DNA from: Nitrospirota bacterium
GTDB taxonomy: Bacteria; Nitrospirota; UBA9217
DNA: 64,000 nucleotides
NCBI GenBank assembly: GCA_963663225.1
Contig: OY760142.1
Location: 256,001 to 320,000, forward strand
Direction of reading: 5' to 3'
In this document: positions 1 to 64,000 of the stretch, one piece after another
How positions within the stretch are numbered: the stretch's first letter is position 1
Layout: every line of letters starts with the position of its first letter
Program-made: the position numbers and the translations under genes
The notes under the pieces: model-generated
Database searches by the model: none
What the model was told of the DNA's origin: nothing
What the model saw: only the letters and a program-made list of their open reading frames with translations

Positions 1-1
1 C

Positions 2-1204
2 TCGCTGCAAGAACTCCAATCCCGCTGGGACCGCTGTCGAAAGCTGCTGAAGGAGCATGTCCCTGCTGCAGAAGGTCTGTTCGTCTTTTCCCGACTGAAC
101 ATCTATTACTTCACCGGCACCTTCGGGAATGGCGTGTTCTATCTTCCGCTCCAGGGCGAACCTGTGCTGCTCTGCAGGCGCGGCTATGATCGCGCATCCA
201 TCGAATCGCCCGTGAAAAGGATCGTTCCGTTTTACAGTTACAAGGACGTGGAAGGTGTGCTCCGGGATGCGGGAGCGCCGATGGGCAAAACCGTTGCCGT
301 GGAGATGAATGGGCTTTCATGGATGCTGGGAAACAGCTTCTCCAAGTATCTGCCTGGCAGCTCGTTCCTGTCCGATGACAAGGTGATCTCGATGACGCGG
401 AGCCGGAAGTCCGCGTGGGAATTGGAGCGGATTCGGACCGCAGGGGCAAAGCATAAGACCTGCCTGGTTGACCTGCTTCCGCGGCTCCTGCAGAAAGGCA
501 TGTCCGAACTCGAGATGGCGCATACCATTTCTCACCTTTTCTTCTCCCAAGGCCATCAGGGCATCCTGCGCACGGAGAATTACGGGGAAGAGGTCTACCT
601 CGGCTATATCTCCATCGGCGAGAGTGGGAATTATCCCAGTGTGTTCAACGGACCCCTCGGCCTGCGCGGTGTCCATCCGGCGATACCTCACATGGGTTCC
701 CAGCAGGTGCTCTGGGAAGAAGGAATGCCGTTGACCATCGATAACGGATTCATGCATGAAGGCTATCAGACGGACAAGACCCAGGTCTACTGGCTTGGAG
801 AGAGGAACACGATCCCCTCTCAGGTCCAGGCAGCGTTCGACTGCTGCGTCGAGATCCAGGCGCGGACCGCGGAGCAACTGAAACCCGGCGTCCGGCCGTC
901 GGACCTTTGGGAGCAGAGCCTGCAATATGCGGAGAAAAAGGGCTTCGAAGACGGGTTCATGGGCCTGGACCGGAACAAGGTGCCCTTTTTGGGCCACGGC
1001 ATCGGTCTCGCCATTGATGAGTATCCGGCAATTGCGAAAGAGTTTGATCTACCTCTTGAAGAGAGCTGTGTGCTGGCCATCGAGCCGAAGATAGGAATTC
1101 CCTGCGTGGGCATGGTCGGCGTGGAGAACACCTTCGAAGTCACGGCCAAGGGCGGGAGGTGCCTCACCGGAGAGAAACACGAGATCATTTGCGTGGCATC
1201 GTAG
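2..1204 (+). CDS. Xaa-Pro peptidase (M24 family), 5'-truncated by the window edge
   Basis: Frame is open from position 2. Metal-binding motifs present: IDNG..GYQTDKT, GHGIG, LAIEPK, GVENT. Confidence 0.9.
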   Translation, partial: SLQELQSRWDRCRKLLKEHVPAAEGLFVFSRLNIYYFTGTFGNGVFYLPLQGEPVLLCRRGYDRASIESPVKRIVPFYSYKDVEGVLRDAGAPMGKTVAVEMNGLSWMLGNSFSKYLPGSSFLSDDKVISMTRSRKSAWELERIRTAGAKHKTCLVDLLPRLLQKGMSELEMAHTISHLFFSQGHQGILRTENYGEEVYLGYISIGESGNYPSVFNGPLGLRGVHPAIPHMGSQQVLWEEGMPLTIDNGFMHEGYQTDKTQVYWLGERNTIPSQVQAAFDCCVEIQARTAEQLKPGVRPSDLWEQSLQYAEKKGFEDGFMGLDRNKVPFLGHGIGLAIDEYPAIAKEFDLPLEESCVLAIEPKIGIPCVGMVGVENTFEVTAKGGRCLTGEKHEIICVAS

Positions 1205-1447
1205 AATCTGAACAGACATCGAGGGACACGACAGATTATCGATGGCGACTATTTCTATCACATGAAATCTCCGACTCCTCCATTATCCTTCCCCTTCTAA
1301 ACCCGCGTAAACCGTGCACTAAAATTTGCTAAAAACATTCTCAGTACAGAAATTCTGCTCATACAATATGTAAGAACATCCAGCTTAATTTCGTTTGCAT
1401 TACCTCCTGCTCAATGAGATAATGCAGTTAAATTTTCTGGAGATTTT

Positions 1448-2275
1448 ATGTCATTTATTCCCGGCCTTGTGCCAGTAAAAAACTCCACCAAAGACGACTG
1501 GTGGTTTATCATCTGTGGTTCCAGCCTTCTGGTTACCCTGTCAGAAACCGACGCAGCTGTTCCCCGCTCACCCCAAATAGCGTTTCTGAAAGAAAAGCTC
1601 TCGAAAATATCATATCTGGGAAGGTTGGACGACGCAGGATGTTTTGTTGCCGAACTGCAGGAACGCGGAGAAGAACTTCAAGGGATGCGCTTGCAGGAAT
1701 TACGTCCTCTTCTCGGGTTGCTGAGCGATGAAATGTTTTCCATTGCCGGCCGCGCTTTTCAGCTCCTGCACTGGGACCAAACGCACCAGTTCTGCAGCAG
1801 ATGCGGGTCGCGCACAGGACCAAAGAAGGATGAACGGGCAAAATTGTGCCCTCAGTGCGGCCTGGTCGATTACCCGGCCATCTCTCCGGCAATCATCGTG
1901 GCTGTCGTTAAAGACCGTGAAATACTTCTGGCACAGGCCCGGCGGTTCGTCACCCGGTTCTACAGCGTGCTCGCCGGTTTTGTTGAGCCCGGAGAAACCT
2001 TTGAGGAATGTGTACAACGAGAAGTCAAGGAGGAAGTGGGCCTCGACGTGGACCGCATCGAATATTTCGGCAGCCAGCCATGGCCCTTCCCCAATTCCCT
2101 GATGGTCGCCTTTACGGCGGTACATGCAGGCGGTGAAATCAAGATCGACGGGACAGAAATCGTCGACGCGCAATGGTTTGCAGCGAACGCCCTTCCCGAA
2201 ATACCCAAAAAAGGAGCAATTGCCCGGCGATTGATCGACTGGTTTGTGGAGAATCAAAAAAGCACTACTGCCTGA
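1448..2275 (+). CDS. nudC: NAD(+) diphosphatase / NAD-RNA decapping Nudix hydrolase
   Basis: Zn ribbon CSRCG..CPQC, Nudix box GFVEPGETFEECVQREVKEEVG, and SQPWPFPNSLM motif. Confidence 0.95.
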   Translation: MSFIPGLVPVKNSTKDDWWFIICGSSLLVTLSETDAAVPRSPQIAFLKEKLSKISYLGRLDDAGCFVAELQERGEELQGMRLQELRPLLGLLSDEMFSIAGRAFQLLHWDQTHQFCSRCGSRTGPKKDERAKLCPQCGLVDYPAISPAIIVAVVKDREILLAQARRFVTRFYSVLAGFVEPGETFEECVQREVKEEVGLDVDRIEYFGSQPWPFPNSLMVAFTAVHAGGEIKIDGTEIVDAQWFAANALPEIPKKGAIARRLIDWFVENQKSTTA

Positions 2276-2416
2276 CGGGCGACGGGCAGATGCCGGAAAA
2301 ACGCTGCGGGAACCAAAAACATGTGCCTCCGCTCTATAAAACAAAAGGCAGAGTGCTCTGCATACTGCACTTCGCACCCTGCCTCATAACGAGTTTCAAA
2401 TATATTGCAATAGTAT

Positions 2417-2989
2417 TTATTTTCTCGATGTATCGATGATGTATCCTGCTATGAGACCGCCTACTTGCAAAGGTAACATTTTATCCGTAGCACCGGCAGA
2501 ATACGCTCCTGCAAATGGGTTTGTATCCTCTCTGATATCTCGTTCACTCACAAGGTTTCCCGAAGCAGCATCGATCAGCTTCACATGAACAGTCATCTCT
2601 GATCTTCCTGCCATGTCACCGAGCCAGATTCGTGCCCCAGTACCCACAATCCTCATTTGAGTCAATTCCCCTTGCACGATCAGCGTCGAATCCGACCGCT
2701 CTGCAGTCGAAACATATTTTACATTTTCAAACAAATTTGATTTCATCAACTCTGCGGCACAACTTGATTGAGCATCCGCTAACACTCCCTTCGGATTATC
2801 AGTTTCCTGGACGCCCCTCGGAGTTATGAAAAAATTTACCAGTTGGACATTTTTATATTTCATATCAGCTTTAGATAGTCTTTCATACGGATTTGTTTTG
2901 ACTTCTTCGTTACGATGACACGCTGATACAACCAACAGCACGCTTAAGATACCTACCACAACCATTGATAACCTTGCAGAATTCCTCAT
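2417..2989 (-). CDS. Lipoprotein, DUF4410-like
   Basis: Signal peptide with lipobox VSAC; segment GARIWLGDMAGRSEMTVHVKLID resembles DUF4410. Confidence 0.65.
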   Translation of the reverse strand: MRNSARLSMVVVGILSVLLVVSACHRNEEVKTNPYERLSKADMKYKNVQLVNFFITPRGVQETDNPKGVLADAQSSCAAELMKSNLFENVKYVSTAERSDSTLIVQGELTQMRIVGTGARIWLGDMAGRSEMTVHVKLIDAASGNLVSERDIREDTNPFAGAYSAGATDKMLPLQVGGLIAGYIIDTSRK

Positions 2990-3277
2990 TATCTTCCTCT
3001 CCTTTTGCGAACTGCCTCTAAAATAAATTTTATTTGCCTATTATTTTATGTAATTTAGTGCAATTTTATGCAATTCTACGCTTTTCTTTGCATTAAATCA
3101 AATTTATTTCCTATCTCACCAGAGACGTTTGACTATTTATATAAAACCAATTTATTTGTTGTTGACATATTTAAATTGTTATTGTATGTTTTATTTTACG
3201 CATATTTATATTTATTTCGGATTCTAACTATTTTCCGTTTGGATCAATGAAGGCAGGTCGTTTGAGGAGCATTTATT

Positions 3278-4348
3278 TTGATGACAGAGCAGTCTTTAAA
3301 TAGGAACCACGTAATACTAGTTGTTGATGATGATCATCCGGTACTTGAAGCAATAAGCGCGCAGCTTGACGCATGTGGATATACCGTAGTAACGTGCCTC
3401 AATGCACAGGAAGCCATTGACAAGTATCAATCCACCGACATTGATGTTATTCTTACGGACATCAAGATGCCCGGGCTTTCCGGCATCGAGCTTGCTGAAA
3501 GAATCCACGCATTAAACGCCGATGTTCCGATTATTCTCATCACTGCATACGCAGATATAAAAACCGCTGTTGACGCGATCCATGGGGGCGCTTTTGATTT
3601 TATAACCAAACCGTATAAATTCGATTATCTGAAGGAATCAGTGAAAAAGGCAATACGATTTACTGAAATGGTTCGGCATGAGAAGGACTATAAGCGCATC
3701 CTTGAAGAAGAGGTCAGACAAAAGACCAAATCTCTTTCTGATATGAGCAGGGAGTTTATCGTACGTTTGACAACGGTTGCGGAATTCAGGGACGAAGATA
3801 CAGGCGCGCATATTTCGAGGATAGGATTGTATGCGAAGGAGATCTCCGAAACTCTCGGCATGCCTTTCGATTTTATCGACCGAATAAGTCTTGCAGGCTC
3901 ACTCCACGATATCGGCAAGGTGGGGATACCGGATAGCATTCTTCTGAAGCCCGGCCCATTGACGAAATATGAATTTGAAATCATGAAAACACACACTACA
4001 CTTGGCGCAAAGGTGTTTGCAGGTTCAACACATCCTACCATTCAGCTTGCTGAATCCATTGCATTAAACCACCACGAGCGGTGGGATGGAAAAGGCTATC
4101 CACGCGGATTGCAGGGCGATGCCATCCCGATCGAAGGCAGCATAATTATGCTTGTCGATCAGTATGATGCATTGAGAAGCAAACGTCCGTACAAACCGGC
4201 CTTTGAACACGAGGCGGCTTACAAAATTATTACGACAGGCGACAACAGAACTGCGCCCACACAATTTTCCCCGGCTGTTTTAAACGCCTTCATAAAAAAA
4301 GCAAGAATCTTTAATGATATTTTTGATGTCAATCAAGATCAGTTATAA
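3278..4348 (+). CDS. Response regulator with HD-GYP cyclic-dinucleotide phosphodiesterase domain (RpfG-like)
   Basis: Receiver motifs VVDDD, TDIKMPG, KPY; HD-GYP motifs HDIGK and HHERWDGKGYP. Confidence 0.93.
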   Translation: MMTEQSLNRNHVILVVDDDHPVLEAISAQLDACGYTVVTCLNAQEAIDKYQSTDIDVILTDIKMPGLSGIELAERIHALNADVPIILITAYADIKTAVDAIHGGAFDFITKPYKFDYLKESVKKAIRFTEMVRHEKDYKRILEEEVRQKTKSLSDMSREFIVRLTTVAEFRDEDTGAHISRIGLYAKEISETLGMPFDFIDRISLAGSLHDIGKVGIPDSILLKPGPLTKYEFEIMKTHTTLGAKVFAGSTHPTIQLAESIALNHHERWDGKGYPRGLQGDAIPIEGSIIMLVDQYDALRSKRPYKPAFEHEAAYKIITTGDNRTAPTQFSPAVLNAFIKKARIFNDIFDVNQDQL

Positions 4349-4447
4349 CTTTAATCACTGCGGCTTCATTTGAATCCCCAGGAGAGCTCGTCCCCCTCCC
4401 CTCTTGCATTGCGTATCAGCATGCCGGAATACCACCTTGCATTCTGA

Positions 4448-5443
<996 letters not shown>

Positions 5444-5536
5444 ACGAGACCCTTCCTTTCTTTATTCCGGACACCGCAAAAATGAGTTCATGTGCGAGAA
5501 AATCTTACCTCCGCATATGATGACGGAATACCACCG

Positions 5537-6019
5537 TCATATCCAGCGCCGTACGCGTTTTTTGTACTCGAGATAGTCCCGTCCGAACGCGTGTTCCAGA
5601 TACCGTTCCTCCCCCGCGATAACATAGTACCTGACTATTGCGATCACCACGGGCGCCAAAACAAGCGCCCAGAAGATACCAAACCAGAATGCGCACCCCA
5701 TATAGACAAAAAGCAGGCTGAGATACATGGGATTTCGCGTAAAACGATAAGGGCCTGAAGTGACCAGCACAGTACTTGGCTTGAACGGCAGCAGGCTGGT
5801 GCGCTTGCGCAAAAACCAGGCGAAACTCCACAGGCCGAGTATCGCCGAAATTCCCGCACAGAGGAAAGACAAGACCTGGCTGATTCCGGATGGAAGCGCA
5901 ATCAGCGGAAAAAACCGCTCCAGAAAAACACCGATTCCGAATACTCCGGCATAGATTGCCGGAGGAGGTATCCGTATGCCGGCATGATAAGGAGAACTTC
6001 CGCCAGATGCAGCATTCAT
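5537..6019 (-). CDS. Isoprenylcysteine carboxylmethyltransferase (ICMT/PEMT) family membrane protein
   Basis: LVTSGPYRFTRNPMY and EERYL..FG..Y.EYKKRVRRWI motifs. Confidence 0.9.
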   Translation of the reverse strand: MNAASGGSSPYHAGIRIPPPAIYAGVFGIGVFLERFFPLIALPSGISQVLSFLCAGISAILGLWSFAWFLRKRTSLLPFKPSTVLVTSGPYRFTRNPMYLSLLFVYMGCAFWFGIFWALVLAPVVIAIVRYYVIAGEERYLEHAFGRDYLEYKKRVRRWI

Positions 6020-6079
6020 GTTTCAGCGCCCGCGCCTGCCGCTGCCGGGCATAAGCCATCGGCAGCCAACGAGCACACG

Positions 6080-6448
6080 TTATAATTCCGGTGCACTTGA
6101 CGGCACCAGGCAGACGAACGTAAAAGGAGCACTCCCGGCATTCCTGATCTGATGCTCTTCATTGCCCGGGATAAGTACCACCGTACCTGCTTTTGCTGTA
6201 TGCCATTGCCCCTTGCAAAATATTTCCCCCTCGCCGGCATGGACAAAAATTTCATGTTCCCATGCATGGGCGTGTTTCGGCGTATTTCCTGACGGAGCGA
6301 TTTCGAACACTCTCATGCAAAAGTTGTTTGCACCATCAGCTTTGCCGAGAACAACGCGTCCCGCGATCCCTTTTGCCTTATCGTTGTTAATATGGGTCGG
6401 TTGCACATCAGAATATTTTTTAATCAACATACGTTCCTCCTTGCACAT
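6080..6448 (-). CDS. Cupin domain protein
   Basis: PKHAHAWEHEIFV..GEG and IPGNEEHQI motifs. Confidence 0.9.
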   Translation of the reverse strand: MCKEERMLIKKYSDVQPTHINNDKAKGIAGRVVLGKADGANNFCMRVFEIAPSGNTPKHAHAWEHEIFVHAGEGEIFCKGQWHTAKAGTVVLIPGNEEHQIRNAGSAPFTFVCLVPSSAPEL

Positions 6449-6524
6449 GATACCGATATGGTCGGTGTTTATCGCCTCGCTTTTTTTCTTTCCGTATAAC
6501 AGACAGCAGCATCAGGCCTGTTTG

Positions 6525-7694
6525 CTAACGCTCATCATGCAACCCCGGATATTTGACAAGCAACCCCAGTATGCCTCCCAGAATGGGGAGCACGGTAATA
6601 AATTCCAGGGCCGCAGGCACTCCGTATGCGTCAGCAATGACACCCATGATGGTGACGCCGACTCCTCCTGTTCCTATGGCAAACCCGGCCGTGAGTCCGG
6701 ATGCCATTCCGACATTGTCAGGCAGCAGATGCTGGGACATTGCCATGGTGACGGCAAAAGATGAAATAAGCGTTATTCCGAGCGCGCCAAAAACAATAAA
6801 CAGTAAAATGCCTTTTGCGACAAAAATAAGGGGAAGGATCACCCCGGATATGATCATGGAGCCGACCAAAAACTGTTTATGGCCCCAGCGGTCTGCCAGG
6901 CGCGCGCCAGCCAGCGTGCCGATAACGGCAGTCAGCAGAAAAACCGACACCAACATTCCCGCGTACATGGGATCGCCTTTTAAGTGATCCTTGTAGTAAA
7001 AAGGGATATAGGTGATCAGCCCGAATTGCGTCCAGGATCTCATAATGACGGCGCCAATGACCAGGGCAAGAGCACCATAGGCTGCTTTCGGAGTCGCTTT
7101 CTTCCCTACTGCATTCCTGTCTGCTTTTACCCTGTCAGGGACCTGAATGGTTTTCCAGAAAATGCCGACAAGGAAGAGGAACAATATTGAAAAAACGATC
7201 ATGAGAGGCAGCAACGGAAGGCCATAGTGGGTAATGAGGAAAAATGTGAAAAACGGCCCAAGCGCAAACCCCAGATTGCCGCCCACGGCAAATATGGACA
7301 TTCCGGTGGCTTTCTTCTCACCGGTAAAATATGACGCGGTTTTGAATCCTTCAGGATGAAACGCGGCTACACCAAGCCCGCTCAGCAGAACGAGCAGGAG
7401 AATAACGGCATACTGAGAGGAAAACGTGATCAGCGAAAATCCTATCCCGGCAAAGAGACACCCTAACGGCAAAAGCAGAGGCCTCTCTTTTTTATCTGAA
7501 ATCAGTCCGAAAAGAGGTTGGATAATGGATGAAGACAGATTGGACGCAATAAGGATAAACCCCACTGCGGTATAGGAAAGCCCGAGTTTATCTTTGAGAA
7601 ACGGCAAAGCCGCAGGAAGGGCGCCCTGGTAAATATCGGTCATGCAGTGTCCAAAGGAGAGCAGAAGAAGAATGTTAAGGTTGAATTTTTTCAT
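6525..7694 (-). CDS. MFS transporter, Fsr (fosmidomycin resistance)-like
   Basis: About 12 hydrophobic segments; GH..TD.YQG, QPLFG..SDK and AAFHPEG motifs. Confidence 0.88.
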   Translation of the reverse strand: MKKFNLNILLLLSFGHCMTDIYQGALPAALPFLKDKLGLSYTAVGFILIASNLSSSIIQPLFGLISDKKERPLLLPLGCLFAGIGFSLITFSSQYAVILLLVLLSGLGVAAFHPEGFKTASYFTGEKKATGMSIFAVGGNLGFALGPFFTFFLITHYGLPLLPLMIVFSILFLFLVGIFWKTIQVPDRVKADRNAVGKKATPKAAYGALALVIGAVIMRSWTQFGLITYIPFYYKDHLKGDPMYAGMLVSVFLLTAVIGTLAGARLADRWGHKQFLVGSMIISGVILPLIFVAKGILLFIVFGALGITLISSFAVTMAMSQHLLPDNVGMASGLTAGFAIGTGGVGVTIMGVIADAYGVPAALEFITVLPILGGILGLLVKYPGLHDER

Positions 7695-8107
7695 TCACAT
7701 CGTATCCGTGAAATTCAGATGAATTCTTGGATACTATACCATCGATTTAAAAGAATCAATCATATTTAACTCATGATTTGGACATCAGGCACCCTGCATT
7801 TTTTTCTTTCCTTTTTCCATAATATATTGATAATATGGTGCATAAAATTATTGTGCGTCATTATTTTGTCAATTATTCGCTTCTCGATGAGAGTATAAGC
7901 GTTATAAAAATAACGTATTATTACTGCAAAAAGAATTCACCGTCTCAAATAAAAGCATTTTTTTCTTTAATTTCAATACGTTTTCATATAAGATATATTC
8001 ATCGCATTTGTGGTACAAAAAATGCAGTTGTTTGACCGAAATACTTTGTATTAACCGTTTCCGGGTATTTCTATTTTACACATGAATCTTTTTCCGGAGG
8101 TAACGTT

Positions 8108-9007
8108 ATGTATATTGTCTTTCTTATTATCGTGACCATAGGACTTATCGCTACAGCGGCCTATTTTTCGGTATTCGGTATTGCAAGCATGTTCGCGTAC
8201 AACTATATACCGGCCATGATCATGGGCATTACACTGGAAGCGGGGAAAATCGGGGTTGCAGTCTATCTTTTCCGCTACTGGAAACCGATGACCCGCCTGT
8301 TTAAGAGCATTCTCATCGTATTCCTTGTCCTGCTTATGTTCATCACATCGGTCGGTATATTCGGGTTTTTGAGCCAAGGCTATCAAAAAACATCAGAGGA
8401 ATTCAATGTTCTCTCTCTCGAACTTAAGACTTTGGAAGATGAATACAAGATCAAGAAAACGCGGATGGAAGAAATAAACAGCCAGGTAACTTTTCTGCCG
8501 TCAGACTCCGTGACGAACAAAATACGCCTCAACAGAGAATTCAGCGATGAACAGGCCGAAATACGGGATCGTCTGGCCAGTCTTGAACCGCGCATCCAGG
8601 CATTGAAGGTTAAACGTCTTGCGTATGAATCTCATATCGGCCCGATTGCCTATGTCGCCCGCATGCTGAATGCCCCCCAGGACAATGTGGTCTTTTTTGC
8701 CATTCTGGTGCTCGTTTTTGTTGCCGACCCGCTGGCCATTACGCTTACCATCGCCAGCAATATGGTGCTGATTCGCTACTGGGAGCATGCGCGACCGCGA
8801 CCCAGCGCCGCAGGTTCGCGTTCCCCCATGGTATTTGAAAATTATCTGACCAAAATATGGACCACGACCGTGGAAGCGTTCAGAAATACCGTGAAAAAAC
8901 GGCGCATGAGAATAGCTGCCAGAAAAAAAATGGCTGCTGCCGCCGCTCAAGCAAAGACAAAACAACAACGAAGCAAAACCAGGAAAAAAGGAAGAGGCAA
9001 GGAATAG
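8108..9007 (+). CDS. Membrane protein of unknown function (3 TM, coiled coil, TM, basic tail)
   Basis: Hydrophobic N-terminus ending ITSVGIFGFLS, a charged helical middle region, then IGPIAYVA and VFVADPLA. Confidence 0.8.
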   Translation: MYIVFLIIVTIGLIATAAYFSVFGIASMFAYNYIPAMIMGITLEAGKIGVAVYLFRYWKPMTRLFKSILIVFLVLLMFITSVGIFGFLSQGYQKTSEEFNVLSLELKTLEDEYKIKKTRMEEINSQVTFLPSDSVTNKIRLNREFSDEQAEIRDRLASLEPRIQALKVKRLAYESHIGPIAYVARMLNAPQDNVVFFAILVLVFVADPLAITLTIASNMVLIRYWEHARPRPSAAGSRSPMVFENYLTKIWTTTVEAFRNTVKKRRMRIAARKKMAAAAAQAKTKQQRSKTRKKGRGKE

Positions 9008-9030
9008 AACACGCTGAAAGCGAGAAAACC

Positions 9031-9711
9031 ATGAAAAGAGCCCTCCTGATCCTGCTCCTGTTTGCAACCGGCTGCGCTACCCTTTCTACCCCTGCACCCG
9101 TCAGTCCCGTTGCCCGAACCGATTCGAAACCGCAGGTTGCGGCACCAGTGCCTCAGGAAATAAAAGAACCGCCCGCAACACAGGAAACAGCTGTGAAGAT
9201 GCCGCCGTCGCCGTTCACTGCGCAGCCTGCTCCTTCTCCGGAACCTCCGGCACCATCCCTATTACAAGACAGCACCGCACCGTCAAAAGAAACGCTTCCT
9301 CCTGCTGTACCTCAGAAACAAGAGAAAACTTCCCGCGCATCCAGAGACTTGCCGGTTCCTGATTACAAATTGCAGGGACTGGTGAACCTCGCTTTGAAAA
9401 ACGACGATAAAATAATGAATGTGTTCGTGGGAATGGACAAAAAAACGGTCGAAGACGTCATGGGCGGAGGACAGAACCCCTTTAAGCGCCAAACGGTAAC
9501 CGGCATCGACAATCAAAAATATGAAATCCTGTACTATCTCACCCGGGAACCCCGGAAAGGCCGCCCGATCACGGACCGGATGCTGACGCCTGTCATATTC
9601 AAAAAAGGAAGGGTCGCGGCCATCGGTGCCTATCACCTGAAAAAACTACTGCGAACAGGGACTCTTGGCCGCCAAAAGCCCGGAGCAGAAGCCCCTCCTG
9701 CCTCCTCATAA
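9031..9711 (+). CDS. Lipoprotein with Pro-rich linker and DUF3192-like C-terminal domain
   Basis: ATG at 9031 gives MKRALLILLLFATGC (lipobox); C-terminal VGMDK..V..VMG, YEILYYLT and LTPVIFKKGRV. Confidence 0.7.
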   Translation: MKRALLILLLFATGCATLSTPAPVSPVARTDSKPQVAAPVPQEIKEPPATQETAVKMPPSPFTAQPAPSPEPPAPSLLQDSTAPSKETLPPAVPQKQEKTSRASRDLPVPDYKLQGLVNLALKNDDKIMNVFVGMDKKTVEDVMGGGQNPFKRQTVTGIDNQKYEILYYLTREPRKGRPITDRMLTPVIFKKGRVAAIGAYHLKKLLRTGTLGRQKPGAEAPPASS

Positions 9712-9875
9712 AATCACGTCATCCTGATGCGAGCATTTTTTCATCTGCCGGCAAAGACTCCGGTTCATATCTGAAAACAGGTATTGCCAATTGAGACCGC
9801 TGCGGAAACCCGCATTCTCTAAGCTGCCTGGCTGATCACCATCGACAATTCCATTCCTGTTGTACTGCGAAATGC

Positions 9876-9941
9876 ATAATAAATTTTTATCGCAACTATA
9901 AAAACAATTAATTTTATTTATATTACAGCAATGGATATAAT
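9876..9941 (+). promoter_or_regulatory. LysR-type operator (ATAA-N7-TTAT) and sigma70-like -10 upstream of the MFS gene
   Basis: ATAATAAATTTTTAT at 9876-9890 fits T-N11-A. A second degenerate copy lies at 9898-9912 and TATAAT at 9936-9941. Confidence 0.5.
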
Positions 9942-10088
9942 ACCGGGGTTATGAACAAATCGGCTCTCGTTCGGGGTTCCGCGCATTCCGTCAGACAGAT
10001 GCACAAAACGCCATTATGAGACCTAAGAGATCTGTTCGCCATACAAAGCAGACGAAAAACAAACTCAATTTACATCCTTGGAGATATC

Positions 10089-11306
10089 ATGCCGCAGAAA
10101 TCGGAAATCAAATCGCCCGTTTCATCCTTCTTCAGACGTTGGAACGTATTGGCCATCGGCTGCGTCGCGCATATTGTTCATGACGGCATAACGGCCATGC
10201 TGTACATCCTTTTCCCCGTGTGGCAGGCTCAGCTCGCTCTCAGCTTTGCGCAGGTCGGTTTTCTGAAAATGCTTACGGACGGTGCCATATCTCTTTTTCA
10301 GATTCCGTCCGGATTGATGGCTGAACGCATTGGTGAGCGAAGAATGCTGCTCGCGGGAACGGTCCTGACCGGCCTGGCGGTGCTTTTTTTCGGATCGGCC
10401 ACAACCCTCCCCTTTCTCGCCTTCCTGCTGATCCTGAGCGGCGTAGGATCCAGCGTACAGCATCCGCTGGCCTCCAGTGTCATTTCCCATGCTTATCGGG
10501 GCACGGAGTTGCGAACAGCCCTGAGCTTTTATAATTTCTCGGGCGACATCGGGAAACTGGTCATTCCCGCTTTGGCCGCTTTTCTGCTCAGCAGGATCAG
10601 CTTTTCAGCAACAAGTCATTTCATCGCTGCATTCGGCTTGATTAGTGGTCCTGTGATCTACTTTGTTTTAAAGGACATGGCAACGCCCAGGTCCGAAGCT
10701 AAAAAGGAAGCATCGGTCATGCCACACCGGAAGCAACCGGTTCGTGCTATTGCAAATCCCGCTTTTCTTTCCCTGTCGTCCATCGGTTTTATCGACAGTG
10801 CGACCCGCACCGGATTTCTCACCTTTCTTCCGTTTATTCTTCGTGACAAAGGCGCCGGCATAGCGACCATGGGCCTCGCTTTCTCGCTTATTTTTGCCGG
10901 GGGAGCGGCGGGAAAATTCGTATGCGGGGTTCTTGCAACGCGAGTCGGAATTCTGCGGACAGTCTGCATAACGGAGCTGATAACAGCCGTATGCATCGGT
11001 TGCATGATCGTTCTCTCGCTCGAAAATTCCCTGATTCTTGCGCCGATTCTCGGAGTCGTTTTAAATGGCACCTCTTCCGTGCTGTATGGCAGCGTACCGG
11101 AACTGGTGCCGGATGATCAACGGCAGAGGGCTTTTTCAATTTTTTATACCATCACGATGGGTTCAGGCGCGCTTGCGCCCTTTTTCTTCGGCTTTCTGAG
11201 TGATAGTACCGGGGTGATTATTGCGGTGGCGATTGTCGCTGTTCTTGTTTTGACGGTTCTTCCGTTAACGATTCCGTTGCGGGGAAAGCTGGCAGACAAT
11301 TGTTAG
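10089..11306 (+). CDS. MFS transporter
   Basis: About 12 hydrophobic segments; G..AERIGERR loop motif; VQHP. Confidence 0.9.
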   Translation: MPQKSEIKSPVSSFFRRWNVLAIGCVAHIVHDGITAMLYILFPVWQAQLALSFAQVGFLKMLTDGAISLFQIPSGLMAERIGERRMLLAGTVLTGLAVLFFGSATTLPFLAFLLILSGVGSSVQHPLASSVISHAYRGTELRTALSFYNFSGDIGKLVIPALAAFLLSRISFSATSHFIAAFGLISGPVIYFVLKDMATPRSEAKKEASVMPHRKQPVRAIANPAFLSLSSIGFIDSATRTGFLTFLPFILRDKGAGIATMGLAFSLIFAGGAAGKFVCGVLATRVGILRTVCITELITAVCIGCMIVLSLENSLILAPILGVVLNGTSSVLYGSVPELVPDDQRQRAFSIFYTITMGSGALAPFFFGFLSDSTGVIIAVAIVAVLVLTVLPLTIPLRGKLADNC

Positions 11307-11396
11307 GATTCGCAGGAGATAGACGGCCTTTTGTTTAGCCGATCTTTTTTCAGAAAGACGAAGGGTATCGGGTGAAGTTGCTCTGTGAGGTCCCGG

Positions 11397-12635
11397 TCAG
11401 TTCAGTTTTGCGATATTGCGCCGTACCGTTGCCACTGCCTGAAGCGGAGTTTCGGGAGTGTCGCGCAGTACAAACGCATTTTTTGTTGCCGTCCGGTAAA
11501 ACAGGGACGATGCATCGCGTGCACGGGAAGGCTGAAAAGCCGCATCCGCGGGAACCACAGCGTGTCCCGCTCCTGCTTCATACTCATCAGCGAAAAACGT
11601 AAAATCAGACAAAAACGGCATCAGCGTGCCAAGCTGTTCCATGCGCCCTTGTTTCTCCCCCGGTGTATCGCCGTAAGAAGCGAACGATACCGTCAGGGCC
11701 TTCGCCCCTTCAAGTACCGACGAACTATTATCCTGGCAGTCCAGTGAAAGGACCATAAACTCCTGGGGCCGTGAATACTCCGGCAAATACAGGACATCAG
11801 CTGACATCCCCAGGGGAACTACTTCCTCCAGAAGCCCCACGAACAACATTGGCTTCCGTTGACGCGGCAGCGTGTTGAAAAGAACCGTACCCGCTTCCAG
11901 CATGCCTTTGCCGGTCTCGATCCCTACCGTACCATGAGCAGGGAATGAAATTGACGGCGAACTCTCATTGTACAAAACCTCTCCGCCGTGCTGCAGGACG
12001 ATGCGATATAATTCATCGCCGAATTTTTTGAACCCTCCATCCAGATGAAGCGGCGGAGTGCAGCATAATGTTGTCAGGGTCGCCACGGAAAGGTCTGTTA
12101 CTGGTTTTTGAAAGAAAAAACGGGATTGAATATCAAAAAAAGCGATCAATTCTTTGCTCAGGCCATATCGGGAGAAATAGCCGGCTGAAGAACGGTGGCG
12201 CGAAAGAAAAGCGACAACACGGTTATTGGCCATTTTCTTTGCAAGACCTTCGATGTCCTGGTAGAATCGGGCGACGCGGTCGATCTCCCGGCGAAATTCT
12301 CTCCGTATTTCCTCAAGCGTCTCTGCAGCATTCGCATACACGGTAAGCCGGTGATCCGGAAGCGCCACTTGATAGCAGGGAGAAGGGACCGACACGTTCT
12401 GCTTAATGCCAAGAGAGGCGGAAAGCTCCCGAAACAGCCCTCCCTGCTCGAAGCCGTACGACAAGGCCGGTCCGGTAGAAAAGACAAAACCGTCCTTTTC
12501 AATCACGCCCACGGCATTTCCCAAAGAAGCGCCCTGCTCAATGACAATGGTCTTCTTATTCTGGCTGGACAACAAAGCTGCGGCAGTCAGTCCGCCGAGT
12601 CCGGCGCCGAGTATGGCGACGTCATATTTCTGCAT
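11397..12635 (-). CDS. FAD-dependent oxidoreductase, phytoene desaturase (CrtI)-like
   Basis: N-terminal YDVAILGAGLGGLTAAALL Rossmann motif; GFVFSTGP. Confidence 0.75.
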   Translation of the reverse strand: MQKYDVAILGAGLGGLTAAALLSSQNKKTIVIEQGASLGNAVGVIEKDGFVFSTGPALSYGFEQGGLFRELSASLGIKQNVSVPSPCYQVALPDHRLTVYANAAETLEEIRREFRREIDRVARFYQDIEGLAKKMANNRVVAFLSRHRSSAGYFSRYGLSKELIAFFDIQSRFFFQKPVTDLSVATLTTLCCTPPLHLDGGFKKFGDELYRIVLQHGGEVLYNESSPSISFPAHGTVGIETGKGMLEAGTVLFNTLPRQRKPMLFVGLLEEVVPLGMSADVLYLPEYSRPQEFMVLSLDCQDNSSSVLEGAKALTVSFASYGDTPGEKQGRMEQLGTLMPFLSDFTFFADEYEAGAGHAVVPADAAFQPSRARDASSLFYRTATKNAFVLRDTPETPLQAVATVRRNIAKLN

Positions 12636-12671
12636 ATCGCCTCCAAAGGGTACCAGTCTATTATAAAGGAA

Positions 12672-13679
12672 TCAGGCCAGAAAATCGAGCAGAGAATTGG
12701 AAAGAATTTTTGCTGAAGATTCACGAAGTGCCGTAAGCACCGCTTCACTCTGTTTCAGCTTGGCGGCCGTTTCCGTGCTGTTGTCGTCCATGATCGTTGA
12801 AAGAGAATTTTTCAGGTTCAGATTGTTGTCCGTCAGGATGCTTGTCTGGTCATCAAGCCGGTTCATCCACGCGCCCACGTTCGCCTGTACGTTCGTGATC
12901 TGCTGCAGGGCAGTATCAAAAGGCTTAATCAATGCCTGGACCCTGAGCGTATTGTCACTCGAAATTGCGGAACTAAGCGTGTCCGTCATTTGAATTACGT
13001 TGGAGAAACTGAATGTGTCAAGCACGGTCGTGTCGTCAGTGCCCCGAATTTCCACATTGATTGTGGTTCCCGCCCCTTGCGTATAATGAGCATACTGCCC
13101 GCTGCCCAGTTTGACCACCTCCGGCGAGCTCAGTGTATAACTGAACGCAGTGCTTCCCGGAACATTTACCGGAATGGTCGCCCCTTTGGCTATCTGTACA
13201 TTCATGTTTCCGGCATCGCCCTGATACGCGTAGGTCGAGGAATTATAGGCCTGCAGGTTCGTCCTGTATCCGGAAAAAATATTTCTTCCCCTGAATTCGC
13301 TGTTCGTCAGGCTCAGCAATTGATCACGCAGCTGTGTTGTGGTCTGGACCAGTGTTGATTTGGTCGTGGCATCAAGCTCCCCGTTCTGCGCAGAGACCGC
13401 GTCCGTCTTTACCTCCTGAAGCGCGCTTGAAATGGATCCAAGGATCGTGTTGGCATACGTAAGCTGTGACGAAGCCTCATCAATATTTCTGGAATACTGG
13501 TTGTTTGCGCTGATGCTTACATTATAATCCATCGCACGGGAAAGACCGGAAACATCATCTGAAGGTTTGTTTATTTTTTTGGTGCTCGCAATGCGTTCAT
13601 TGAGCGTCGCATAATCATTCAGATTTTTTTCGAGCGACTTCGTAAGCTTATTTAAAACCATGAAGGGGGTTATTCTCAT
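12672..13679 (-). CDS. flgL: Flagellar hook-filament junction protein FlgL
   Basis: MRIT start, KKINKPSDD, IFSGYRT, C-terminal SLLDFL; lies directly after flgK. Confidence 0.95.
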   Translation of the reverse strand: MRITPFMVLNKLTKSLEKNLNDYATLNERIASTKKINKPSDDVSGLSRAMDYNVSISANNQYSRNIDEASSQLTYANTILGSISSALQEVKTDAVSAQNGELDATTKSTLVQTTTQLRDQLLSLTNSEFRGRNIFSGYRTNLQAYNSSTYAYQGDAGNMNVQIAKGATIPVNVPGSTAFSYTLSSPEVVKLGSGQYAHYTQGAGTTINVEIRGTDDTTVLDTFSFSNVIQMTDTLSSAISSDNTLRVQALIKPFDTALQQITNVQANVGAWMNRLDDQTSILTDNNLNLKNSLSTIMDDNSTETAAKLKQSEAVLTALRESSAKILSNSLLDFLA

Positions 13680-15292
13680 AGATTAATCACCGTTTGCAGG
13701 AGCTCGTCGGTTATCTGTATCAATTTTGCTCCGGCCTCGTACGCCCGCTGATACTTGATAAGGTTCGCGGCTTCTTCATCAAGAGAAACCCCGGACACCG
13801 AGTCGCGCTGGTTCGTAATCTCCGTGAGAAGATTCTGTTCAAACGTGCTGGCGTCTGAAGCGGCCTGGCTCAAGGAACCGATTCCGGAGACAATCCCTGC
13901 GTAATACTCGGAAAACGTATTGCTGCTGAGATCGGATATCGAAGCGCCGGACGCCTGTGCAATCTGAAGCGCAATCGTGTTGTCCCCCGGCAGTCCTGTT
14001 GTAGAAGAAGCAGCCGCGATTTCGTTCGTGTCGGTAATTGCAACACCAAAATTCTTGATCGCATCGGTCAACGGGCTGACGCCGAACGTATCCGTATCAG
14101 TAACCGCTCCCGTAATCGTGACCTGGATTCCGTCAACGTTGATGGCGTTGCCGGAAACATAAGCCCCGGTTGCTGCAACAGACCCTGTTTGTTTGTCCGT
14201 TACCGTATAATTCCCTCCGGAAAAGCTGATGGTATATTCATTCAGATTCACCTGCGTTAAATCCGTGATGGATGCAGTTATAGCCGCGCCGGCAGAATAG
14301 TTTGTCGTGGATACCTGCAGGGAATTGAAAAAATCAATCCCATGGGATGAATCAAGACCGTATCCCGACTCATGCAGGAGATTGATTTCTTTTGTTACCG
14401 AGGCAACGAGCTTTCTCAGCCCGTACAACGACGTTGAGGTGACTTCACTGTTGGCGGTAAGCAGGCCTCCGATTTCGCCTCCGGTGACCATCGAGGTAAT
14501 ATTGGTATTATCAATGGTCAGCTGCTTATTTCCATCCTGATCCAGCGAGGAGGAAAGCGCGTTTGTTGATGTCCCTGCAACGAGATTTTTCATCCCAATG
14601 GTCACCGTCAACGCACCGTTCTGATCTTCATAGGAAGCATTGCTGACGAGGCTCGAAAGCTGATTCATAAGCTGGTTCCGGCTGTCCCGGAGATCGTTTG
14701 CCCGCACGCCGGTGTTGCCCGCTTCCTCCGCTACGATTTTGCCGTTCAATGCGGCGATTTGCGATGCAATCGAATTGATCTGCTTGACGGCGTCGTCAAC
14801 ACCCACGGTTGTCTGTTTGAGTATTTGCAGGGTGCTGCTCTCCATGGTCTGGGCGGCGGAAACAAGAACACCCGCTTTCTGGAGCAGTACTGAGCGTGCG
14901 GCCTGGGACGTTGGGTCCGAAGCAACATCATTCCAGGCATCAAAATAGTCTGAAAGCGGTGTCGAAAGACCAATGCTTTGCGATTCATTGAATATTTGCT
15001 CAACTTGGCTCAGCATCTGGCTGAGGGTGTCAGAGCGGCCCACATTCTGCTCCTGTAGCAGCAGCTGTGCCTGGATAAACTTGTCTGAAGAGCTTTGAAT
15101 GCCCTGAACGGTCACGCCCATCCCCATGTAGTTGTTCCCCATCGTGACGGGCGTCGAGATGGCAAGAACCACGGACTGCCTGCTGTAGCCGGGCGTGTTT
15201 GCGTTCGCAATATTATTGCTGGTCACGCTCAGTCCGGCCTGGCTGGCATTCAGGGCAGAAGTTCCGATATTGAGCAACCCGTACAGAGACAA
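13676..15292 (-). CDS. flgK: Flagellar hook-associated protein FlgK
   Basis: NNIANANTPGYSRQ and SVSGVSLDEEAANLIKYQRAY motifs. Confidence 0.97.
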   Translation of the reverse strand: MSLYGLLNIGTSALNASQAGLSVTSNNIANANTPGYSRQSVVLAISTPVTMGNNYMGMGVTVQGIQSSSDKFIQAQLLLQEQNVGRSDTLSQMLSQVEQIFNESQSIGLSTPLSDYFDAWNDVASDPTSQAARSVLLQKAGVLVSAAQTMESSTLQILKQTTVGVDDAVKQINSIASQIAALNGKIVAEEAGNTGVRANDLRDSRNQLMNQLSSLVSNASYEDQNGALTVTIGMKNLVAGTSTNALSSSLDQDGNKQLTIDNTNITSMVTGGEIGGLLTANSEVTSTSLYGLRKLVASVTKEINLLHESGYGLDSSHGIDFFNSLQVSTTNYSAGAAITASITDLTQVNLNEYTISFSGGNYTVTDKQTGSVAATGAYVSGNAINVDGIQVTITGAVTDTDTFGVSPLTDAIKNFGVAITDTNEIAAASSTTGLPGDNTIALQIAQASGASISDLSSNTFSEYYAGIVSGIGSLSQAASDASTFEQNLLTEITNQRDSVSGVSLDEEAANLIKYQRAYEAGAKLIQITDELLQTVINL

Positions 15293-15748
15293 TCAAGCCT
15301 CCCGTGACAAAACCGCGCCGGTCTTTTTCCTGTCGGCAGTCATGCGAAAAGAATCGAGAAAAACAAGATTTCTCCGCACAAAATTGACCGAGCGTTCTAT
15401 CAGAATTTTATTGAATTCGTTAAACTCCGATATGGCCTGTATGAGCGAGAGCATCTGCGACCGTAATGTTGCATAGTCAGCGTCACCCGTCGCTATGTGA
15501 AGCTTCTTCAGCGTCATTTCTTCAGTGATCCCCTGTTCGCGGGCAAATGCCTGCACCAGGCGTATCCGCTCTTCCTCCAGCAACCGGAGCTTGAGCATAA
15601 TGGTGTCTTTGCCTTTCGCAAGCGTCTCAACGCCTTCAGGATTGAAATGGACAAGACATTCACGCTCCCGTTGAAGCACTTCGAGAAGCGTGCGGTACGT
15701 TTCGATTTGCTCTCCGAGAATTTTTTTTATACGATCAGCTGTATTCAT
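15293..15748 (-). CDS. flgN: Flagellar export chaperone FlgN
   Basis: Helical 151-aa protein between flgM and flgK; N..N..LI motif. Confidence 0.85.
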   Translation of the reverse strand: MNTADRIKKILGEQIETYRTLLEVLQRERECLVHFNPEGVETLAKGKDTIMLKLRLLEEERIRLVQAFAREQGITEEMTLKKLHIATGDADYATLRSQMLSLIQAISEFNEFNKILIERSVNFVRRNLVFLDSFRMTADRKKTGAVLSREA

Positions 15749-16044
15749 ATCTCTTTCAGCATTTTATCCGCTATTTTGTTGGGATCAATCGTATAGGTAC
15801 CTGCTTCCAACGAACTCCGGATCGCATTCACTTTATCGTCACGAACTTCCGGCATCTGGTTGATGACCGACATGAGATCAGCCACTTCCTTGCCGGTATT
15901 CGAAATTTCCACCCGGTCGACCTGCGATTTGGGCTGGTTCTGAACGGTTTTTTCTTTGGAGTCAGTTTTTTCTATATTTTTCGGTATGTTCTGGGCTATC
16001 CGATTCAGTTCTTGTCCATCCGGACCATTGCTCGATATTTTCAT
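15745..16044 (-). CDS. flgM: Anti-sigma28 factor FlgM
   Basis: DRVEIS, PEVRDDKV..IR..LE.GTY.ID...IADKM motifs. Confidence 0.93.
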   Translation of the reverse strand: MKISSNGPDGQELNRIAQNIPKNIEKTDSKEKTVQNQPKSQVDRVEISNTGKEVADLMSVINQMPEVRDDKVNAIRSSLEAGTYTIDPNKIADKMLKEI

Positions 16045-16063
16045 GGAGTCCTCCTCTGCGTGT

Positions 16064-16885
16064 TCATGCTTCAGCTTCTGCCGTACTTATCGGCACATCC
16101 TTCTGAATCTTTAAATTTTTTCCCCCAAGAACGAGCACCGGATTAACGTCTGCGCCATTGTAAATAACCTCAAAATGCGTATGAGAACCTGTTGATTTTC
16201 CTGTGTTTCCGACCTTCGCAATTACGGTATTGCTGGTGACTGTCTCCCCTTCCTGGACCAGATTGGTTTTGTTGTGAGCATATTTTGTCACAAAACCGTC
16301 TCCGTGGTCAACGATTACAACATTACCATATCCCGTCTGCGTCCCGCTGAAAACCACCTTCCCTTGTTTGAGGGGATGTATATCACTGCCTTCGGGTGCC
16401 GCAACATCAAGCCCGTGATGAAACCTGTACGCCCCGGTAAACGGATCGGATCTCTGGCCGAAACCGGAGCTTATTTTGCCTCCCTGTACCGGAAGAGCCC
16501 CCTGGAGCGTGTTTGTATCCGTTTCTGAAAAATCTTTCGTGTTTTCCCCGCTGCCCGATATGGCTGTTTCATCACTGTCCTCGGAAGAACCTCCCGCTTT
16601 TCTCGCAATATCCTTCATCAGCATATCCTGCAGTCCGAGCCCCCGTTTTGCAATCAGCTTCGAAAGCTCCATATCAAACATGCTTGTGTAGGTGCTGGCG
16701 CCCAGCCCTTTTTCAGATGAACTATTCGAGGCTGCCCGCATGGCCTTTAAAAGCTCGTTCGCGAACATTGCCTCCATTTCCTGTGCAACTGCCTTGATCG
16801 CTTCGGAATCAGTCCTGCCGCGGTATTGCTCGATCGAAGCGGTTGAAGCAGTGCTTGTTTCCATCGGATAATCGGGAATCTGCAT
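16064..16885 (-). CDS. flgJ: FlgJ rod-binding domain fused to an M23 peptidase
   Basis: N-terminal AQEMEAMF..ELLKAMR and GLGL; C-terminal HHGLD and HTHFE M23 motifs; follows flgI. Confidence 0.85.
   Translation of the reverse strand: MQIPDYPMETSTASTASIEQYRGRTDSEAIKAVAQEMEAMFANELLKAMRAASNSSSEKGLGASTYTSMFDMELSKLIAKRGLGLQDMLMKDIARKAGGSSEDSDETAISGSGENTKDFSETDTNTLQGALPVQGGKISSGFGQRSDPFTGAYRFHHGLDVAAPEGSDIHPLKQGKVVFSGTQTGYGNVVIVDHGDGFVTKYAHNKTNLVQEGETVTSNTVIAKVGNTGKSTGSHTHFEVIYNGADVNPVLVLGGKNLKIQKDVPISTAEAEA
16087..16113 (-). promoter_or_regulatory. Sigma28 (FliA) promoter for flgM-flgN-flgK-flgL, inside the 3' end of flgJ
   Basis: Minus strand reads TAAA-GATTCAGAAGGATGT(15)-GCCGATAA, a perfect consensus match. 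Confidence 0.88.
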
Positions 16886-18045
16886 CAGATTATCTCCAGT
16901 TCCGCTCTCAATGCGCCCGATGCTTTCAGCGCCTGCAGGATGGAAATAAGATCACGCGGCGTGACGCCAAGCGCATTCAGACCCCTGACAATCTCGCTGA
17001 GTGTTACACCCGATACTTCCATAAGCGATGCCTTCTGCTCTTTGACCGACACCTCTTTCTGCGGCACCACCACGGTCTCCGCTCCCTTGGGCGCAAACGG
17101 CGGAGGTTGAGAGACCTGTAATTCCGTCTTTATTTCCACGGTAAGACTGCCGTGGGAAATCGCGACCGGAGCGATCTTCACGGTGTCACCGACCACAACA
17201 GTTCCGGTCCTTTCATTTATTATCACCCGTGCAGGCGAGTCAACAGCCACATCGAGGACTTCAATGGCCGCGATCAGCTCCACAACTTTATCTTTATAGG
17301 AAGGAGGAATCTTGATCTTCACCGTTGCCGGATCTGCGGTCACCGCAGATTCTGAAGCTAACGCCTCATTAATTTTTCGCGTTACCAGAGAAGCGGTGCT
17401 GAAATCGGGCCGACTCAAAAACAGGCGAATTTCATTGCCGTCGCCCAGGGTGAATTGCGGTTCGTTTTCAACAATGGCTCCTCCGGGAACGTTCCCCGTT
17501 GTGAGATGGTTTTTTTGCGTGCTCGTTCCTCCGCCGCCTCCGATAAAACCTCCGATGGAGACGGGACCCTGGGCAAGGGCATAGACCTTGCCATCAGGGC
17601 CTTTGAGGGGGGACAAGAGCAAAGTGCCGCCCTGGAGGCTTTTCGCGTCTCCGAGAGCGGACACCAGGGCATCTATTTTGATGCCCGGTTTAGGAAACGG
17701 CGGAAGCGATGCGGTAACCACAACAGCCGCCACGTCTTTTGTTTTAATATTGTTCGGATCCACGGTAAGTCCCATTCGCTGAAGAATGTTTGCAATCCCT
17801 TGCGCGGTGGCGAGACCGGTGTCGCCTGTTCCCGGAAGGCCCATTACCAGCCCGTAACCCACCAGTTGGTTGGATCGCACTCCTTCAAAGGTCGCGATAT
17901 TCTTAATACGGTCCGCCGACGCCTGAACAGGAAACAAAACGACCGCGGCAACAATGCAGATGAGCGCGAGCAAGAGCGTTCCTTTTCGCCGTTGATCCGA
18001 CAAGCCTGTTATGTTAAAAAAAGAATGATTACTGATATTCATCAT
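16885..18045 (-). CDS. flgI: Flagellar P-ring protein FlgI
   Basis: RIKNIA..GVRSNQLVGYGLV.GL.GTGD and ILQALK.SGAL.AEL. Start codon choice is approximate. Confidence 0.96.
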   Translation of the reverse strand: MMNISNHSFFNITGLSDQRRKGTLLLALICIVAAVVLFPVQASADRIKNIATFEGVRSNQLVGYGLVMGLPGTGDTGLATAQGIANILQRMGLTVDPNNIKTKDVAAVVVTASLPPFPKPGIKIDALVSALGDAKSLQGGTLLLSPLKGPDGKVYALAQGPVSIGGFIGGGGGTSTQKNHLTTGNVPGGAIVENEPQFTLGDGNEIRLFLSRPDFSTASLVTRKINEALASESAVTADPATVKIKIPPSYKDKVVELIAAIEVLDVAVDSPARVIINERTGTVVVGDTVKIAPVAISHGSLTVEIKTELQVSQPPPFAPKGAETVVVPQKEVSVKEQKASLMEVSGVTLSEIVRGLNALGVTPRDLISILQALKASGALRAELEII

Positions 18046-18056
18046 GCATGATTTCC

Positions 18057-18794
18057 CTAGAACGGCCATACATTATCCATGATTCTTACAAACCAACCCG
18101 GCTTCTGCTTGTCCTGAACAATGCCGTCGCCGACAAAATATACTTCCGCATCTGCGATCTTGCTGCTCAGCACGGAATTGTCCATGGCAATATCATCGGG
18201 TCTCACCATTCCCCGAAGTATTAAAATCTGCTTTTCGTTATTGATCGTTATTTCTTTTCTCGATTGCAGGACAAGGTTTCCATTCGGCATGACCTCCACA
18301 ACCTTGGCAGTTATGGTCCCCACCAGCGTTCCAGCCCGTGTTGTATTGCCGTTTCCTGCGAACTCAGTTGCCGCATGACCGCTCGCTGCAGGGATGAAGG
18401 CGTTGCCGCCGCCCCACAGGTTCTTCAGGCCGAAGTTCAGCGGGCTGCCGAAAATGCTGTCTACCCCGACGTCCAACGTTGACGATCCTTTTGTCGCAGT
18501 AACCGCGGTTCCTGATCCTGAAATGCTTTCCGCAACCTTGATGGTCACCAAATCATTCAGCCTTCTTGCCTGAACGTTTTCGTACAGGCCCGCGCGGTCG
18601 GTCCATAAAGAATTGGCAGAAGGACGATGCGCTTTCTCCTGCTGATACACGTATTTTTCAGACGGAGGAGGAAGCTTGGGTGAGAAACAACCCGACAAAA
18701 GTACAGCAAGACTGAACGCGATAACCGTAAACCGCGCCGGACCGGTAAACAATGCCCCTTCTAAAAGCTGTTTTCTATTTTCGAAATTTTTCAT
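18057..18794 (-). CDS. flgH: Flagellar L-ring lipoprotein FlgH
   Basis: Lipobox LSGC; NGNLV, G.VRPDDI and C-terminal PGW...WPF. Confidence 0.95.
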   Translation of the reverse strand: MKNFENRKQLLEGALFTGPARFTVIAFSLAVLLSGCFSPKLPPPSEKYVYQQEKAHRPSANSLWTDRAGLYENVQARRLNDLVTIKVAESISGSGTAVTATKGSSTLDVGVDSIFGSPLNFGLKNLWGGGNAFIPAASGHAATEFAGNGNTTRAGTLVGTITAKVVEVMPNGNLVLQSRKEITINNEKQILILRGMVRPDDIAMDNSVLSSKIADAEVYFVGDGIVQDKQKPGWFVRIMDNVWPF

Positions 18795-18796
18795 AC

Positions 18797-19453
18797 TTAT
18801 AAACCCACCCTAACCGTGCGTTCATCCAGAAGCAGTCCGGTCGTGACTTTATGCGATACGGCATTCAGAACCCTGACGTAGTTCCCCACCTGAGCATTCT
18901 GCTGCAGTTCTCCTGCCGCTCTGATGGTGAATCCCGGAGCTTCGACGACAAGCTGCACTTTCTGGCCTTTTTTCACCTCGGGCGAGTTGGACACCATAAT
19001 ATCCGTTACGACTACGTTTGCGCCAACCCCGCGGGAAAGGCCTTTTCCCACGACATCATCTTCGTTTCGCACCGCGCCTTTTGGTATCCTGGCCGTGTCC
19101 ACTAATGTTGTGTATACGTCTCCCTTCTGAAGAAGCGTGGCCTTGCCGAGTGCCCTGCGGGTCACGACAACGGAATCGAAAGCCTTCACCATGGCGCTCG
19201 CGATGATCTTTTTGCCGCCAGCGTATTTCAGGGTAAAAATTGTCCTGCCTGGGGGCCCCTGCTCGACGACAATCGTCTCCGGGTTGCCGGCCGGCAGTTC
19301 CATATTGCTCCGTAGGTCATCAACTTGCATCTCGGCCCAGGGATAATGGTCCTTGAGATGTGTTTTTAGCATATTCTCAAGCCGTCCTTCGCCTGCGTCA
19401 GCGGACGCGACCAGTACTAGAAATGCAGCGATTATGAAAAAAAGTTTTTTCAT
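18797..19453 (-). CDS. flgA: P-ring formation chaperone FlgA
   Basis: Signal peptide, SAF-like VVVTRRAL, VKKGQKV, VRVLN..S; lies between flgG and flgH. Confidence 0.9.
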   Translation of the reverse strand: MKKLFFIIAAFLVLVASADAGEGRLENMLKTHLKDHYPWAEMQVDDLRSNMELPAGNPETIVVEQGPPGRTIFTLKYAGGKKIIASAMVKAFDSVVVTRRALGKATLLQKGDVYTTLVDTARIPKGAVRNEDDVVGKGLSRGVGANVVVTDIMVSNSPEVKKGQKVQLVVEAPGFTIRAAGELQQNAQVGNYVRVLNAVSHKVTTGLLLDERTVRVGL

Positions 19454-19465
19454 GTTTTTGCACGA

Positions 19466-20254
19466 TTATTTCTTCAGGCTGTTCGTCACTTGCAGCATTT
19501 CATCCGAGGCCGAGACAGCTTTTGAATTCATTTCGTACGCCCGCTGGCTGATGATCATGTTTACCATCTCTTCTACCACATTGACGTTGCTCAGTTCCGT
19601 ATATCCCTGGTTTATGGTGCCGAACCCGTCAGTTCCGGGAGTCCCCGTCGCCGCATCGCCGGATGCGGCCGTGGGAGCAAATAAATTTTTCCCGAGCGCA
19701 CTGAGTCCTCCCGGGTTAATAAAACGAGCAAGCTGTATCTGGCCGACCTCGGTAGGCGTGGTGCTGCCCGGCTGGGTAACCGTGATTTTACCGTCAGAAC
19801 CTATCGTTATATTGGTCGCATTTGTCGGAATTGTAATTCCCGGTTCAAGGGCATATCCGTCTGAATTTACAATTTTTCCCGTGCTGTCAAGCTTAAAGGT
19901 GCCGGCCCTTGTATACCCGAGCGTTCCATCAGGCATCGTAATCTGGAAAAAACCGTTCCCTTCGATTACCATGTCGAGTGAGTTGCCTGTGCTGACGAAA
20001 TCCCCTTGGTTGAAAATCTTTGTCACGGCAACAGGTTTGACCCCCAATCCTACCTGAATACCGGATGGAATCTGCAGACTCTCCGCGGATGTGGCGCCCG
20101 GGGCGCGTACTGTCTGATAGATGAGGTCCTGAAAATCAGCCCTGCTCTTTTTAAATCCCGTGGTATTTACGTTGGCAAGATTGTTTGAAATGACATCTAC
20201 GTTCAGTTTCTGGGCCTCCATGCCCGTTGCCGCGATAAACAATGATCGTAACAT
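19466..20254 (-). CDS. flgG: Flagellar distal rod protein FlgG
   Basis: [22 protein letters not shown] and [16 protein letters not shown] motifs. Confidence 0.97.
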
Positions 20255-20255
20255 G

Positions 20256-20963
20256 CTATAGCCTCCCTATCTCGTTCGTAACCTTTGATGTCGCATCATC
20301 AAACGTCTGGATCGCCTTTTGGTACGTTTCAAATTCGCGGAGAGTCTCGATCATGCGAACCATCTCCTTGACGGGTTCCACGTTTGATGCTTCCACATAG
20401 CCTTGCCGTACGCTCGCCTGGGATGCCACGGCTTTTTCATTTGTCGCAAAAATACTGTCTCCTGCCTTTGTCAAACTGTCCGTTTTTTTGAAGTCCACAA
20501 TTTTAATGGTATCTACCTGATCTCCGTTTATGCTGATTTCTCCCTTTTCGCTGATGTCAAGTTTTCCTTCCGGCAATTTTATCGGGCCTTTTTTCCCAAG
20601 CACTTTAGTGCCGTTGAATGCGGTAAGATAGCCATCAGCGCTTCTTTTGAGATCTCCTCGTCTGGTATACCGGTCCCCTTCGAGCGCAATGAAACCGGTA
20701 CCTTCCAGCGCAACATCAAATGGATTTACCGTCTTGATAACGGCACCGTTCGTAAAATCAGTTTTATACTCAGAAAGGGATGTCATCGCCCTGCCATCGG
20801 GACCGGGTCCTGCCGCTTCCAGGGGCATAAGATATTCTTTGAAGGAAACGTTGTCCTTCTTAAATCCCGCCGTATTGGCATTTGCTAAATTCTGTGAAAG
20901 CACTTCAAGCTGCGTCTGCTTGAGTACCGCTCCCGATGTCGCTATGTAGATACCTTTATACAT
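20256..20963 (-). CDS. flgF: Flagellar proximal rod protein FlgF
   Basis: [11 protein letters not shown] and [16 protein letters not shown] motifs; precedes flgG. Confidence 0.93.
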
Positions 20964-20978
20964 TTCATCTCCCTATCA

Positions 20979-20994
20979 AGCAAATCACGTGCCA
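20979..20994 (-). promoter_or_regulatory. Sigma54 -24/-12 promoter of the flgF operon
   Basis: Minus strand reads TGGCACGTGATTTGCT. Confidence 0.85.
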
Positions 20995-21100
20995 TGTATT
21001 TGCGCAGCGCACGCGTGCGATAAATCGCAGTAAAACCGCTGGAATAGAACACGCATATGTCTAACGTACATTTTCTTCAATGCGGCATTCACGTTTTATC

Positions 21101-21133
21101 CGGCAAATTTTTCCTTTCTGGCAATATTTGCCG
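21101..21133. promoter_or_regulatory. Putative enhancer sites for a sigma54 activator
   Basis: CGGCAAATTTTTCC (21101-21114) and the palindrome GGCAA-TAT-TTGCC (21120-21132), 110-140 bp upstream of the flgF sigma54 site. Confidence 0.5.
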
Positions 21134-21138
21134 CTCTT

Positions 21139-21519
21139 CTACTGTTGAAGCCCAAGGATTAATTCCACTTCTCCCACGGGGATATGCAGCGTACCGGCAA
21201 TCTCACTTGCCTTCAGACCCCGCTGCTTCAAAATCATGACCTCCTGCTGGCGGGTCATGACGGCCGGCGGGGCTTTTAACGATGGTTTTGCCGGGGCAAC
21301 GGCGGTCCTGCCCTGCACCTGCACCTGTTCGGCTCGCTGGATGAGTTGCGAAAGGGAAGCGATTTTTCTATCCACCGACGCTTCCATTTCGTTCAGCATC
21401 ACGATTTTATTTTCGATTCTTCTAAAAATGATATCGGAGATTTCGCGAATCTCTGCAACTTCAAGCGATAAGCGGTTCATTTCTTTCTCCACGATGTTCT
21501 TCTCTTTTACGGCTATCAT
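21139..21519 (-). CDS. Hypothetical coiled-coil protein with C-terminal HTH-like motif (DUF2802/DUF6115-like)
   Basis: C-terminal GLKASEIAGTLHIPVGEVELILGL. Confidence 0.7.
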   Translation of the reverse strand: MIAVKEKNIVEKEMNRLSLEVAEIREISDIIFRRIENKIVMLNEMEASVDRKIASLSQLIQRAEQVQVQGRTAVAPAKPSLKAPPAVMTRQQEVMILKQRGLKASEIAGTLHIPVGEVELILGLQQ

Positions 21520-21537
21520 AGCTGCTACCCTGTCCTG

Positions 21538-21681
21538 TCAGATTTTTATATCTATTTTCCCCGGCACTTTCTCCGGTTCCTTTTTCTGCTGTTTTGTTTT
21601 TTTCCTCGGCATTGCAGTTGAATGCTCTTCCTTTTTGATAATGGGTGTTTCATACACGTTTTTTGCAGGTTCTATCGGCAT
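21538..21681 (-). CDS. Small basic protein, 47 aa (absent from the ORF track)
   Basis: GGAGG Shine-Dalgarno, then MPIEPAKNVYETPIIKKEEHSTAMPRKKTKQQKKEPEKVPGKIDIKI; fills the gap between co-oriented genes. Confidence 0.65.
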   Translation of the reverse strand: MPIEPAKNVYETPIIKKEEHSTAMPRKKTKQQKKEPEKVPGKIDIKI

Positions 21682-21689
21682 ATGACCTC

Positions 21690-22160
21690 CTACGATCTCC
21701 CCCCGCAGCATGTCGCAAGTTCGGGCTTTAGCGCAGTCCCGGACAAGACCACATGCTCATAAAGGCTTTTCGGTCCCTGTTCACGGAAATCCAACTGTTC
21801 CGTTTCCAGTTCATCCAACATTTTCCGAATGTCTTCAAAATAAAATGGCTTCAGCAAAACCTTGATTTTCTGTGCTGCCAGCATCGCCTCCGTATCCTGA
21901 TCAGGCACTGTTCCGGTAAGAAGAACAAATTTTTTCGACAGATCGGCGCACAGTTCTTTCACGTGTTCATAAACGGACAGGCCATTGAAACCCGGAAGTT
22001 GAAGGTCACAAAAAAGCGTCCAATACTGGTTCATTTTTATTTTTTCAATGCCGGCCCGGCCGGAGTGCACGCAGTCAGAGTCATATCCCATTCGCGCGGT
22101 AAAAAGCCTGAGTATTTCTACAATATTCGGCTCATCATCTATAATGAGAATTTTTTTCAT
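21690..22160 (-). CDS. Single-domain response regulator
   Basis: IIDDE, FCDLQLPG, LLTG and KPF receiver motifs. Confidence 0.9.
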   Translation of the reverse strand: MKKILIIDDEPNIVEILRLFTARMGYDSDCVHSGRAGIEKIKMNQYWTLFCDLQLPGFNGLSVYEHVKELCADLSKKFVLLTGTVPDQDTEAMLAAQKIKVLLKPFYFEDIRKMLDELETEQLDFREQGPKSLYEHVVLSGTALKPELATCCGGRS

Positions 22161-22221
22161 ATCCTCTAACGTCCCGTCCGGGTGACTGTTTTATGACATC
22201 TATTATTATGAAATGATATTA

Positions 22222-22237
22222 TGCAGGAAATATGCCA
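22222..22237 (-). promoter_or_regulatory. Putative sigma54 promoter
   Basis: Minus strand reads TGGCATATTTCCTGCA with correct GG/GC spacing, about 60 bp upstream of the 22160 start. Confidence 0.6.
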
Positions 22238-22514
22238 TGGTATCGGCATACGAGAAAATCAAGAAAGTGCAAAGGATTATGAAAATCTATCTGGAATTTT
22301 CAGCGTGAGAGAAAAAAAGAAAAAGTGTTTTATATATTGTTTTATAATGGTTTTTTTGAGAAGATACAAAAGACCAACACTGCAACAACAAACTGACAGC
22401 AACCGTTTGAAGAAACGGAAAGATTCATCATCCACACGTCAATATTCTGACTATAGAGTATATTTTCGCTTAGCTGGAGACAGAAAATTTGAACTGAGAG
22501 AAACGGGAGGGGTG

Positions 22515-22898
22515 TCAGTTCAACTGCATTTCCAGTTCTTGAAAAACCTGCTTGATGCCGTCAAAATAAAACGGCTTCGGCAAAACCTTGATTTTTTCCT
22601 TCACAACACTTGACTCCGCATGGTCGTCAAGCACCGATCCGGTAAGCAGTACAAACTTCCCGCAAAGAACGGCATCCAGTTCCTTTATCTTATCATAAAG
22701 CATCAAACCGCTCATACCGGACATCTGAAAATCACAAAACACCGCCCAATAGCGGTTGTTTTTTAATCTTTCTATTGCGGACTCACCGGAATGCACGGCA
22801 TCGGATGCATACCCTAACTGTTGTGCAAAGAGACTAAGTATTTCGGTTATGTTAGGCTCATCATCAACAATAAGGATTTTTTTCATAATGTTACACAA
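22515..22898 (-). CDS. Single-domain response regulator, paralog of 21690-22160
   Basis: IVDDEPNI, FCDFQM, FVLLTG and KPFYF; true start is probably at MKKILIV. Confidence 0.9.
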   Translation of the reverse strand: MCNIMKKILIVDDEPNITEILSLFAQQLGYASDAVHSGESAIERLKNNRYWAVFCDFQMSGMSGLMLYDKIKELDAVLCGKFVLLTGSVLDDHAESSVVKEKIKVLPKPFYFDGIKQVFQELEMQLN

Positions 22899-23137
22899 TT
22901 ATATCATATGGATCCAAATAATAACAGGGGAAATTTTTCAGATCAGTTATATCAGGATGAAGAGAGAACCAGTGAGAAAATTTTTCCTCTTTCTGAATTT
23001 TTTTCTTACTACAGGCATCCGACCAAATATGCTTCCTGCATTTTCAGAAAATAATTGTGTATCATGCTCGGCAAAAAACAGTCTTTTTTCAAAGCATTCA
23101 CGAAAACCGTCATTCCTTATGCTGTTTAAAAACGAAA

Positions 23138-23153
23138 TGGCACAACGCTTGCT
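23138..23153 (+). promoter_or_regulatory. Sigma54 -24/-12 promoter of fliK-flgD-flgE
   Basis: TGGCACAACGCTTGCT, a near-perfect consensus match. Confidence 0.88.
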
Positions 23154-23167
23154 ATATTGCCAGGCAT

Positions 23168-24631
23168 ATGAACATGACAACTCAACATACCAGCCAAACG
23201 GGATCAGTGACAGCGGGCTCTCACTCCGCAGCATCATATTCCGGAAGGAAGGAAAGCGCAGCTGCAAAAACTGACTTCGATGCGCTTATCGATATGGCTA
23301 CATCCGCACCGAATGCGAAATCTGCATCGCATCCTTCCACCCCGGACAGTCCGGACAGCACTAATAAGGAAATTGCTCCGAAAACCAGTGATGCCACTAC
23401 GAACGATACAACTGAAGCAACGAATGCTCAACCGGCGCAGCAGCCGGCTCAGAATAACGATGCCGGCACTGCAGCATCTGCGGAATCTCAAACAGCGCAA
23501 CAATCGACCGTGCATGATGATCAAACTGTCAGCGATACAAGCGGATTGAATACAGAATCAACTCCGTCATCACCAGACATCGTTGCAGTTATGCTGCAGG
23601 CCTTCGGACAACTGACGGGCCAGAACAGCACGGAAGTTACTCCTTCCGCAGTTACCCCTTCTGCCGGAGAAGAGCGCAGTGATGCAGTGCAGCAAGTCCA
23701 GAACAGTACGCAATCTGCAGCCGTGAAACAGAGCCCGGAAAACAATACAGCAGTTTCCAGTACACAAAACACGGACGATGTCCAGCGCGACACAAAGAAT
23801 GTTTCTTCTGCAACAGAAGTTTCTACTGCATGGCCGCAGGAAAAAATTCAAGCTGTTGCACAGCAAAAATCCTCCCCCGAATCCGATAAACAGATGTCAG
23901 ACAAGAAAGAAGGGGTATTTGCTGCTTCTGCTTCTGCTTCTGCATCAGAATCAGAACAACAGATTGTGGACAATCACACAGCGCCCCTTTCCAAGAAACC
24001 CGCTCTTGCCGAAAAGAACATGAGCGTAACTGCATCTTCCGTCTCCGGAGAAGGCTCACTTCCGAACGAAACAAAAAGCAACCAGGACTCCACCCAAATT
24101 CCGAGCAACACTGTCGAGCAGCAGACAAAGACGGACATTTCTCATCTGGCAAACCAGGAAACAGCCGCACTTCAACAATCGGCGCAAAATACAAAAAATA
24201 CATCCGGCGAGGCAGCGCATTTTGAAAGCACCCTCTCCGCGATACGCACGCAAAACAATTTCGATCCGGCGGAAAATAAAACGACCATCATAAGCACCGG
24301 CAACCGGCTCGCGGTTTCCCTCGAACCGGAAGGTCTCGGGAAGCTCAACATCAATTTAAGCCTTGACCGGGGAATGGTCAATGCACAGATACAGGCAGCG
24401 GACCCCGCCGCAAAGAACCTTCTCGAAAACAACATGCAGCAGATCATGGATACCCTCATGCGGGAAGGATTGAATGTCGGAGGATTTTCCGTATCACTGA
24501 AACACGGCGGGACCGGCGATATGAACGGCCAGGGAACGAACGATTTTGCAAAACCATCCCGAGAAGAGAGCGCAAACATACCAAGCACATATCAAAATGA
24601 TCCGGTCGGCCGGATCAGTATGTTTGTGTAA
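23168..24631 (+). CDS. fliK: Flagellar hook-length control protein FliK
   Basis: Low-complexity S/T/Q/A-rich N-terminus; C-terminal LEPEGLGKLNI; precedes flgD. Start placed downstream of the sigma54 site. Confidence 0.9.
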   Translation: MNMTTQHTSQTGSVTAGSHSAASYSGRKESAAAKTDFDALIDMATSAPNAKSASHPSTPDSPDSTNKEIAPKTSDATTNDTTEATNAQPAQQPAQNNDAGTAASAESQTAQQSTVHDDQTVSDTSGLNTESTPSSPDIVAVMLQAFGQLTGQNSTEVTPSAVTPSAGEERSDAVQQVQNSTQSAAVKQSPENNTAVSSTQNTDDVQRDTKNVSSATEVSTAWPQEKIQAVAQQKSSPESDKQMSDKKEGVFAASASASASESEQQIVDNHTAPLSKKPALAEKNMSVTASSVSGEGSLPNETKSNQDSTQIPSNTVEQQTKTDISHLANQETAALQQSAQNTKNTSGEAAHFESTLSAIRTQNNFDPAENKTTIISTGNRLAVSLEPEGLGKLNINLSLDRGMVNAQIQAADPAAKNLLENNMQQIMDTLMREGLNVGGFSVSLKHGGTGDMNGQGTNDFAKPSREESANIPSTYQNDPVGRISMFV

Positions 24632-24642
24632 GAGGAGGCAGT

Positions 24643-25293
24643 ATGTCTATTTCAACAATTGCAAGCGGTACCACCAGCACGGACACAAGCACAACCACGC
24701 AAACCCTGGATAAAGAGGATTTTCTGAAGCTGTTCATCACCCAGCTCAAAAATCAAAATCCGCTCAGCCCCATGGACAGCACGGGGTTTACCTCGCAGCT
24801 GGCGCAATTCAGCTCCCTGGAGCAGCTCACGAACCTTAATAGCAGCATGAGCAGCCTCGTTCAGTATCAGAATTCCCTCCAGAACGTAATGGCGACGAGT
24901 CTTATCGGAAAGGATGTGGAAGCTGCCGGCAATCAAATCGTGCTCTCTGGAACTGCCGGACTCAACTTTACGCTCCCGAGCGCCACGGCAAAAACAACCC
25001 TTTCCATTTACAACTCAACCGGAACATGCGTACGGCAGGTCTCCCTGGGGGCCGAAAGCGCGGGTAACGTGAGTTATACCTGGGACGGGAAAAACAATAC
25101 AGGCGCCACACAGCCCGACGGTCAGTATACGTACACGGTCACTGCCACCGATGCGAAAGGAGCATCCGTGACCGCAACAACATTGATGTCCGGAACGGTC
25201 AGCGGCCTTGCTTTTGAAAGTGGCACTACCTATCTGGTGCTGAATAACGGCACAAAAGTTACCTTCAGCAATATTACTAAAATTGACGACTAA
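24643..25293 (+). CDS. flgD: Flagellar hook capping protein FlgD
   Basis: DFLKLFITQLKNQNPLSPMD, QLAQFSSLEQ and WDGKN..G...PDG.Y motifs. Confidence 0.97.
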   Translation: MSISTIASGTTSTDTSTTTQTLDKEDFLKLFITQLKNQNPLSPMDSTGFTSQLAQFSSLEQLTNLNSSMSSLVQYQNSLQNVMATSLIGKDVEAAGNQIVLSGTAGLNFTLPSATAKTTLSIYNSTGTCVRQVSLGAESAGNVSYTWDGKNNTGATQPDGQYTYTVTATDAKGASVTATTLMSGTVSGLAFESGTTYLVLNNGTKVTFSNITKIDD

Positions 25294-25311
25294 AGAAGGG
25301 GGTATCACAAT

Positions 25312-26592
25312 ATGTTGACCGCATTATATACAGCAGTAAGCGGAATGGACGCAAACGGCGAGTCGCTCTCGGTAATAGGCGACAATATCGCGAACCAGAA
25401 CACAATCGGTTTTAAGTCGAGCAACGTAGCATTCGGCGACATACTGAGTCAATCGCTCTCCGGTGGAGCCGGAAACTCACAGGTCGGACGCGGGGTGAGG
25501 ATGACCAGCGTGACCCCTCTCTTCAGCCAGGGATCGTTCCAAACCAGTGCCAACGGCCTTGATCTCGCCATAGACGGCAACGGATTCTTTATGGTGGCAA
25601 ATCCCAATACCACTGCACGGTCCTATACCCGGGCAGGCCAGTTTTCTCTCGACAGCGACGGGAACATCGTAAACCCGGAAGGGATGCTGCTTCAAGGTTA
25701 TCTTGCGGATACGGCCGGAAATATTTCCGGCACTCTCGGCAATCTGACGGTTGCGGCCGTGCAAAACCCGGCTGTTCAGACGGCCAACACCGATATGTTC
25801 GTCAATCTCAATGCCTCGGCCGGCACTTCTGCTGCGTGGACCTTTGCGGGCGGCACGACAACACCGCCGAGCGATACCCAGTATGAAAACTCTACAACGG
25901 TAACGGTGTATGATTCACAGGGCGGCGCGCATGCAGTGAATGTGTATCTCGCAAAAACAGCAAACAATGCGTGGACCGCGCACTACGTCTACACGGATTC
26001 CACGGGCGTTTACCGGGAGGCGGCGACGACACAGAACCTCACGTTCAATACCAGCGGCGCACTCACGGCCGACAACGATGCCGCAACTACATTTGTCTGG
26101 GGAGGCGGCGTTGCCAACGGCTCTATCACGTTTGATTACGGAGCAAGCATCGCGGAAGGCGGAACAGGACTGGACGGCACCACCCAATACAACTCCGCAT
26201 TCTCAGTCTTGAACATCGTTCAGGACGGCTACGCAGCAGGATCGCTTTCGACGATCGAGATCGGCCAGGACGGAGTCATTACCGGCGTGTTTACCAATGG
26301 CCAGACGAGGGCAGTCGGACAATTGGCGCTGGCAAAATTCATTGCTCCGACCCAGCTGACGAAACTCGGAGGCAACCTGTACGCCGAATCCAGTGGTTCC
26401 GGCCAGGCCATCGTGGGAACACCCGACACCTCCGGGCTCGGCTCAGTGAGTTCGAACAGTCTCGAACTCAGCAATGTGGATCTCGCTGCTGAGTTTGTTA
26501 AAATGATCGCGGCCCAGCGGGGATTCGAGGCCAATTCAAAGATGATCTCGACATCAGACTCGATCCTGCAGACACTGACGAACCTCAGGTAA
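25312..26592 (+). CDS. flgE: Flagellar hook protein FlgE
   Basis: IGDNIANQNTIGFK, YTRAGQF, YDSQG and LELSNVDLA.EF..MI.AQRGF motifs. Confidence 0.97.
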   Translation: MLTALYTAVSGMDANGESLSVIGDNIANQNTIGFKSSNVAFGDILSQSLSGGAGNSQVGRGVRMTSVTPLFSQGSFQTSANGLDLAIDGNGFFMVANPNTTARSYTRAGQFSLDSDGNIVNPEGMLLQGYLADTAGNISGTLGNLTVAAVQNPAVQTANTDMFVNLNASAGTSAAWTFAGGTTTPPSDTQYENSTTVTVYDSQGGAHAVNVYLAKTANNAWTAHYVYTDSTGVYREAATTQNLTFNTSGALTADNDAATTFVWGGGVANGSITFDYGASIAEGGTGLDGTTQYNSAFSVLNIVQDGYAAGSLSTIEIGQDGVITGVFTNGQTRAVGQLALAKFIAPTQLTKLGGNLYAESSGSGQAIVGTPDTSGLGSVSSNSLELSNVDLAAEFVKMIAAQRGFEANSKMISTSDSILQTLTNLR

Positions 26593-26643
26593 AACAGAAC
26601 ATCTGACTGCATAGTATTGATACGCCATAAGTACTCAATTCTC

Positions 26644-26686
26644 CGAGACAGGAGCGGATAACATACCGCTCCTGTCTCGCTTTTTT
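26644..26686 (+). terminator. Rho-independent terminator after flgE
   Basis: 14-bp stem CGAGACAGGAGCGG/CCGCTCCTGTCTCG followed by CTTTTTT. Confidence 0.9.
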
Positions 26687-26929
26687 ACCATCTGATACAA
26701 ACCAAAATAAATATAAATTTATTTTCTATATTCTATATGTAGAAAAATAGTATAAATGTGTCTATATATAGAAGAATTCACCTGCAATCCTCAAATTTCT
26801 TTTTATAGCTGTCAAGAATCTGACTTCGTTTCTCCTGCCCATTTCCTGGGGAAAAACTCATCCGTCAATAAAACCGAATATATTCAATTTGTTATAATTT
26901 TCAGCATGGAGCCAAGTACAAAAAAAACA

Positions 26930-26945
26930 TGGTATCTATATTGCA
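26930..26945 (+). promoter_or_regulatory. Putative sigma54 promoter of the giant modification genes
   Basis: TGGTATCTATATTGCA with correct GG/GC spacing; palindrome GTCAAGAATCTGAC lies upstream at 26811-26824. Confidence 0.65.
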
Positions 26946-27074
26946 TTTATTAATAATCAGTGTAGTAACAGATTGATTTTTGACACTATTTATTTGCCCA
27001 AATAGGCTCATAACTGGTTGTTAAACAAGTAAATATTTAATTCAGCTGATGAATGTATAAGCGGGAGGCTCCTC

Positions 27075-30000
27075 ATGAAGGCAGTACTCGGTTTAAAGCT
27101 GGACCCATGGCATGACACGGGTGCAGCAGTCGTTCTTGACGATGGATCACGATTGCGCGTCGTTGCCATCTCGCAGGAAAGACTGGATCGCATAAAACAT
27201 TCCAGGGCTTTTCCGGCGGAAGCCATCACGTATTGCCTCGAAACCGCCGGCTGCACGTTAAAAGATTTGAGCCTCGTGGTATCGGATTTCATTGTATCTC
27301 CCACCGTTGACGACCGGGCGACCTGGGTCGAACAACCGGCACCCGATGAAAAACAGAACTTCTTCCGTGAGATCAATAATCTCGGCATCCCCGCCGTTTT
27401 TGCGGAACACCACGTATGCCATGCCGCTTCCGCCTATTACGCCACGGATTGGGCCGACGCCGCCGCGCTGGTGATTGATGGACTCGGTTCGCACTATGAA
27501 ACACAGAGTATTTTCAACTGCAGCGGCAATGGCATTACGAAAGTAGCGACATCTCGGAAACCGGGCATCGGTTTGATGTATAACGCCGTTACCGAATTGT
27601 TGCTCGGTTTTGAGCATCTGCAGGAAGGCAAAACCATGGGGCTTGCCGGACACGCGAAAAACGGCGGCAAATGGGCTGAATATTTCCGCGGAAAAACGGA
27701 TGCCTACAACCCATGCCAGATCATCTATGATCAATTTGTGGAAAAAGAGCCTGCGTTGAAACTCACCGCCCCTGCTCATTTACCGAAAAGAAAACCGGCG
27801 GACGACCCTGTCTCCGGTCCATTTCCGCAATATGCGTATGCTGCGCAGTCCTCGCTGGAGTCCAGCGTGCTGCACATGGTCCGCGCCACCGCTCGCATGC
27901 TTCCTGCGAAACGTCTTTGCTATTCGGGCGGTGTCGCTCTCAATATTCCGGCAAACCGGATGATTCTGGACTCCGGTCTGTATGACGACCTCTTTATACA
28001 ACCGGCGGCTTCCGACTCGGGCATTCCGCTCGGGGCTGCGCTTTTGGGATATTACAGCATCCTGGGCGGTGCGAAACGGTGGAGCATGGAGCATGCATTC
28101 CTCGGCCGGAACTACGACTTAAAACAGACAGGAACAGCCTCAACAGCATGGCGGGGTCCCTCCGGCGAATACAGCACGCAGAACGTTGCGCGGCTGCTGG
28201 CCAATGATTATCTTGTCGCATGGGTGCAGGGGCCTTCCGAATACGGCCCGCGGGCGCTGGGGCACCGCAGCATTCTCTGTCTGCCCCGAGACCCGCAGAT
28301 GAAGGCATATCTCAACCGTGAAGTCAAGCATCGGGAAATGTTTCGCCCCTTTGCGCCGATAGTCCCCGTTGAGGAACAGGGAAACTTTTTTGATTTAAGT
28401 GTCCAGTCTCCGTTCATGCTGTTGAATGCAACCGTTCATCCGGATAAAGCAGCACTGATCCCGGCAATTGTGCATGCAGACGGCACTGCGCGGGTTCAGT
28501 CGATCCGCAGGAGCGAACAGCCGGAGCTCCACGCGCTGTTGCAGGAGATAGGTACGGCGACAGGCGTTCCGATACTTCTGAACACGTCGCTGAATCTCGC
28601 TGGCGAACCGATTGTCGAAACCCCCGCCGAAGCAATCGACCTTTTTAAGCGCTCCCGGCTTGATGCTCTCGTGCTGGGTCAACACCTGCTGACCAAGAAA
28701 CCGCTGCAGGAGCTGTTTTCCGCGAAAAACCCGGGGCTTGCCGCCATGCATGCATCGGCCTCAATAACGGCGACAACACCGAATATGGAAACATCAAGAG
28801 AGAATAAAGGACCGCAAGCGCAGCCGCAAAAAGATTCACCCGGCTTCAATATCCTTTTTTATGTAGACCCCCTGCTGGATGATCAAAAAGAGGCTTTTAT
28901 CCGCGGATGCCACTTTCTCAGCACGACTGTCATGAATGCGTTGAAAAACAATCCGCAAGTGCAATGGAACGCCCTTATTTTAGGAAGTGCCCCCGTCCGG
29001 GAGATGTTCGGCGAAGAGTACAGGGAGTGTTTCAGGGAAATCGATGAAAACCTGTTTCTTGATTATTATAAAGGCGCAGGCAGATATGAAGTACTGGCTA
29101 AATCCTTCCGGGGCGAGCACAAAAAAGAAGCCCTTGCTCATTTCGCCGGTCAACTCAAAACAATAATCGGCGATTTCAAACCCGATGTCATATTTTCTTC
29201 CGTCCCCGTCCCTTTTCTGAAGGTATTGTTTCCAAGTGCGTTGACAATATATGCGGAAGCCGGCCTGATGACAACATTTCCGATTTTTTATTCTCTTTTG
29301 TTCGACCCGGCCGGTTTATTGAGTAGTTCGTTCATTGAACAGTTTGCACCGTCGATCCTGGGATCGTCAATTTCCGATGCGCAGCGGACCACCTTGCAAC
29401 ATTTGAGACAAAAATTACGTGAGGTGCTGTCCCTGGACAATCCCTTTCAGGAAGAGCTTGCGGAGCTGAAGAAAAAATACAGAAAGCTCGTTCTCCTGTC
29501 GCTTCCGTTCATCATTGACCTGCACAACGATCCCGGAATCGAATCTCACACCGTTGAAGAGCTGCTGTTCTCAATTCTGGAGAAGATAGACAAGGATACG
29601 GGGGTGCTTATCAGCACGCATCCTCACGAAAAAATGATGAGTGCTGAGCTGGTCGACAAGGTTCAGGAAGCGTTTCCCAATGCAACGTATCTTGCAAAAA
29701 AGCATCACTATTTTACCTCAATCCATATTATTCCATCCGTCGATGCCGTCATCAATGTGTCCTCTAAAACCGCGCTGTGGTCGCTCCTGCTCGACAAGAA
29801 ACTGCTCAGTATCGGCAAGACGTTTTCCGCAGTATCCGACTGGGAGAGTATCGAGGATTTCAACGCGGACAGGAACGAACGATCCATCGACAAGGACCCT
29901 CTTCTGCTTTATCTGCTGACGCATTACTATGTTCCGGAAAAATATTACACCGACGGCGCCTGGATGACCGCGTTCATCCAAAAGTCGATTTGCAGAAACG

Positions 30001-33000
30001 TATCCGGAAACATCGGTCCTGACTTCTATGACGACATTGACGGCGACATGGCGATCCTTGAGGACCTTATCCGTCGCACCGAGGGGTACTTAGAAGACAG
30101 GAAAAAAACCGCCCTGGAGTTCACCGGCGAACGCTTCGTCCCGGAGCTGAGCGGCCAGATTGCCTACGAACATTTTCATCGGTATGCCTTCGCGTCGGAA
30201 TTTGCAAAGAACAAGCGCGTGCTCGACATCGCGTCCGGCGAAGGATACGGCTCCGCGCTGCTCGCGGCCGCTGCACGGGAGGTCGTGGGTGTCGACATAT
30301 CCAACCAGGCCGTCAACCACGCCCGGGAAAAATACAAGGGCGTCGGAAATCTTTCGTTCATCCAGGGTGAATGCAAAAAAGTCCCCTGCCCGGACGGATC
30401 ATTCGATGTCGTTGTTTCATTCGAGACACTGGAACATACGCGGGACCAGGCGGAATTTCTCTCCGAAATAAAGCGGGTACTCGTCAAGGACGGGATTCTC
30501 GTCATCTCGACTCCGAACAAAAAGATATACTCCGATGACAGAAATTACGATAACCCGTATCATGTGCTCGAACTGGACAAAGACGATTTTAATGTTTTGC
30601 TGAATTCCCATTTCACACGGACCAGCCTCTGGGGACAGCGCGTGGCTTTTTCATCGCATCTGTGGCCGATGGATTCTTCGAAGACGTTACCGTTCAGGCA
30701 TTACCGTCGGCCTGGCGAGGGGAAATATTCTTCCGGAAACGAGCCTCCGTTCGATCCGGAGTATTATATTGCCGTCTGTTCGGACAGCACGGCGGTGCCA
30801 GACAATTACATCTCTCTGTACACTGGCGAAAAGAACGAGCTGTTCGCGGAATATGCAAATCGCGAAACGTGGGCAAGGGCGCTGGAAAAAGAGGTCGCGG
30901 CGAAGAATGACATAATTAGTAATCTGCGGCAGCAAATCAACCAGTTTCAAAAAGACGGGGATGGGACCCAAATTGAAGAAGAAAAAACCGCTCCTGAAAG
31001 CACAGAGACCGGAGCTGCTGCAGTAAATGATGATTCGGAGTCGGAGTATGTCTTCGCGCAAACGCTGGTTCAGAACGGCCGCATTGATGAAGCCCTCGCG
31101 GCACTTAATCATATCGTGCAAAATCATCCGGACCATGCAGACGCTCATGCCGCACTCGGCGCCCTCTATGCCCGGAGACAGGACAAGGTGCGCGCTCTCA
31201 TGCACTATGAACGCGCCGTAACGCTCGCTCCGCAAAATACGGGAGCGCTCAGGGCGCTCGCGGACCTTTATTACGTCGATATGGGACGGACCGAAGATGC
31301 CCAGATTCTGTACTGCAGATGCATCGCACAGCAACCGGATGACTGTGAAATACTCCAGATTCTCGCCAATATTTGTGTTTCCCAGAAACAATTCAACGCC
31401 GCACGGACGGTATTTGCGGCCATGCAGCGGCTTGCACCGGAAAACAACGATGCGAAAAACGCAATAGCCGCCATAGACAGGTATCAGAGCAGCGTTGTCG
31501 CCACGTCATCGCCTGAGTTCCTGCACAAGGAATCCGGCATTCTCGCACAAGCGGGTCTTTACCGCGAAGCAATCAGCCTGCTGGAACGTCTGATCGGGAT
31601 GCATCCGGAATTTGTTCTGGCATACAACGATCTCGGGGTTCTGTACGGCAACAGCGGCGACTTTCCGAAAGCCCAGCAGCACTATCAAGAGGCCTTGAAA
31701 CTCGAACCGGAAAATATCATGATCCAGAAAAACCTTGCGGACCTGTTGCTTGTGGGGTTCGGCAATGCCGAAGAGGCGGTAAAGCTGTACTCGGCGATAT
31801 TGCAGCATGTTCCGGACGATCAGGAAGCACTCCTTGCTCTGCGCCAGGCACGCGCCGAACGCGACGATTCAGAGCAGGCGATCACTGACGATTTTTCGGT
31901 CACCTTAGTGCAATGTCCGGCCTGGGGCAGAGAAACGCCGCCGGTCGCGATATCTCTTCTTGCAGGAAATCTCAGAAGCAAAGGCTACAGAGTGCACCTG
32001 TTCGATTTAAACAATGAATTATACCATCAGGTCGCTCCGAAACATAAGATGTACTGGGACCAGGAGCAATATTCCTTCTGGTCCTCACCAGTCGAGGTAA
32101 AAAATCTGATCAAGCAATATCAATCCGTTATCGAAAACATGGTTGACCGGATTGTCGAGAAAAAAAGCAGGCTCATCGGCTTCAGCATTGTATTTACAGC
32201 GTTGCACTTCACACTGGAGATCGCCGAACGGGTCAAAAAACGGCTTCCGGACAGCATTATCGTCCTGGGTGGACCTTCAACAGCAGAGTATGCCGACGGG
32301 CTCAAACATCTGGACAACCCGTTTGTGGACGCGCTCGTCCTGCGCGAAGGCGACATAACCCTGCCGGAACTGTGCAAAAATCTGAAGGAAACCGGCAGGC
32401 TGCTGCGCATTCCGGGGCTTGTCTTCAAAGAGAACGGCTCAATCATAAACGGCGGCCTGCGGGACCCGGCCCCTTCCCTCGACGACATTCCGTACGCTGA
32501 TTACTCGGATTTTGATCTCAGCACCTATACGCATCCCAATCGTCTGGACATGTTTTCAAGCAGAAGCTGCGTGAACCAATGCCACTACTGCGACGAGCGG
32601 AAATATCTTCAGCGCTATCGCTTCCGGTCAGGCAAAAGCCTGTTCGAGGAAGTGCGCTATAACCTGCAGAAATTTCCGGGGATCACGTATATCAATTTCT
32701 GCGACTCTGTTGTGAACGGCTCGCTGAAGGAATTAAGCGAGTTCGCCCGTTTGCTGGTCGAAAACAGCGTGCATATCACCTGGTCGGGCCAGAGCGTCGT
32801 CCGCAAAGACATGACCCCCGACTTGCTGAAACTTTTGGCAAAATCCGGCTGCACCTATTTAAGCTACGGAGTAGAGACAGGCTCCGATGCCGTTCTGAAA
32901 TCAATGAACAAGAAACTGGCTTCACGCGAAGCGGCGGAGAACAACCTGCGCGACACGCACAATGCCGGCATTAAAGCATATGCGAATTTTATGTTCGGCT

Positions 33001-35282
33001 ATCCGACGGAAACCGAGGAAGATTTCCGGCAAACGCTGGACTTTGTCCGCAAAAACAGGCCGTGGATTGACGGCGTAAGTCCTTCGCAGTCCTTTACCGT
33101 CATCGTACCGAACACATATCTGTACGAGAATCCCGGCCAGTTCGGCGTGGAAGACAGCCCCCATTATCTCTACTGGAGCACCAGGGATGGCAAAAACACC
33201 TATCCCGTACGGTTTGAACGATATGAACGGTTCTGCACAACCTGCATTGAACTGGGGCTCGTCGGTGTCGGAATTGTGAAGGAAAAAGTGGATAAATGGA
33301 AACTTCTGGGGTCATATTACCGGTTCAAACAGGATTACGAGCGCGCGGCCGAATGCTATCAGAAAGACCTGCTGAAGCATGGTTATTCAGCTGATTCCTT
33401 GACTGCCCTTCTTGAATGCTACAGAAAGGGTGAAAAATTCAACCCGTCCGAGCCGATGCTGGGCATGGAACGATTGATTTCATTTTACAACGCGAGCATC
33501 AGAGACTTGGCGGACAAAATTGAAGAACCGGATACGGCGCGCTCGCTGCAGCACAAAGATAAATCTTCATCTGGCGAAATCAGCCCGGACGCTTCGACGC
33601 AACTTGCCCACGCATCGGCACTCAGCAGGGCCCAGGCAGGAGACGAAGCAGGGGCAATCAAGGATCTAGAATGCGCCGTTGCATCCTGTCCCGGATATGC
33701 CGTCGCCCGCAACGACCTCGGCGTGCTTCTGCAGAGAAAGGGCGATTTTGCCGCCGCCCGATCTCAGTTTGAAGAAGCGGTCCGCTTGCAGCCTGAGAAT
33801 GTAATATTCCAAAAAAATCTCGCGGATCTTCATGTGGTCCTCAAAAACTTCGAAGACGCGGCTCGCCTTTATGACCGCGTTATAAACCAATCTCCGGACG
33901 ACATCGAAGCGTTGTCCGGCCTGTCAAGACTCTGTCTTGAAATCGAGCAGTTTGACTCCGCCCGCCGCTTTCTGGAGCGGATCCTGGAGATTAATCCGGA
34001 CGATCAGGACGCCCGGCAATGCCTCGATGCTCTGACAGCCCGTGAAAAAACGGATGCTGCTCCCCCATCCGGTGCAAGCAATGCCTCAACGGAAAGTGCC
34101 GGCATCTGTGCGGACAAAATACAGGATACTCACTCATCAACGGTTGTTCCACCGGCCACCCGGCAAGGTAATTCCGTTGCAGCTCCGGCCGTAACCGGCG
34201 TCGGTGGAAAGCAAACGCCCTCTCCAGAACGGAACGGCATTATTTGCCTCAACCCTTTCTTCGAGTTCGAAATTGATATTACCGGACGCGTCGTTGTGTG
34301 CTGCACGGGATGGTTCCGGCACAGCCTGGGAAACATGAAAAAACAGACCATTGCCGAAGTCTGGAACAGCCAGGTGGCGCGATACGTCCGGAGGAAAATG
34401 TACAAGGGCGAGTGGGAGGATATCTGCAATCCGCATTGCCCGACGATCGTACATTATCGAAAATACGGCACCGTTATCCCTTACAGCGAGTTGCACAAAA
34501 ACAAGAACCTGACGCCAAAGCACGTTGAAGAAATTCTTGCGGGCAAGGACTGTCTGGAATCAACGCCGACTTATTTCAAACTGAGCGATTCAAAGGTATG
34601 CAATCTGTCCTGCAAAATGTGCGGCGTCGTGCGGAGCAAGGATTACACGGACGACAAGGCAATGATCCAGAAAAGAACGAAGGACCTCATGCAGTACCTG
34701 GACCGTGCGAAAACGGTTTTAATGTGCGGCAACGGAGACCCCTTCGCGCGGCCCGACACCCGGGAAATTTTGATGCATTACAAAAGCAACAATCCGGATT
34801 TGAAATTCTGTCTCATTACCAACGGATTGCTGCTTCCCCGGTACTGGGATAAGGTAAAACACCAGAACTTTGAATCCATCGACATATCCGTAGACGGCGC
34901 CAGCAAAGACGTGTATGAAAAAATCAGGACCGGCGGCAAATGGGAGGACATCCTGAAAGTTCTGGACCTTGTCAGAGACAACCGGAGCAAGTTCGGCAAT
35001 GTATTGGTCAGCATGGTCGTGATGAGAAGCAATTTCAGGGAAATCCCTGCGTTCATAGACATGGCCGAATCCTACGGGTTCCTGCCGATGTTCAGCCGGA
35101 TCCAGGGTCAGTTCGAAGATGAGAACATCTTCGAAATGAGAGACCAGGCGGCATTGAATGAACTGCGGGCTATTGTGACCGCTGAACGAAAAAAGAAACG
35201 AAGCGTGGACGTAATATGGCAGGACATTATCGAGTTTGCCGATGAGGACGTAAAGGAGGAAGCATGTCTGGTGAATCACTGA
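27075..35282 (+). CDS. 2735-aa multidomain enzyme: carbamoyltransferase, GT99/KpsC-like transferase, SAM methyltransferase, TPR, B12-binding radical SAM, TPR, SPASM/radical SAM
   Basis: SD GGGAGG. NodU/CmcH motifs HDTG, EHHVCHAAS, GGVALN, GPRALGHRSIL, FRPFAP, HADGTARVQ. Methyltransferase motifs FTGERFVP and VLDIASGEGYG. Radical SAM motifs IVLGGP, CVNQCHYC and CNLSCKMC. Confidence 0.9.
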   Translation: MKAVLGLKLDPWHDTGAAVVLDDGSRLRVVAISQERLDRIKHSRAFPAEAITYCLETAGCTLKDLSLVVSDFIVSPTVDDRATWVEQPAPDEKQNFFREINNLGIPAVFAEHHVCHAASAYYATDWADAAALVIDGLGSHYETQSIFNCSGNGITKVATSRKPGIGLMYNAVTELLLGFEHLQEGKTMGLAGHAKNGGKWAEYFRGKTDAYNPCQIIYDQFVEKEPALKLTAPAHLPKRKPADDPVSGPFPQYAYAAQSSLESSVLHMVRATARMLPAKRLCYSGGVALNIPANRMILDSGLYDDLFIQPAASDSGIPLGAALLGYYSILGGAKRWSMEHAFLGRNYDLKQTGTASTAWRGPSGEYSTQNVARLLANDYLVAWVQGPSEYGPRALGHRSILCLPRDPQMKAYLNREVKHREMFRPFAPIVPVEEQGNFFDLSVQSPFMLLNATVHPDKAALIPAIVHADGTARVQSIRRSEQPELHALLQEIGTATGVPILLNTSLNLAGEPIVETPAEAIDLFKRSRLDALVLGQHLLTKKPLQELFSAKNPGLAAMHASASITATTPNMETSRENKGPQAQPQKDSPGFNILFYVDPLLDDQKEAFIRGCHFLSTTVMNALKNNPQVQWNALILGSAPVREMFGEEYRECFREIDENLFLDYYKGAGRYEVLAKSFRGEHKKEALAHFAGQLKTIIGDFKPDVIFSSVPVPFLKVLFPSALTIYAEAGLMTTFPIFYSLLFDPAGLLSSSFIEQFAPSILGSSISDAQRTTLQHLRQKLREVLSLDNPFQEELAELKKKYRKLVLLSLPFIIDLHNDPGIESHTVEELLFSILEKIDKDTGVLISTHPHEKMMSAELVDKVQEAFPNATYLAKKHHYFTSIHIIPSVDAVINVSSKTALWSLLLDKKLLSIGKTFSAVSDWESIEDFNADRNERSIDKDPLLLYLLTHYYVPEKYYTDGAWMTAFIQKSICRNVSGNIGPDFYDDIDGDMAILEDLIRRTEGYLEDRKKTALEFTGERFVPELSGQIAYEHFHRYAFASEFAKNKRVLDIASGEGYGSALLAAAAREVVGVDISNQAVNHAREKYKGVGNLSFIQGECKKVPCPDGSFDVVVSFETLEHTRDQAEFLSEIKRVLVKDGILVISTPNKKIYSDDRNYDNPYHVLELDKDDFNVLLNSHFTRTSLWGQRVAFSSHLWPMDSSKTLPFRHYRRPGEGKYSSGNEPPFDPEYYIAVCSDSTAVPDNYISLYTGEKNELFAEYANRETWARALEKEVAAKNDIISNLRQQINQFQKDGDGTQIEEEKTAPESTETGAAAVNDDSESEYVFAQTLVQNGRIDEALAALNHIVQNHPDHADAHAALGALYARRQDKVRALMHYERAVTLAPQNTGALRALADLYYVDMGRTEDAQILYCRCIAQQPDDCEILQILANICVSQKQFNAARTVFAAMQRLAPENNDAKNAIAAIDRYQSSVVATSSPEFLHKESGILAQAGLYREAISLLERLIGMHPEFVLAYNDLGVLYGNSGDFPKAQQHYQEALKLEPENIMIQKNLADLLLVGFGNAEEAVKLYSAILQHVPDDQEALLALRQARAERDDSEQAITDDFSVTLVQCPAWGRETPPVAISLLAGNLRSKGYRVHLFDLNNELYHQVAPKHKMYWDQEQYSFWSSPVEVKNLIKQYQSVIENMVDRIVEKKSRLIGFSIVFTALHFTLEIAERVKKRLPDSIIVLGGPSTAEYADGLKHLDNPFVDALVLREGDITLPELCKNLKETGRLLRIPGLVFKENGSIINGGLRDPAPSLDDIPYADYSDFDLSTYTHPNRLDMFSSRSCVNQCHYCDERKYLQRYRFRSGKSLFEEVRYNLQKFPGITYINFCDSVVNGSLKELSEFARLLVENSVHITWSGQSVVRKDMTPDLLKLLAKSGCTYLSYGVETGSDAVLKSMNKKLASREAAENNLRDTHNAGIKAYANFMFGYPTETEEDFRQTLDFVRKNRPWIDGVSPSQSFTVIVPNTYLYENPGQFGVEDSPHYLYWSTRDGKNTYPVRFERYERFCTTCIELGLVGVGIVKEKVDKWKLLGSYYRFKQDYERAAECYQKDLLKHGYSADSLTALLECYRKGEKFNPSEPMLGMERLISFYNASIRDLADKIEEPDTARSLQHKDKSSSGEISPDASTQLAHASALSRAQAGDEAGAIKDLECAVASCPGYAVARNDLGVLLQRKGDFAAARSQFEEAVRLQPENVIFQKNLADLHVVLKNFEDAARLYDRVINQSPDDIEALSGLSRLCLEIEQFDSARRFLERILEINPDDQDARQCLDALTAREKTDAAPPSGASNASTESAGICADKIQDTHSSTVVPPATRQGNSVAAPAVTGVGGKQTPSPERNGIICLNPFFEFEIDITGRVVVCCTGWFRHSLGNMKKQTIAEVWNSQVARYVRRKMYKGEWEDICNPHCPTIVHYRKYGTVIPYSELHKNKNLTPKHVEEILAGKDCLESTPTYFKLSDSKVCNLSCKMCGVVRSKDYTDDKAMIQKRTKDLMQYLDRAKTVLMCGNGDPFARPDTREILMHYKSNNPDLKFCLITNGLLLPRYWDKVKHQNFESIDISVDGASKDVYEKIRTGGKWEDILKVLDLVRDNRSKFGNVLVSMVVMRSNFREIPAFIDMAESYGFLPMFSRIQGQFEDENIFEMRDQAALNELRAIVTAERKKKRSVDVIWQDIIEFADEDVKEEACLVNH

Positions 35283-38200
35283 AAGCTGCATGGTCGCTGC
35301 TGGAATCAAACCAATTGCGGCAGGCGCGGCAGCTACTGGTCTCTCTGATCGGCGACGATCCGGCGAATGCCGGGGCAATGCACGCGCTGGCGACCGCAGA
35401 TATCAAGGAAGGAAAATATCTCTCCGCGCTGGAGCTTCTGGAGGAGGTACTCCGAATCAATCCGAAGAACGGCAATGCGCTGCGCGACAGGGATTTCGTC
35501 CGCACGAAAATCAGCCAGGACACTGTCCGAACGGCAAACGCAGAAACCAGCTCCGCAGACGCGCCTGCTGCTGCCGCGAAGGAGATCACAACGCATCCCG
35601 CGCTGGACTCGGACAAGAGCGTCAAAATATCCATTATCATACCTGTTTTCAACCAGATCGCCTATACAAAACAATGCATCGAAACGGTTCTGACAACCTG
35701 CGAACACCACGATTATGAGATACTCGTGGTCGATGACTGTTCCACCGACGGGACCCAGGAATATCTTGAAAGCGTGAAGTCGTTCGTGCGGTCTTTCCGC
35801 AATGAAAAAAACCAGGGTTTCATTTTAAACTGTAATTTTGCCGCCTCACAGGCCAGAGGCGAGTATATCGTCTTATTGAATAACGACACGATTCCGCAGC
35901 CGAATTGGCTTGACGGCCTGCTGGAGCCGTTCGGAATGTATGACAACGTTGCGGCAACCGGCGCACTGATGATTTTCCCGAACAACACCGTTCTTGAAGC
36001 ATCAAGCATCGTTTTTTCTGACGGTTCCGGCTGGAACTACGGCCGCGGCTGCGATCCGGAATCTCCGCGATACAATTTTATCCGCGAAGCCGACTATATT
36101 CCGGGCGGCGGCATGATGATCAAAAAAGCAATCTGGGACGAACTCGGCGGACTGGATACGTACTATTGTCCCGCCTATTACGACGATATTGACTTCTGCT
36201 TCAGGGCGCGCCAGGCAGGCTACAAAATCCTGTACACGCCGTTTTCAAGGATCATTCATTTCGAGGGCATGAGCGGCGGTACGGACGTCACGAAGGGCAT
36301 GAAGCGGTACCAGGTCGTCAACCAGGAAAAATTCAGGGAACGGTGGAAAGACGAATTACTAAAAAACCATTACGAAAACAAGTATGAAAACGTATTCAAA
36401 GCATCCCGAAGGGAACAAGGGAAGCGGATACTTCTGATCGATCATCTGCTTCCTCTTCCGAATTTCAACTCAGGCTGTTTCAGAATGAACCACATCGTCA
36501 AACAGCTGGTTAAACTGGGACATAAAATCACGTTTGTTCACCTGTCAAATACCGACCCTGAGAACTACAAGGATGTGCTCAGGAAAATGGGCGTAGAAAC
36601 AGTAGGCCTGAATTATGAATCATGGGAACATAGCGGGGGCCAGAAAAAAGCGGCTATTATAGATCAAATATTGAAGTCCCTGGAAGCACAATACAACAAC
36701 TATGATGTCGTTTACCTGGCTTTTTACTGGGTGGCCACGCTGTTCATAAAAGAGCTCAGGAAAAGACTGCCTGCCGCAATCATTTTTGTCGATTCGATCG
36801 ATATCCATTTTCTGCGCAAGGAGCGGGAGGCCGAACTGCACAAAGACCAGAAACATGCTACGGCGGCCAGGCAAACCAAATGTGATGAACTCGCCACGTA
36901 TGCAAAGTCTGATGCGGTCATAACCGTCACCGAAGATGACAGGCAGACTCTTCAGAAGGAACTGCCGTACAAGCCATCATTCGTCCTGCCGAACGTTCAT
37001 GACATCGTTCCGGTAGAGGCAGGATTCAACGAACGAAAAGACTTGCTGTTTGTCGGCGGTTTCAACCATACGCCCAATGTTGACGCCATGCTCTATTTCT
37101 GCCGCGAGATATTTCCTGCGGTGAAAAAAGCGATCCCGGGAATAAAATTATGGATCGTGGGCAGCAATCCCACGGACGAGGTAAAAGCGCTGGCTGGTGA
37201 TTCGGTCGTAGTAACGGGCTGGGTCAAGGAAACAAAACCGTATCTCGATCAATCCAGAATATCCATTGTTCCGCTGCGGTATGGAGCAGGAATGAAGGGA
37301 AAGGTCGGCGAAGCTCTGTCACACGGCCTCCCGGTGATTACGACGCCGGTCGGCAGTGAGGGAATGGGAATAGCCAGCGGAGAGCACGCAATTGTGGTCG
37401 AATCACCCGAAGAATGGGTACAACAAATCACACGGCTCTACCATGATGAAGCATTGTGGAATCATTTGTCCAAAAACGGACAGGATCTGATATCAAGCTT
37501 ATATGGCAGCGACAAAATCCGGGAACGTGCGCGTACGCTCCTGAACTTCAGTTCGCGCGAGGATGTGGCCGCCCTGTCATCTTGTCCATCTAAGAACTCA
37601 TTCTCCTACGCGAACGGGATCACCTCGATTGTTATTCTGACCTATAATCAGCTCGAATATACAAAAAAATGCGTACAAAGTATCCAGGCGCACACGACGG
37701 AGCCGCATGAAATCATTTTCATCGACAATGCTTCCACGGACGGAACCGTCAAATGGCTCAGAAAAATGGTCGCCGACAATACGAACTACAGACTGATAGA
37801 AAACAACGTAAATTTAGGTTTCTCAAAAGGCTGCAACCAAGGGATAGAGGCATCATGCGGTGAATACATCCTGCTGCTGAACAATGATGTCGTGGTCACC
37901 CCTGCATGGTTGTCAGGGATGCTTGCATGCCTGCACAGTTCTCCGAACGCGGGCATCGTCGGACCCATGACAAATAATATCAGCGGACCACAAAAGGTGC
38001 CTGCCGTCGGTTATTCGGCCCTCGAAGAGCTGGATTCTTATGCACGCGCTTTCCGGGAACGAAACCGGCACCGCAGAATACCTTATCGGAGGATCGTGGG
38101 ATACTGCATGCTCTTTAAGCACGACCTTGCCGACGGCGTAGGGTTGCTTGACGAAAGTTTCGGATCGGGCAATTTCGAAGACGATGATTATTGTCTGCGT

Positions 38201-40381
38201 GCGGAGCTTCTGGGATACCAGAATTTCATCGCCGGCGATGTATTCATTCACCACTACGGCAGTGTAAGCTTTGCGGGAAATAAAATCGATTATCGTTCCG
38301 CTTTGTCGAAAAATCGGCGCATTTTTACGAATAAATGGAGCGGCGTCGACGCCGGAAGTCCGCTCGGAAAAAATCTGGCGGGTTTGAACGCCCGCGACAA
38401 GGCAATGGAACTGGACCATTCCGGTCATCTGGAGAAAGCAATCGAAGCGCTTCTTAAGGGGATTCATCAGGCTCCGGAAGTCAGAAATACGTATTACAAG
38501 ATGGCGGAACTGCTTCTTGATGCCAAGCAGTATGCCGAAGCGCTCAAGGTGGTCACGGAACTGCTGCCTGATGACGACGATGTTCCCAGGCTCGTGCTGG
38601 CGGGATACTGCGAAGAAGGCCTTGGGCATAATGAAGAAGCCGGAAAGTATGCAACGCGCATATTGAACATCAACTCGACATCGGCTCCCGCTCAGAACCT
38701 GCAAGGAATACTGGCATATAAAAGAAAAGATCTCGCCGCGGCCCGGGATTTTTTCAACTTGGCCGCCGCTTCTGATCCTTCATACGGGGAGCCGCAGACA
38801 AATCTCGGAGTACTCGCGTGGGCCTTGGGAGAACGACAAAATGCGCTGGACCTTTTGGAACGGGGTTTTGTTCTGGAGCCTGCATCCCCGGACAATGCCT
38901 CGGCATACCATGCAGCCGTCACCGACCAGAAAGAATTCGGCAGAGCGGAGCTGGTATTCCGGGAAGCAAAAGCGCTCTATCCGATGCACCGGGGAATCAC
39001 CTTTCTTCTTATCGACCTCCTGCTGAAGCAAGAAGACTATGACCGTGCCATGCAGGAAATCGAACAGGCAATGATGCTTTTCGGCATCGAGGACGGCGTT
39101 CTGTCCGCGGCACTTGATGTTCGTGAAAAAATCGGCCCGCAAAAGGTTGTCGAAAAAACCGGAAACAGGTGTTCTCTCTCATTGTGCATGATTGTCAAAA
39201 ACGAGGAGCAACATCTTCCAAAATGCCTGATGAGCGTAAAGTCTCTTGTTGATGAGATGATCGTGGTTGACACCGGCTCAACGGACAGGACGCCGGATAT
39301 TGCACGGGCATTCGGCGCGCGAGTTTTCGATTTTACCTGGAATGGGGATTTTTCCCAAGCCCGCAATTGCTCGCTCGAATATGCCTCGGGCGACTGGATT
39401 CTTCTTCTGGATGCTGACGAAGTGATCTCCCCGAAAGACCACGCTGAGATAACACGCCTGATCGGCAGACGAAACAATAGAAAAGCCGCGTATTCGCTGA
39501 TTACCAGAAACTACATTGCATCGACCGATACCACCGGATGGACCGCAAATGACGGAGGATATCCTCTTGAGGAAGCCGGCACCGGCTGGGCCGGCAGCAT
39601 TAAAGTCCGCTTATTTCCGCGCGATAACCGTATTCGTTTCGTCAATCCCGTGCATGAGCTGGTGGAACCTTCTGTAAAGAGCATCGGCATATCGATACAG
39701 GATTGCAGAGTTCCGATTCACCACTATGGAAAGCTGGACCAGCAGAAAAACATACACAAGGGGGAGGAATATTATCAACTCGGCAAAAAGAAGCTCCTGG
39801 AGCTGGGTGACAGTCCCGATATACTCCGCGAACTGGCCCTTCAGGCGGGAGAATTGAACAAATTCGACGAGGCGATCGATCTCTGGAATCGGGTCGTGGC
39901 GGTCCGACCCGATATGGCCCTGGCGTACGTCAACATGGGATCGCTCTATCTGAAACAAGGGCACTATCAGGAAGCACTGGAGGCGACTAAAAAAGCCTTC
40001 CAACTTGCCCCCCGCATGAAGGAATCTGCATCCAGCTACGCCCTCTGCGAATTATACAACGGAAACGCTCCCCGGACGATAACGGTCCTTGAGGAACTGG
40101 TCCGCCGCGAACCCACTTATCCTTCCGCACAGATTCTTCTGTGGATGGCATACTGCTGTGACGGCAGAACCAAGCAGAGCGCTACCCTGTTTAAGGAACT
40201 CTACTATTTCAAAAACTCGGTTGCGGCTGATTCATGCCTGCAAACGGCGAAAAAACTGATTTCCGCAGAGCAGAAAGAATATGCCGCGCGGCTCATGGAC
40301 GCGGCCATAGGGAATAATATTCTGAATGATGAGCTTCTCCGCCTCAGGAAGGACTGCTGTCACGAGACAGTGCCACAATGA
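35264..40381 (+). CDS. 1705-aa multi-glycosyltransferase (TPR-GT2-GT4-GT2-TPR-GT2-TPR)
   Basis: SD AAGGAGG. GT2 SIIIPVFN/DDCSTDG/LLNND; GT4 FVGGFNHTPN/GMKGKVGEA; GT2 SIVILTYN/LLNND/FEDDD; GT2 SLCMIVKNEE/LDADE. Confidence 0.93.
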   Translation: MSGESLKAAWSLLESNQLRQARQLLVSLIGDDPANAGAMHALATADIKEGKYLSALELLEEVLRINPKNGNALRDRDFVRTKISQDTVRTANAETSSADAPAAAAKEITTHPALDSDKSVKISIIIPVFNQIAYTKQCIETVLTTCEHHDYEILVVDDCSTDGTQEYLESVKSFVRSFRNEKNQGFILNCNFAASQARGEYIVLLNNDTIPQPNWLDGLLEPFGMYDNVAATGALMIFPNNTVLEASSIVFSDGSGWNYGRGCDPESPRYNFIREADYIPGGGMMIKKAIWDELGGLDTYYCPAYYDDIDFCFRARQAGYKILYTPFSRIIHFEGMSGGTDVTKGMKRYQVVNQEKFRERWKDELLKNHYENKYENVFKASRREQGKRILLIDHLLPLPNFNSGCFRMNHIVKQLVKLGHKITFVHLSNTDPENYKDVLRKMGVETVGLNYESWEHSGGQKKAAIIDQILKSLEAQYNNYDVVYLAFYWVATLFIKELRKRLPAAIIFVDSIDIHFLRKEREAELHKDQKHATAARQTKCDELATYAKSDAVITVTEDDRQTLQKELPYKPSFVLPNVHDIVPVEAGFNERKDLLFVGGFNHTPNVDAMLYFCREIFPAVKKAIPGIKLWIVGSNPTDEVKALAGDSVVVTGWVKETKPYLDQSRISIVPLRYGAGMKGKVGEALSHGLPVITTPVGSEGMGIASGEHAIVVESPEEWVQQITRLYHDEALWNHLSKNGQDLISSLYGSDKIRERARTLLNFSSREDVAALSSCPSKNSFSYANGITSIVILTYNQLEYTKKCVQSIQAHTTEPHEIIFIDNASTDGTVKWLRKMVADNTNYRLIENNVNLGFSKGCNQGIEASCGEYILLLNNDVVVTPAWLSGMLACLHSSPNAGIVGPMTNNISGPQKVPAVGYSALEELDSYARAFRERNRHRRIPYRRIVGYCMLFKHDLADGVGLLDESFGSGNFEDDDYCLRAELLGYQNFIAGDVFIHHYGSVSFAGNKIDYRSALSKNRRIFTNKWSGVDAGSPLGKNLAGLNARDKAMELDHSGHLEKAIEALLKGIHQAPEVRNTYYKMAELLLDAKQYAEALKVVTELLPDDDDVPRLVLAGYCEEGLGHNEEAGKYATRILNINSTSAPAQNLQGILAYKRKDLAAARDFFNLAAASDPSYGEPQTNLGVLAWALGERQNALDLLERGFVLEPASPDNASAYHAAVTDQKEFGRAELVFREAKALYPMHRGITFLLIDLLLKQEDYDRAMQEIEQAMMLFGIEDGVLSAALDVREKIGPQKVVEKTGNRCSLSLCMIVKNEEQHLPKCLMSVKSLVDEMIVVDTGSTDRTPDIARAFGARVFDFTWNGDFSQARNCSLEYASGDWILLLDADEVISPKDHAEITRLIGRRNNRKAAYSLITRNYIASTDTTGWTANDGGYPLEEAGTGWAGSIKVRLFPRDNRIRFVNPVHELVEPSVKSIGISIQDCRVPIHHYGKLDQQKNIHKGEEYYQLGKKKLLELGDSPDILRELALQAGELNKFDEAIDLWNRVVAVRPDMALAYVNMGSLYLKQGHYQEALEATKKAFQLAPRMKESASSYALCELYNGNAPRTITVLEELVRREPTYPSAQILLWMAYCCDGRTKQSATLFKELYYFKNSVAADSCLQTAKKLISAEQKEYAARLMDAAIGNNILNDELLRLRKDCCHETVPQ

Positions 40382-40417
40382 TGCGGACATCGTCGATATT
40401 TTAAAGGAAACTGGCGG

Positions 40418-40795
40418 TTACCGGGCCCCTTCTCTGAGGCCGGCAGCAATGTTCAAATTGATATTGATGAGGATGGTAAGTTTGTCCGGAGACGGATACG
40501 ACATTACTGAGAAAATCCTTTTATCGATGAAAACGCTCAGACTCAGGAGGTCTTCGCGGATCTTTTTTGGTAGTTGGTTGTCTGCCCTCGCAAGTTCGCT
40601 CTGAAATATGCTCCAGATAAGCTGGTTGTACTTAAGCGCTTCGTCAAGATTCTTGCCGCGGTCCCTGGCACCCCAATTGTCCTGGCATTGCTTGAGTTTC
40701 ATGGCAGCTGCAATAAGCACCGAAGCTTCGATTTCACGTCCGCTCATGGTAGTTTTCTGCACAGTTCTGTATGCTTCTAGCTGGCTAGCGTACAC
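40418..40795 (-). CDS. flaF: Flagellin regulator/chaperone FlaF
   Basis: REIEA, EALKYNQLIWSIF, NQLP..IR..LLSL..F and LININLNIAAGL motifs. Confidence 0.92.
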   Translation of the reverse strand: MYASQLEAYRTVQKTTMSGREIEASVLIAAAMKLKQCQDNWGARDRGKNLDEALKYNQLIWSIFQSELARADNQLPKKIREDLLSLSVFIDKRIFSVMSYPSPDKLTILININLNIAAGLREGAR

Positions 40796-41174
40796 GGTTG
40801 ACTACCTCCTGTTCATACTCGATAAGTTTTTTTGCCTTTTTGAGCGCCTGGTAGTACTTGCTGCTCAATATCAACTCATTAATCTGTTCAATAAGGGGCA
40901 TCGTACTGGGAGCCGCCTGAACTACGTCCTTGACGAGCCTCCAGTACAGGGTATGATGTTCGGCAAGATTTTTATCATCCACATACATCAGCTGTATGAC
41001 GAAATATATTCTGGTGCAGGGCGTTACAGCCTTTTTTTCGCTCAGGATATCCTGCTCACGCAGAATCGGGACATTGTTTTCAATAATCAGGCTGCTGCGC
41101 GCATCGCCGTTTGATACGACGGCCCCGCCTACAATCATCCGCTCGTGCGGTTTTAAGGTAATTTTAAGCGCCAT
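40785..41174 (-). CDS. flbT: Flagellin post-transcriptional regulator FlbT
   Basis: MALKITLKPHER..VGGAV..NGD, TP..RIYF.IQLMY and YQALK..KKLI.YE motifs. Confidence 0.93.
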   Translation of the reverse strand: MALKITLKPHERMIVGGAVVSNGDARSSLIIENNVPILREQDILSEKKAVTPCTRIYFVIQLMYVDDKNLAEHHTLYWRLVKDVVQAAPSTMPLIEQINELILSSKYYQALKKAKKLIEYEQEVVNRVR

Positions 41175-41176
41175 GG

Positions 41177-42013
41177 CTATTTTAAGAGATCCAAGAGCTG
41201 TGATTGCATGTTCGTAAGGTTAGAAATCGATTGAAGCGCCAGTGCATTTTTCAATTCGATGCTTTTATAGTTTGCCGAGGCCTCATTCATGTCTGCGGTC
41301 GTCCACATTTCACCATCCGTCTGCTGTGCCGTGGACAATGTCGTGGCGAAATCCTGTGAGCGGTTGATGGCCGCCGCATCCGCACCCAGAGACGAACGTT
41401 TTGCCGTAAGCGTGGCAAGCGCGGCATCAAGATTTGCCCTGGCCGCCGCAACGTCTGCATCAGAAGCCGTATCGGGCAATTCTGAAATATTAAGACCGGA
41501 TGTCCCGGTACTAACATCCTGTTTATGGATTGTTATGCTCGTTGAGCCGGCACCTGAAGAGACCGTCCAGTCCCCCGGAACGGTCGTCGAATTGCCGATG
41601 ATCTGGTTGGCACCCTGGTCATCGGGAGCGGACAGCGAATCGATCTGCTGTTTCAGACCGTTGAACATTTTTAAATACCGGATTCGATCTTGACTGCCTA
41701 CGGGAAACGGCGGATAATTTTTAATAATAGCGTCAAGCGTTGTTTTCATCTGCTCAATATAACTATTGATGCCTGCCATGGCGGCATCGGCAGTGTGTAT
41801 GCTTGTAGCGACAAGATTCAAGTTGTCGTTGATTTTCTTGAATCCACCCACTGCAATGGCGTCCTGTTGCGACTTCGCCCACAGAACGGGATCGTCTCCG
41901 GATGAATTGATTTTTTTCCCTGTGGCCAGCTGCTGGGTCAGTTTGTCCATGACCTTCTTTGTGTCATCAAAACTGTAGAGCGACTGGTTTTGGCCTATCT
42001 CAAATATTGACAT
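41177..42013 (-). CDS. Divergent flagellin-like protein
   Basis: QLATGKKINSSGDDP; C-terminal RSSLGA and ADMNEAS; atypical central IIKNYPPFPVGS. Confidence 0.8.
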   Translation of the reverse strand: MSIFEIGQNQSLYSFDDTKKVMDKLTQQLATGKKINSSGDDPVLWAKSQQDAIAVGGFKKINDNLNLVATSIHTADAAMAGINSYIEQMKTTLDAIIKNYPPFPVGSQDRIRYLKMFNGLKQQIDSLSAPDDQGANQIIGNSTTVPGDWTVSSGAGSTSITIHKQDVSTGTSGLNISELPDTASDADVAAARANLDAALATLTAKRSSLGADAAAINRSQDFATTLSTAQQTDGEMWTTADMNEASANYKSIELKNALALQSISNLTNMQSQLLDLLK

Positions 42014-42037
42014 GCGATCCTCCCAAGCTTAAGGAGT

Positions 42038-42061
42038 GCGAGGGGGTGGAAGCCCCCTCGC
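42038..42061 (-). terminator. Stem-loop between the flagellin gene and its paralog (attenuator or mRNA stabiliser)
   Basis: 9-bp stem GCGAGGGGG/CCCCCTCGC with no strong U-tract on the minus strand. Confidence 0.6.
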
Positions 42062-42085
42062 TTCAAAAGAGTGTAGTGTCTTCTT

Positions 42086-42916
42086 TTAGAAGAGCTTCAG
42101 AACCGACTGGGCTGCCTGAGAAGACAGGCTTAAGGCCGTCGTACCGAGTGACTGACGAGTCTGGAGCATCAGCATATTTGCCCCTTCTTCGTTCATATCA
42201 GCCAGGGTCAGGTTGTCAGCACCTGTCGTAAGTGTGTTGACCACTGCAGTCGTGAAATCCTGTCGAGCATTAATAACAGCCAGGTTCGATGAAAGGTTGG
42301 CCGACACGCTCAGCAAGTTGGTCGTTGCATTGTTGAGCTCGGTAATCGCACTGTTAATACTTGTGTCACCAGCCGCATTCGCTGTCCAGCCTGCCGCGGT
42401 GGAGATGTTCAGACCGGCTGCCGCTGTCGTAGCATCCTGCCCGGTAATCGTGAGCGAAGAGGTTCCGTCTGCGTTGAAATTCACGGTCAGATCGTCGCCA
42501 TTAAGAAGGTTCTTGCCATTGTAACCGGAATCCGTCGCCAATGCGTCTATCTGCGACTTGATTGTATTGTACTGGGCCAGATACGTTGCGCGGGTAGTCG
42601 CATCAGAAGTGCTGAGGGCTGTCTGCGCAATACCTTTTGCGGACGCGATCAGGGCCTGAATGCCGGTAATACCTGCGTTGGCGGCGTTGATTGTCTGTAC
42701 AGCCTGCGACATGCTGTCTTTGAGAGACGAAAGGTCGCTGGCACGCTGGGTCAAGGATTGGGCTGCAAAGAAGTTCGTGGGATTGTCAAGGGCGCTGTTG
42801 ACTTTCTTGCCTGTGGACAAACGCTCCTGCGTTCTGTTCAAAAGTTTAACGGTGTTCTGCAAGCTTACGAGGTTGCTCCGCATTCCTGAGGTTAATGAGA
42901 TATCATTGATTGCCAT
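42086..42916 (-). CDS. fliC: Flagellin, short (276 aa), FlaF/FlbT-associated type
   Basis: RLSTGKKVNSALDNPTNFF, DSGYNGKNLL and LADMNEEGANMLMLQTRQSL motifs. Confidence 0.95.
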   Translation of the reverse strand: MAINDISLTSGMRSNLVSLQNTVKLLNRTQERLSTGKKVNSALDNPTNFFAAQSLTQRASDLSSLKDSMSQAVQTINAANAGITGIQALIASAKGIAQTALSTSDATTRATYLAQYNTIKSQIDALATDSGYNGKNLLNGDDLTVNFNADGTSSLTITGQDATTAAAGLNISTAAGWTANAAGDTSINSAITELNNATTNLLSVSANLSSNLAVINARQDFTTAVVNTLTTGADNLTLADMNEEGANMLMLQTRQSLGTTALSLSSQAAQSVLKLF

Positions 42917-43067
42917 TGTTTTGTTTCTCCTTTTCTAGGTTTTGTACCGGCATTTCTTGCCGGTAGTGTGCTTTTTTCATCAGATAGTTGGTTGAGGTAT
43001 CAGGCTGGTCTTTGTTCTTACATTCACTCCTTTCTTGACCGGATTCCTCTCTCCCTTTTGGCTTATT

Positions 43068-43094
43068 TTATCGGCACGCTTTATAAAAACTTTA
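43068..43094 (-). promoter_or_regulatory. Sigma28 promoter of the flagellin operon
   Basis: Minus strand reads TAAA-GTTTTTATAAAGCGT(15)-GCCGATAA. Confidence 0.9.
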
Positions 43095-43185
43095 ATCTCT
43101 AATTTATCAATATGATATGGATTTCTATAGCAGTAATTTACGTGACGCATCCTTAAAGCCTCCCCATAAAAAAGCCATTATCATC

Positions 43186-43212
43186 TAAAGTTTCGACTTA
43201 GAGCGCCGATAT
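43186..43212 (+). promoter_or_regulatory. Divergent sigma28 promoter of the signalling/stator operon
   Basis: TAAA-GTTTCGACTTAGAGC(15)-GCCGATAT. Confidence 0.85.
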
Positions 43213-43278
43213 GATAACTGTAGATTTCCCTATACCATATTCCCAGTGCGCCCGGACCGGTGCGGAAGGATGATTTTT

Positions 43279-43479
43279 ATGGCTATTGCCCCTTTTCAAA
43301 CAACTGAAGTTGTTCAGCTTTATAACAGGATTTTTAAGTTGAATCCGTCCATGATCCTTGACAAAGAAGAGCAGACGGAACCTCAGGACATGGTCAAAAT
43401 TTCAGCAGAGGCAAAGAAAAAACAAATCATAGAACAAGCCCGAACCGAGGTGCTTGAACGAATTAGGAGCACCAAGTAA
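43279..43479 (+). CDS. Small protein resembling DVU0524-type FlgM-associated proteins
   Basis: 66 aa; DMVKISAEAKKKQI matches the D.V.IS flagellar motif; first gene after the sigma28 promoter. Confidence 0.65.
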   Translation: MAIAPFQTTEVVQLYNRIFKLNPSMILDKEEQTEPQDMVKISAEAKKKQIIEQARTEVLERIRSTK

Positions 43480-43504
43480 ATCTGAGTAAAGGCGGACTAT
43501 TCTT

Positions 43505-44107
43505 CTGGAAAAACAAGACTTTAAAATACTGGTAGCTGACGACGATGAAATCGTGCGGGAGGTGATCAAATCACTCCTCACCAAAGAACGGTATTCCGTC
43601 GTCACCGCGCGCGACGGCATTGAAGCGATCAATATCCTCAGGGTCGAGGATATGCATCTTTTGATAACCGACCTCCGCATGCCGGGTGCGGACGGGATCG
43701 AAGTTCTGAAATACGCCATCAGGAATAATCCCGATACCTCAGTCGTCATTCTTACTGCGTTCGCAACCCTTGACACAACACTCGAAGCGGTCAAGGAAGG
43801 GGCGTATGATTATCTGACAAAGCCGTTTAAGGTGCAGGAACTCATCGCATTGACTGAAAAGGCATACAAGCAGGCGCTGCTCATCAAGGACAACCGAGAA
43901 CTCAGGAAAGCCCTTCAGGACACCTACCGCGACATAGAGCTGATCAAAACCGTGGCGAACCACAATAATGCCGGTATGACGGCGGGATGGATCGAGCGGG
44001 TCGAGCAGCTGAAGTCCATGAGTGTTTTTTCGGAGCAGGAAGCTACTCTTCTGAAAGAAAGGCTGACAACGCGTGATGGAAGCCGGCAGAATATTAATAG
44101 TCGATGA
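43505..44107 (+). CDS. Response regulator (REC plus short helical tail), probable CTG start
   Basis: Receiver N-terminus FKILVADDD lies in frame upstream of the ORF-track GTG; TDLRMPG and KPF present. Confidence 0.8.
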   Translation: MEKQDFKILVADDDEIVREVIKSLLTKERYSVVTARDGIEAINILRVEDMHLLITDLRMPGADGIEVLKYAIRNNPDTSVVILTAFATLDTTLEAVKEGAYDYLTKPFKVQELIALTEKAYKQALLIKDNRELRKALQDTYRDIELIKTVANHNNAGMTAGWIERVEQLKSMSVFSEQEATLLKERLTTRDGSRQNINSR

Positions 44108-45560
44108 CGATCCGATTGTAAGATCCGTCCTGTCTGATCTGCTTGAAACCGTTGGAAATTATACGACGGACTGCGCTGAAGACGGGCTCGACGGCATTAG
44201 AAAAGTCACGGACAACGATTACGACATCGTGTTCACCGACCTTACCATGCCGCGGCTTACCGGCATCGATTTTCTGAAAGAGACCAAAAAGATCCGGCCG
44301 CAGCTCCCTGTCGTGGTCATCACGGGTCATGGCACTCTGGACAATGCAATAAATGCCATGCGGGAAGGCGCGAAGGATTTCATAACAAAACCATTTAATA
44401 TTGCGACAGTCGCTTCGGTGGCCGAGCGGACCATCGGCGAGAAAAAACTGCTCGAAAAGCTTCTCGGCCCGGGAGACTATGACGGATCCGTCGGCAGGCT
44501 GAACACGGAGCTCTTTAAAAAGCTACAGGAAATAAGCATCCTTCAGGCTTTAAGCACCGAAATCGACAGCATGTACGACAATAAAAAGATATACGAACAG
44601 ATTGTGGAAATGGCATCCCGGATCATTGCGACCAGGGAAATATCGTTCGGCATTATTGAAAACGGCTGGTTCAAAACAAAAAGCGCACTGGGCACAAGCC
44701 TGAAGCACATCCCCGTGGCAAACACGCTGTTAGCGTATGTTATAGAATCGCAAACACACTATCTTGCCATGAACGGCGAGATCAACCCGCACACCGGCAC
44801 AACGCTGACCTCGCAGTTTTTTTCCATACCCTTCACCATCCATCATGAGGTTTTCGGAATACTGAATTTTTGCGATAAAGTTGATGGAACGGGTTTCAGC
44901 GACGGCGAAGTTTCCCTGGTGCTCACCTTCGCCAAAAAGGCCGCACAAAGAATCGAAAACAATGCCCTGTACGAAGTTTTTCACAACAACCTGATTAATA
45001 CCTTGAAGTCCCTTGTCAGCAGCATTGAAGCGCGCGACCCCTATACCCAGCGCCATTCGGACCGCGTGACCCGTTATGCCCTGGAAATAGCGAACGTCAT
45101 GAACCTCTCTCCCGAAGGAAAAGATGCCATCAACTTCGGAGGATATCTCCATGACATCGGGAAAATCGGAGTACGGGACACTATCCTTCTAAAGCCCGAC
45201 AAACTTACGCCGGAGGAATACGCCGAAATCAAGCTGCACCCGGTTATCGGGGACACGATCATCAAGCCTATCAAGTTTTTTCCCAAGGAGCGGGAAGTCA
45301 TTCTGTATCACCACGAAAGATTCGACGGAAGCGGCTATCCGCACGGCCTCGCCGGCAGCAGCATTCCCTTGACCGCGCGCATACTCGCGGTTGCCGACAC
45401 CTACGACGCCATGACCACGTCGCGGCCGTACCGCACCGCATTGACGCACGAGCAGGCCGTTGCGGAAATCAAGCGCTGCTCAAACACGCAATTTGACGGC
45501 GAGGTTGTCCGTGCATTTCTTCAAACAGCAGCAATAAAGGGGGGGCAACGATGGGACTAA
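44073..45560 (+). CDS. REC-GAF-HD-GYP phosphodiesterase
   Basis: IVDDD and TDLTMP; GAF-like IPF..EVFGILNF; ARDPYT..HS, HDIGK and HHERFDGSGYP. Confidence 0.92.
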   Translation: MMEAGRILIVDDDPIVRSVLSDLLETVGNYTTDCAEDGLDGIRKVTDNDYDIVFTDLTMPRLTGIDFLKETKKIRPQLPVVVITGHGTLDNAINAMREGAKDFITKPFNIATVASVAERTIGEKKLLEKLLGPGDYDGSVGRLNTELFKKLQEISILQALSTEIDSMYDNKKIYEQIVEMASRIIATREISFGIIENGWFKTKSALGTSLKHIPVANTLLAYVIESQTHYLAMNGEINPHTGTTLTSQFFSIPFTIHHEVFGILNFCDKVDGTGFSDGEVSLVLTFAKKAAQRIENNALYEVFHNNLINTLKSLVSSIEARDPYTQRHSDRVTRYALEIANVMNLSPEGKDAINFGGYLHDIGKIGVRDTILLKPDKLTPEEYAEIKLHPVIGDTIIKPIKFFPKEREVILYHHERFDGSGYPHGLAGSSIPLTARILAVADTYDAMTTSRPYRTALTHEQAVAEIKRCSNTQFDGEVVRAFLQTAAIKGGQRWD

Positions 45561-46309
45561 AAGCGGGAGATACTGTCTTTTTCAGGGTTATGCCGGGAAT
45601 GGAAATGCTTCAGGGTACAATCACGTCTGTTGAGGACGCGCTGCTCTCCCTGCGGTCACACGACAAACTGCCGACGGACCTGTCTCCGGGGCGCTATGTA
45701 ATCATACCGGAAGCGGACACCGACTGCGATTACTACACTGAAATTACCGAGGTACACGATGAGCTGCTTCATTTGAAGCGGCTCTGGACCGGCAAGCGGG
45801 ACTTCTTCCGGGTTGACGACGTTTTTCCCGTTCTTGTACGGAAAATACCGCCCAATGCATCCGCCAAACAATGCAGAATCATAACCGGCTTCAGTGCGGA
45901 AGACTCCGCCGAGTCCACCATGCCGGACGGGACCGTCAGCCCGCAAGTCTGGAAAATGCTTGTCAACATCAACACAAAACTGGAGATGATCCTGGAAAAG
46001 CTGTCCATCGAAAGCGAAGGTCTGACGCAGGCGCACAGTACGCCGGTTAACGTCAGCGCGTCCGGAATTCGGTTGACCATACCGGAAATCGTCGCGTGCG
46101 GAGATGCTGTTGAAGTCAAAATGGCGTTACCGGTATATCCTCCCGTGGCAATTGTTGCCTGCGGAGAAGTATTGCGGGCCACACCCAACGATCGGGGTGG
46201 ATGTGAAGTCGCCTTGCAGTTCGTCGACATGGACGATGATGTGCGCGACCAGGTAATTCACTATACCTTCAACCGGCAGCGAGAGATGAACAGACGACAG
46301 GACAGATAA
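45551..46309 (+). CDS. PilZ domain c-di-GMP receptor
   Basis: RDFFR (RxxxR) and NVSASG (NxSxxG) motifs. Confidence 0.85.
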   Translation: MGLKAGDTVFFRVMPGMEMLQGTITSVEDALLSLRSHDKLPTDLSPGRYVIIPEADTDCDYYTEITEVHDELLHLKRLWTGKRDFFRVDDVFPVLVRKIPPNASAKQCRIITGFSAEDSAESTMPDGTVSPQVWKMLVNINTKLEMILEKLSIESEGLTQAHSTPVNVSASGIRLTIPEIVACGDAVEVKMALPVYPPVAIVACGEVLRATPNDRGGCEVALQFVDMDDDVRDQVIHYTFNRQREMNRRQDR

Positions 46310-46325
46310 GGAAATATTCCATCAT

Positions 46326-47072
46326 ATGGACCGTGCAAGTTTCTTAGGACTTATTCTCGGGATAGCGGCAATCATAGCCGGCAACATGATTGACGGGGGA
46401 AGGCTGAACACCATCCTGCAACCCACGGCCGCGATCATTGTGTTCGGAGGAACCCTCGGCGCTACACTGCTGAGTTTTCCCTTCAGAGACGTGGTCAGAG
46501 CCGTTGCATCGCTGCGGAGCATTTTTTTTCAGCGGACGGGCAATCCGGAGGCAATCATCCGAGATATCATCCGGTATGCGCATATGGCGCGCAGAAACGG
46601 CCTGATCATTCTGGAGCCGGAAATCGTTAAAATCTCTCATCCGTTTCTCGCAAAGGCGCTCAAACTCGCAATAGACGGCACCAGCCCCGTTATGCTGCGA
46701 GAGATCATGGAACAGGAAAACACAACCTACGAGGAAGAACGCAGACGGATCGCAAAAGTGTATGAAACCGCCGGAGGGTTCGCGCCCACGATCGGTATCG
46801 TAGGCGCCGTCCTCGGACTCATTCATGTAATGGAAAATCTGTCCGATCCTTCAAAACTGGGCGCCGGCATCGCCGTGGCCTTCGTGGCGACAATTTACGG
46901 TGTAGGTTCGGCAAACCTTTTTATCCTGCCGATGGCAAAAAAGCTTACCCACGCCTTGAACCGGGACCTATCACAGCGGGAAATGCTGATCGAAGCCGTC
47001 CTGGGCATTCAGGCAGGCACCAATCCCCACCATCTCGAAGAACGTCTCAAGGTTTTTCTTGAGGAACAGTAA
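46326..47072 (+). CDS. motA: Flagellar stator A subunit, short MotC/PomA-like type
   Basis: IVFGGTLGA, ARRNGLI.LE, APTIGIVGAVLGLI and AFVATIYG motifs. Confidence 0.93.
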   Translation: MDRASFLGLILGIAAIIAGNMIDGGRLNTILQPTAAIIVFGGTLGATLLSFPFRDVVRAVASLRSIFFQRTGNPEAIIRDIIRYAHMARRNGLIILEPEIVKISHPFLAKALKLAIDGTSPVMLREIMEQENTTYEEERRRIAKVYETAGGFAPTIGIVGAVLGLIHVMENLSDPSKLGAGIAVAFVATIYGVGSANLFILPMAKKLTHALNRDLSQREMLIEAVLGIQAGTNPHHLEERLKVFLEEQ

Positions 47073-47083
47073 GGAAAACCACG

Positions 47084-47773
47084 ATGAGAAAAAAAAAGCG
47101 ACAAGACGAACCCGAGAATGTAGACCGTTGGGTGGTTTCCTATGCGGACTTCATTACTCTTCTGTTCGCTTTTTTTACCACGCTGTACGCGATCAGCCAT
47201 GTGGATGCGGTAAAACTTGACCGTTTTGCAGGCTCCATGAAGTCCGCCCTGAAAAGCCAGACAACTCCCACGAGCAGCAGCTCTCTTATTGAAGGGATCA
47301 AACCCATCAATTATGAAGACGCCAGGCTTGAAAAAGAGATACGGTCTGTTTTTGAGAAATCTGGTATAATAGAGGGCGTTGTGATTTCGCGTGATGAACG
47401 CGGCGTGCTCATTTCATTTGGCGATACGGTCCTGTTTGAACCCGGATCTGCGGAGATAAAACCAGAGGCGCAGTCGTTGATTGCCTCCGTCGCGGGAATC
47501 ATCCGGCAGACGCGCAATACCATTTCAATAGAAGGGCACACAGACAATACTCCGATCCGAAGCTCCCGGTACACCTCGAATTGGGAACTTTCTGCTGCAC
47601 GGGCGACAAGCGTTCTGGCCTCTCTTCTCCAGGATCATCAACTTAAACCGGAACGGTTTTCGGCCTCGGGGTATGGAGAGTACCGTCCCGTTACATCAAA
47701 CACCACACCCGACGGCAGGACAAAAAACAGGAGGGTAGATATCATCTTTGGTAACAAAAAAGACGGACCATAA
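47084..47773 (+). CDS. motB: Flagellar stator B subunit, MotD-like
   Basis: WVVSYADFITLLFAFF; OmpA-like EGHTD, NWELS..RA and NRRVDI. Confidence 0.94.
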   Translation: MRKKKRQDEPENVDRWVVSYADFITLLFAFFTTLYAISHVDAVKLDRFAGSMKSALKSQTTPTSSSSLIEGIKPINYEDARLEKEIRSVFEKSGIIEGVVISRDERGVLISFGDTVLFEPGSAEIKPEAQSLIASVAGIIRQTRNTISIEGHTDNTPIRSSRYTSNWELSAARATSVLASLLQDHQLKPERFSASGYGEYRPVTSNTTPDGRTKNRRVDIIFGNKKDGP

Positions 47774-49274
47774 AATACTCTTTCTGGGTTTCAATCCGGA
47801 AGAACACGCCCGCATCAAAAGCGTTTTCAAAGAAAAACATCCGGACTTGGGCATCGTTTTTTCCTCCTCGAACGAAGACGGACTTCTTGCCGTGAAGAAG
47901 GCCAAAATTGCCGCAATTTTCATCAACCAGGCTGCGGATTCGATAAACGGATTCAGTTTTATAAAAACCATTCAGTCACTTGAATACCATATCCCAACCG
48001 TGCAGGTCACCCTGCCCCAGGATAAAGAGGCGATCCTGAATGCTTTTGAAAAAGGAATTTACGAGTGTCTCTCCATGGAGGAGAATTATATCGATTCCCT
48101 TCCCGTCGTTATGGATCGCGCGCTTGCACGCCACAAATACAGAAAAATGTCGCGCGCAAAAGAGTGGGCCATCAGCCAGAGCCGCAAGGAATGGATCACC
48201 ATCATTGACGCGATAACGGATTTTATTTTTATTACCGACGACCAGTGCAAGCTGGTAAAAATGAACTGGGCGTTCTCCTCCGCGTTCGGCGGCACCCACC
48301 CCCGGTCTCTCATCGGGAGCACCTGCGTTGCTATTTTCGGGGACAATACGCCCTGCAACGACTGCCATATCAATAATATCCTGCAGCACACCACCAACAC
48401 CGCGGAAAAAAAAGTAAATGACAATATTTATCAATTCAGCACCTTCCCTCTGTATATCGACGAAAAACCATATACCGTGCATGTTATGAAGAACATTACG
48501 GAAATGAGAAAGCTCAAGGACCAACTCTACTATGCAGACAAGCTTGCGTCCCTGGGAAGCCTGGTCGCTGGAGTGGCGCATGAAATCAACAACCCGCTCA
48601 CCGGAGTCATTGCATATTCGGAGCTTCTTTTAATGAAATCCTCCCGGGGAGACATCGACGACGAATTAAAGAAAATCCTGCATAATGCCGAAAGATGTAA
48701 AAAGATTGTGGAGAACCTGCTTACCTTCTCCCGCCAGAAGGCCCCGACAAAAAGTATCGAGGCCCTGAATGACATTATAGACCGCACGATCGACCTCAGG
48801 ACGTACTGGCTTCGATCAGGCAACATAGAGGTCGTCCGGGAGTACGACGAAGGATTGACGGTTTTCGTAGACGCGCAGCAGATGCAGATGGTGTTCCTGA
48901 ACATTCTGCAGAACGCGGAGCAGGCAATCAAGGATACGGGGAAAAGTTCCGGAAAGATTACGATCAACACGCGCTACAACAAGCAGCAGAAAAAAATAAC
49001 CATACGATTCAGCGACAACGGATCGGGTATTCCGAAGGGCGTGCTCGCAAAAATCTTCGATCCCTTCTTTACCACAAAATCTGTGGGGGTCGGCACAGGA
49101 TTGGGACTTGCAATCTCCCATGGCATCATTACGGAGCACGGCGGCAGAATCTGGGCAGAAAGTGTTGAAGGAGAAGGGGCCACGCTTATTGTTGAGTTGC
49201 CCACCGGTGCCGTCAACGGCACAGAAGCTCCGGTAATACTGGGATCAACACATCCGGAAAACGCAGAAAGGTAA
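47748..49274 (+). CDS. Histidine kinase (degenerate REC, PAS, HisKA, HATPase)
   Basis: GVAHEINNPL, NAEQA, DNGSGI, FDPFFTTK and GTGLGL motifs. Confidence 0.92.
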   Translation: MVTKKTDHKILFLGFNPEEHARIKSVFKEKHPDLGIVFSSSNEDGLLAVKKAKIAAIFINQAADSINGFSFIKTIQSLEYHIPTVQVTLPQDKEAILNAFEKGIYECLSMEENYIDSLPVVMDRALARHKYRKMSRAKEWAISQSRKEWITIIDAITDFIFITDDQCKLVKMNWAFSSAFGGTHPRSLIGSTCVAIFGDNTPCNDCHINNILQHTTNTAEKKVNDNIYQFSTFPLYIDEKPYTVHVMKNITEMRKLKDQLYYADKLASLGSLVAGVAHEINNPLTGVIAYSELLLMKSSRGDIDDELKKILHNAERCKKIVENLLTFSRQKAPTKSIEALNDIIDRTIDLRTYWLRSGNIEVVREYDEGLTVFVDAQQMQMVFLNILQNAEQAIKDTGKSSGKITINTRYNKQQKKITIRFSDNGSGIPKGVLAKIFDPFFTTKSVGVGTGLGLAISHGIITEHGGRIWAESVEGEGATLIVELPTGAVNGTEAPVILGSTHPENAER

Positions 49275-49276
49275 AT

Positions 49277-50134
49277 ATGCTCGTCATTATTGGAGCACTC
49301 GTGGTTTTGGGCGCCGTCATCGGCGGTTATCTCATGGAGCATGGAAATCTGTCCGTCCTCGTGCAGCCCGCCGAGTTGGTGATCATCGGCGGAGCCGCAT
49401 TAGGCGCTTTTCTTATTTCCTCGCCGCCGAAAGTCACCGCCCATGTGCTTAAAAATATTTTCGGCATTTTCGCTTCAAAGAGCAGAACCAAAGGACAATA
49501 TCTGGAACTGCTGACGCTTCTGTACCGGCTCTTCTCAAAAATCCGGAAAGACGGACTGATCTCTATTGAAGCGGACATAGAAAATCCGCAGAAAAGTCCG
49601 ATTTTCGCCAAATATCGCTCGGTACTCTCAAACCCGCACGCGCTCAATTTTATTTGCGACAATTTCAAGGTGATCGTCTCGGCAAATATTCCCCCGCACG
49701 AATTGGAAAGCCTGGCCGATCTTGAAATAGAGACATCTCATCATGAAGCGATGATCCCGTCGCATAGTGTGGCCAGGGTAGCCGATGGTCTGCCCGGACT
49801 CGGTATTGTGGCAGCGGTCCTCGGCATCGTACTCACCATGTCGAAAATCGACCAGCCACCTGCGGTGCTCGGCCACAGCGTGGGCGCCGCCCTGGTGGGT
49901 ACGTTTCTGGGCGTTCTGCTGTGCTACGGTTTTGTCGGCCCCGTCGCGGTAAATCTCGAACACAAGGCGAAGGAAGAAAATAATTTCTTTCAAGTCATCA
50001 AGGTGGCGCTGGTGGCCTTCGTAGGCGGCGCGGCCCCCCAGATGGCGGTTGAGTTCGCCCGGCGCGCTATACCGGGCAATGAAAAACCGACCTTTGATGA
50101 ACTCGAAAAAACGGTCAGAGATTCCACAAAATGA
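49277..50134 (+). CDS. motA: Flagellar stator A subunit, long enteric-like type
   Basis: QPAELVIIGGA, DGLPGLGIVAAVLG, ALVGTFLG and AVEFARR motifs. Confidence 0.95.
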   Translation: MLVIIGALVVLGAVIGGYLMEHGNLSVLVQPAELVIIGGAALGAFLISSPPKVTAHVLKNIFGIFASKSRTKGQYLELLTLLYRLFSKIRKDGLISIEADIENPQKSPIFAKYRSVLSNPHALNFICDNFKVIVSANIPPHELESLADLEIETSHHEAMIPSHSVARVADGLPGLGIVAAVLGIVLTMSKIDQPPAVLGHSVGAALVGTFLGVLLCYGFVGPVAVNLEHKAKEENNFFQVIKVALVAFVGGAAPQMAVEFARRAIPGNEKPTFDELEKTVRDSTK

Positions 50135-50922
50135 AAAGCAAAAAAGCCATCATCATCAAAAAGATCATAAAGCGGGGGTCGGAAGGTAGCCACGGCGGAA
50201 GCTGGAAAGTCGCGTATGCCGACTTCGTTACTGCCATGATGGCTTTTTTTCTGCTTCTCTGGCTTTTGAGCATGGTCTCGCAGGATAAACGAATGCGCTT
50301 GTCCGAATATTTCAAAAGCTTCAGTGTTTTTCAGCAGACCGGCACATCCTTTATGGATCGCACCACCGAAATGCTGAAAGAGTCGGGGGAATCTCCCAAA
50401 AAATCCACTCCCGAGGCATCTCCCTCGATTGCGAATACAATGAATGCGACTATGAAAGCGGAGGACGTTAAAGAATCGATCAAAAAAGCCATCGAGCAAA
50501 AGCTTGACGACATCAAGGATCAGGTTTTGGTCGATATCTTTGAAGGAGGGGTACGCATCCAGCTTGTGGACAAGGCGGGCAAACCCATGTTTGAAATAGG
50601 ATCGTCGCACCCCACGCCCCTTGCGATGCGGATACTTCAGGTTATCGGCGACAACATTAAAAATCTCCCGAATCCCGCTTCCGTGGAAGGCCATACTGAC
50701 TCACTGGCGTATAAATCCTCGAACTACGGAAACTGGGAACTGTCCACAGAACGAGCCCTCGCCGCCCGCAAAGAACTGGAGACACTGGGGCTCAGCGCTT
50801 CCCGGCTAACCAGAGTTGCAGGATATGCCGATACCGTGCCTCTGATTAAAGAAGACACAGAAGATCCCCGCAATAGGCGGATAAGCATTATCCTCTTTTT
50901 CCCTCAGAAACAGCCTCAGTAG
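50131..50922 (+). CDS. motB: Flagellar stator B subunit
   Basis: HGGSWKVAYADFVTAMMAFF, EGHTD, NWELS and NRRISI motifs. Confidence 0.95.
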   Translation: MKSKKAIIIKKIIKRGSEGSHGGSWKVAYADFVTAMMAFFLLLWLLSMVSQDKRMRLSEYFKSFSVFQQTGTSFMDRTTEMLKESGESPKKSTPEASPSIANTMNATMKAEDVKESIKKAIEQKLDDIKDQVLVDIFEGGVRIQLVDKAGKPMFEIGSSHPTPLAMRILQVIGDNIKNLPNPASVEGHTDSLAYKSSNYGNWELSTERALAARKELETLGLSASRLTRVAGYADTVPLIKEDTEDPRNRRISIILFFPQKQPQ

Positions 50923-50965
50923 CCGAAGAACGGCTCAGGACCGACTGCTACAAGCGCTGTCGATA

Positions 50966-51466
50966 CTATTCCATATCACCAAGTTTTTTGAGAATTTTTT
51001 TCACAAACACGCTGCCGGTGCGTATGTCGAAAATGATTTTTCGACCGGAGTCCCCCCCTACGTCGGCATTGACAATCGGGATATGTTCTTTTTCCAGTGT
51101 GTCGCGGGCAAAGAGAATGTTTCGCTCGCCGATATTCATGAGCGAGCTTCTCATGGTGAGCACATCGCCTCCGCCGAACACTTTCGCCTGAAGGTTCTTT
51201 TTTGAGGCTCCGACGTGCAGCATTTTCTCAATCAGCTTTGGGATGGCGATGCTTCCGTATTTTGGTGAGGCAAGTCCTTCTCCATTCCAGAATGGAAGCA
51301 TATAGTGGTTCATACCGCCGGTTTTGGTCAGGGGATCCCATAGGCACACGGAGACACAGGAACCGAGAATAGTCGTGATAATGCAGGGGGCATTCTGGAC
51401 ACAAATACTGCCGGACATCAGGAAGTATTGTTTTTGTTCTTTTATGTCAGCTTTCGGAAGTTCCAT
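50966..51466 (-). CDS. cheD: Chemoreceptor glutamine deamidase CheD
   Basis: TILGSCVSVCLWD, GGMNHYMLP, AKVFGG, IGERN and DVGG..GR motifs. Confidence 0.95.
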   Translation of the reverse strand: MELPKADIKEQKQYFLMSGSICVQNAPCIITTILGSCVSVCLWDPLTKTGGMNHYMLPFWNGEGLASPKYGSIAIPKLIEKMLHVGASKKNLQAKVFGGGDVLTMRSSLMNIGERNILFARDTLEKEHIPIVNADVGGDSGRKIIFDIRTGSVFVKKILKKLGDME

Positions 51467-51524
51467 TAAAAAAATATTGTATGCTCAAACAGCCTGCCCA
51501 CGGACTGATGCTGCCGTCCCCGGG

Positions 51525-52421
51525 CTAATATTGCTGTGCGCCGTCGAAAATCCGCTCGTTGCCGTCTTCCGACAGGTCGCGAATTTCGTCGCCCGTTCCG
51601 AGTTCGTTCAGCGTCAGGGTGAAGTTGCATCCCTTTCCCGGAGAGGATGATACCGTTACGTCACCGCCAAGCATGTCTGTGAGTGCTTTTACGATGCTCA
51701 GGCCGAGGCCCTGTCCTTTATGCTTTCTCATAGCCCCGGTATCAAGCTGCGTAAAGCGGTCAAATATCCTGTCTCGGTCTTTTTCCTCAATGCCGATGCC
51801 GGTATCAAGAACGCTCAGTCTCAGCAGTGGCCCGTCCTTTTTGGCAAAAACCTGCACCCTGCCGCCTTCCTGGCCGTACTCTATGGCGTTCGAAAGCAGG
51901 TTGGAAAGGATGCAGGACAGCTTCTCAGGATCTGTATTAAAAAACAGCACTGCTCCCGGTTTCGGCGCTTCCACCGAGCATTCTACCGCTATTTTTTTGT
52001 CCGTTGCCTGATGATGAAATGAATCCATCAGGCTCCAAATCAACCCGTTGATGTCCGTGTGAGAGACATTGACAGAAGCTTCGCCTGCTTCGATTTCTGC
52101 TGCAGTAAAGATATTCACCATCTTGAATTCCAGTTCGAATGCTTCCTTATAGATCAACTCCGCTGCGGTCCTGGCGGACTTCTCGTCAGGAATACCCTTG
52201 CTCAACTGCCGGGACATTCCAAGGATCACCGTCAACGGATTGTTGATTTCATTTCTGATGTTCGAAAGAAAGTTGCTTTTCAGGGATTCCGATTGCCGCA
52301 ATTTTTCATTGACGATCTCAAGCTCTCGGTTCGCGTCTGCGAAATCATTGAGCGTTTTCTTTCGCTCGGCAAGCCGCTTTTTGATCTCCTCGATCAGAAA
52401 ACCATCGCTAACTTCTTTCAC
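51525..52421 (-). CDS. Histidine-kinase-like ATPase lacking the phospho-acceptor His
   Basis: GTG at 52421 with AAGGAGG SD; H-box reads FLSNIRNEINNPL; N, G1, F and G2 boxes intact. Confidence 0.85.
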   Translation of the reverse strand: MKEVSDGFLIEEIKKRLAERKKTLNDFADANRELEIVNEKLRQSESLKSNFLSNIRNEINNPLTVILGMSRQLSKGIPDEKSARTAAELIYKEAFELEFKMVNIFTAAEIEAGEASVNVSHTDINGLIWSLMDSFHHQATDKKIAVECSVEAPKPGAVLFFNTDPEKLSCILSNLLSNAIEYGQEGGRVQVFAKKDGPLLRLSVLDTGIGIEEKDRDRIFDRFTQLDTGAMRKHKGQGLGLSIVKALTDMLGGDVTVSSSPGKGCNFTLTLNELGTGDEIRDLSEDGNERIFDGAQQY

Positions 52422-52498
52422 GTTTTCCTCCTTGCGTATTGCAGAACATCCCATCAACTGTATCCTCATGCATCGGACAGCGGGTCCTGCACGGAGCA

Positions 52499-53560
52499 TC
52501 ATCCCCGCAGCAGACCGATAATATCCCGCTCGCGTTTCATGATATATTTCGCCATATTGTCGGCGTCCCACGGATGCAATCTGAACTCGGCGCCATACTG
52601 ATAGCCTCTGCAGGATTCTTTTTTATGACGGATGGTCCCCCGCGTGATTATGACCGTAAAAGTATCCGGCAGCACAATGGTAAAATAGCAGGAAGTTCCC
52701 GGCGCAATGTCGCGCGGGCACAGAAAACCCACACCCTGCTGGCTAATATCAATCACGGGATAGTTCACCGTCGGTTCATTTGCGATAAGGATGTATAACC
52801 CGACAGGGTCAACCCTGCTCGGCTGAATGCGGATGTCCCGGACAGTAAACATTTTTTCCGGAATGCCGATGGTTATTTCGTTGTCTAATATTGCATCGAT
52901 GCAGGCAATGCCTTCCTTGTTTTCCTGCTTATAGGGGAAAAAGGCCCGGACGCACGTTCCTTTCCTCAGACTCCTGAAAAAAAGCGTATGCTTGAAATTA
53001 TGAAGCACCAGCATGTTGCCACGAATTTCTCTGATCGTACAAATGCCCCGCGCAAGAATAGGGTCGCCGTGTTCCTTCACTTCGAACCCGAGCATAACCG
53101 GCAGTTTATTTTTTATCAGATACGCGGCCAGTTCACGGATTTTCCCCCCGTCTTCAAGGGGTGGTTCATCCGTTTTTCTGGCGTATTCCTTGTCGGGAAG
53201 GCAATCCTGGGGCTCGGCTCCCCTGTTCACAGTTGTGCTGTTCAGAACAAATCGGAGCACTTGTTTTAATTCTTCCGCTTCCAGCCGCTGTAAGTTTAGA
53301 ACAAGAGCATTTGGCAATCCCTGTTCCGCGGGCGAAGAAACGTTTTTGGATGACAGAAATAGCACGCGACGTGCTTCTCCCCGCTCCCTCACGGCATCAT
53401 AAAATGCCCGGCATGCCCCATCCAGCGGCACAACAGCAAGGTCGTCTGGTCCGCTTTCCAGGAGGAAGGATTCTCTGATCTCTCCCTCTTCCCGGATCAT
53501 GACCGGCATGTTTTTTTCAAGATATGAGTTATTTATTTTCGGCGTTGTCCAGATCTGCAT
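52499..53560 (-). CDS. PilZ domain protein
   Basis: C-terminal VIDISQQGVGF, YGAEF and KYIMKRER; RxxxR motif degenerate; start uncertain. Confidence 0.7.
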   Translation of the reverse strand: MQIWTTPKINNSYLEKNMPVMIREEGEIRESFLLESGPDDLAVVPLDGACRAFYDAVRERGEARRVLFLSSKNVSSPAEQGLPNALVLNLQRLEAEELKQVLRFVLNSTTVNRGAEPQDCLPDKEYARKTDEPPLEDGGKIRELAAYLIKNKLPVMLGFEVKEHGDPILARGICTIREIRGNMLVLHNFKHTLFFRSLRKGTCVRAFFPYKQENKEGIACIDAILDNEITIGIPEKMFTVRDIRIQPSRVDPVGLYILIANEPTVNYPVIDISQQGVGFLCPRDIAPGTSCYFTIVLPDTFTVIITRGTIRHKKESCRGYQYGAEFRLHPWDADNMAKYIMKRERDIIGLLRG

Positions 53561-53615
53561 AGTTCATCCATGAATAGTCTATTGTATGTATTATCGCGTG
53601 CAATCAGCGGAGGAA

Positions 53616-54704
53616 TTATGCACATTCCTGCAGGACCGCGGCGGAGATTCTGTTCAGCGGAAGGACTTTGTCCACAGCACCCAGTTCGATGGCTTTCATG
53701 GGCATCCCGAAGACCACGCAGGTTGCTTCATCCTGAGCGATATTGGTCGCTCCTGCTTCTTTCATTTCCAGCATGCCTTTTGCTCCGTCATCTCCCATGC
53801 CGGTCATAATCACGCCGACGGCGTTTTTCCCCGCATACCGCGCCGCGGAACGGAACAGAACGTCCACCGACGGGCGGTGGCGGCTGACAAGGGGGCCGTC
53901 CTTTATTTCCACAAAATAGCGGGCACCACTTCGCTTCAGCAGCAAATGATGATTTCCCGCTGCAATAAGAGCACGGCCCCGGATCACGGTGTCCCCGTTT
54001 TCAGCCTCTTTTACCGAAATCCGGCATGTCGAGTCAAGGCGCGTAGCGAACGCTTTTGTGAAATGCTCAGGCATATGCTGAACGATCACAATGCCCGGCG
54101 TATCGAGCGGCATGGATTCAAGGAAACTCTTCAGGGCCTCCGTGCCCCCTGTCGACGCTCCGACAACCACCACTTTCTCCGTCGTCCGAATCATCGCCTC
54201 GCTTGTCGCCGAGGCCTTTGCAATAACCACGTCAGCCGTAAGCTTTGGAGTAACCTGATGCGCATGGGACGAAATGCGCTTCACATTTGCAGCCGCAGCG
54301 GCCTTCACGGCATCACAGATGCGTATCCGAGATTCTTCCAGATAGATTTTTGTTCCGAGACGGGGTTTTGTAATAATATCGACAGCACCATATTCCAGCG
54401 CTTTCATGGCCGTTTCGGATCCCTCATCCGCAAGACTCGAACAGATCACCACCGGTATCGGGTGCTGGCTCATGATCTTCTGCAGAAAGGTTATCCCATC
54501 CATGCGGGGCATTTCCACATCAAGCGTTATGACGTCCGGTACCTGGTGCCGGATTTTTTCCGCCGCTATGAACGGATCCGGGGCCGTGGCCATAATCTGG
54601 ATATCGGGGTCTGACGATAAAATTTCCTGCAGCGTCTGCCTGACCACCGCTGAATCGTCGACAATCAGCACGTTGATTTTATTATTCATATAATTGGCCC
54701 TCAA
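53616..54704 (-). CDS. cheB: Chemotaxis methylesterase CheB
   Basis: Receiver domain plus GASTGG, VQHMP and MTGMGDDGA motifs. Confidence 0.97.
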
Positions 54705-54754
54705 AATTGCCGCTTGATTGCTTTTCGGGCCCCTCCTTCCGAAAGCATCCGTTT

Positions 54755-55612
54755 TTATGCCTCTTTACGGTAAATCGTTGACGAAATACGCGTAAACGGA
54801 AGTGCAAAACCGTGTATCGTTTCGGAATGTCCCAGGAATAAATAACCGCCCGGCTTCAAATACGAGCAAAGTTTTGTCAGCAGCTCCTCCTGTGTCTTCC
54901 GGTCGAAATAAATAATTACATTCCGGCAGAAAATGACATGTATTGACTCCGGAGCCATGAGCCTTGCATCCATAAGATTCAATCTCTGGAACTGGACGCG
55001 CGCTCTTAATTCCGGCGAGATGCGTACAAGTCCTTTCTGCCGGTCTTTGCCCCGGAGCAGATATTTTTTTTTCATTTCGTACGGAATGCCTGCTGTCTGA
55101 TCTTCCTCGTAGATGGCAATGCGCGCTTTTTCAAGCACTTTGGTCGATATGTCGGTGGCAAGAATGGAATAATGAAAATCGGTACAGTGCGATGAAAAAT
55201 CATTCAGGACCATCGCCATGGTGTAGGGTTCTTCACCTGACGAGCAGGCCGCACTCCAAATCGTGAATTTTTCCGACCGTTCCGTCTTTACATATTCCGG
55301 CAGAAGGGTATCGGTGAGAAAATTAAAGTGGACCGGTTCCCTGAAAAAATCCGTTTTGTTCGTGGTCACGCAGTCTATCATGTGCACATATTCGCTTTCC
55401 CTGTGGGGAGAGTCGAACAGATAGTCGCAGTAGTCCTTATACGAAGTGATCCCAAGGCTGCGAAGGCGCTTTTGGAGACGCGCTTCCAGCATGACCTTTT
55501 TGACCGGGGGCATCTTAATGCCGCAGTGATCATAAATGAACTCGCTCAAGCGCTGAAAATCAGCATGCGTCATGGCCAGCTGTGATTGTGTCGGTTTTAA
55601 TACGTCACCCAT
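54755..55612 (-). CDS. cheR: Chemotaxis methyltransferase CheR
   Basis: [23 protein letters not shown] and [10 protein letters not shown] motifs. Confidence 0.97.
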
Positions 55613-55707
55613 GCCTGTATCCGTTCTGCAGGAAAAAGCGCTCTACCCGGATGGACCTCTGGAACAGGGTGGATCCGAACGATAGGCACACTGTTCTCCA
55701 TACAATC

Positions 55708-56133
55708 TTATGCTGTGTGCTCTACTACTATGCCGGACGCATGTATGTGCTGGTAGCAGCCGGCAGGAATATCTTTTGTAAGCGCTTTGTCCACGACTCT
55801 CCTGAGTTCCTTCAAAGCAACCGGTTTAATAAGGTATTCAAACACTCCGAGGCTGAGCGCTTTTAGGTACGCTTCGATGGAGCCGCACTCTGTTACCATA
55901 ATTACGGGAACGGAGGGTGTGCTCCTCTTGACTGATCGCAGAAGATCGAGCCTTTCCTGTCCGTCGGCCCGGCATGCGAGTATAATAATATCGAGCGGCA
56001 TGCCTTCATGGAAGACGGACAGGGCTGCATTTTCATCTTCTACGGCTATGACCATGTGTTCAGGTCCGGTTACAATCTCTGATATCTCTCCGGAGTTGTC
56101 CGAAGTACTTCCTACTACAAGAATTGTTTTCAT
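55708..56133 (-). CDS. Atypical receiver-domain protein
   Basis: Receiver fold (PVIMVT, YLIKP), but the acidic pocket reads VVGS and the phospho-Asp position reads IIILA. Confidence 0.75.
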   Translation of the reverse strand: MKTILVVGSTSDNSGEISEIVTGPEHMVIAVEDENAALSVFHEGMPLDIIILACRADGQERLDLLRSVKRSTPSVPVIMVTECGSIEAYLKALSLGVFEYLIKPVALKELRRVVDKALTKDIPAGCYQHIHASGIVVEHTA

Positions 56134-56202
56134 ATTCTCCCTGACCGGGAAACACGCCGTTATTCTGTTTTTCAGAATTTCATCCGGTGCTCTCACCGCG
56201 TT

Positions 56203-56697
56203 CTACGCCGCGCCGGCCTGCGTTGACTGCACCAGTGCGATGTCTTCCGTCGAAAATACCTTGTCGATATCAAGAAGAATAAGGAACCGCTCGTTTTGTT
56301 TTCCCATTCCTTTAATGAACTCTGTTTTCAGCCGCAGCCCGATTTTCGGTGCAGGTTCAATCTGGCCGGATTCGAGCTCAATAACCTCCTGCACCGAATC
56401 AGCAAGCGCACCCAGGATCGTTGTTTCATTGTCCACGGTCACTTCTGTGATAATGATGCATGTGTTCACGGTTTTTTCTGTTTTCGACAGGCCAAATTTC
56501 AGCCGAAGGTCAACAACCGGCACCACACTCCCCCGGAGGTTAATCACTCCCCGCATGAACTCGGGCGTTCTCGGCACTTTGGTAACTGAGGTAAAATCAA
56601 GCACTTCCCTGACTTTCGCGATGTCGACAGCGAACACTTCATCATCCAGCTTAAAGGTCAGGTATTGGGTGGATTCCGCAATCCCAGCCATACTCAT
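56203..56697 (-). CDS. cheW: Chemotaxis coupling protein CheW
   Basis: QYLTFKL and GVINLRGSVVPVVDLR motifs; SD AGGAGG before the ATG at 56697. Confidence 0.96.
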   Translation of the reverse strand: MSMAGIAESTQYLTFKLDDEVFAVDIAKVREVLDFTSVTKVPRTPEFMRGVINLRGSVVPVVDLRLKFGLSKTEKTVNTCIIITEVTVDNETTILGALADSVQEVIELESGQIEPAPKIGLRLKTEFIKGMGKQNERFLILLDIDKVFSTEDIALVQSTQAGAA

Positions 56698-56781
56698 AAT
56701 GTCCTCCTGTACAAACCGGCCGTCGTTTTGATGAGGCAGATGCCGCACCAGTTTTCCGGCGGCCGATGTCGGTACCACGCT

Positions 56782-58476
56782 TTAGAATTTTTCAAACTCC
56801 GCGTCCCGCGCGTCGCCATTTCCTTTTACCATGTTCAATGCCACTCCCGCAGGTTTGGCCGCAGATTGCGCCTGGGCAGCCGCCGGTTTGTGCTCCAGAT
56901 GAGCCGCGCTCAGCTGACGTGCCGGTTCAACCGGTTTTTGAACAATGGTTTTTCTCGCCCTTTGTGCTTTCTCGTCAAGTTTGAAGAACGAGATCGTATC
57001 CTGGAGCTGTTCTGCCTGCGAGGAAAGCTCTTCCGCCGTGGAAGCCATCTCCTCCGCTGCGCTCGCGTTCTGTTGAATGACCTGGTTCAATTGCTGGATA
57101 GCGGCATTGATCTGATCGGAACCCGTGGTCTGTTCCTTCGACGCGGCGTTGATTTCCTGCACCAGTTCCGCCGTTTTCTGGATGTCCGGCACCAGTTTGG
57201 TAAGCATCTCGCCGGCCCGTTCGGCGACCTGCACGCTTGTTCCCGACAGGTTGCTGATTTCCGCAGCCGCGGTCTGGCTCCGCTCCGCGAGTTTCCTTAC
57301 CTCTGCGGCAACAACGGCAAACCCTTTCCCGTGTTCGCCGGCCCGCGCAGCTTCGATGGCGGCATTCAATGCAAGAAGGTTGGTCTGGCGTGCGATCTCT
57401 TCAATAATCGATATCTTGCTGGCGATCTCTTTCATTGCGATTACTGATTCAGCCACGGCTTTGCCGCTCTCGGAAGCGTCCGCCGAGGACTTCAGCGCGA
57501 TTTTTTCGGTCTGCTGTGCGTTGTCCGCATTCTGTCTTATCGTGGCGTTCATTTCTTCTACTGATGACGAGGCTTCTTCCGCAGATGCCGCCTGTTCGGT
57601 CGTTCCCTGAGACATCTGTTCGGAACCCGATGAAAGCTGCTGGCTGCCGGATGCCACATTATCCGAGGCAGTCTGCACATCCGCCACTACTTTCTTAAGT
57701 TGTTCGATCATGCTGTTCATTGCGCCTGCCATCTGGCCCACTTCATCCTTGCTGTCGACATCGAGGTTTCTGGTAAGATCGCCCGCGGCAATATTGTTGG
57801 CCACGCCGACCGCCTTGCTCAACGGCTGGGTTATTCCACGCGTAATCAGAAGTGCCGCGACGATGCCCAGAATAAGCGATACAGCGCAAATAACGCCTAT
57901 AAATAATTTTGCCCCGCTGTATGCTTTTTCCGCATTGTCGATCGCAGCCACATTGAGACCATGCTGAGCTTTGCTCAAGTCGCTGAGATCATCCAGCAAT
58001 TTCCGCTGGACCGGTCGTACTTCAGCAAGGAGTACTGAGGCCGCTTCTGCTTTTTTTCTGGCCTGAGCATAATCGATGACTTTGCGCATGGTGCCTTCCT
58101 TAGCCTTAGCGGCATCACTGATCTTAGCAAAAGCCTCTTTTCCTTTTTCCGTTACCAGCATGCCCGCAAGCTTTGATTTCGCCTCTTCAAAGCGCTTGCC
58201 GCCGTCCTCAATGCGCTTCTGCATTGCCTGAATTTCAGCGGTATCGGTCACCAGGATCATATTCCGTATTGCAATGGCTTCATCATTCACCGCCGTTGAC
58301 ATTCCTTCTATTAAATTCATTTTGACGATATTTTTGTCGGTTATATCTCTCAGATTGCTGTTAATCACCGCCATCCGTGATATACCGACTACGGCCATCA
58401 CCAGAATCAAGGCGATAAGCAAACCGAAGCTTGCCCCCAACCGTACACCTATTTTTGCATTTTTAAGAACTGACAT
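56782..58476 (-). CDS. Methyl-accepting chemotaxis protein (TM, 4HB-like sensor, TM, HAMP, signalling domain)
   Basis: [30 protein letters not shown]; HAMP motif DEVG; C-terminal EFEKF. Confidence 0.96.
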
Positions 58477-58590
58477 AATTCCCTCCTTGGTTCTTCGATT
58501 GTTTAATCGTGTTCTCTATACAAAACAGCCGCTTTTCCTGCGACAACTCCGTCATAGCGGCTACTGCAGCACTGTTCACGCATGCTTACA

Positions 58591-60729
58591 TCAGGACACG
58601 TCACCTCCTCTGGCAAGAAGGTTTTCCTGCTGTTCAGCCAATCGGACGAGGTTCGGAATATCAAGGATCAGCGCAACGGTTCCATTGCCCAGTATTGTTG
58701 CTCCCGACACTCCTTCCACATCCTGGTAAAATTTCCCGAGTGATTTCAGAACAGTCTGGTGCTCTCCGATGATCGTATCGACCACAAAACCTACTCTCTG
58801 ATTTTCCACTCTCGTGATTACGATCTGCTCAATGTCAGGACCCTTTCCCCCGATCCTGAATTGCTCTCGAAGCCGTACATATGGCACAATCTGTCCCCGC
58901 ACGTTGGCTACATGTCTTCCGTGCGCGCTTTCAATGTCTTTCCGGGTCAGCTCCACGCATTCCTCAACCATCGTCAGCGGGAAGATGAAGTTTTCAGCGC
59001 CGATTCTTGTCAGGAATCCGTCTATGATGGCAAGCGTCAGCGGGAGATTCAGGGTGATCGTGGTCCCGACGCCGCGCGCGCTGCTGACATCGATTGTGCC
59101 CCGAAGTGAATCAATGGTTTTCTTCACGACATCCATTCCCACGCCGCGTCCGGAGACACTGGTAATCTCTTGCGCTGTAGAAAAACCGGGTGCAAAAATC
59201 AACGAGAACAGTTCTTGTTCGCTCAGCTCTGCTTCTGCACTGAGAAGTTTTCGTTCGATTGCTTTGGAGCGGATGGCGGCGGTATCGAGTCCCTTGCCGT
59301 CATCCCTGATGCGGATTACGACATTGGGTCCGGAATGCGATGCGGAGAGATGGAGGGTCCCCTGCCGCGTTTTTCCCAGCGATTCGCGCACTTCGGGTTT
59401 TTCAATTCCATGGTCGATACTGTTTCTGATCAAATGCACCAGCGGATCGCTCAGACGCTCGATCACGGTTTTGTCCATCTCCGTTTCCGCACCTTCGGTG
59501 GTAAGTTCGATTTCTTTGGATAGTTCCTGGGAGAGATTGCGGACAAGCCGTTTGAATTTGCTGAACGTCGTTCCGATGGGCAGCATGCGGATGTTCATCG
59601 TATTGTCGCGAAGGTTTGTGGTCAATCGCTCGATTTCCTCGGCGATCGAGACAAACTCGGGAATCTGCCGGGTAAATGCCGTCTGGCTGAGGCGGGCCTG
59701 CACGGTCACCAGTTCTCCCACCAGGTTCACTAAGGTGTCCAGCTTTTCCGTCGAAACGCGGATACTGGACGTCATATCGGCTTCTTGCCGCTTCTCCCGG
59801 GCTTCGCGCACGGCCTGCTGTTCTGCCAACGCGGATTCAATTTTGTTTCCGGCCACAAGGCCGTTTTCCACCAGTATTTCTCCAAAACGCTTTTTTGCCT
59901 TCAATACCAACTGGAGATCCGGAGCGGTGAGGTCACCGCGCTCCAGGAGAATATCGCCTAATTTTTTATACGAAACTTCATCATCCAGGACTCCATCCTC
60001 GTCGATGACCTCGATTTTCAGTTCGCAATCATCTTTGACGAAAATAAACACGTCCTGAATGGCATTGACGCCCCGATCAGTGGTCAGGATTATGTCCCAA
60101 TAGGTGTAGCAAAGTTCCGGATTATTGTCTGCCAGAGGTGGAATATCATCGGTTTGGGCTACAACCCTGCAGGAACCAAGCTGACGGAGTTCTTCCAGCA
60201 TCAGAAGAGGATCTATGCCGAGCATGAAAATATTCTGATTTGGTCGGAACCGGATGCGGTACGTAACGTTTTTTTCACCTGATTCTTTTGAGGATTCCGT
60301 GTCTTCGTGAACAGAAGCGGCAGGAGCGTTCTGCTCGTCCAGTGAAGGAACGAGTTTTCTGAGGGAAATAAGGATGCTGCGGGCTTTTGTGGCGTCTACC
60401 GTGCCGCCGTAATAATAAGCATCAAGCATCGCCTTTATATGGTCCCGCGCCGCAAGCGTTAAATCAATAAGTTCTTTTGATGCCGCCATTTTCCCTTTTC
60501 TGACCAGGTCAAGGGCGGTTTCGATGTCATGGGTAAACGATGCCACATCGTGAAATTCGCACGTTGCACCGGAACCTTTAATCGTATGCATGGCTCGAAA
60601 GGCCCGGGCAATTAGCTCCTGGTCCTGGGGGGTCTTCTCAAGCTCAAGCAGGGATGCTTCGAGTTCGGCCAGAAGTTCATACACTTCTTCCTTGAATGTC
60701 TCACGGAGCTTGCCAATGATATCTTCCAT
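58591..60729 (-). CDS. cheA: Chemotaxis histidine kinase CheA
   Basis: Hpt FRAMHTIKG, HLIRNSIDHGIE, SGRGVGMDVV and a C-terminal CheW domain. Confidence 0.97.
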   Translation of the reverse strand: MEDIIGKLRETFKEEVYELLAELEASLLELEKTPQDQELIARAFRAMHTIKGSGATCEFHDVASFTHDIETALDLVRKGKMAASKELIDLTLAARDHIKAMLDAYYYGGTVDATKARSILISLRKLVPSLDEQNAPAASVHEDTESSKESGEKNVTYRIRFRPNQNIFMLGIDPLLMLEELRQLGSCRVVAQTDDIPPLADNNPELCYTYWDIILTTDRGVNAIQDVFIFVKDDCELKIEVIDEDGVLDDEVSYKKLGDILLERGDLTAPDLQLVLKAKKRFGEILVENGLVAGNKIESALAEQQAVREAREKRQEADMTSSIRVSTEKLDTLVNLVGELVTVQARLSQTAFTRQIPEFVSIAEEIERLTTNLRDNTMNIRMLPIGTTFSKFKRLVRNLSQELSKEIELTTEGAETEMDKTVIERLSDPLVHLIRNSIDHGIEKPEVRESLGKTRQGTLHLSASHSGPNVVIRIRDDGKGLDTAAIRSKAIERKLLSAEAELSEQELFSLIFAPGFSTAQEITSVSGRGVGMDVVKKTIDSLRGTIDVSSARGVGTTITLNLPLTLAIIDGFLTRIGAENFIFPLTMVEECVELTRKDIESAHGRHVANVRGQIVPYVRLREQFRIGGKGPDIEQIVITRVENQRVGFVVDTIIGEHQTVLKSLGKFYQDVEGVSGATILGNGTVALILDIPNLVRLAEQQENLLARGGDVS

Positions 60730-60746
60730 AGCGTCCTCTATGTCTG

Positions 60747-61118
60747 TTAGTGAACGTCGCCGGGTACTGCATCCTGAACCCAAAAACAGCTTTTCTGATC
60801 ATCCTGACGGCACCCGGTCAAACGATCGTATCCTGCCTCTGCTATAATTTTTTTCATTGCATCCGGCAGCAGACCGGCGCAAAAAAGCCGCTTGCCCGCT
60901 AGCGTGATGGAACGATGAATCGAACAGATCAGCTGCAACCCGGCCAGATCAACAGTCGTTACAGCGGCGCACTGCATAATGATCTCGTCCGCCTCATCCA
61001 GCGTTTTCAACAAAATGTCCTTGATCTCAGCGGCATACCGCACCGTTATCTCGCCATCGAGTATTATCGTTCCTTTTCGGTCCGTGACATCAACACGTGC
61101 CCCCATAAGCCTCTTCAC
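60747..61118 (-). CDS. STAS domain protein
   Basis: LDGEIT and VTTVDLAGLQLI motifs; lies between cheY and cheA. Confidence 0.85.
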   Translation of the reverse strand: MKRLMGARVDVTDRKGTIILDGEITVRYAAEIKDILLKTLDEADEIIMQCAAVTTVDLAGLQLICSIHRSITLAGKRLFCAGLLPDAMKKIIAEAGYDRLTGCRQDDQKSCFWVQDAVPGDVH

Positions 61119-61178
61119 CTTTCACGCTTTATGTGCGTCGTCATTCCGCTTTCGGAAAGTTCTCTGCCTTGACCGCTT

Positions 61179-61544
61179 TTACTTCACAAATTTTTTCACT
61201 ACCTCCATAAGCTGTTCCGGCTTGAATGGTTTCACGATCCAGCCGCTCGCCCCGGCGGATTTGCCTTCCGCTTTCTTTTCTTCCTGTGATTCCGTCGTCA
61301 GCATCACGATAGGAATAAATTTGTAATTCGGCATGATCCTGATTTGCTTGATCATCTCTATCCCGTCCATTTCCGGCATGTTGAGGTCGGTCACCACCAT
61401 GTCGATCGTCTGGCCGGTCATTTTCCCTATGGCGTCTTTGCCGTTCACCGCCCCGATAACGTCGTACCCTGCATCTTTCAGTGCAAAAGTCACCAGCTGC
61501 CTCATGGAAGCTGAGTCATCTACGACTAAAAATGTTTTTGCCAC
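61179..61544 (-). CDS. cheY: Chemotaxis response regulator CheY
   Basis: VVDDS, TDLNMP, MLTTES and GWIVKPF motifs. Confidence 0.93.
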   Translation of the reverse strand: MAKTFLVVDDSASMRQLVTFALKDAGYDVIGAVNGKDAIGKMTGQTIDMVVTDLNMPEMDGIEMIKQIRIMPNYKFIPIVMLTTESQEEKKAEGKSAGASGWIVKPFKPEQLMEVVKKFVK

Positions 61545-61562
61545 TGGAACTCCTCCTTGCTG

Positions 61563-62720
61563 CTACTTTCTCTCCGCCGAAAGCGTTGCCTGCATCACCA
61601 GACGCTCAGACTCCATGGTATACATGTTGCTGAGCCAGGACGCAATGCTGTCGGACGTGTGGTCATGAATTTTGACGCTCATGGTCTCCAGCCTGCTTAT
61701 GATATCTTCCGCGTCGGACTTGAATCTCATAAGCGGCTCTATGACATGTTCGATTCGCTGCCGGGTAATGTCCTGGAACTGCATGGAAACCATGATGGCG
61801 CTGATGTCTTTTGCCAGTCCTGCTGTCTCGGCAGTGAGTTCGTCCAGCTTCTTCTGGGTGCCGGTCATCGCTTCATTGATTTTTGCCAGTGCCTGTTCCA
61901 CGGCATGACCGGCTTCGTCTGCATGTGTGCTGCTGGCTGCGGCGCCGGCTTCATTTTTTGTTGAAATTGTTTTCATATCATCAGACATTTTTGTTATGAC
62001 GGTTCTGATGCGGTCCACTGCACTGTTGGAGCGCTCAGACAGCTTTCTGACTTCATCCGCCACAACGCCAAAACCCTTTCCGAACTCACCCGCCCGCACC
62101 GCTTCAATGGCGGCATTCAAAGCGAGCAGATTAGTCTGATGGGCTACATACTCAATGTCTGTTACGATCCGCTTGATCTCAGCGGTATCCGCGGTCATCA
62201 CTTTCATGTTTTGCATGGTTTCAGCCGTGATTGCATTGACCTCGTCCATGCTTCCGAGAACATTTTTGAATGTTTTCTGAGCTACGACCACGAGCGAAGC
62301 TTCATCGGCGGTGCCGGCAAACCCATTAAAAGCGTCAGCTGCTTTTGTTGACTGGCCGCGGGCACGCTCTACCATGTTCATAAACTTTTCACCCAGATCA
62401 AGCGCAGCTTGCTCCGTTTGATCCGTCACTTCACGGAGCTGGTTTACCAAAACCGGCACCAGTTGATTGGTGTTTTTCAGGTGTGCGGCCACCGGTCCCA
62501 CGATAGAATCCATTTCAGCAAGCAGCGCTTTCTGCTCTGCTTTATGGCCAGCATCAATTGATTGGAGTATTTTTTTTGAATACTTTAGAATAATAACAGA
62601 GGCCACAGCCCATACAATGACCAGGACAACCAATCGTATCTGCCAATTTCCGATAAAAGAGGGTGCTGCTAAAAAAAGCAGCATGAGAATTGTGTAAATC
62701 GCTAATCGTTGCTTATTCAT
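61563..62720 (-). CDS. Methyl-accepting chemotaxis protein without a periplasmic sensor
   Basis: Two adjacent TM helices; [13 protein letters not shown]; [14 protein letters not shown]. Confidence 0.9.
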
Positions 62721-62791
62721 GGATGTGGTCTCTTCTCACCGTTAAATTATTAACCGCTAATTGCAGAAGAATGATGACTCTTATTCAGTAC

Positions 62792-62818
62792 TTATCGCGC
62801 AAAACATTAAAAACTTTA
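62792..62818 (-). promoter_or_regulatory. Putative sigma28 promoter of the che operon
   Basis: Minus strand reads TAAA-GTTTTTAATGTTTTG(15)-CGCGATAA. Confidence 0.7.
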
Positions 62819-62850
62819 GCAAAATGTTGCAATTAATTTCATATAGCGTC

Positions 62851-63354
62851 TTACTGCTTAATCTGAAGGCTTGTCATTTTTTTAGTCAGTGTAACGGCTT
62901 TCTGCGGTTTTAAAAGGGCGACAACAGCCCCGGCTTTCTTGCTTTTCATCCTGAGCATGATCTGGGCAGCTGCGTCCGTGTCCATGGCCGAAAGCTGGGC
63001 AGCTGCGGCCTCCGGAGGCATTGCCTCATACAACTTCGCCATATTCAGCAGCCGCTCGTTCTGAATCTGTTCCGCACGTTTGAGTGACGCATCCACCTGG
63101 TTCAGCAATTTTGTATATTTCGCTATTTTTTCATCGACGTCTTTCTTGAGTATATTCAACCGCTCTTCTTCCTTCTTCAGAGCATCTTCCCGCGCCTTCA
63201 GTTCAATGCGCTTCTCTTCGACGACTTTAACGACATCATCCTGGGCACCGGCTGTTCCGACAGGCCAAAAAGAACCTGACAGTAACAAAGCTGTAAAAAC
63301 AACGTACTGTGCTATTATTGCCGCGTTTCTTTTGCCGTCTTTTGCTGATTTCAT
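62851..63354 (-). CDS. MotE/FlbB-like flagellar protein
   Basis: N-terminal hydrophobic segment, coiled coil, LYEAMPPEAAA and MKSKKAG; follows fliJ. Confidence 0.8.
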   Translation of the reverse strand: MKSAKDGKRNAAIIAQYVVFTALLLSGSFWPVGTAGAQDDVVKVVEEKRIELKAREDALKKEEERLNILKKDVDEKIAKYTKLLNQVDASLKRAEQIQNERLLNMAKLYEAMPPEAAAAQLSAMDTDAAAQIMLRMKSKKAGAVVALLKPQKAVTLTKKMTSLQIKQ

Positions 63355-63794
63355 CGATGTGCTCTCCGTGCGAGGAACTGATAATCCGCTTCCTTCTGGT
63401 CGCCCTTGTTCATCTGGAGCAATTCTTCATGAGTGATTTTCTCATGGAGGATTTCCATTAAACGATGTTCCTTGTGCGCTTCGTGCATGGCATGCTGCTT
63501 TTCGTTTAATTCGGCCTGGCGCACGAAAACGCATTTTTTTTGCTGTTCAATAAGCTTGCGGAGATGTTCAAAATATACATAAAAAAGATCCATTTCCCGT
63601 ATTCCAATGTTTCCCCGGTCCTGCCTGCGGCTGAATTCATCAAGGTGGACCCTGAGTTCTTCCTCCAAAGAATCGAGCTTCTCTTGTTCCTGGTCAAAAT
63701 CTCTCTGGGCTTTATGCACATCCGATTTCAGTTTTTCCTGGGCAAATTCCTTGAGCTTCAGGACCTTTGTCACTGTTTTATGTTTTCGCGTCAT
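63351..63794 (-). CDS. fliJ: Flagellar export protein FliJ
   Basis: 147-aa coiled coil directly after fliI; VLKLKE and DQKEAD. Confidence 0.88.
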   Translation of the reverse strand: MTRKHKTVTKVLKLKEFAQEKLKSDVHKAQRDFDQEQEKLDSLEEELRVHLDEFSRRQDRGNIGIREMDLFYVYFEHLRKLIEQQKKCVFVRQAELNEKQHAMHEAHKEHRLMEILHEKITHEELLQMNKGDQKEADYQFLARRAHR

Positions 63795-64000
63795 GAGCTT
63801 GTCCCTCCTTGCTCGAACGTACAGTATAAGCCTTGCAGGCTGTCGGCCATATCGCGTTGTTCCTTCATCCCCTGGCGAAGGTAGGTTCTGAGCGTATCGA
63901 TCATTTTAATGGCATAATCCACCTTGGGGTTGGATCCGCTTTTGTAGGCACCGAGGTTTATCATGTCTTCAAATTTCTTATAGGTGGCCATTGTTTCCAC
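63791..64000 (-). CDS. fliI: Flagellar export ATPase FliI, C-terminal fragment (truncated by the window edge)
   Basis: MATY..EDMINLGAYKSGSNP.VD.AI and YLRQ motifs. Confidence 0.92.
   Translation of the reverse strand: METMATYKKFEDMINLGAYKSGSNPKVDYAIKMIDTLRTYLRQGMKEQRDMADSLQGLYCTFEQGGTSS

Follow-up and report, generated by a model that had tools for sequence, protein, structure and literature searches.

What do two giant multidomain proteins, encoded directly beside the flagellin genes of a Nitrospirota bacterium, do for their host? In the 64,000-nucleotide stretch of DNA that we analysed (the window), two + strand ORFs of 2735 aa and 1705 aa, together 13,307 bp long and overlapping by 19 nt, converge on flaF, flbT, a flagellin-like ORF and a flagellin on the − strand, leaving 36 bp between the stop of giant 2 and the stop of flaF. 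This layout agrees with the original prediction, made from the letters of the DNA, of 13.3 kb of enzymes converging on fliC, a flagellin paralog, flbT and flaF. Judged by domains and gene context, the locus is probably a flagellin glycosylation island whose usually separate enzymes have been fused into two soluble megaproteins, and these would most likely give the swimming filament an unusual sugar coat that varies between strains. The locus is laid out as follows.

26592, end of flgE
26644..26679, + strand, intrinsic-terminator-like hairpin (14-bp stem, 10 GC pairs, then a T run)
26930..26945, + strand, candidate sigma-54-type -24/-12 promoter, TGGTAT-N5-TTGCA, lying 130 nt upstream of the giant 1 start
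27075..35282, + strand, giant 1, tailoring megaprotein, 2735 aa
35264..40381, + strand, giant 2, glycosyltransferase megaprotein, 1705 aa
40418..40795, − strand, flaF (PF07309, 111 bits)
40785..41174, − strand, flbT (PF07378, 152.7 bits)
41177..42013, − strand, divergent flagellin paralog, 278 aa, adjoining flbT (Flagellin_N, 36.4 bits)
42086..42916, − strand, main flagellin, 276 aa, presumed acceptor (Flagellin_N, 53.3 bits)
43068..43094, − strand, predicted sigma-28 (FliA)-type promoter upstream of the flagellin, TAAAG-N14-GCCGATAA

The hairpin, which follows flgE, separates the hook operon from the enzyme operon. The sigma-54-type motif occurs four times in the window (0.29 expected) and also precedes the enzyme clusters at five homologous loci (L016, L018, L042, L045 and L058), and rpoN was found in the genome; at the level of the motif, the operon promoter may be assigned to the sigma-54 type. 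Of the sigma-28-type motif there are two perfect matches in the window, the second one upstream of flgM (16087-16113), and nine matches at up to two mismatches (1.47 expected). If the operon is read from its own sigma-54-type promoter and the flagellin gene from a sigma-28 promoter, the enzymes would exist before their flagellin substrate.

Across both giants there are five glycosyltransferase-like domains and five TPR arrays, together with one domain each for O-carbamoyl transfer and SAM-dependent methylation and two radical-SAM domains, of which one is B12-binding and the other of putative twitch type. Membrane segments were absent from both proteins when scanned in 19-residue windows (none clearly over the TM threshold in giant 1). 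Giant 2 has the order TPR-GT2-GT4-GT2-TPR-GT2-TPR, and its main segments, all on the + strand, are:

35630..36310, GT2 domain a, aa 123-349 (Glycos_transf_2, 104.5 bits)
36491..37507, GT4/GT1-type GT-B domain, aa 410-748 (Glyco_trans_1_4, 98.3 bits; Glyco_transf_4, 29.5 bits)
37625..38257, GT2 domain b, aa 788-998, where the conserved core begins (Glycos_transf_2, 93.6 bits)
38396..39073, core TPR array, aa 1045-1270
39167..39763, GmaR-like GT2 domain c, aa 1302-1500, candidate flagellin-initiating transferase
39821..40213, C-terminal TPR array, aa 1520-1650, directly after the GmaR-like GT2

The part of giant 2 from about aa 1302 to 1411 is homologous to residues 8-114 of GmaR (22ao_A; E 4.4e-28, 101.8 bits with the single sequence), and a profile of six orthologous cores reached E 7.4e-36; domain c also matched SunS (2e-15). 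In the alignment, its nucleotide-sugar and metal motifs, VDTGSTD and DAD (aa 1383), are matched by identical residues in GmaR. As described in PMC9638930, GmaR is the flagellin O-GlcNAc transferase of Listeria monocytogenes, with a glycosyltransferase domain followed by TPRs, and it is bifunctional, acting also as anti-repressor of MogR. Together with the very long TPR tracts, this second function of GmaR would allow the giants to be mainly regulators or scaffolds with decayed enzyme domains, which we regard as highly improbable: motifs are intact in the other GT2 domains (DDCSTDGT, DNASTDGT), in both radical-SAM domains (CX3CX2C) and in the SAM-binding site (DIASGEGYG), and the conserved core (GT2-TPR-GmaR-like GT2-TPR) is 47-56% identical across genera. 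In a related population the locus also persists, and most of the changes are substitutions: a 79-kb contig, assembled from the metagenome of a different study, covers all of it and shows 618 differences and 15 gaps over 19,001 bases.

The core is closely linked to FlbT and FlaF in other genomes. Among 41 close relatives, the six with FlbT are the same six that carry a giant 2 orthologue, and the genes are adjacent in all six. In a sample of 201 genomes of the phylum, with core presence scored at E<=1e-100, FlbT and the core were each found in 12 genomes and both in 11, always on one contig, at a distance of at most 0.6 kb in 9 and at most 9 kb in 2 of the 11. The core is thus present in 11 of the 12 FlbT-positive genomes vs 0 of 100 flagellated FlbT-negative ones, an association that is overstated because kin, here counted as independent, are not. 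At 20 of the 31 best loci in other phyla, flaF and flbT lie in convergent orientation 19-5513 bp downstream, or at 20 of 25 if only loci with a flank of 1.5 kb or more are counted. Unlinking of the enzymes from flagellar genes in relatives, which the original prediction had named beforehand as speaking against it, did not occur. The link between core and flagellin is not obligatory: one genome (G061) has an FlbT-type flagellin and lacks the core, and another (G202) encodes a 2998-aa protein with three GmaR-like modules and has no flagellin.

The latter case, as well as three of the 31 loci (L044, L054 and L056) with no flaF within 10 kb downstream, could mean that flagellin is not the substrate, that the enzymes modify, for example, a different protein (cytoplasmic or secreted) or a polysaccharide, and that the adjacency reflects co-regulation or chance; moreover, the GT2, GT4 and Capsule_synth-like families mainly make polysaccharide. 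We consider this quite unlikely. The giants lack membrane segments, and Pfam scans of the other window ORFs revealed no flippase, polymerase or exporter; the core itself contains the GmaR-like domain and TPR arrays, and it adjoins flbT in all 11 genomes of the phylum sample that have both and, in other taxa, flaF/flbT at 20 of 25 loci.

With flagellin as the probable target, the flagellins of the locus deserve a closer look. Both are short, 278 and 276 aa, in line with the predicted length of about 277 aa, and the peptide stretches quoted in the prediction occur in the 276-aa flagellin, which is 52-80% identical to flagellins adjoining homologous enzyme cores. The supposed paralog does lie next to flbT, but it is divergent rather than a close paralog (36 vs 53 bits for Flagellin_N); of 20 flaF/flbT loci in other taxa, 8 have a detectable ORF at its position. 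FliC, whose central region had been noted as Ser/Thr-rich, is rich in Ser and Thr (24.3% vs 11.8% in the ORF set built here for the genome), but this is non-specific evidence because FlgL reaches 23.0% too. A third flagellin, of 404 aa, is encoded elsewhere in the genome. The suggestion that a glycan replaces the outer protein domains found no support: of 18 flagellins linked to homologous systems, 10 measure 270-300 aa and 8 measure 375-514 aa with an inserted domain, and a minimal flagellin is therefore no condition for the system.

Giant 1 carries the putative tailoring functions, all on the + strand:

27075..28697, O-carbamoyltransferase domain (TobZ/NodU/NovN/GdmN type), aa 1-541 (Carbam_trans_N, 122.7 bits; Carbam_trans_C, 211.6 bits)
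28842..30089, GT-B-like domain, putative beta-Kdo transferase fold, aa 590-1005 (structure model and profile)
30171..30569, class I SAM-dependent methyltransferase, aa 1033-1165 (Methyltransf_11, 89 bits; Methyltransf_31, 89 bits)
30972..31874, TPR array, aa about 1300-1600 (several TPR families over cut-off)
32094..33059, B12-binding radical SAM domain, class-B methylase-like, aa 1674-1995 (B12-binding, PF02310; Radical_SAM, PF04055)
33702..34034, TPR array, aa 2210-2320
34245..35063, radical SAM domain with a SPASM/twitch-like Cys domain before the core, aa 2391-2663

Both halves of an O-carbamoyltransferase are present (Carbam_trans_N; Carbam_trans_C/YrdC-like), and the domain, the only one of its type in the genome, has matches at E about 1e-66 to TobZ, to the carbamoyltransferase of novobiocin synthesis and to GdmN, the last a full-length match (aa 12-542, E 2.6e-66); the NodU equivalog model scored 158 bits, under its cut-off of 1000. 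The GT-B-like domain has 549 relatives, and Capsule_synth (PF05159), which falls just short on giant 1 itself (19.0 bits vs a cut-off of 20), is matched by 24 of 40 aligned homologues (best E 4.1e-11). When an AF2 model of this domain (pLDDT 93.3) was compared with the PDB by Foldseek, ranks 1-11 were all WbbB (GT99; E 1.2e-9 to 6.2e-9, TM 0.55-0.63) and KpsC was also among the matches (E 5e-8), while a profile search against the PDB gave WbbB at E 9e-4. The model thus points to a beta-Kdo-transferase fold for aa 590-1005.

The B12 radical-SAM domain consists of a B12-binding part followed by a core with CX3CX2C (CVNQCHYC, aa 1832); among solved chains it is closest to 9ccb, TokK and CysS, and among NCBIfam models to RiPP C-methyltransferase, PhpK and HpnJ. 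In the second radical-SAM domain, a SPASM match (43.6 bits) precedes the core on its N-terminal side (Radical_SAM, 77.2 bits; CX3CX2C at aa 2509), the 'twitch domain-containing radical SAM' model NF033640 scored 106 bits against a cut-off of 170, and cytosylglucuronate decarboxylase is the closest of the solved chains (E 2e-6). All NCBIfam matches of the tailoring domains of giant 1 fall under their cut-offs.

These domains raise the possibility that the radical-SAM enzymes, the methyltransferase and perhaps the carbamoyltransferase of giant 1 modify residues of flagellin instead of a glycan, with the TPRs delivering the protein as in RiPP maturation. The top NCBIfam model of the B12 domain, 'RiPP maturation radical SAM C-methyltransferase', fits a protein as well as a sugar substrate, SPASM/twitch radical-SAM enzymes often act on peptides, and two TPR arrays flank the radical-SAM domains in giant 1, where classical GT2 or GT4 domains are missing. 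We nevertheless judge it unlikely, as the RiPP model, with a cut-off of 281.85, scored far lower at 131.5 bits, the solved chain closest to the second radical-SAM domain acts on a sugar nucleoside, and carbamoyltransferases of the TobZ/NovN/GdmN type target hydroxyls of sugars or small molecules. The solved relatives nearest to the tailoring domains (TobZ, novobiocin carbamoyltransferase, cytosylglucuronate decarboxylase) use sugars or small molecules in general.

Relatives argue in the same direction. Domain content varies at the same place between them, and their accessory domains (sulfotransferase, pyruvyl transferase, TylF, CmcI, FkbM, deacetylase, WbsX, GT9 and GT10) are of sugar-tailoring types. 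A genome of the same genus (G001) lacks the carbamoyltransferase, the Kdo-transferase-like domain and the first methyltransferase part, and has NeuB and a cytidylyltransferase instead. Two further genomes differ again from both: G021 has a GHMP kinase, NTP_transferase, DegT and dehydratases in the neighbourhood, and G019 has an APS kinase beside sulfotransferases. In all three relatives the donor-synthesis genes fit the accessory domains, and such a combination would be expected if the locus is a flagellin glycosylation island of the hypervariable kind. The variable slot, the GmaR-like GT2 with its TPRs, and the co-occurrence and adjacency with flbT/flaF together suggest that, as originally proposed, flagellin is very probably what these enzymes modify.

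Which sugars are used is a separate matter. The locus holds no donor-synthesis genes, and Pfam scans of the other window ORFs bore out that Maf, nucleotide-sugar synthesis, flippase and ABC exporter genes are missing. Two MFS genes in the window (6525-7694 and 10089-11306) are unrelated to the locus. Genome-wide, a PF03102 search found no nonulosonic (pseudaminic/legionaminic) acid synthase of the NeuB/PseI/LegI family, and the Maf domain PF01973 had no match in the 99%-complete genome. The single PF03102 match (45.9 bits) belongs to a DAHP synthase (DAHP_synth_1, 287.8 bits) in an aromatic amino acid (aro) operon. Donor candidates in the genome are one KdsB-like gene and nine NTP_transferase matches. 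The system is not the complete one that had been claimed, because its donors must come from elsewhere.

Taken together, the TPR arrays might hold unfolded or chaperoned flagellin in the cytoplasm, ahead of flagellar type III export, while the GmaR-like GT2 would attach the first sugar to Ser/Thr in the short, exposed central segment of flagellin. Two GT2 domains, one GT4 domain and one beta-Kdo-transferase-like domain could then lengthen the glycan with donors from ordinary cellular pools (UDP/NDP-sugars, possibly CMP-Kdo), and giant 1 may tailor it by O-carbamoylation, SAM methylation, B12-radical-SAM C-methylation and a second radical-SAM reaction.

Campylobacter, Helicobacter, Aeromonas, Pseudomonas and Clostridium have flagellin glycosylation islands and Maf systems, in which a variable block of transferases, tailoring enzymes and sometimes donor synthesis lies by the flagellin genes and differs in content between close strains. 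The present locus is similar in that a glycan-related block of variable content sits directly beside flagellin genes; however, it has no Maf, and its enzymes form parts of fused megaproteins in which TPR arrays recur. A limited literature search found no radical-SAM, carbamoyltransferase or Kdo-transferase-like domains in described islands. WbbB (GT99) and KpsC/KpsS (GT107) resemble the model of giant 1 aa 590-1005 in fold (TM 0.6, E 1e-9), WbbB also by a weak sequence match around a V-x-T-x-S-S-x-G-L-x-A motif, but they make O-antigen caps or capsule linkers on lipid-bound glycans, whereas the domain studied here is a soluble, flagellin-adjacent candidate transferase. An analogy, and only that, is provided by the A111/114R protein of chlorovirus PBCV-1, which is described as uniting three glycosyltransferase functions and glycosylating capsid protein in the cytoplasm (PMC7826918). 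It shares fused activities, solubility and a protein-linked glycan made without lipid carrier, but it is viral, its glycan is N-linked, and it is not known to have TPR arrays or radical-SAM or carbamoyl tailoring domains.

With FlmG of Caulobacter crescentus and Brevundimonas the locus shares its logic: the flagellins are FlbT/FlaF-controlled, one flagellin paralog is regulatory, and the TPR-GT enzyme is soluble, with a TPR part that binds flagellins and a GT domain that sets donor specificity (PMC7591256; 10.1101/2022.03.25.485807). FlmG has 596 aa and a single GT-B domain, and the sugar it transfers is pseudaminic or legionaminic acid, whereas the conserved transferase here is a GT-A (GT2) enzyme, the genome lacks a nonulosonic acid synthase, and many enzymes are fused; giant 2 does contain TPR arrays and a GT4 GT-B domain, which as domain types recall the TPR and GT-B parts of FlmG. 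A flagellin-holding role is reported as shown for the TPR of FlmG and as proposed for that of GmaR. From GmaR the system differs in phylum and in its flagellin regulators (here FlaF/FlbT), in its partner protein of 2735 aa, and in that the GmaR-like module is the last of seven segments in a 1705-aa protein, after three other GT domains; with GmaR it shares the homologous GT2-type catalytic domain followed by TPRs, the cytoplasmic location and a gene within a flagellar locus.

The genome is a single contig of 3.26 Mb, and the window covers a region of flagellar and chemotaxis genes. The original prediction described the locus correctly, with two giant ORFs converging on flaF, flbT and two flagellin-type genes. 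The enzyme genes and their upstream neighbours are arranged as follows:

12672-20963, minus strand, flgF to flgL
23057-26592, plus strand, fliK-flgD-flgE
26644-26679, strong terminator-like hairpin, followed by an AT-rich gap before the giants
27075-35282, plus strand, giant 1, ORF of 2735 aa, overlapping giant 2
35264-40381, plus strand, giant 2, ORF of 1705 aa, overlapping giant 1

On the opposite strand, 36 bp past the end of the giants, come flaF, flbT, a flagellin-like ORF (278 aa) and a flagellin (276 aa). Response regulators, proteins with HD-GYP or PilZ domains, two motAB pairs and a che cluster follow downstream. The divergent 278-aa gene (41177-42013, minus strand), directly upstream of flbT, recalls FljJ of Caulobacter, which the available part of PMC7591256 describes as a regulatory flagellin binding FlbT. 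A comparable ORF is detectable in this position in 8 of 20 flaF/flbT loci of other taxa, and Pfam-negative ORFs occupy it in two related genomes (G019 and G021). The motility region also holds two response-regulator/HD-GYP proteins (one with GAF) and two PilZ proteins (3278-4348, 44073-45560, 45551-46309 and 52499-53560), suggesting c-di-GMP control of motility; a hybrid histidine kinase separates the two motA/motB stator pairs (46326-47773 and 49277-50922).

Outside the window, the genome carries a third flagellin gene, an orphan encoding 404 aa (G000:C1:1260889-1262103), whose sole match is Flagellin_N and which adjoins Vsr, Dcm-type methylase and UvrD/PD-(D/E)XK genes; this gene possibly belongs to a mobile or defence region. 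At G000:C1:1698951-1710970, two further giant ORFs lie side by side with overlapping ends and encode 2582 and 1424 aa. BLAST searches of the genome with giants 1 and 2 returned domain-level matches only, at no more than 40% identity, and this second pair was not among them.

Segment-wise Pfam and NCBIfam scans gave the following domain order for giant 1:

aa 1-541, O-carbamoyltransferase (Pfam/NCBIfam)
aa 590-1005, domain of 410 aa without assignment in the scans
aa 1033-1165, class I SAM methyltransferase, then a TPR array
aa 1674-1995, B12-binding radical SAM, then a TPR array
aa 2391-2663, SPASM/twitch-like Cys domain, then a second radical-SAM core

Giant 2 reads TPR, GT2, GT4-type GT-B, GT2, TPR, GT2, TPR. 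The CX3CX2C motif is kept in both radical-SAM cores of giant 1, and DAD in the last GT2 of giant 2. Both giants are predicted to be soluble and cytoplasmic, because neither has a clear hydrophobic window (Kyte-Doolittle): no 19-residue window of giant 2 has a mean above 1.6, and giant 1 has a single marginal one (1.67). Among solved structures, the carbamoyltransferase domain is closest, at E about 1e-66, to TobZ, GdmN and novobiocin carbamoyltransferase, the B12 domain to C-methylases that act on a variety of substrates, and the second radical-SAM domain to cytosylglucuronate decarboxylase (E 2e-6).

The unassigned domain of giant 1 was approached through its relatives. Among proteins of 259-825 aa, a homologue search with the segment found nothing at E<=0.001; an exhaustive HMMER search of 1.84 billion representatives recovered 549 relatives, and 364 of these reach E<=1e-10. 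Pfam Capsule_synth (KpsC/KpsS) is matched by 24 of 40 aligned members, the copy in the window scoring 19.0 bits against a cut-off of 20. A single-sequence fold of aa 560-1030 was unusable (pLDDT 38.7); an AlphaFold model from the 40-row alignment reached pLDDT 93.3, and in a Foldseek search of the PDB with this model ranks 1-11 all went to WbbB, a beta-Kdo transferase (E about 1e-9, TM about 0.6); KpsC came next. A profile search likewise puts WbbB first (E 9e-4). We take aa 590-1005 to be glycosyltransferase-like, the fifth such domain of the two giants, and to fold like CMP-ulosonic-acid transferases. One KdsB-like cytidylyltransferase is encoded in the genome.

The C-terminal stretch of giant 2 (GT2-TPR-GT2-TPR, hereafter the core) was searched against the PDB both as a profile built from alignment A1 and as a single sequence. 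The best non-TPR chain was the Listeria flagellin O-GlcNAc transferase GmaR (E 7.4e-36 and 4.4e-28, respectively), with the peptide glycosyltransferase SunS ranking behind it. A predicted complex of the GmaR-like GT and TPR module with flagellin scored 0.00 and, run without controls, speaks neither for nor against an interaction.

The distribution of the core ties it to one type of flagellin cassette. Of 41 relatives, six have FlbT; the same six, and no others, have a giant 2 orthologue, with the genes adjacent in every case; the proposed linkage to flagellar loci is thus borne out. We extended the comparison to an even draw of 201 genomes of the phylum, with the core called at E<=1e-100 and flagellin as PF00669 at E<=1e-8. 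FlbT occurs in 12 genomes, the core in 12 and both in 11, counts that, like those from the 41 relatives, overstate the association since related genomes are not independent samples. In all 11 the two share a contig; the distance is at most 0.6 kb in nine genomes and at most 9 kb in the other two. Flagellin is present in 112 of the 201 genomes, and none of the 100 flagellated genomes lacking FlbT carries the core; the core therefore goes with the FlbT/FlaF type of flagellin cassette rather than with flagella as such. There are two exceptions. G061 has the flagellin cassette and no core. G202, a 99%-complete genome in which neither Pfam Flagellin_N nor a dedicated flagellin profile found a flagellin, carries a 2998-aa ORF (G202:C16:11365-18660) with three tandem GmaR-like GT-TPR modules, which may glycosylate a protein other than flagellin.

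Outside the phylum, a scan with one genome per species returned 606 core relatives, of which the best 80 were analysed as 75 loci. The nearest record among these 80 is an uncultured Nitrospiraceae bacterium, followed, by record labels, by Syntrophaceae, Desulfobacterales, Geobacteraceae, Desulfatiglandales, Nitrospirota and Thermodesulfovibrionales. Convergent flaF and flbT lie 19-5513 bp beyond the core in 20 of the 31 best loci; the downstream flank of the other 11 is shorter than 1.5 kb in six, 2.4 and 3.2 kb in two and 10 kb in three. Core-bearing ORFs of the best 31 loci are often giant (2006-3413 aa).

Flagellation is patchy in the window's own family (f1): flagellin was found in 10 of 44 genomes, all 10 with FlbT and the core. 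These flagellins share 52-66% identity with flagellins from genomes carrying such labels as Syntrophaceae and Desulfobacterales, whereas elsewhere in the phylum families have flagellins of the canonical kind and no FlbT. This suggests that the cassette or the whole flagellar system may have been transferred between phyla.

The domain content of the enzyme slot varies among related genomes. At 94% identity (G004) the same two proteins are found. Within the genus, giant 1 of G001 is collinear only in the C-terminal TPR-radical-SAM part (60% identity) and has no carbamoyltransferase, Kdo-transferase-like domain or first methyltransferase; a true NeuB (233.9 bits) is encoded upstream, along with an epimerase-like gene and a cytidylyltransferase-HAD gene. 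G019 carries sulfotransferase, pyruvyl-transferase, GT2, SEC-C and TPR parts on five separate proteins, preceded by an APS kinase and a further sulfotransferase. In this island (L025, 10374-15101) a SEC-C zinc-binding motif followed by TPRs starts two proteins, one of which ends in a sulfotransferase. G021 has two B12-radical-SAM units in one protein (1491 aa) and radical-SAM/SPASM together with five GT2 stretches in another (2412 aa), behind GHMP kinase, nucleotidyltransferase, DegT aminotransferase and dehydratase genes. Giant ORFs of other phyla add WbsX, GT9, GT10, FkbM, TylF, CmcI and polysaccharide deacetylase domains, and all end in GT2-TPR-GT2(2_4)-TPR. Such accessory types, together with donor genes matching the transferase domains, are what a glycan pathway predicts, and the closest solved relatives of the tailoring domains point the same way. 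In a separate study, one contig of 79 kb covers the 19-kb stretch from end to end, with 618 differences and 15 gaps; only contigs were compared with the locus, which shows presence in related populations and says nothing on expression.

Two parts of the original prediction did not hold. It took the system to be complete, and the locus has no donor genes; donors must come from elsewhere. The genome has nine NTP_transferase matches besides the KdsB-like gene. Its only NeuB-family match lies in an operon for aromatic amino acids and is a DAHP synthase, not a sialic-acid-type synthase. The reported absence of maf extends to the entire genome. Nor are minimal flagellins a condition, which leaves the idea of a glycan replacing their outer domains unsupported: of 18 core-linked main-type flagellins (leaving out one L043 ORF with an uncertain start), 10 have 270-300 aa and eight have 375-514 aa with an inserted domain. 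Ser/Thr richness of the flagellin was rejected as evidence, FlgL being equally rich. In the alignment, a short exposed flagellin segment contains a conserved Ser/Thr-rich turn, G-F-x-A-[ST][ST][ST]..G-L (residues about 158-168), a candidate glycosylation site and nothing more.

Candidate promoters were identified at motif level only:

16087-16113, minus strand, perfect sigma-28-type motif upstream of flgM
20979-20994, minus strand, sigma-54-type motif just upstream of flgF
23138-23153, plus strand, sigma-54-type motif within the called fliK frame, at its 5' end
26930-26945, sigma-54-type motif 130 nt ahead of giant 1
43068-43094, minus strand, perfect sigma-28-type motif upstream of the flagellin
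43186-43212, plus strand, sigma-28-type motif with a single mismatch, facing the response-regulator gene at 43553

The sigma-54-type pattern matches four times in the window (0.29 expected), and rpoN is present in the genome. It lies on the correct strand ahead of the enzyme clusters in five other loci (L016, L018, L042, L045 and L058); in L023 it is within the called frame but about 140 nt ahead of the start of the NeuB match. Overall, 16 of 102 loci are matched. With sigma-54-type motifs at the enzymes versus sigma-28-type at the flagellin, the enzymes would be expressed before flagellin, an order likewise reported for Caulobacter in the available part of PMC7591256.

Judged from sequence, the locus probably belongs to a generally known kind, the flagellin glycosylation islands, with a GmaR-like module for initiation. 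It appears unusual in the fusion of whole pathways into TPR-scaffolded megaproteins and in the inclusion of radical-SAM, carbamoyl- and Kdo-transferase-like domains, and it is unusual in the lineage that carries it. The data suggest that FlbT/FlaF-type flagellins have the GmaR-like GT2-TPR core as their partner, both in Nitrospirota, most of them uncultured, and in genomes with Syntrophaceae, Desulfobacterales, Geobacteraceae and similar labels, and that evolution fused whole glycan pathways onto this core, giving proteins of 2000-3400 aa. The FlbT/FlaF flagellin cassette thereby extends beyond Alphaproteobacteria. If true, this would be a compact, soluble, lipid-carrier-free system building complex O-glycans on protein. 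Its swappable tailoring modules (sulfo-, pyruvyl-, carbamoyl- and methyl-transferases, besides radical-SAM enzymes) would form a natural library, and tailoring of a flagellin glycan by radical-SAM chemistry would be seen for the first time.

A more specific proposal, which we consider rather unlikely, is a glycan new to flagellins: a Kdo-containing oligosaccharide, O-carbamoylated and C-methylated by radical SAM, built on the protein by two TPR-scaffolded assembly-line megaenzymes with strain-swapped modules. Its Kdo would be drawn from the LPS donor pool and replace the sialic-acid-like sugars of other bacteria; a bolder branch has the radical-SAM modules act on flagellin residues themselves. 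Module swapping is known in polyketide/NRPS systems, to which the megaenzyme modules are likened here. In searches of openly accessible literature, we found no publication on fused giant flagellin-modifying enzymes or on native Kdo on flagellin.

Known flagellin transferases are of the types Maf, FlmG and GmaR, and flagellin glycosylation has been worked out in a few pathogens and in Caulobacter. GmaR, which puts GlcNAc on Listeria flagellin, consists, as far as the available part of PMC9638930 describes it, of a glycosyltransferase domain of ~180 aa followed by TPRs, an order that it has in common with the last module of giant 2. In FlmG of Caulobacter, flagellins are bound by the TPR domain and the donor is set by the GT domain (PMC7591256; 10.1101/2022.03.25.485807, both in part), a division of labour that, by analogy, would support the flagellin-binding role proposed for the TPR arrays of the giants.
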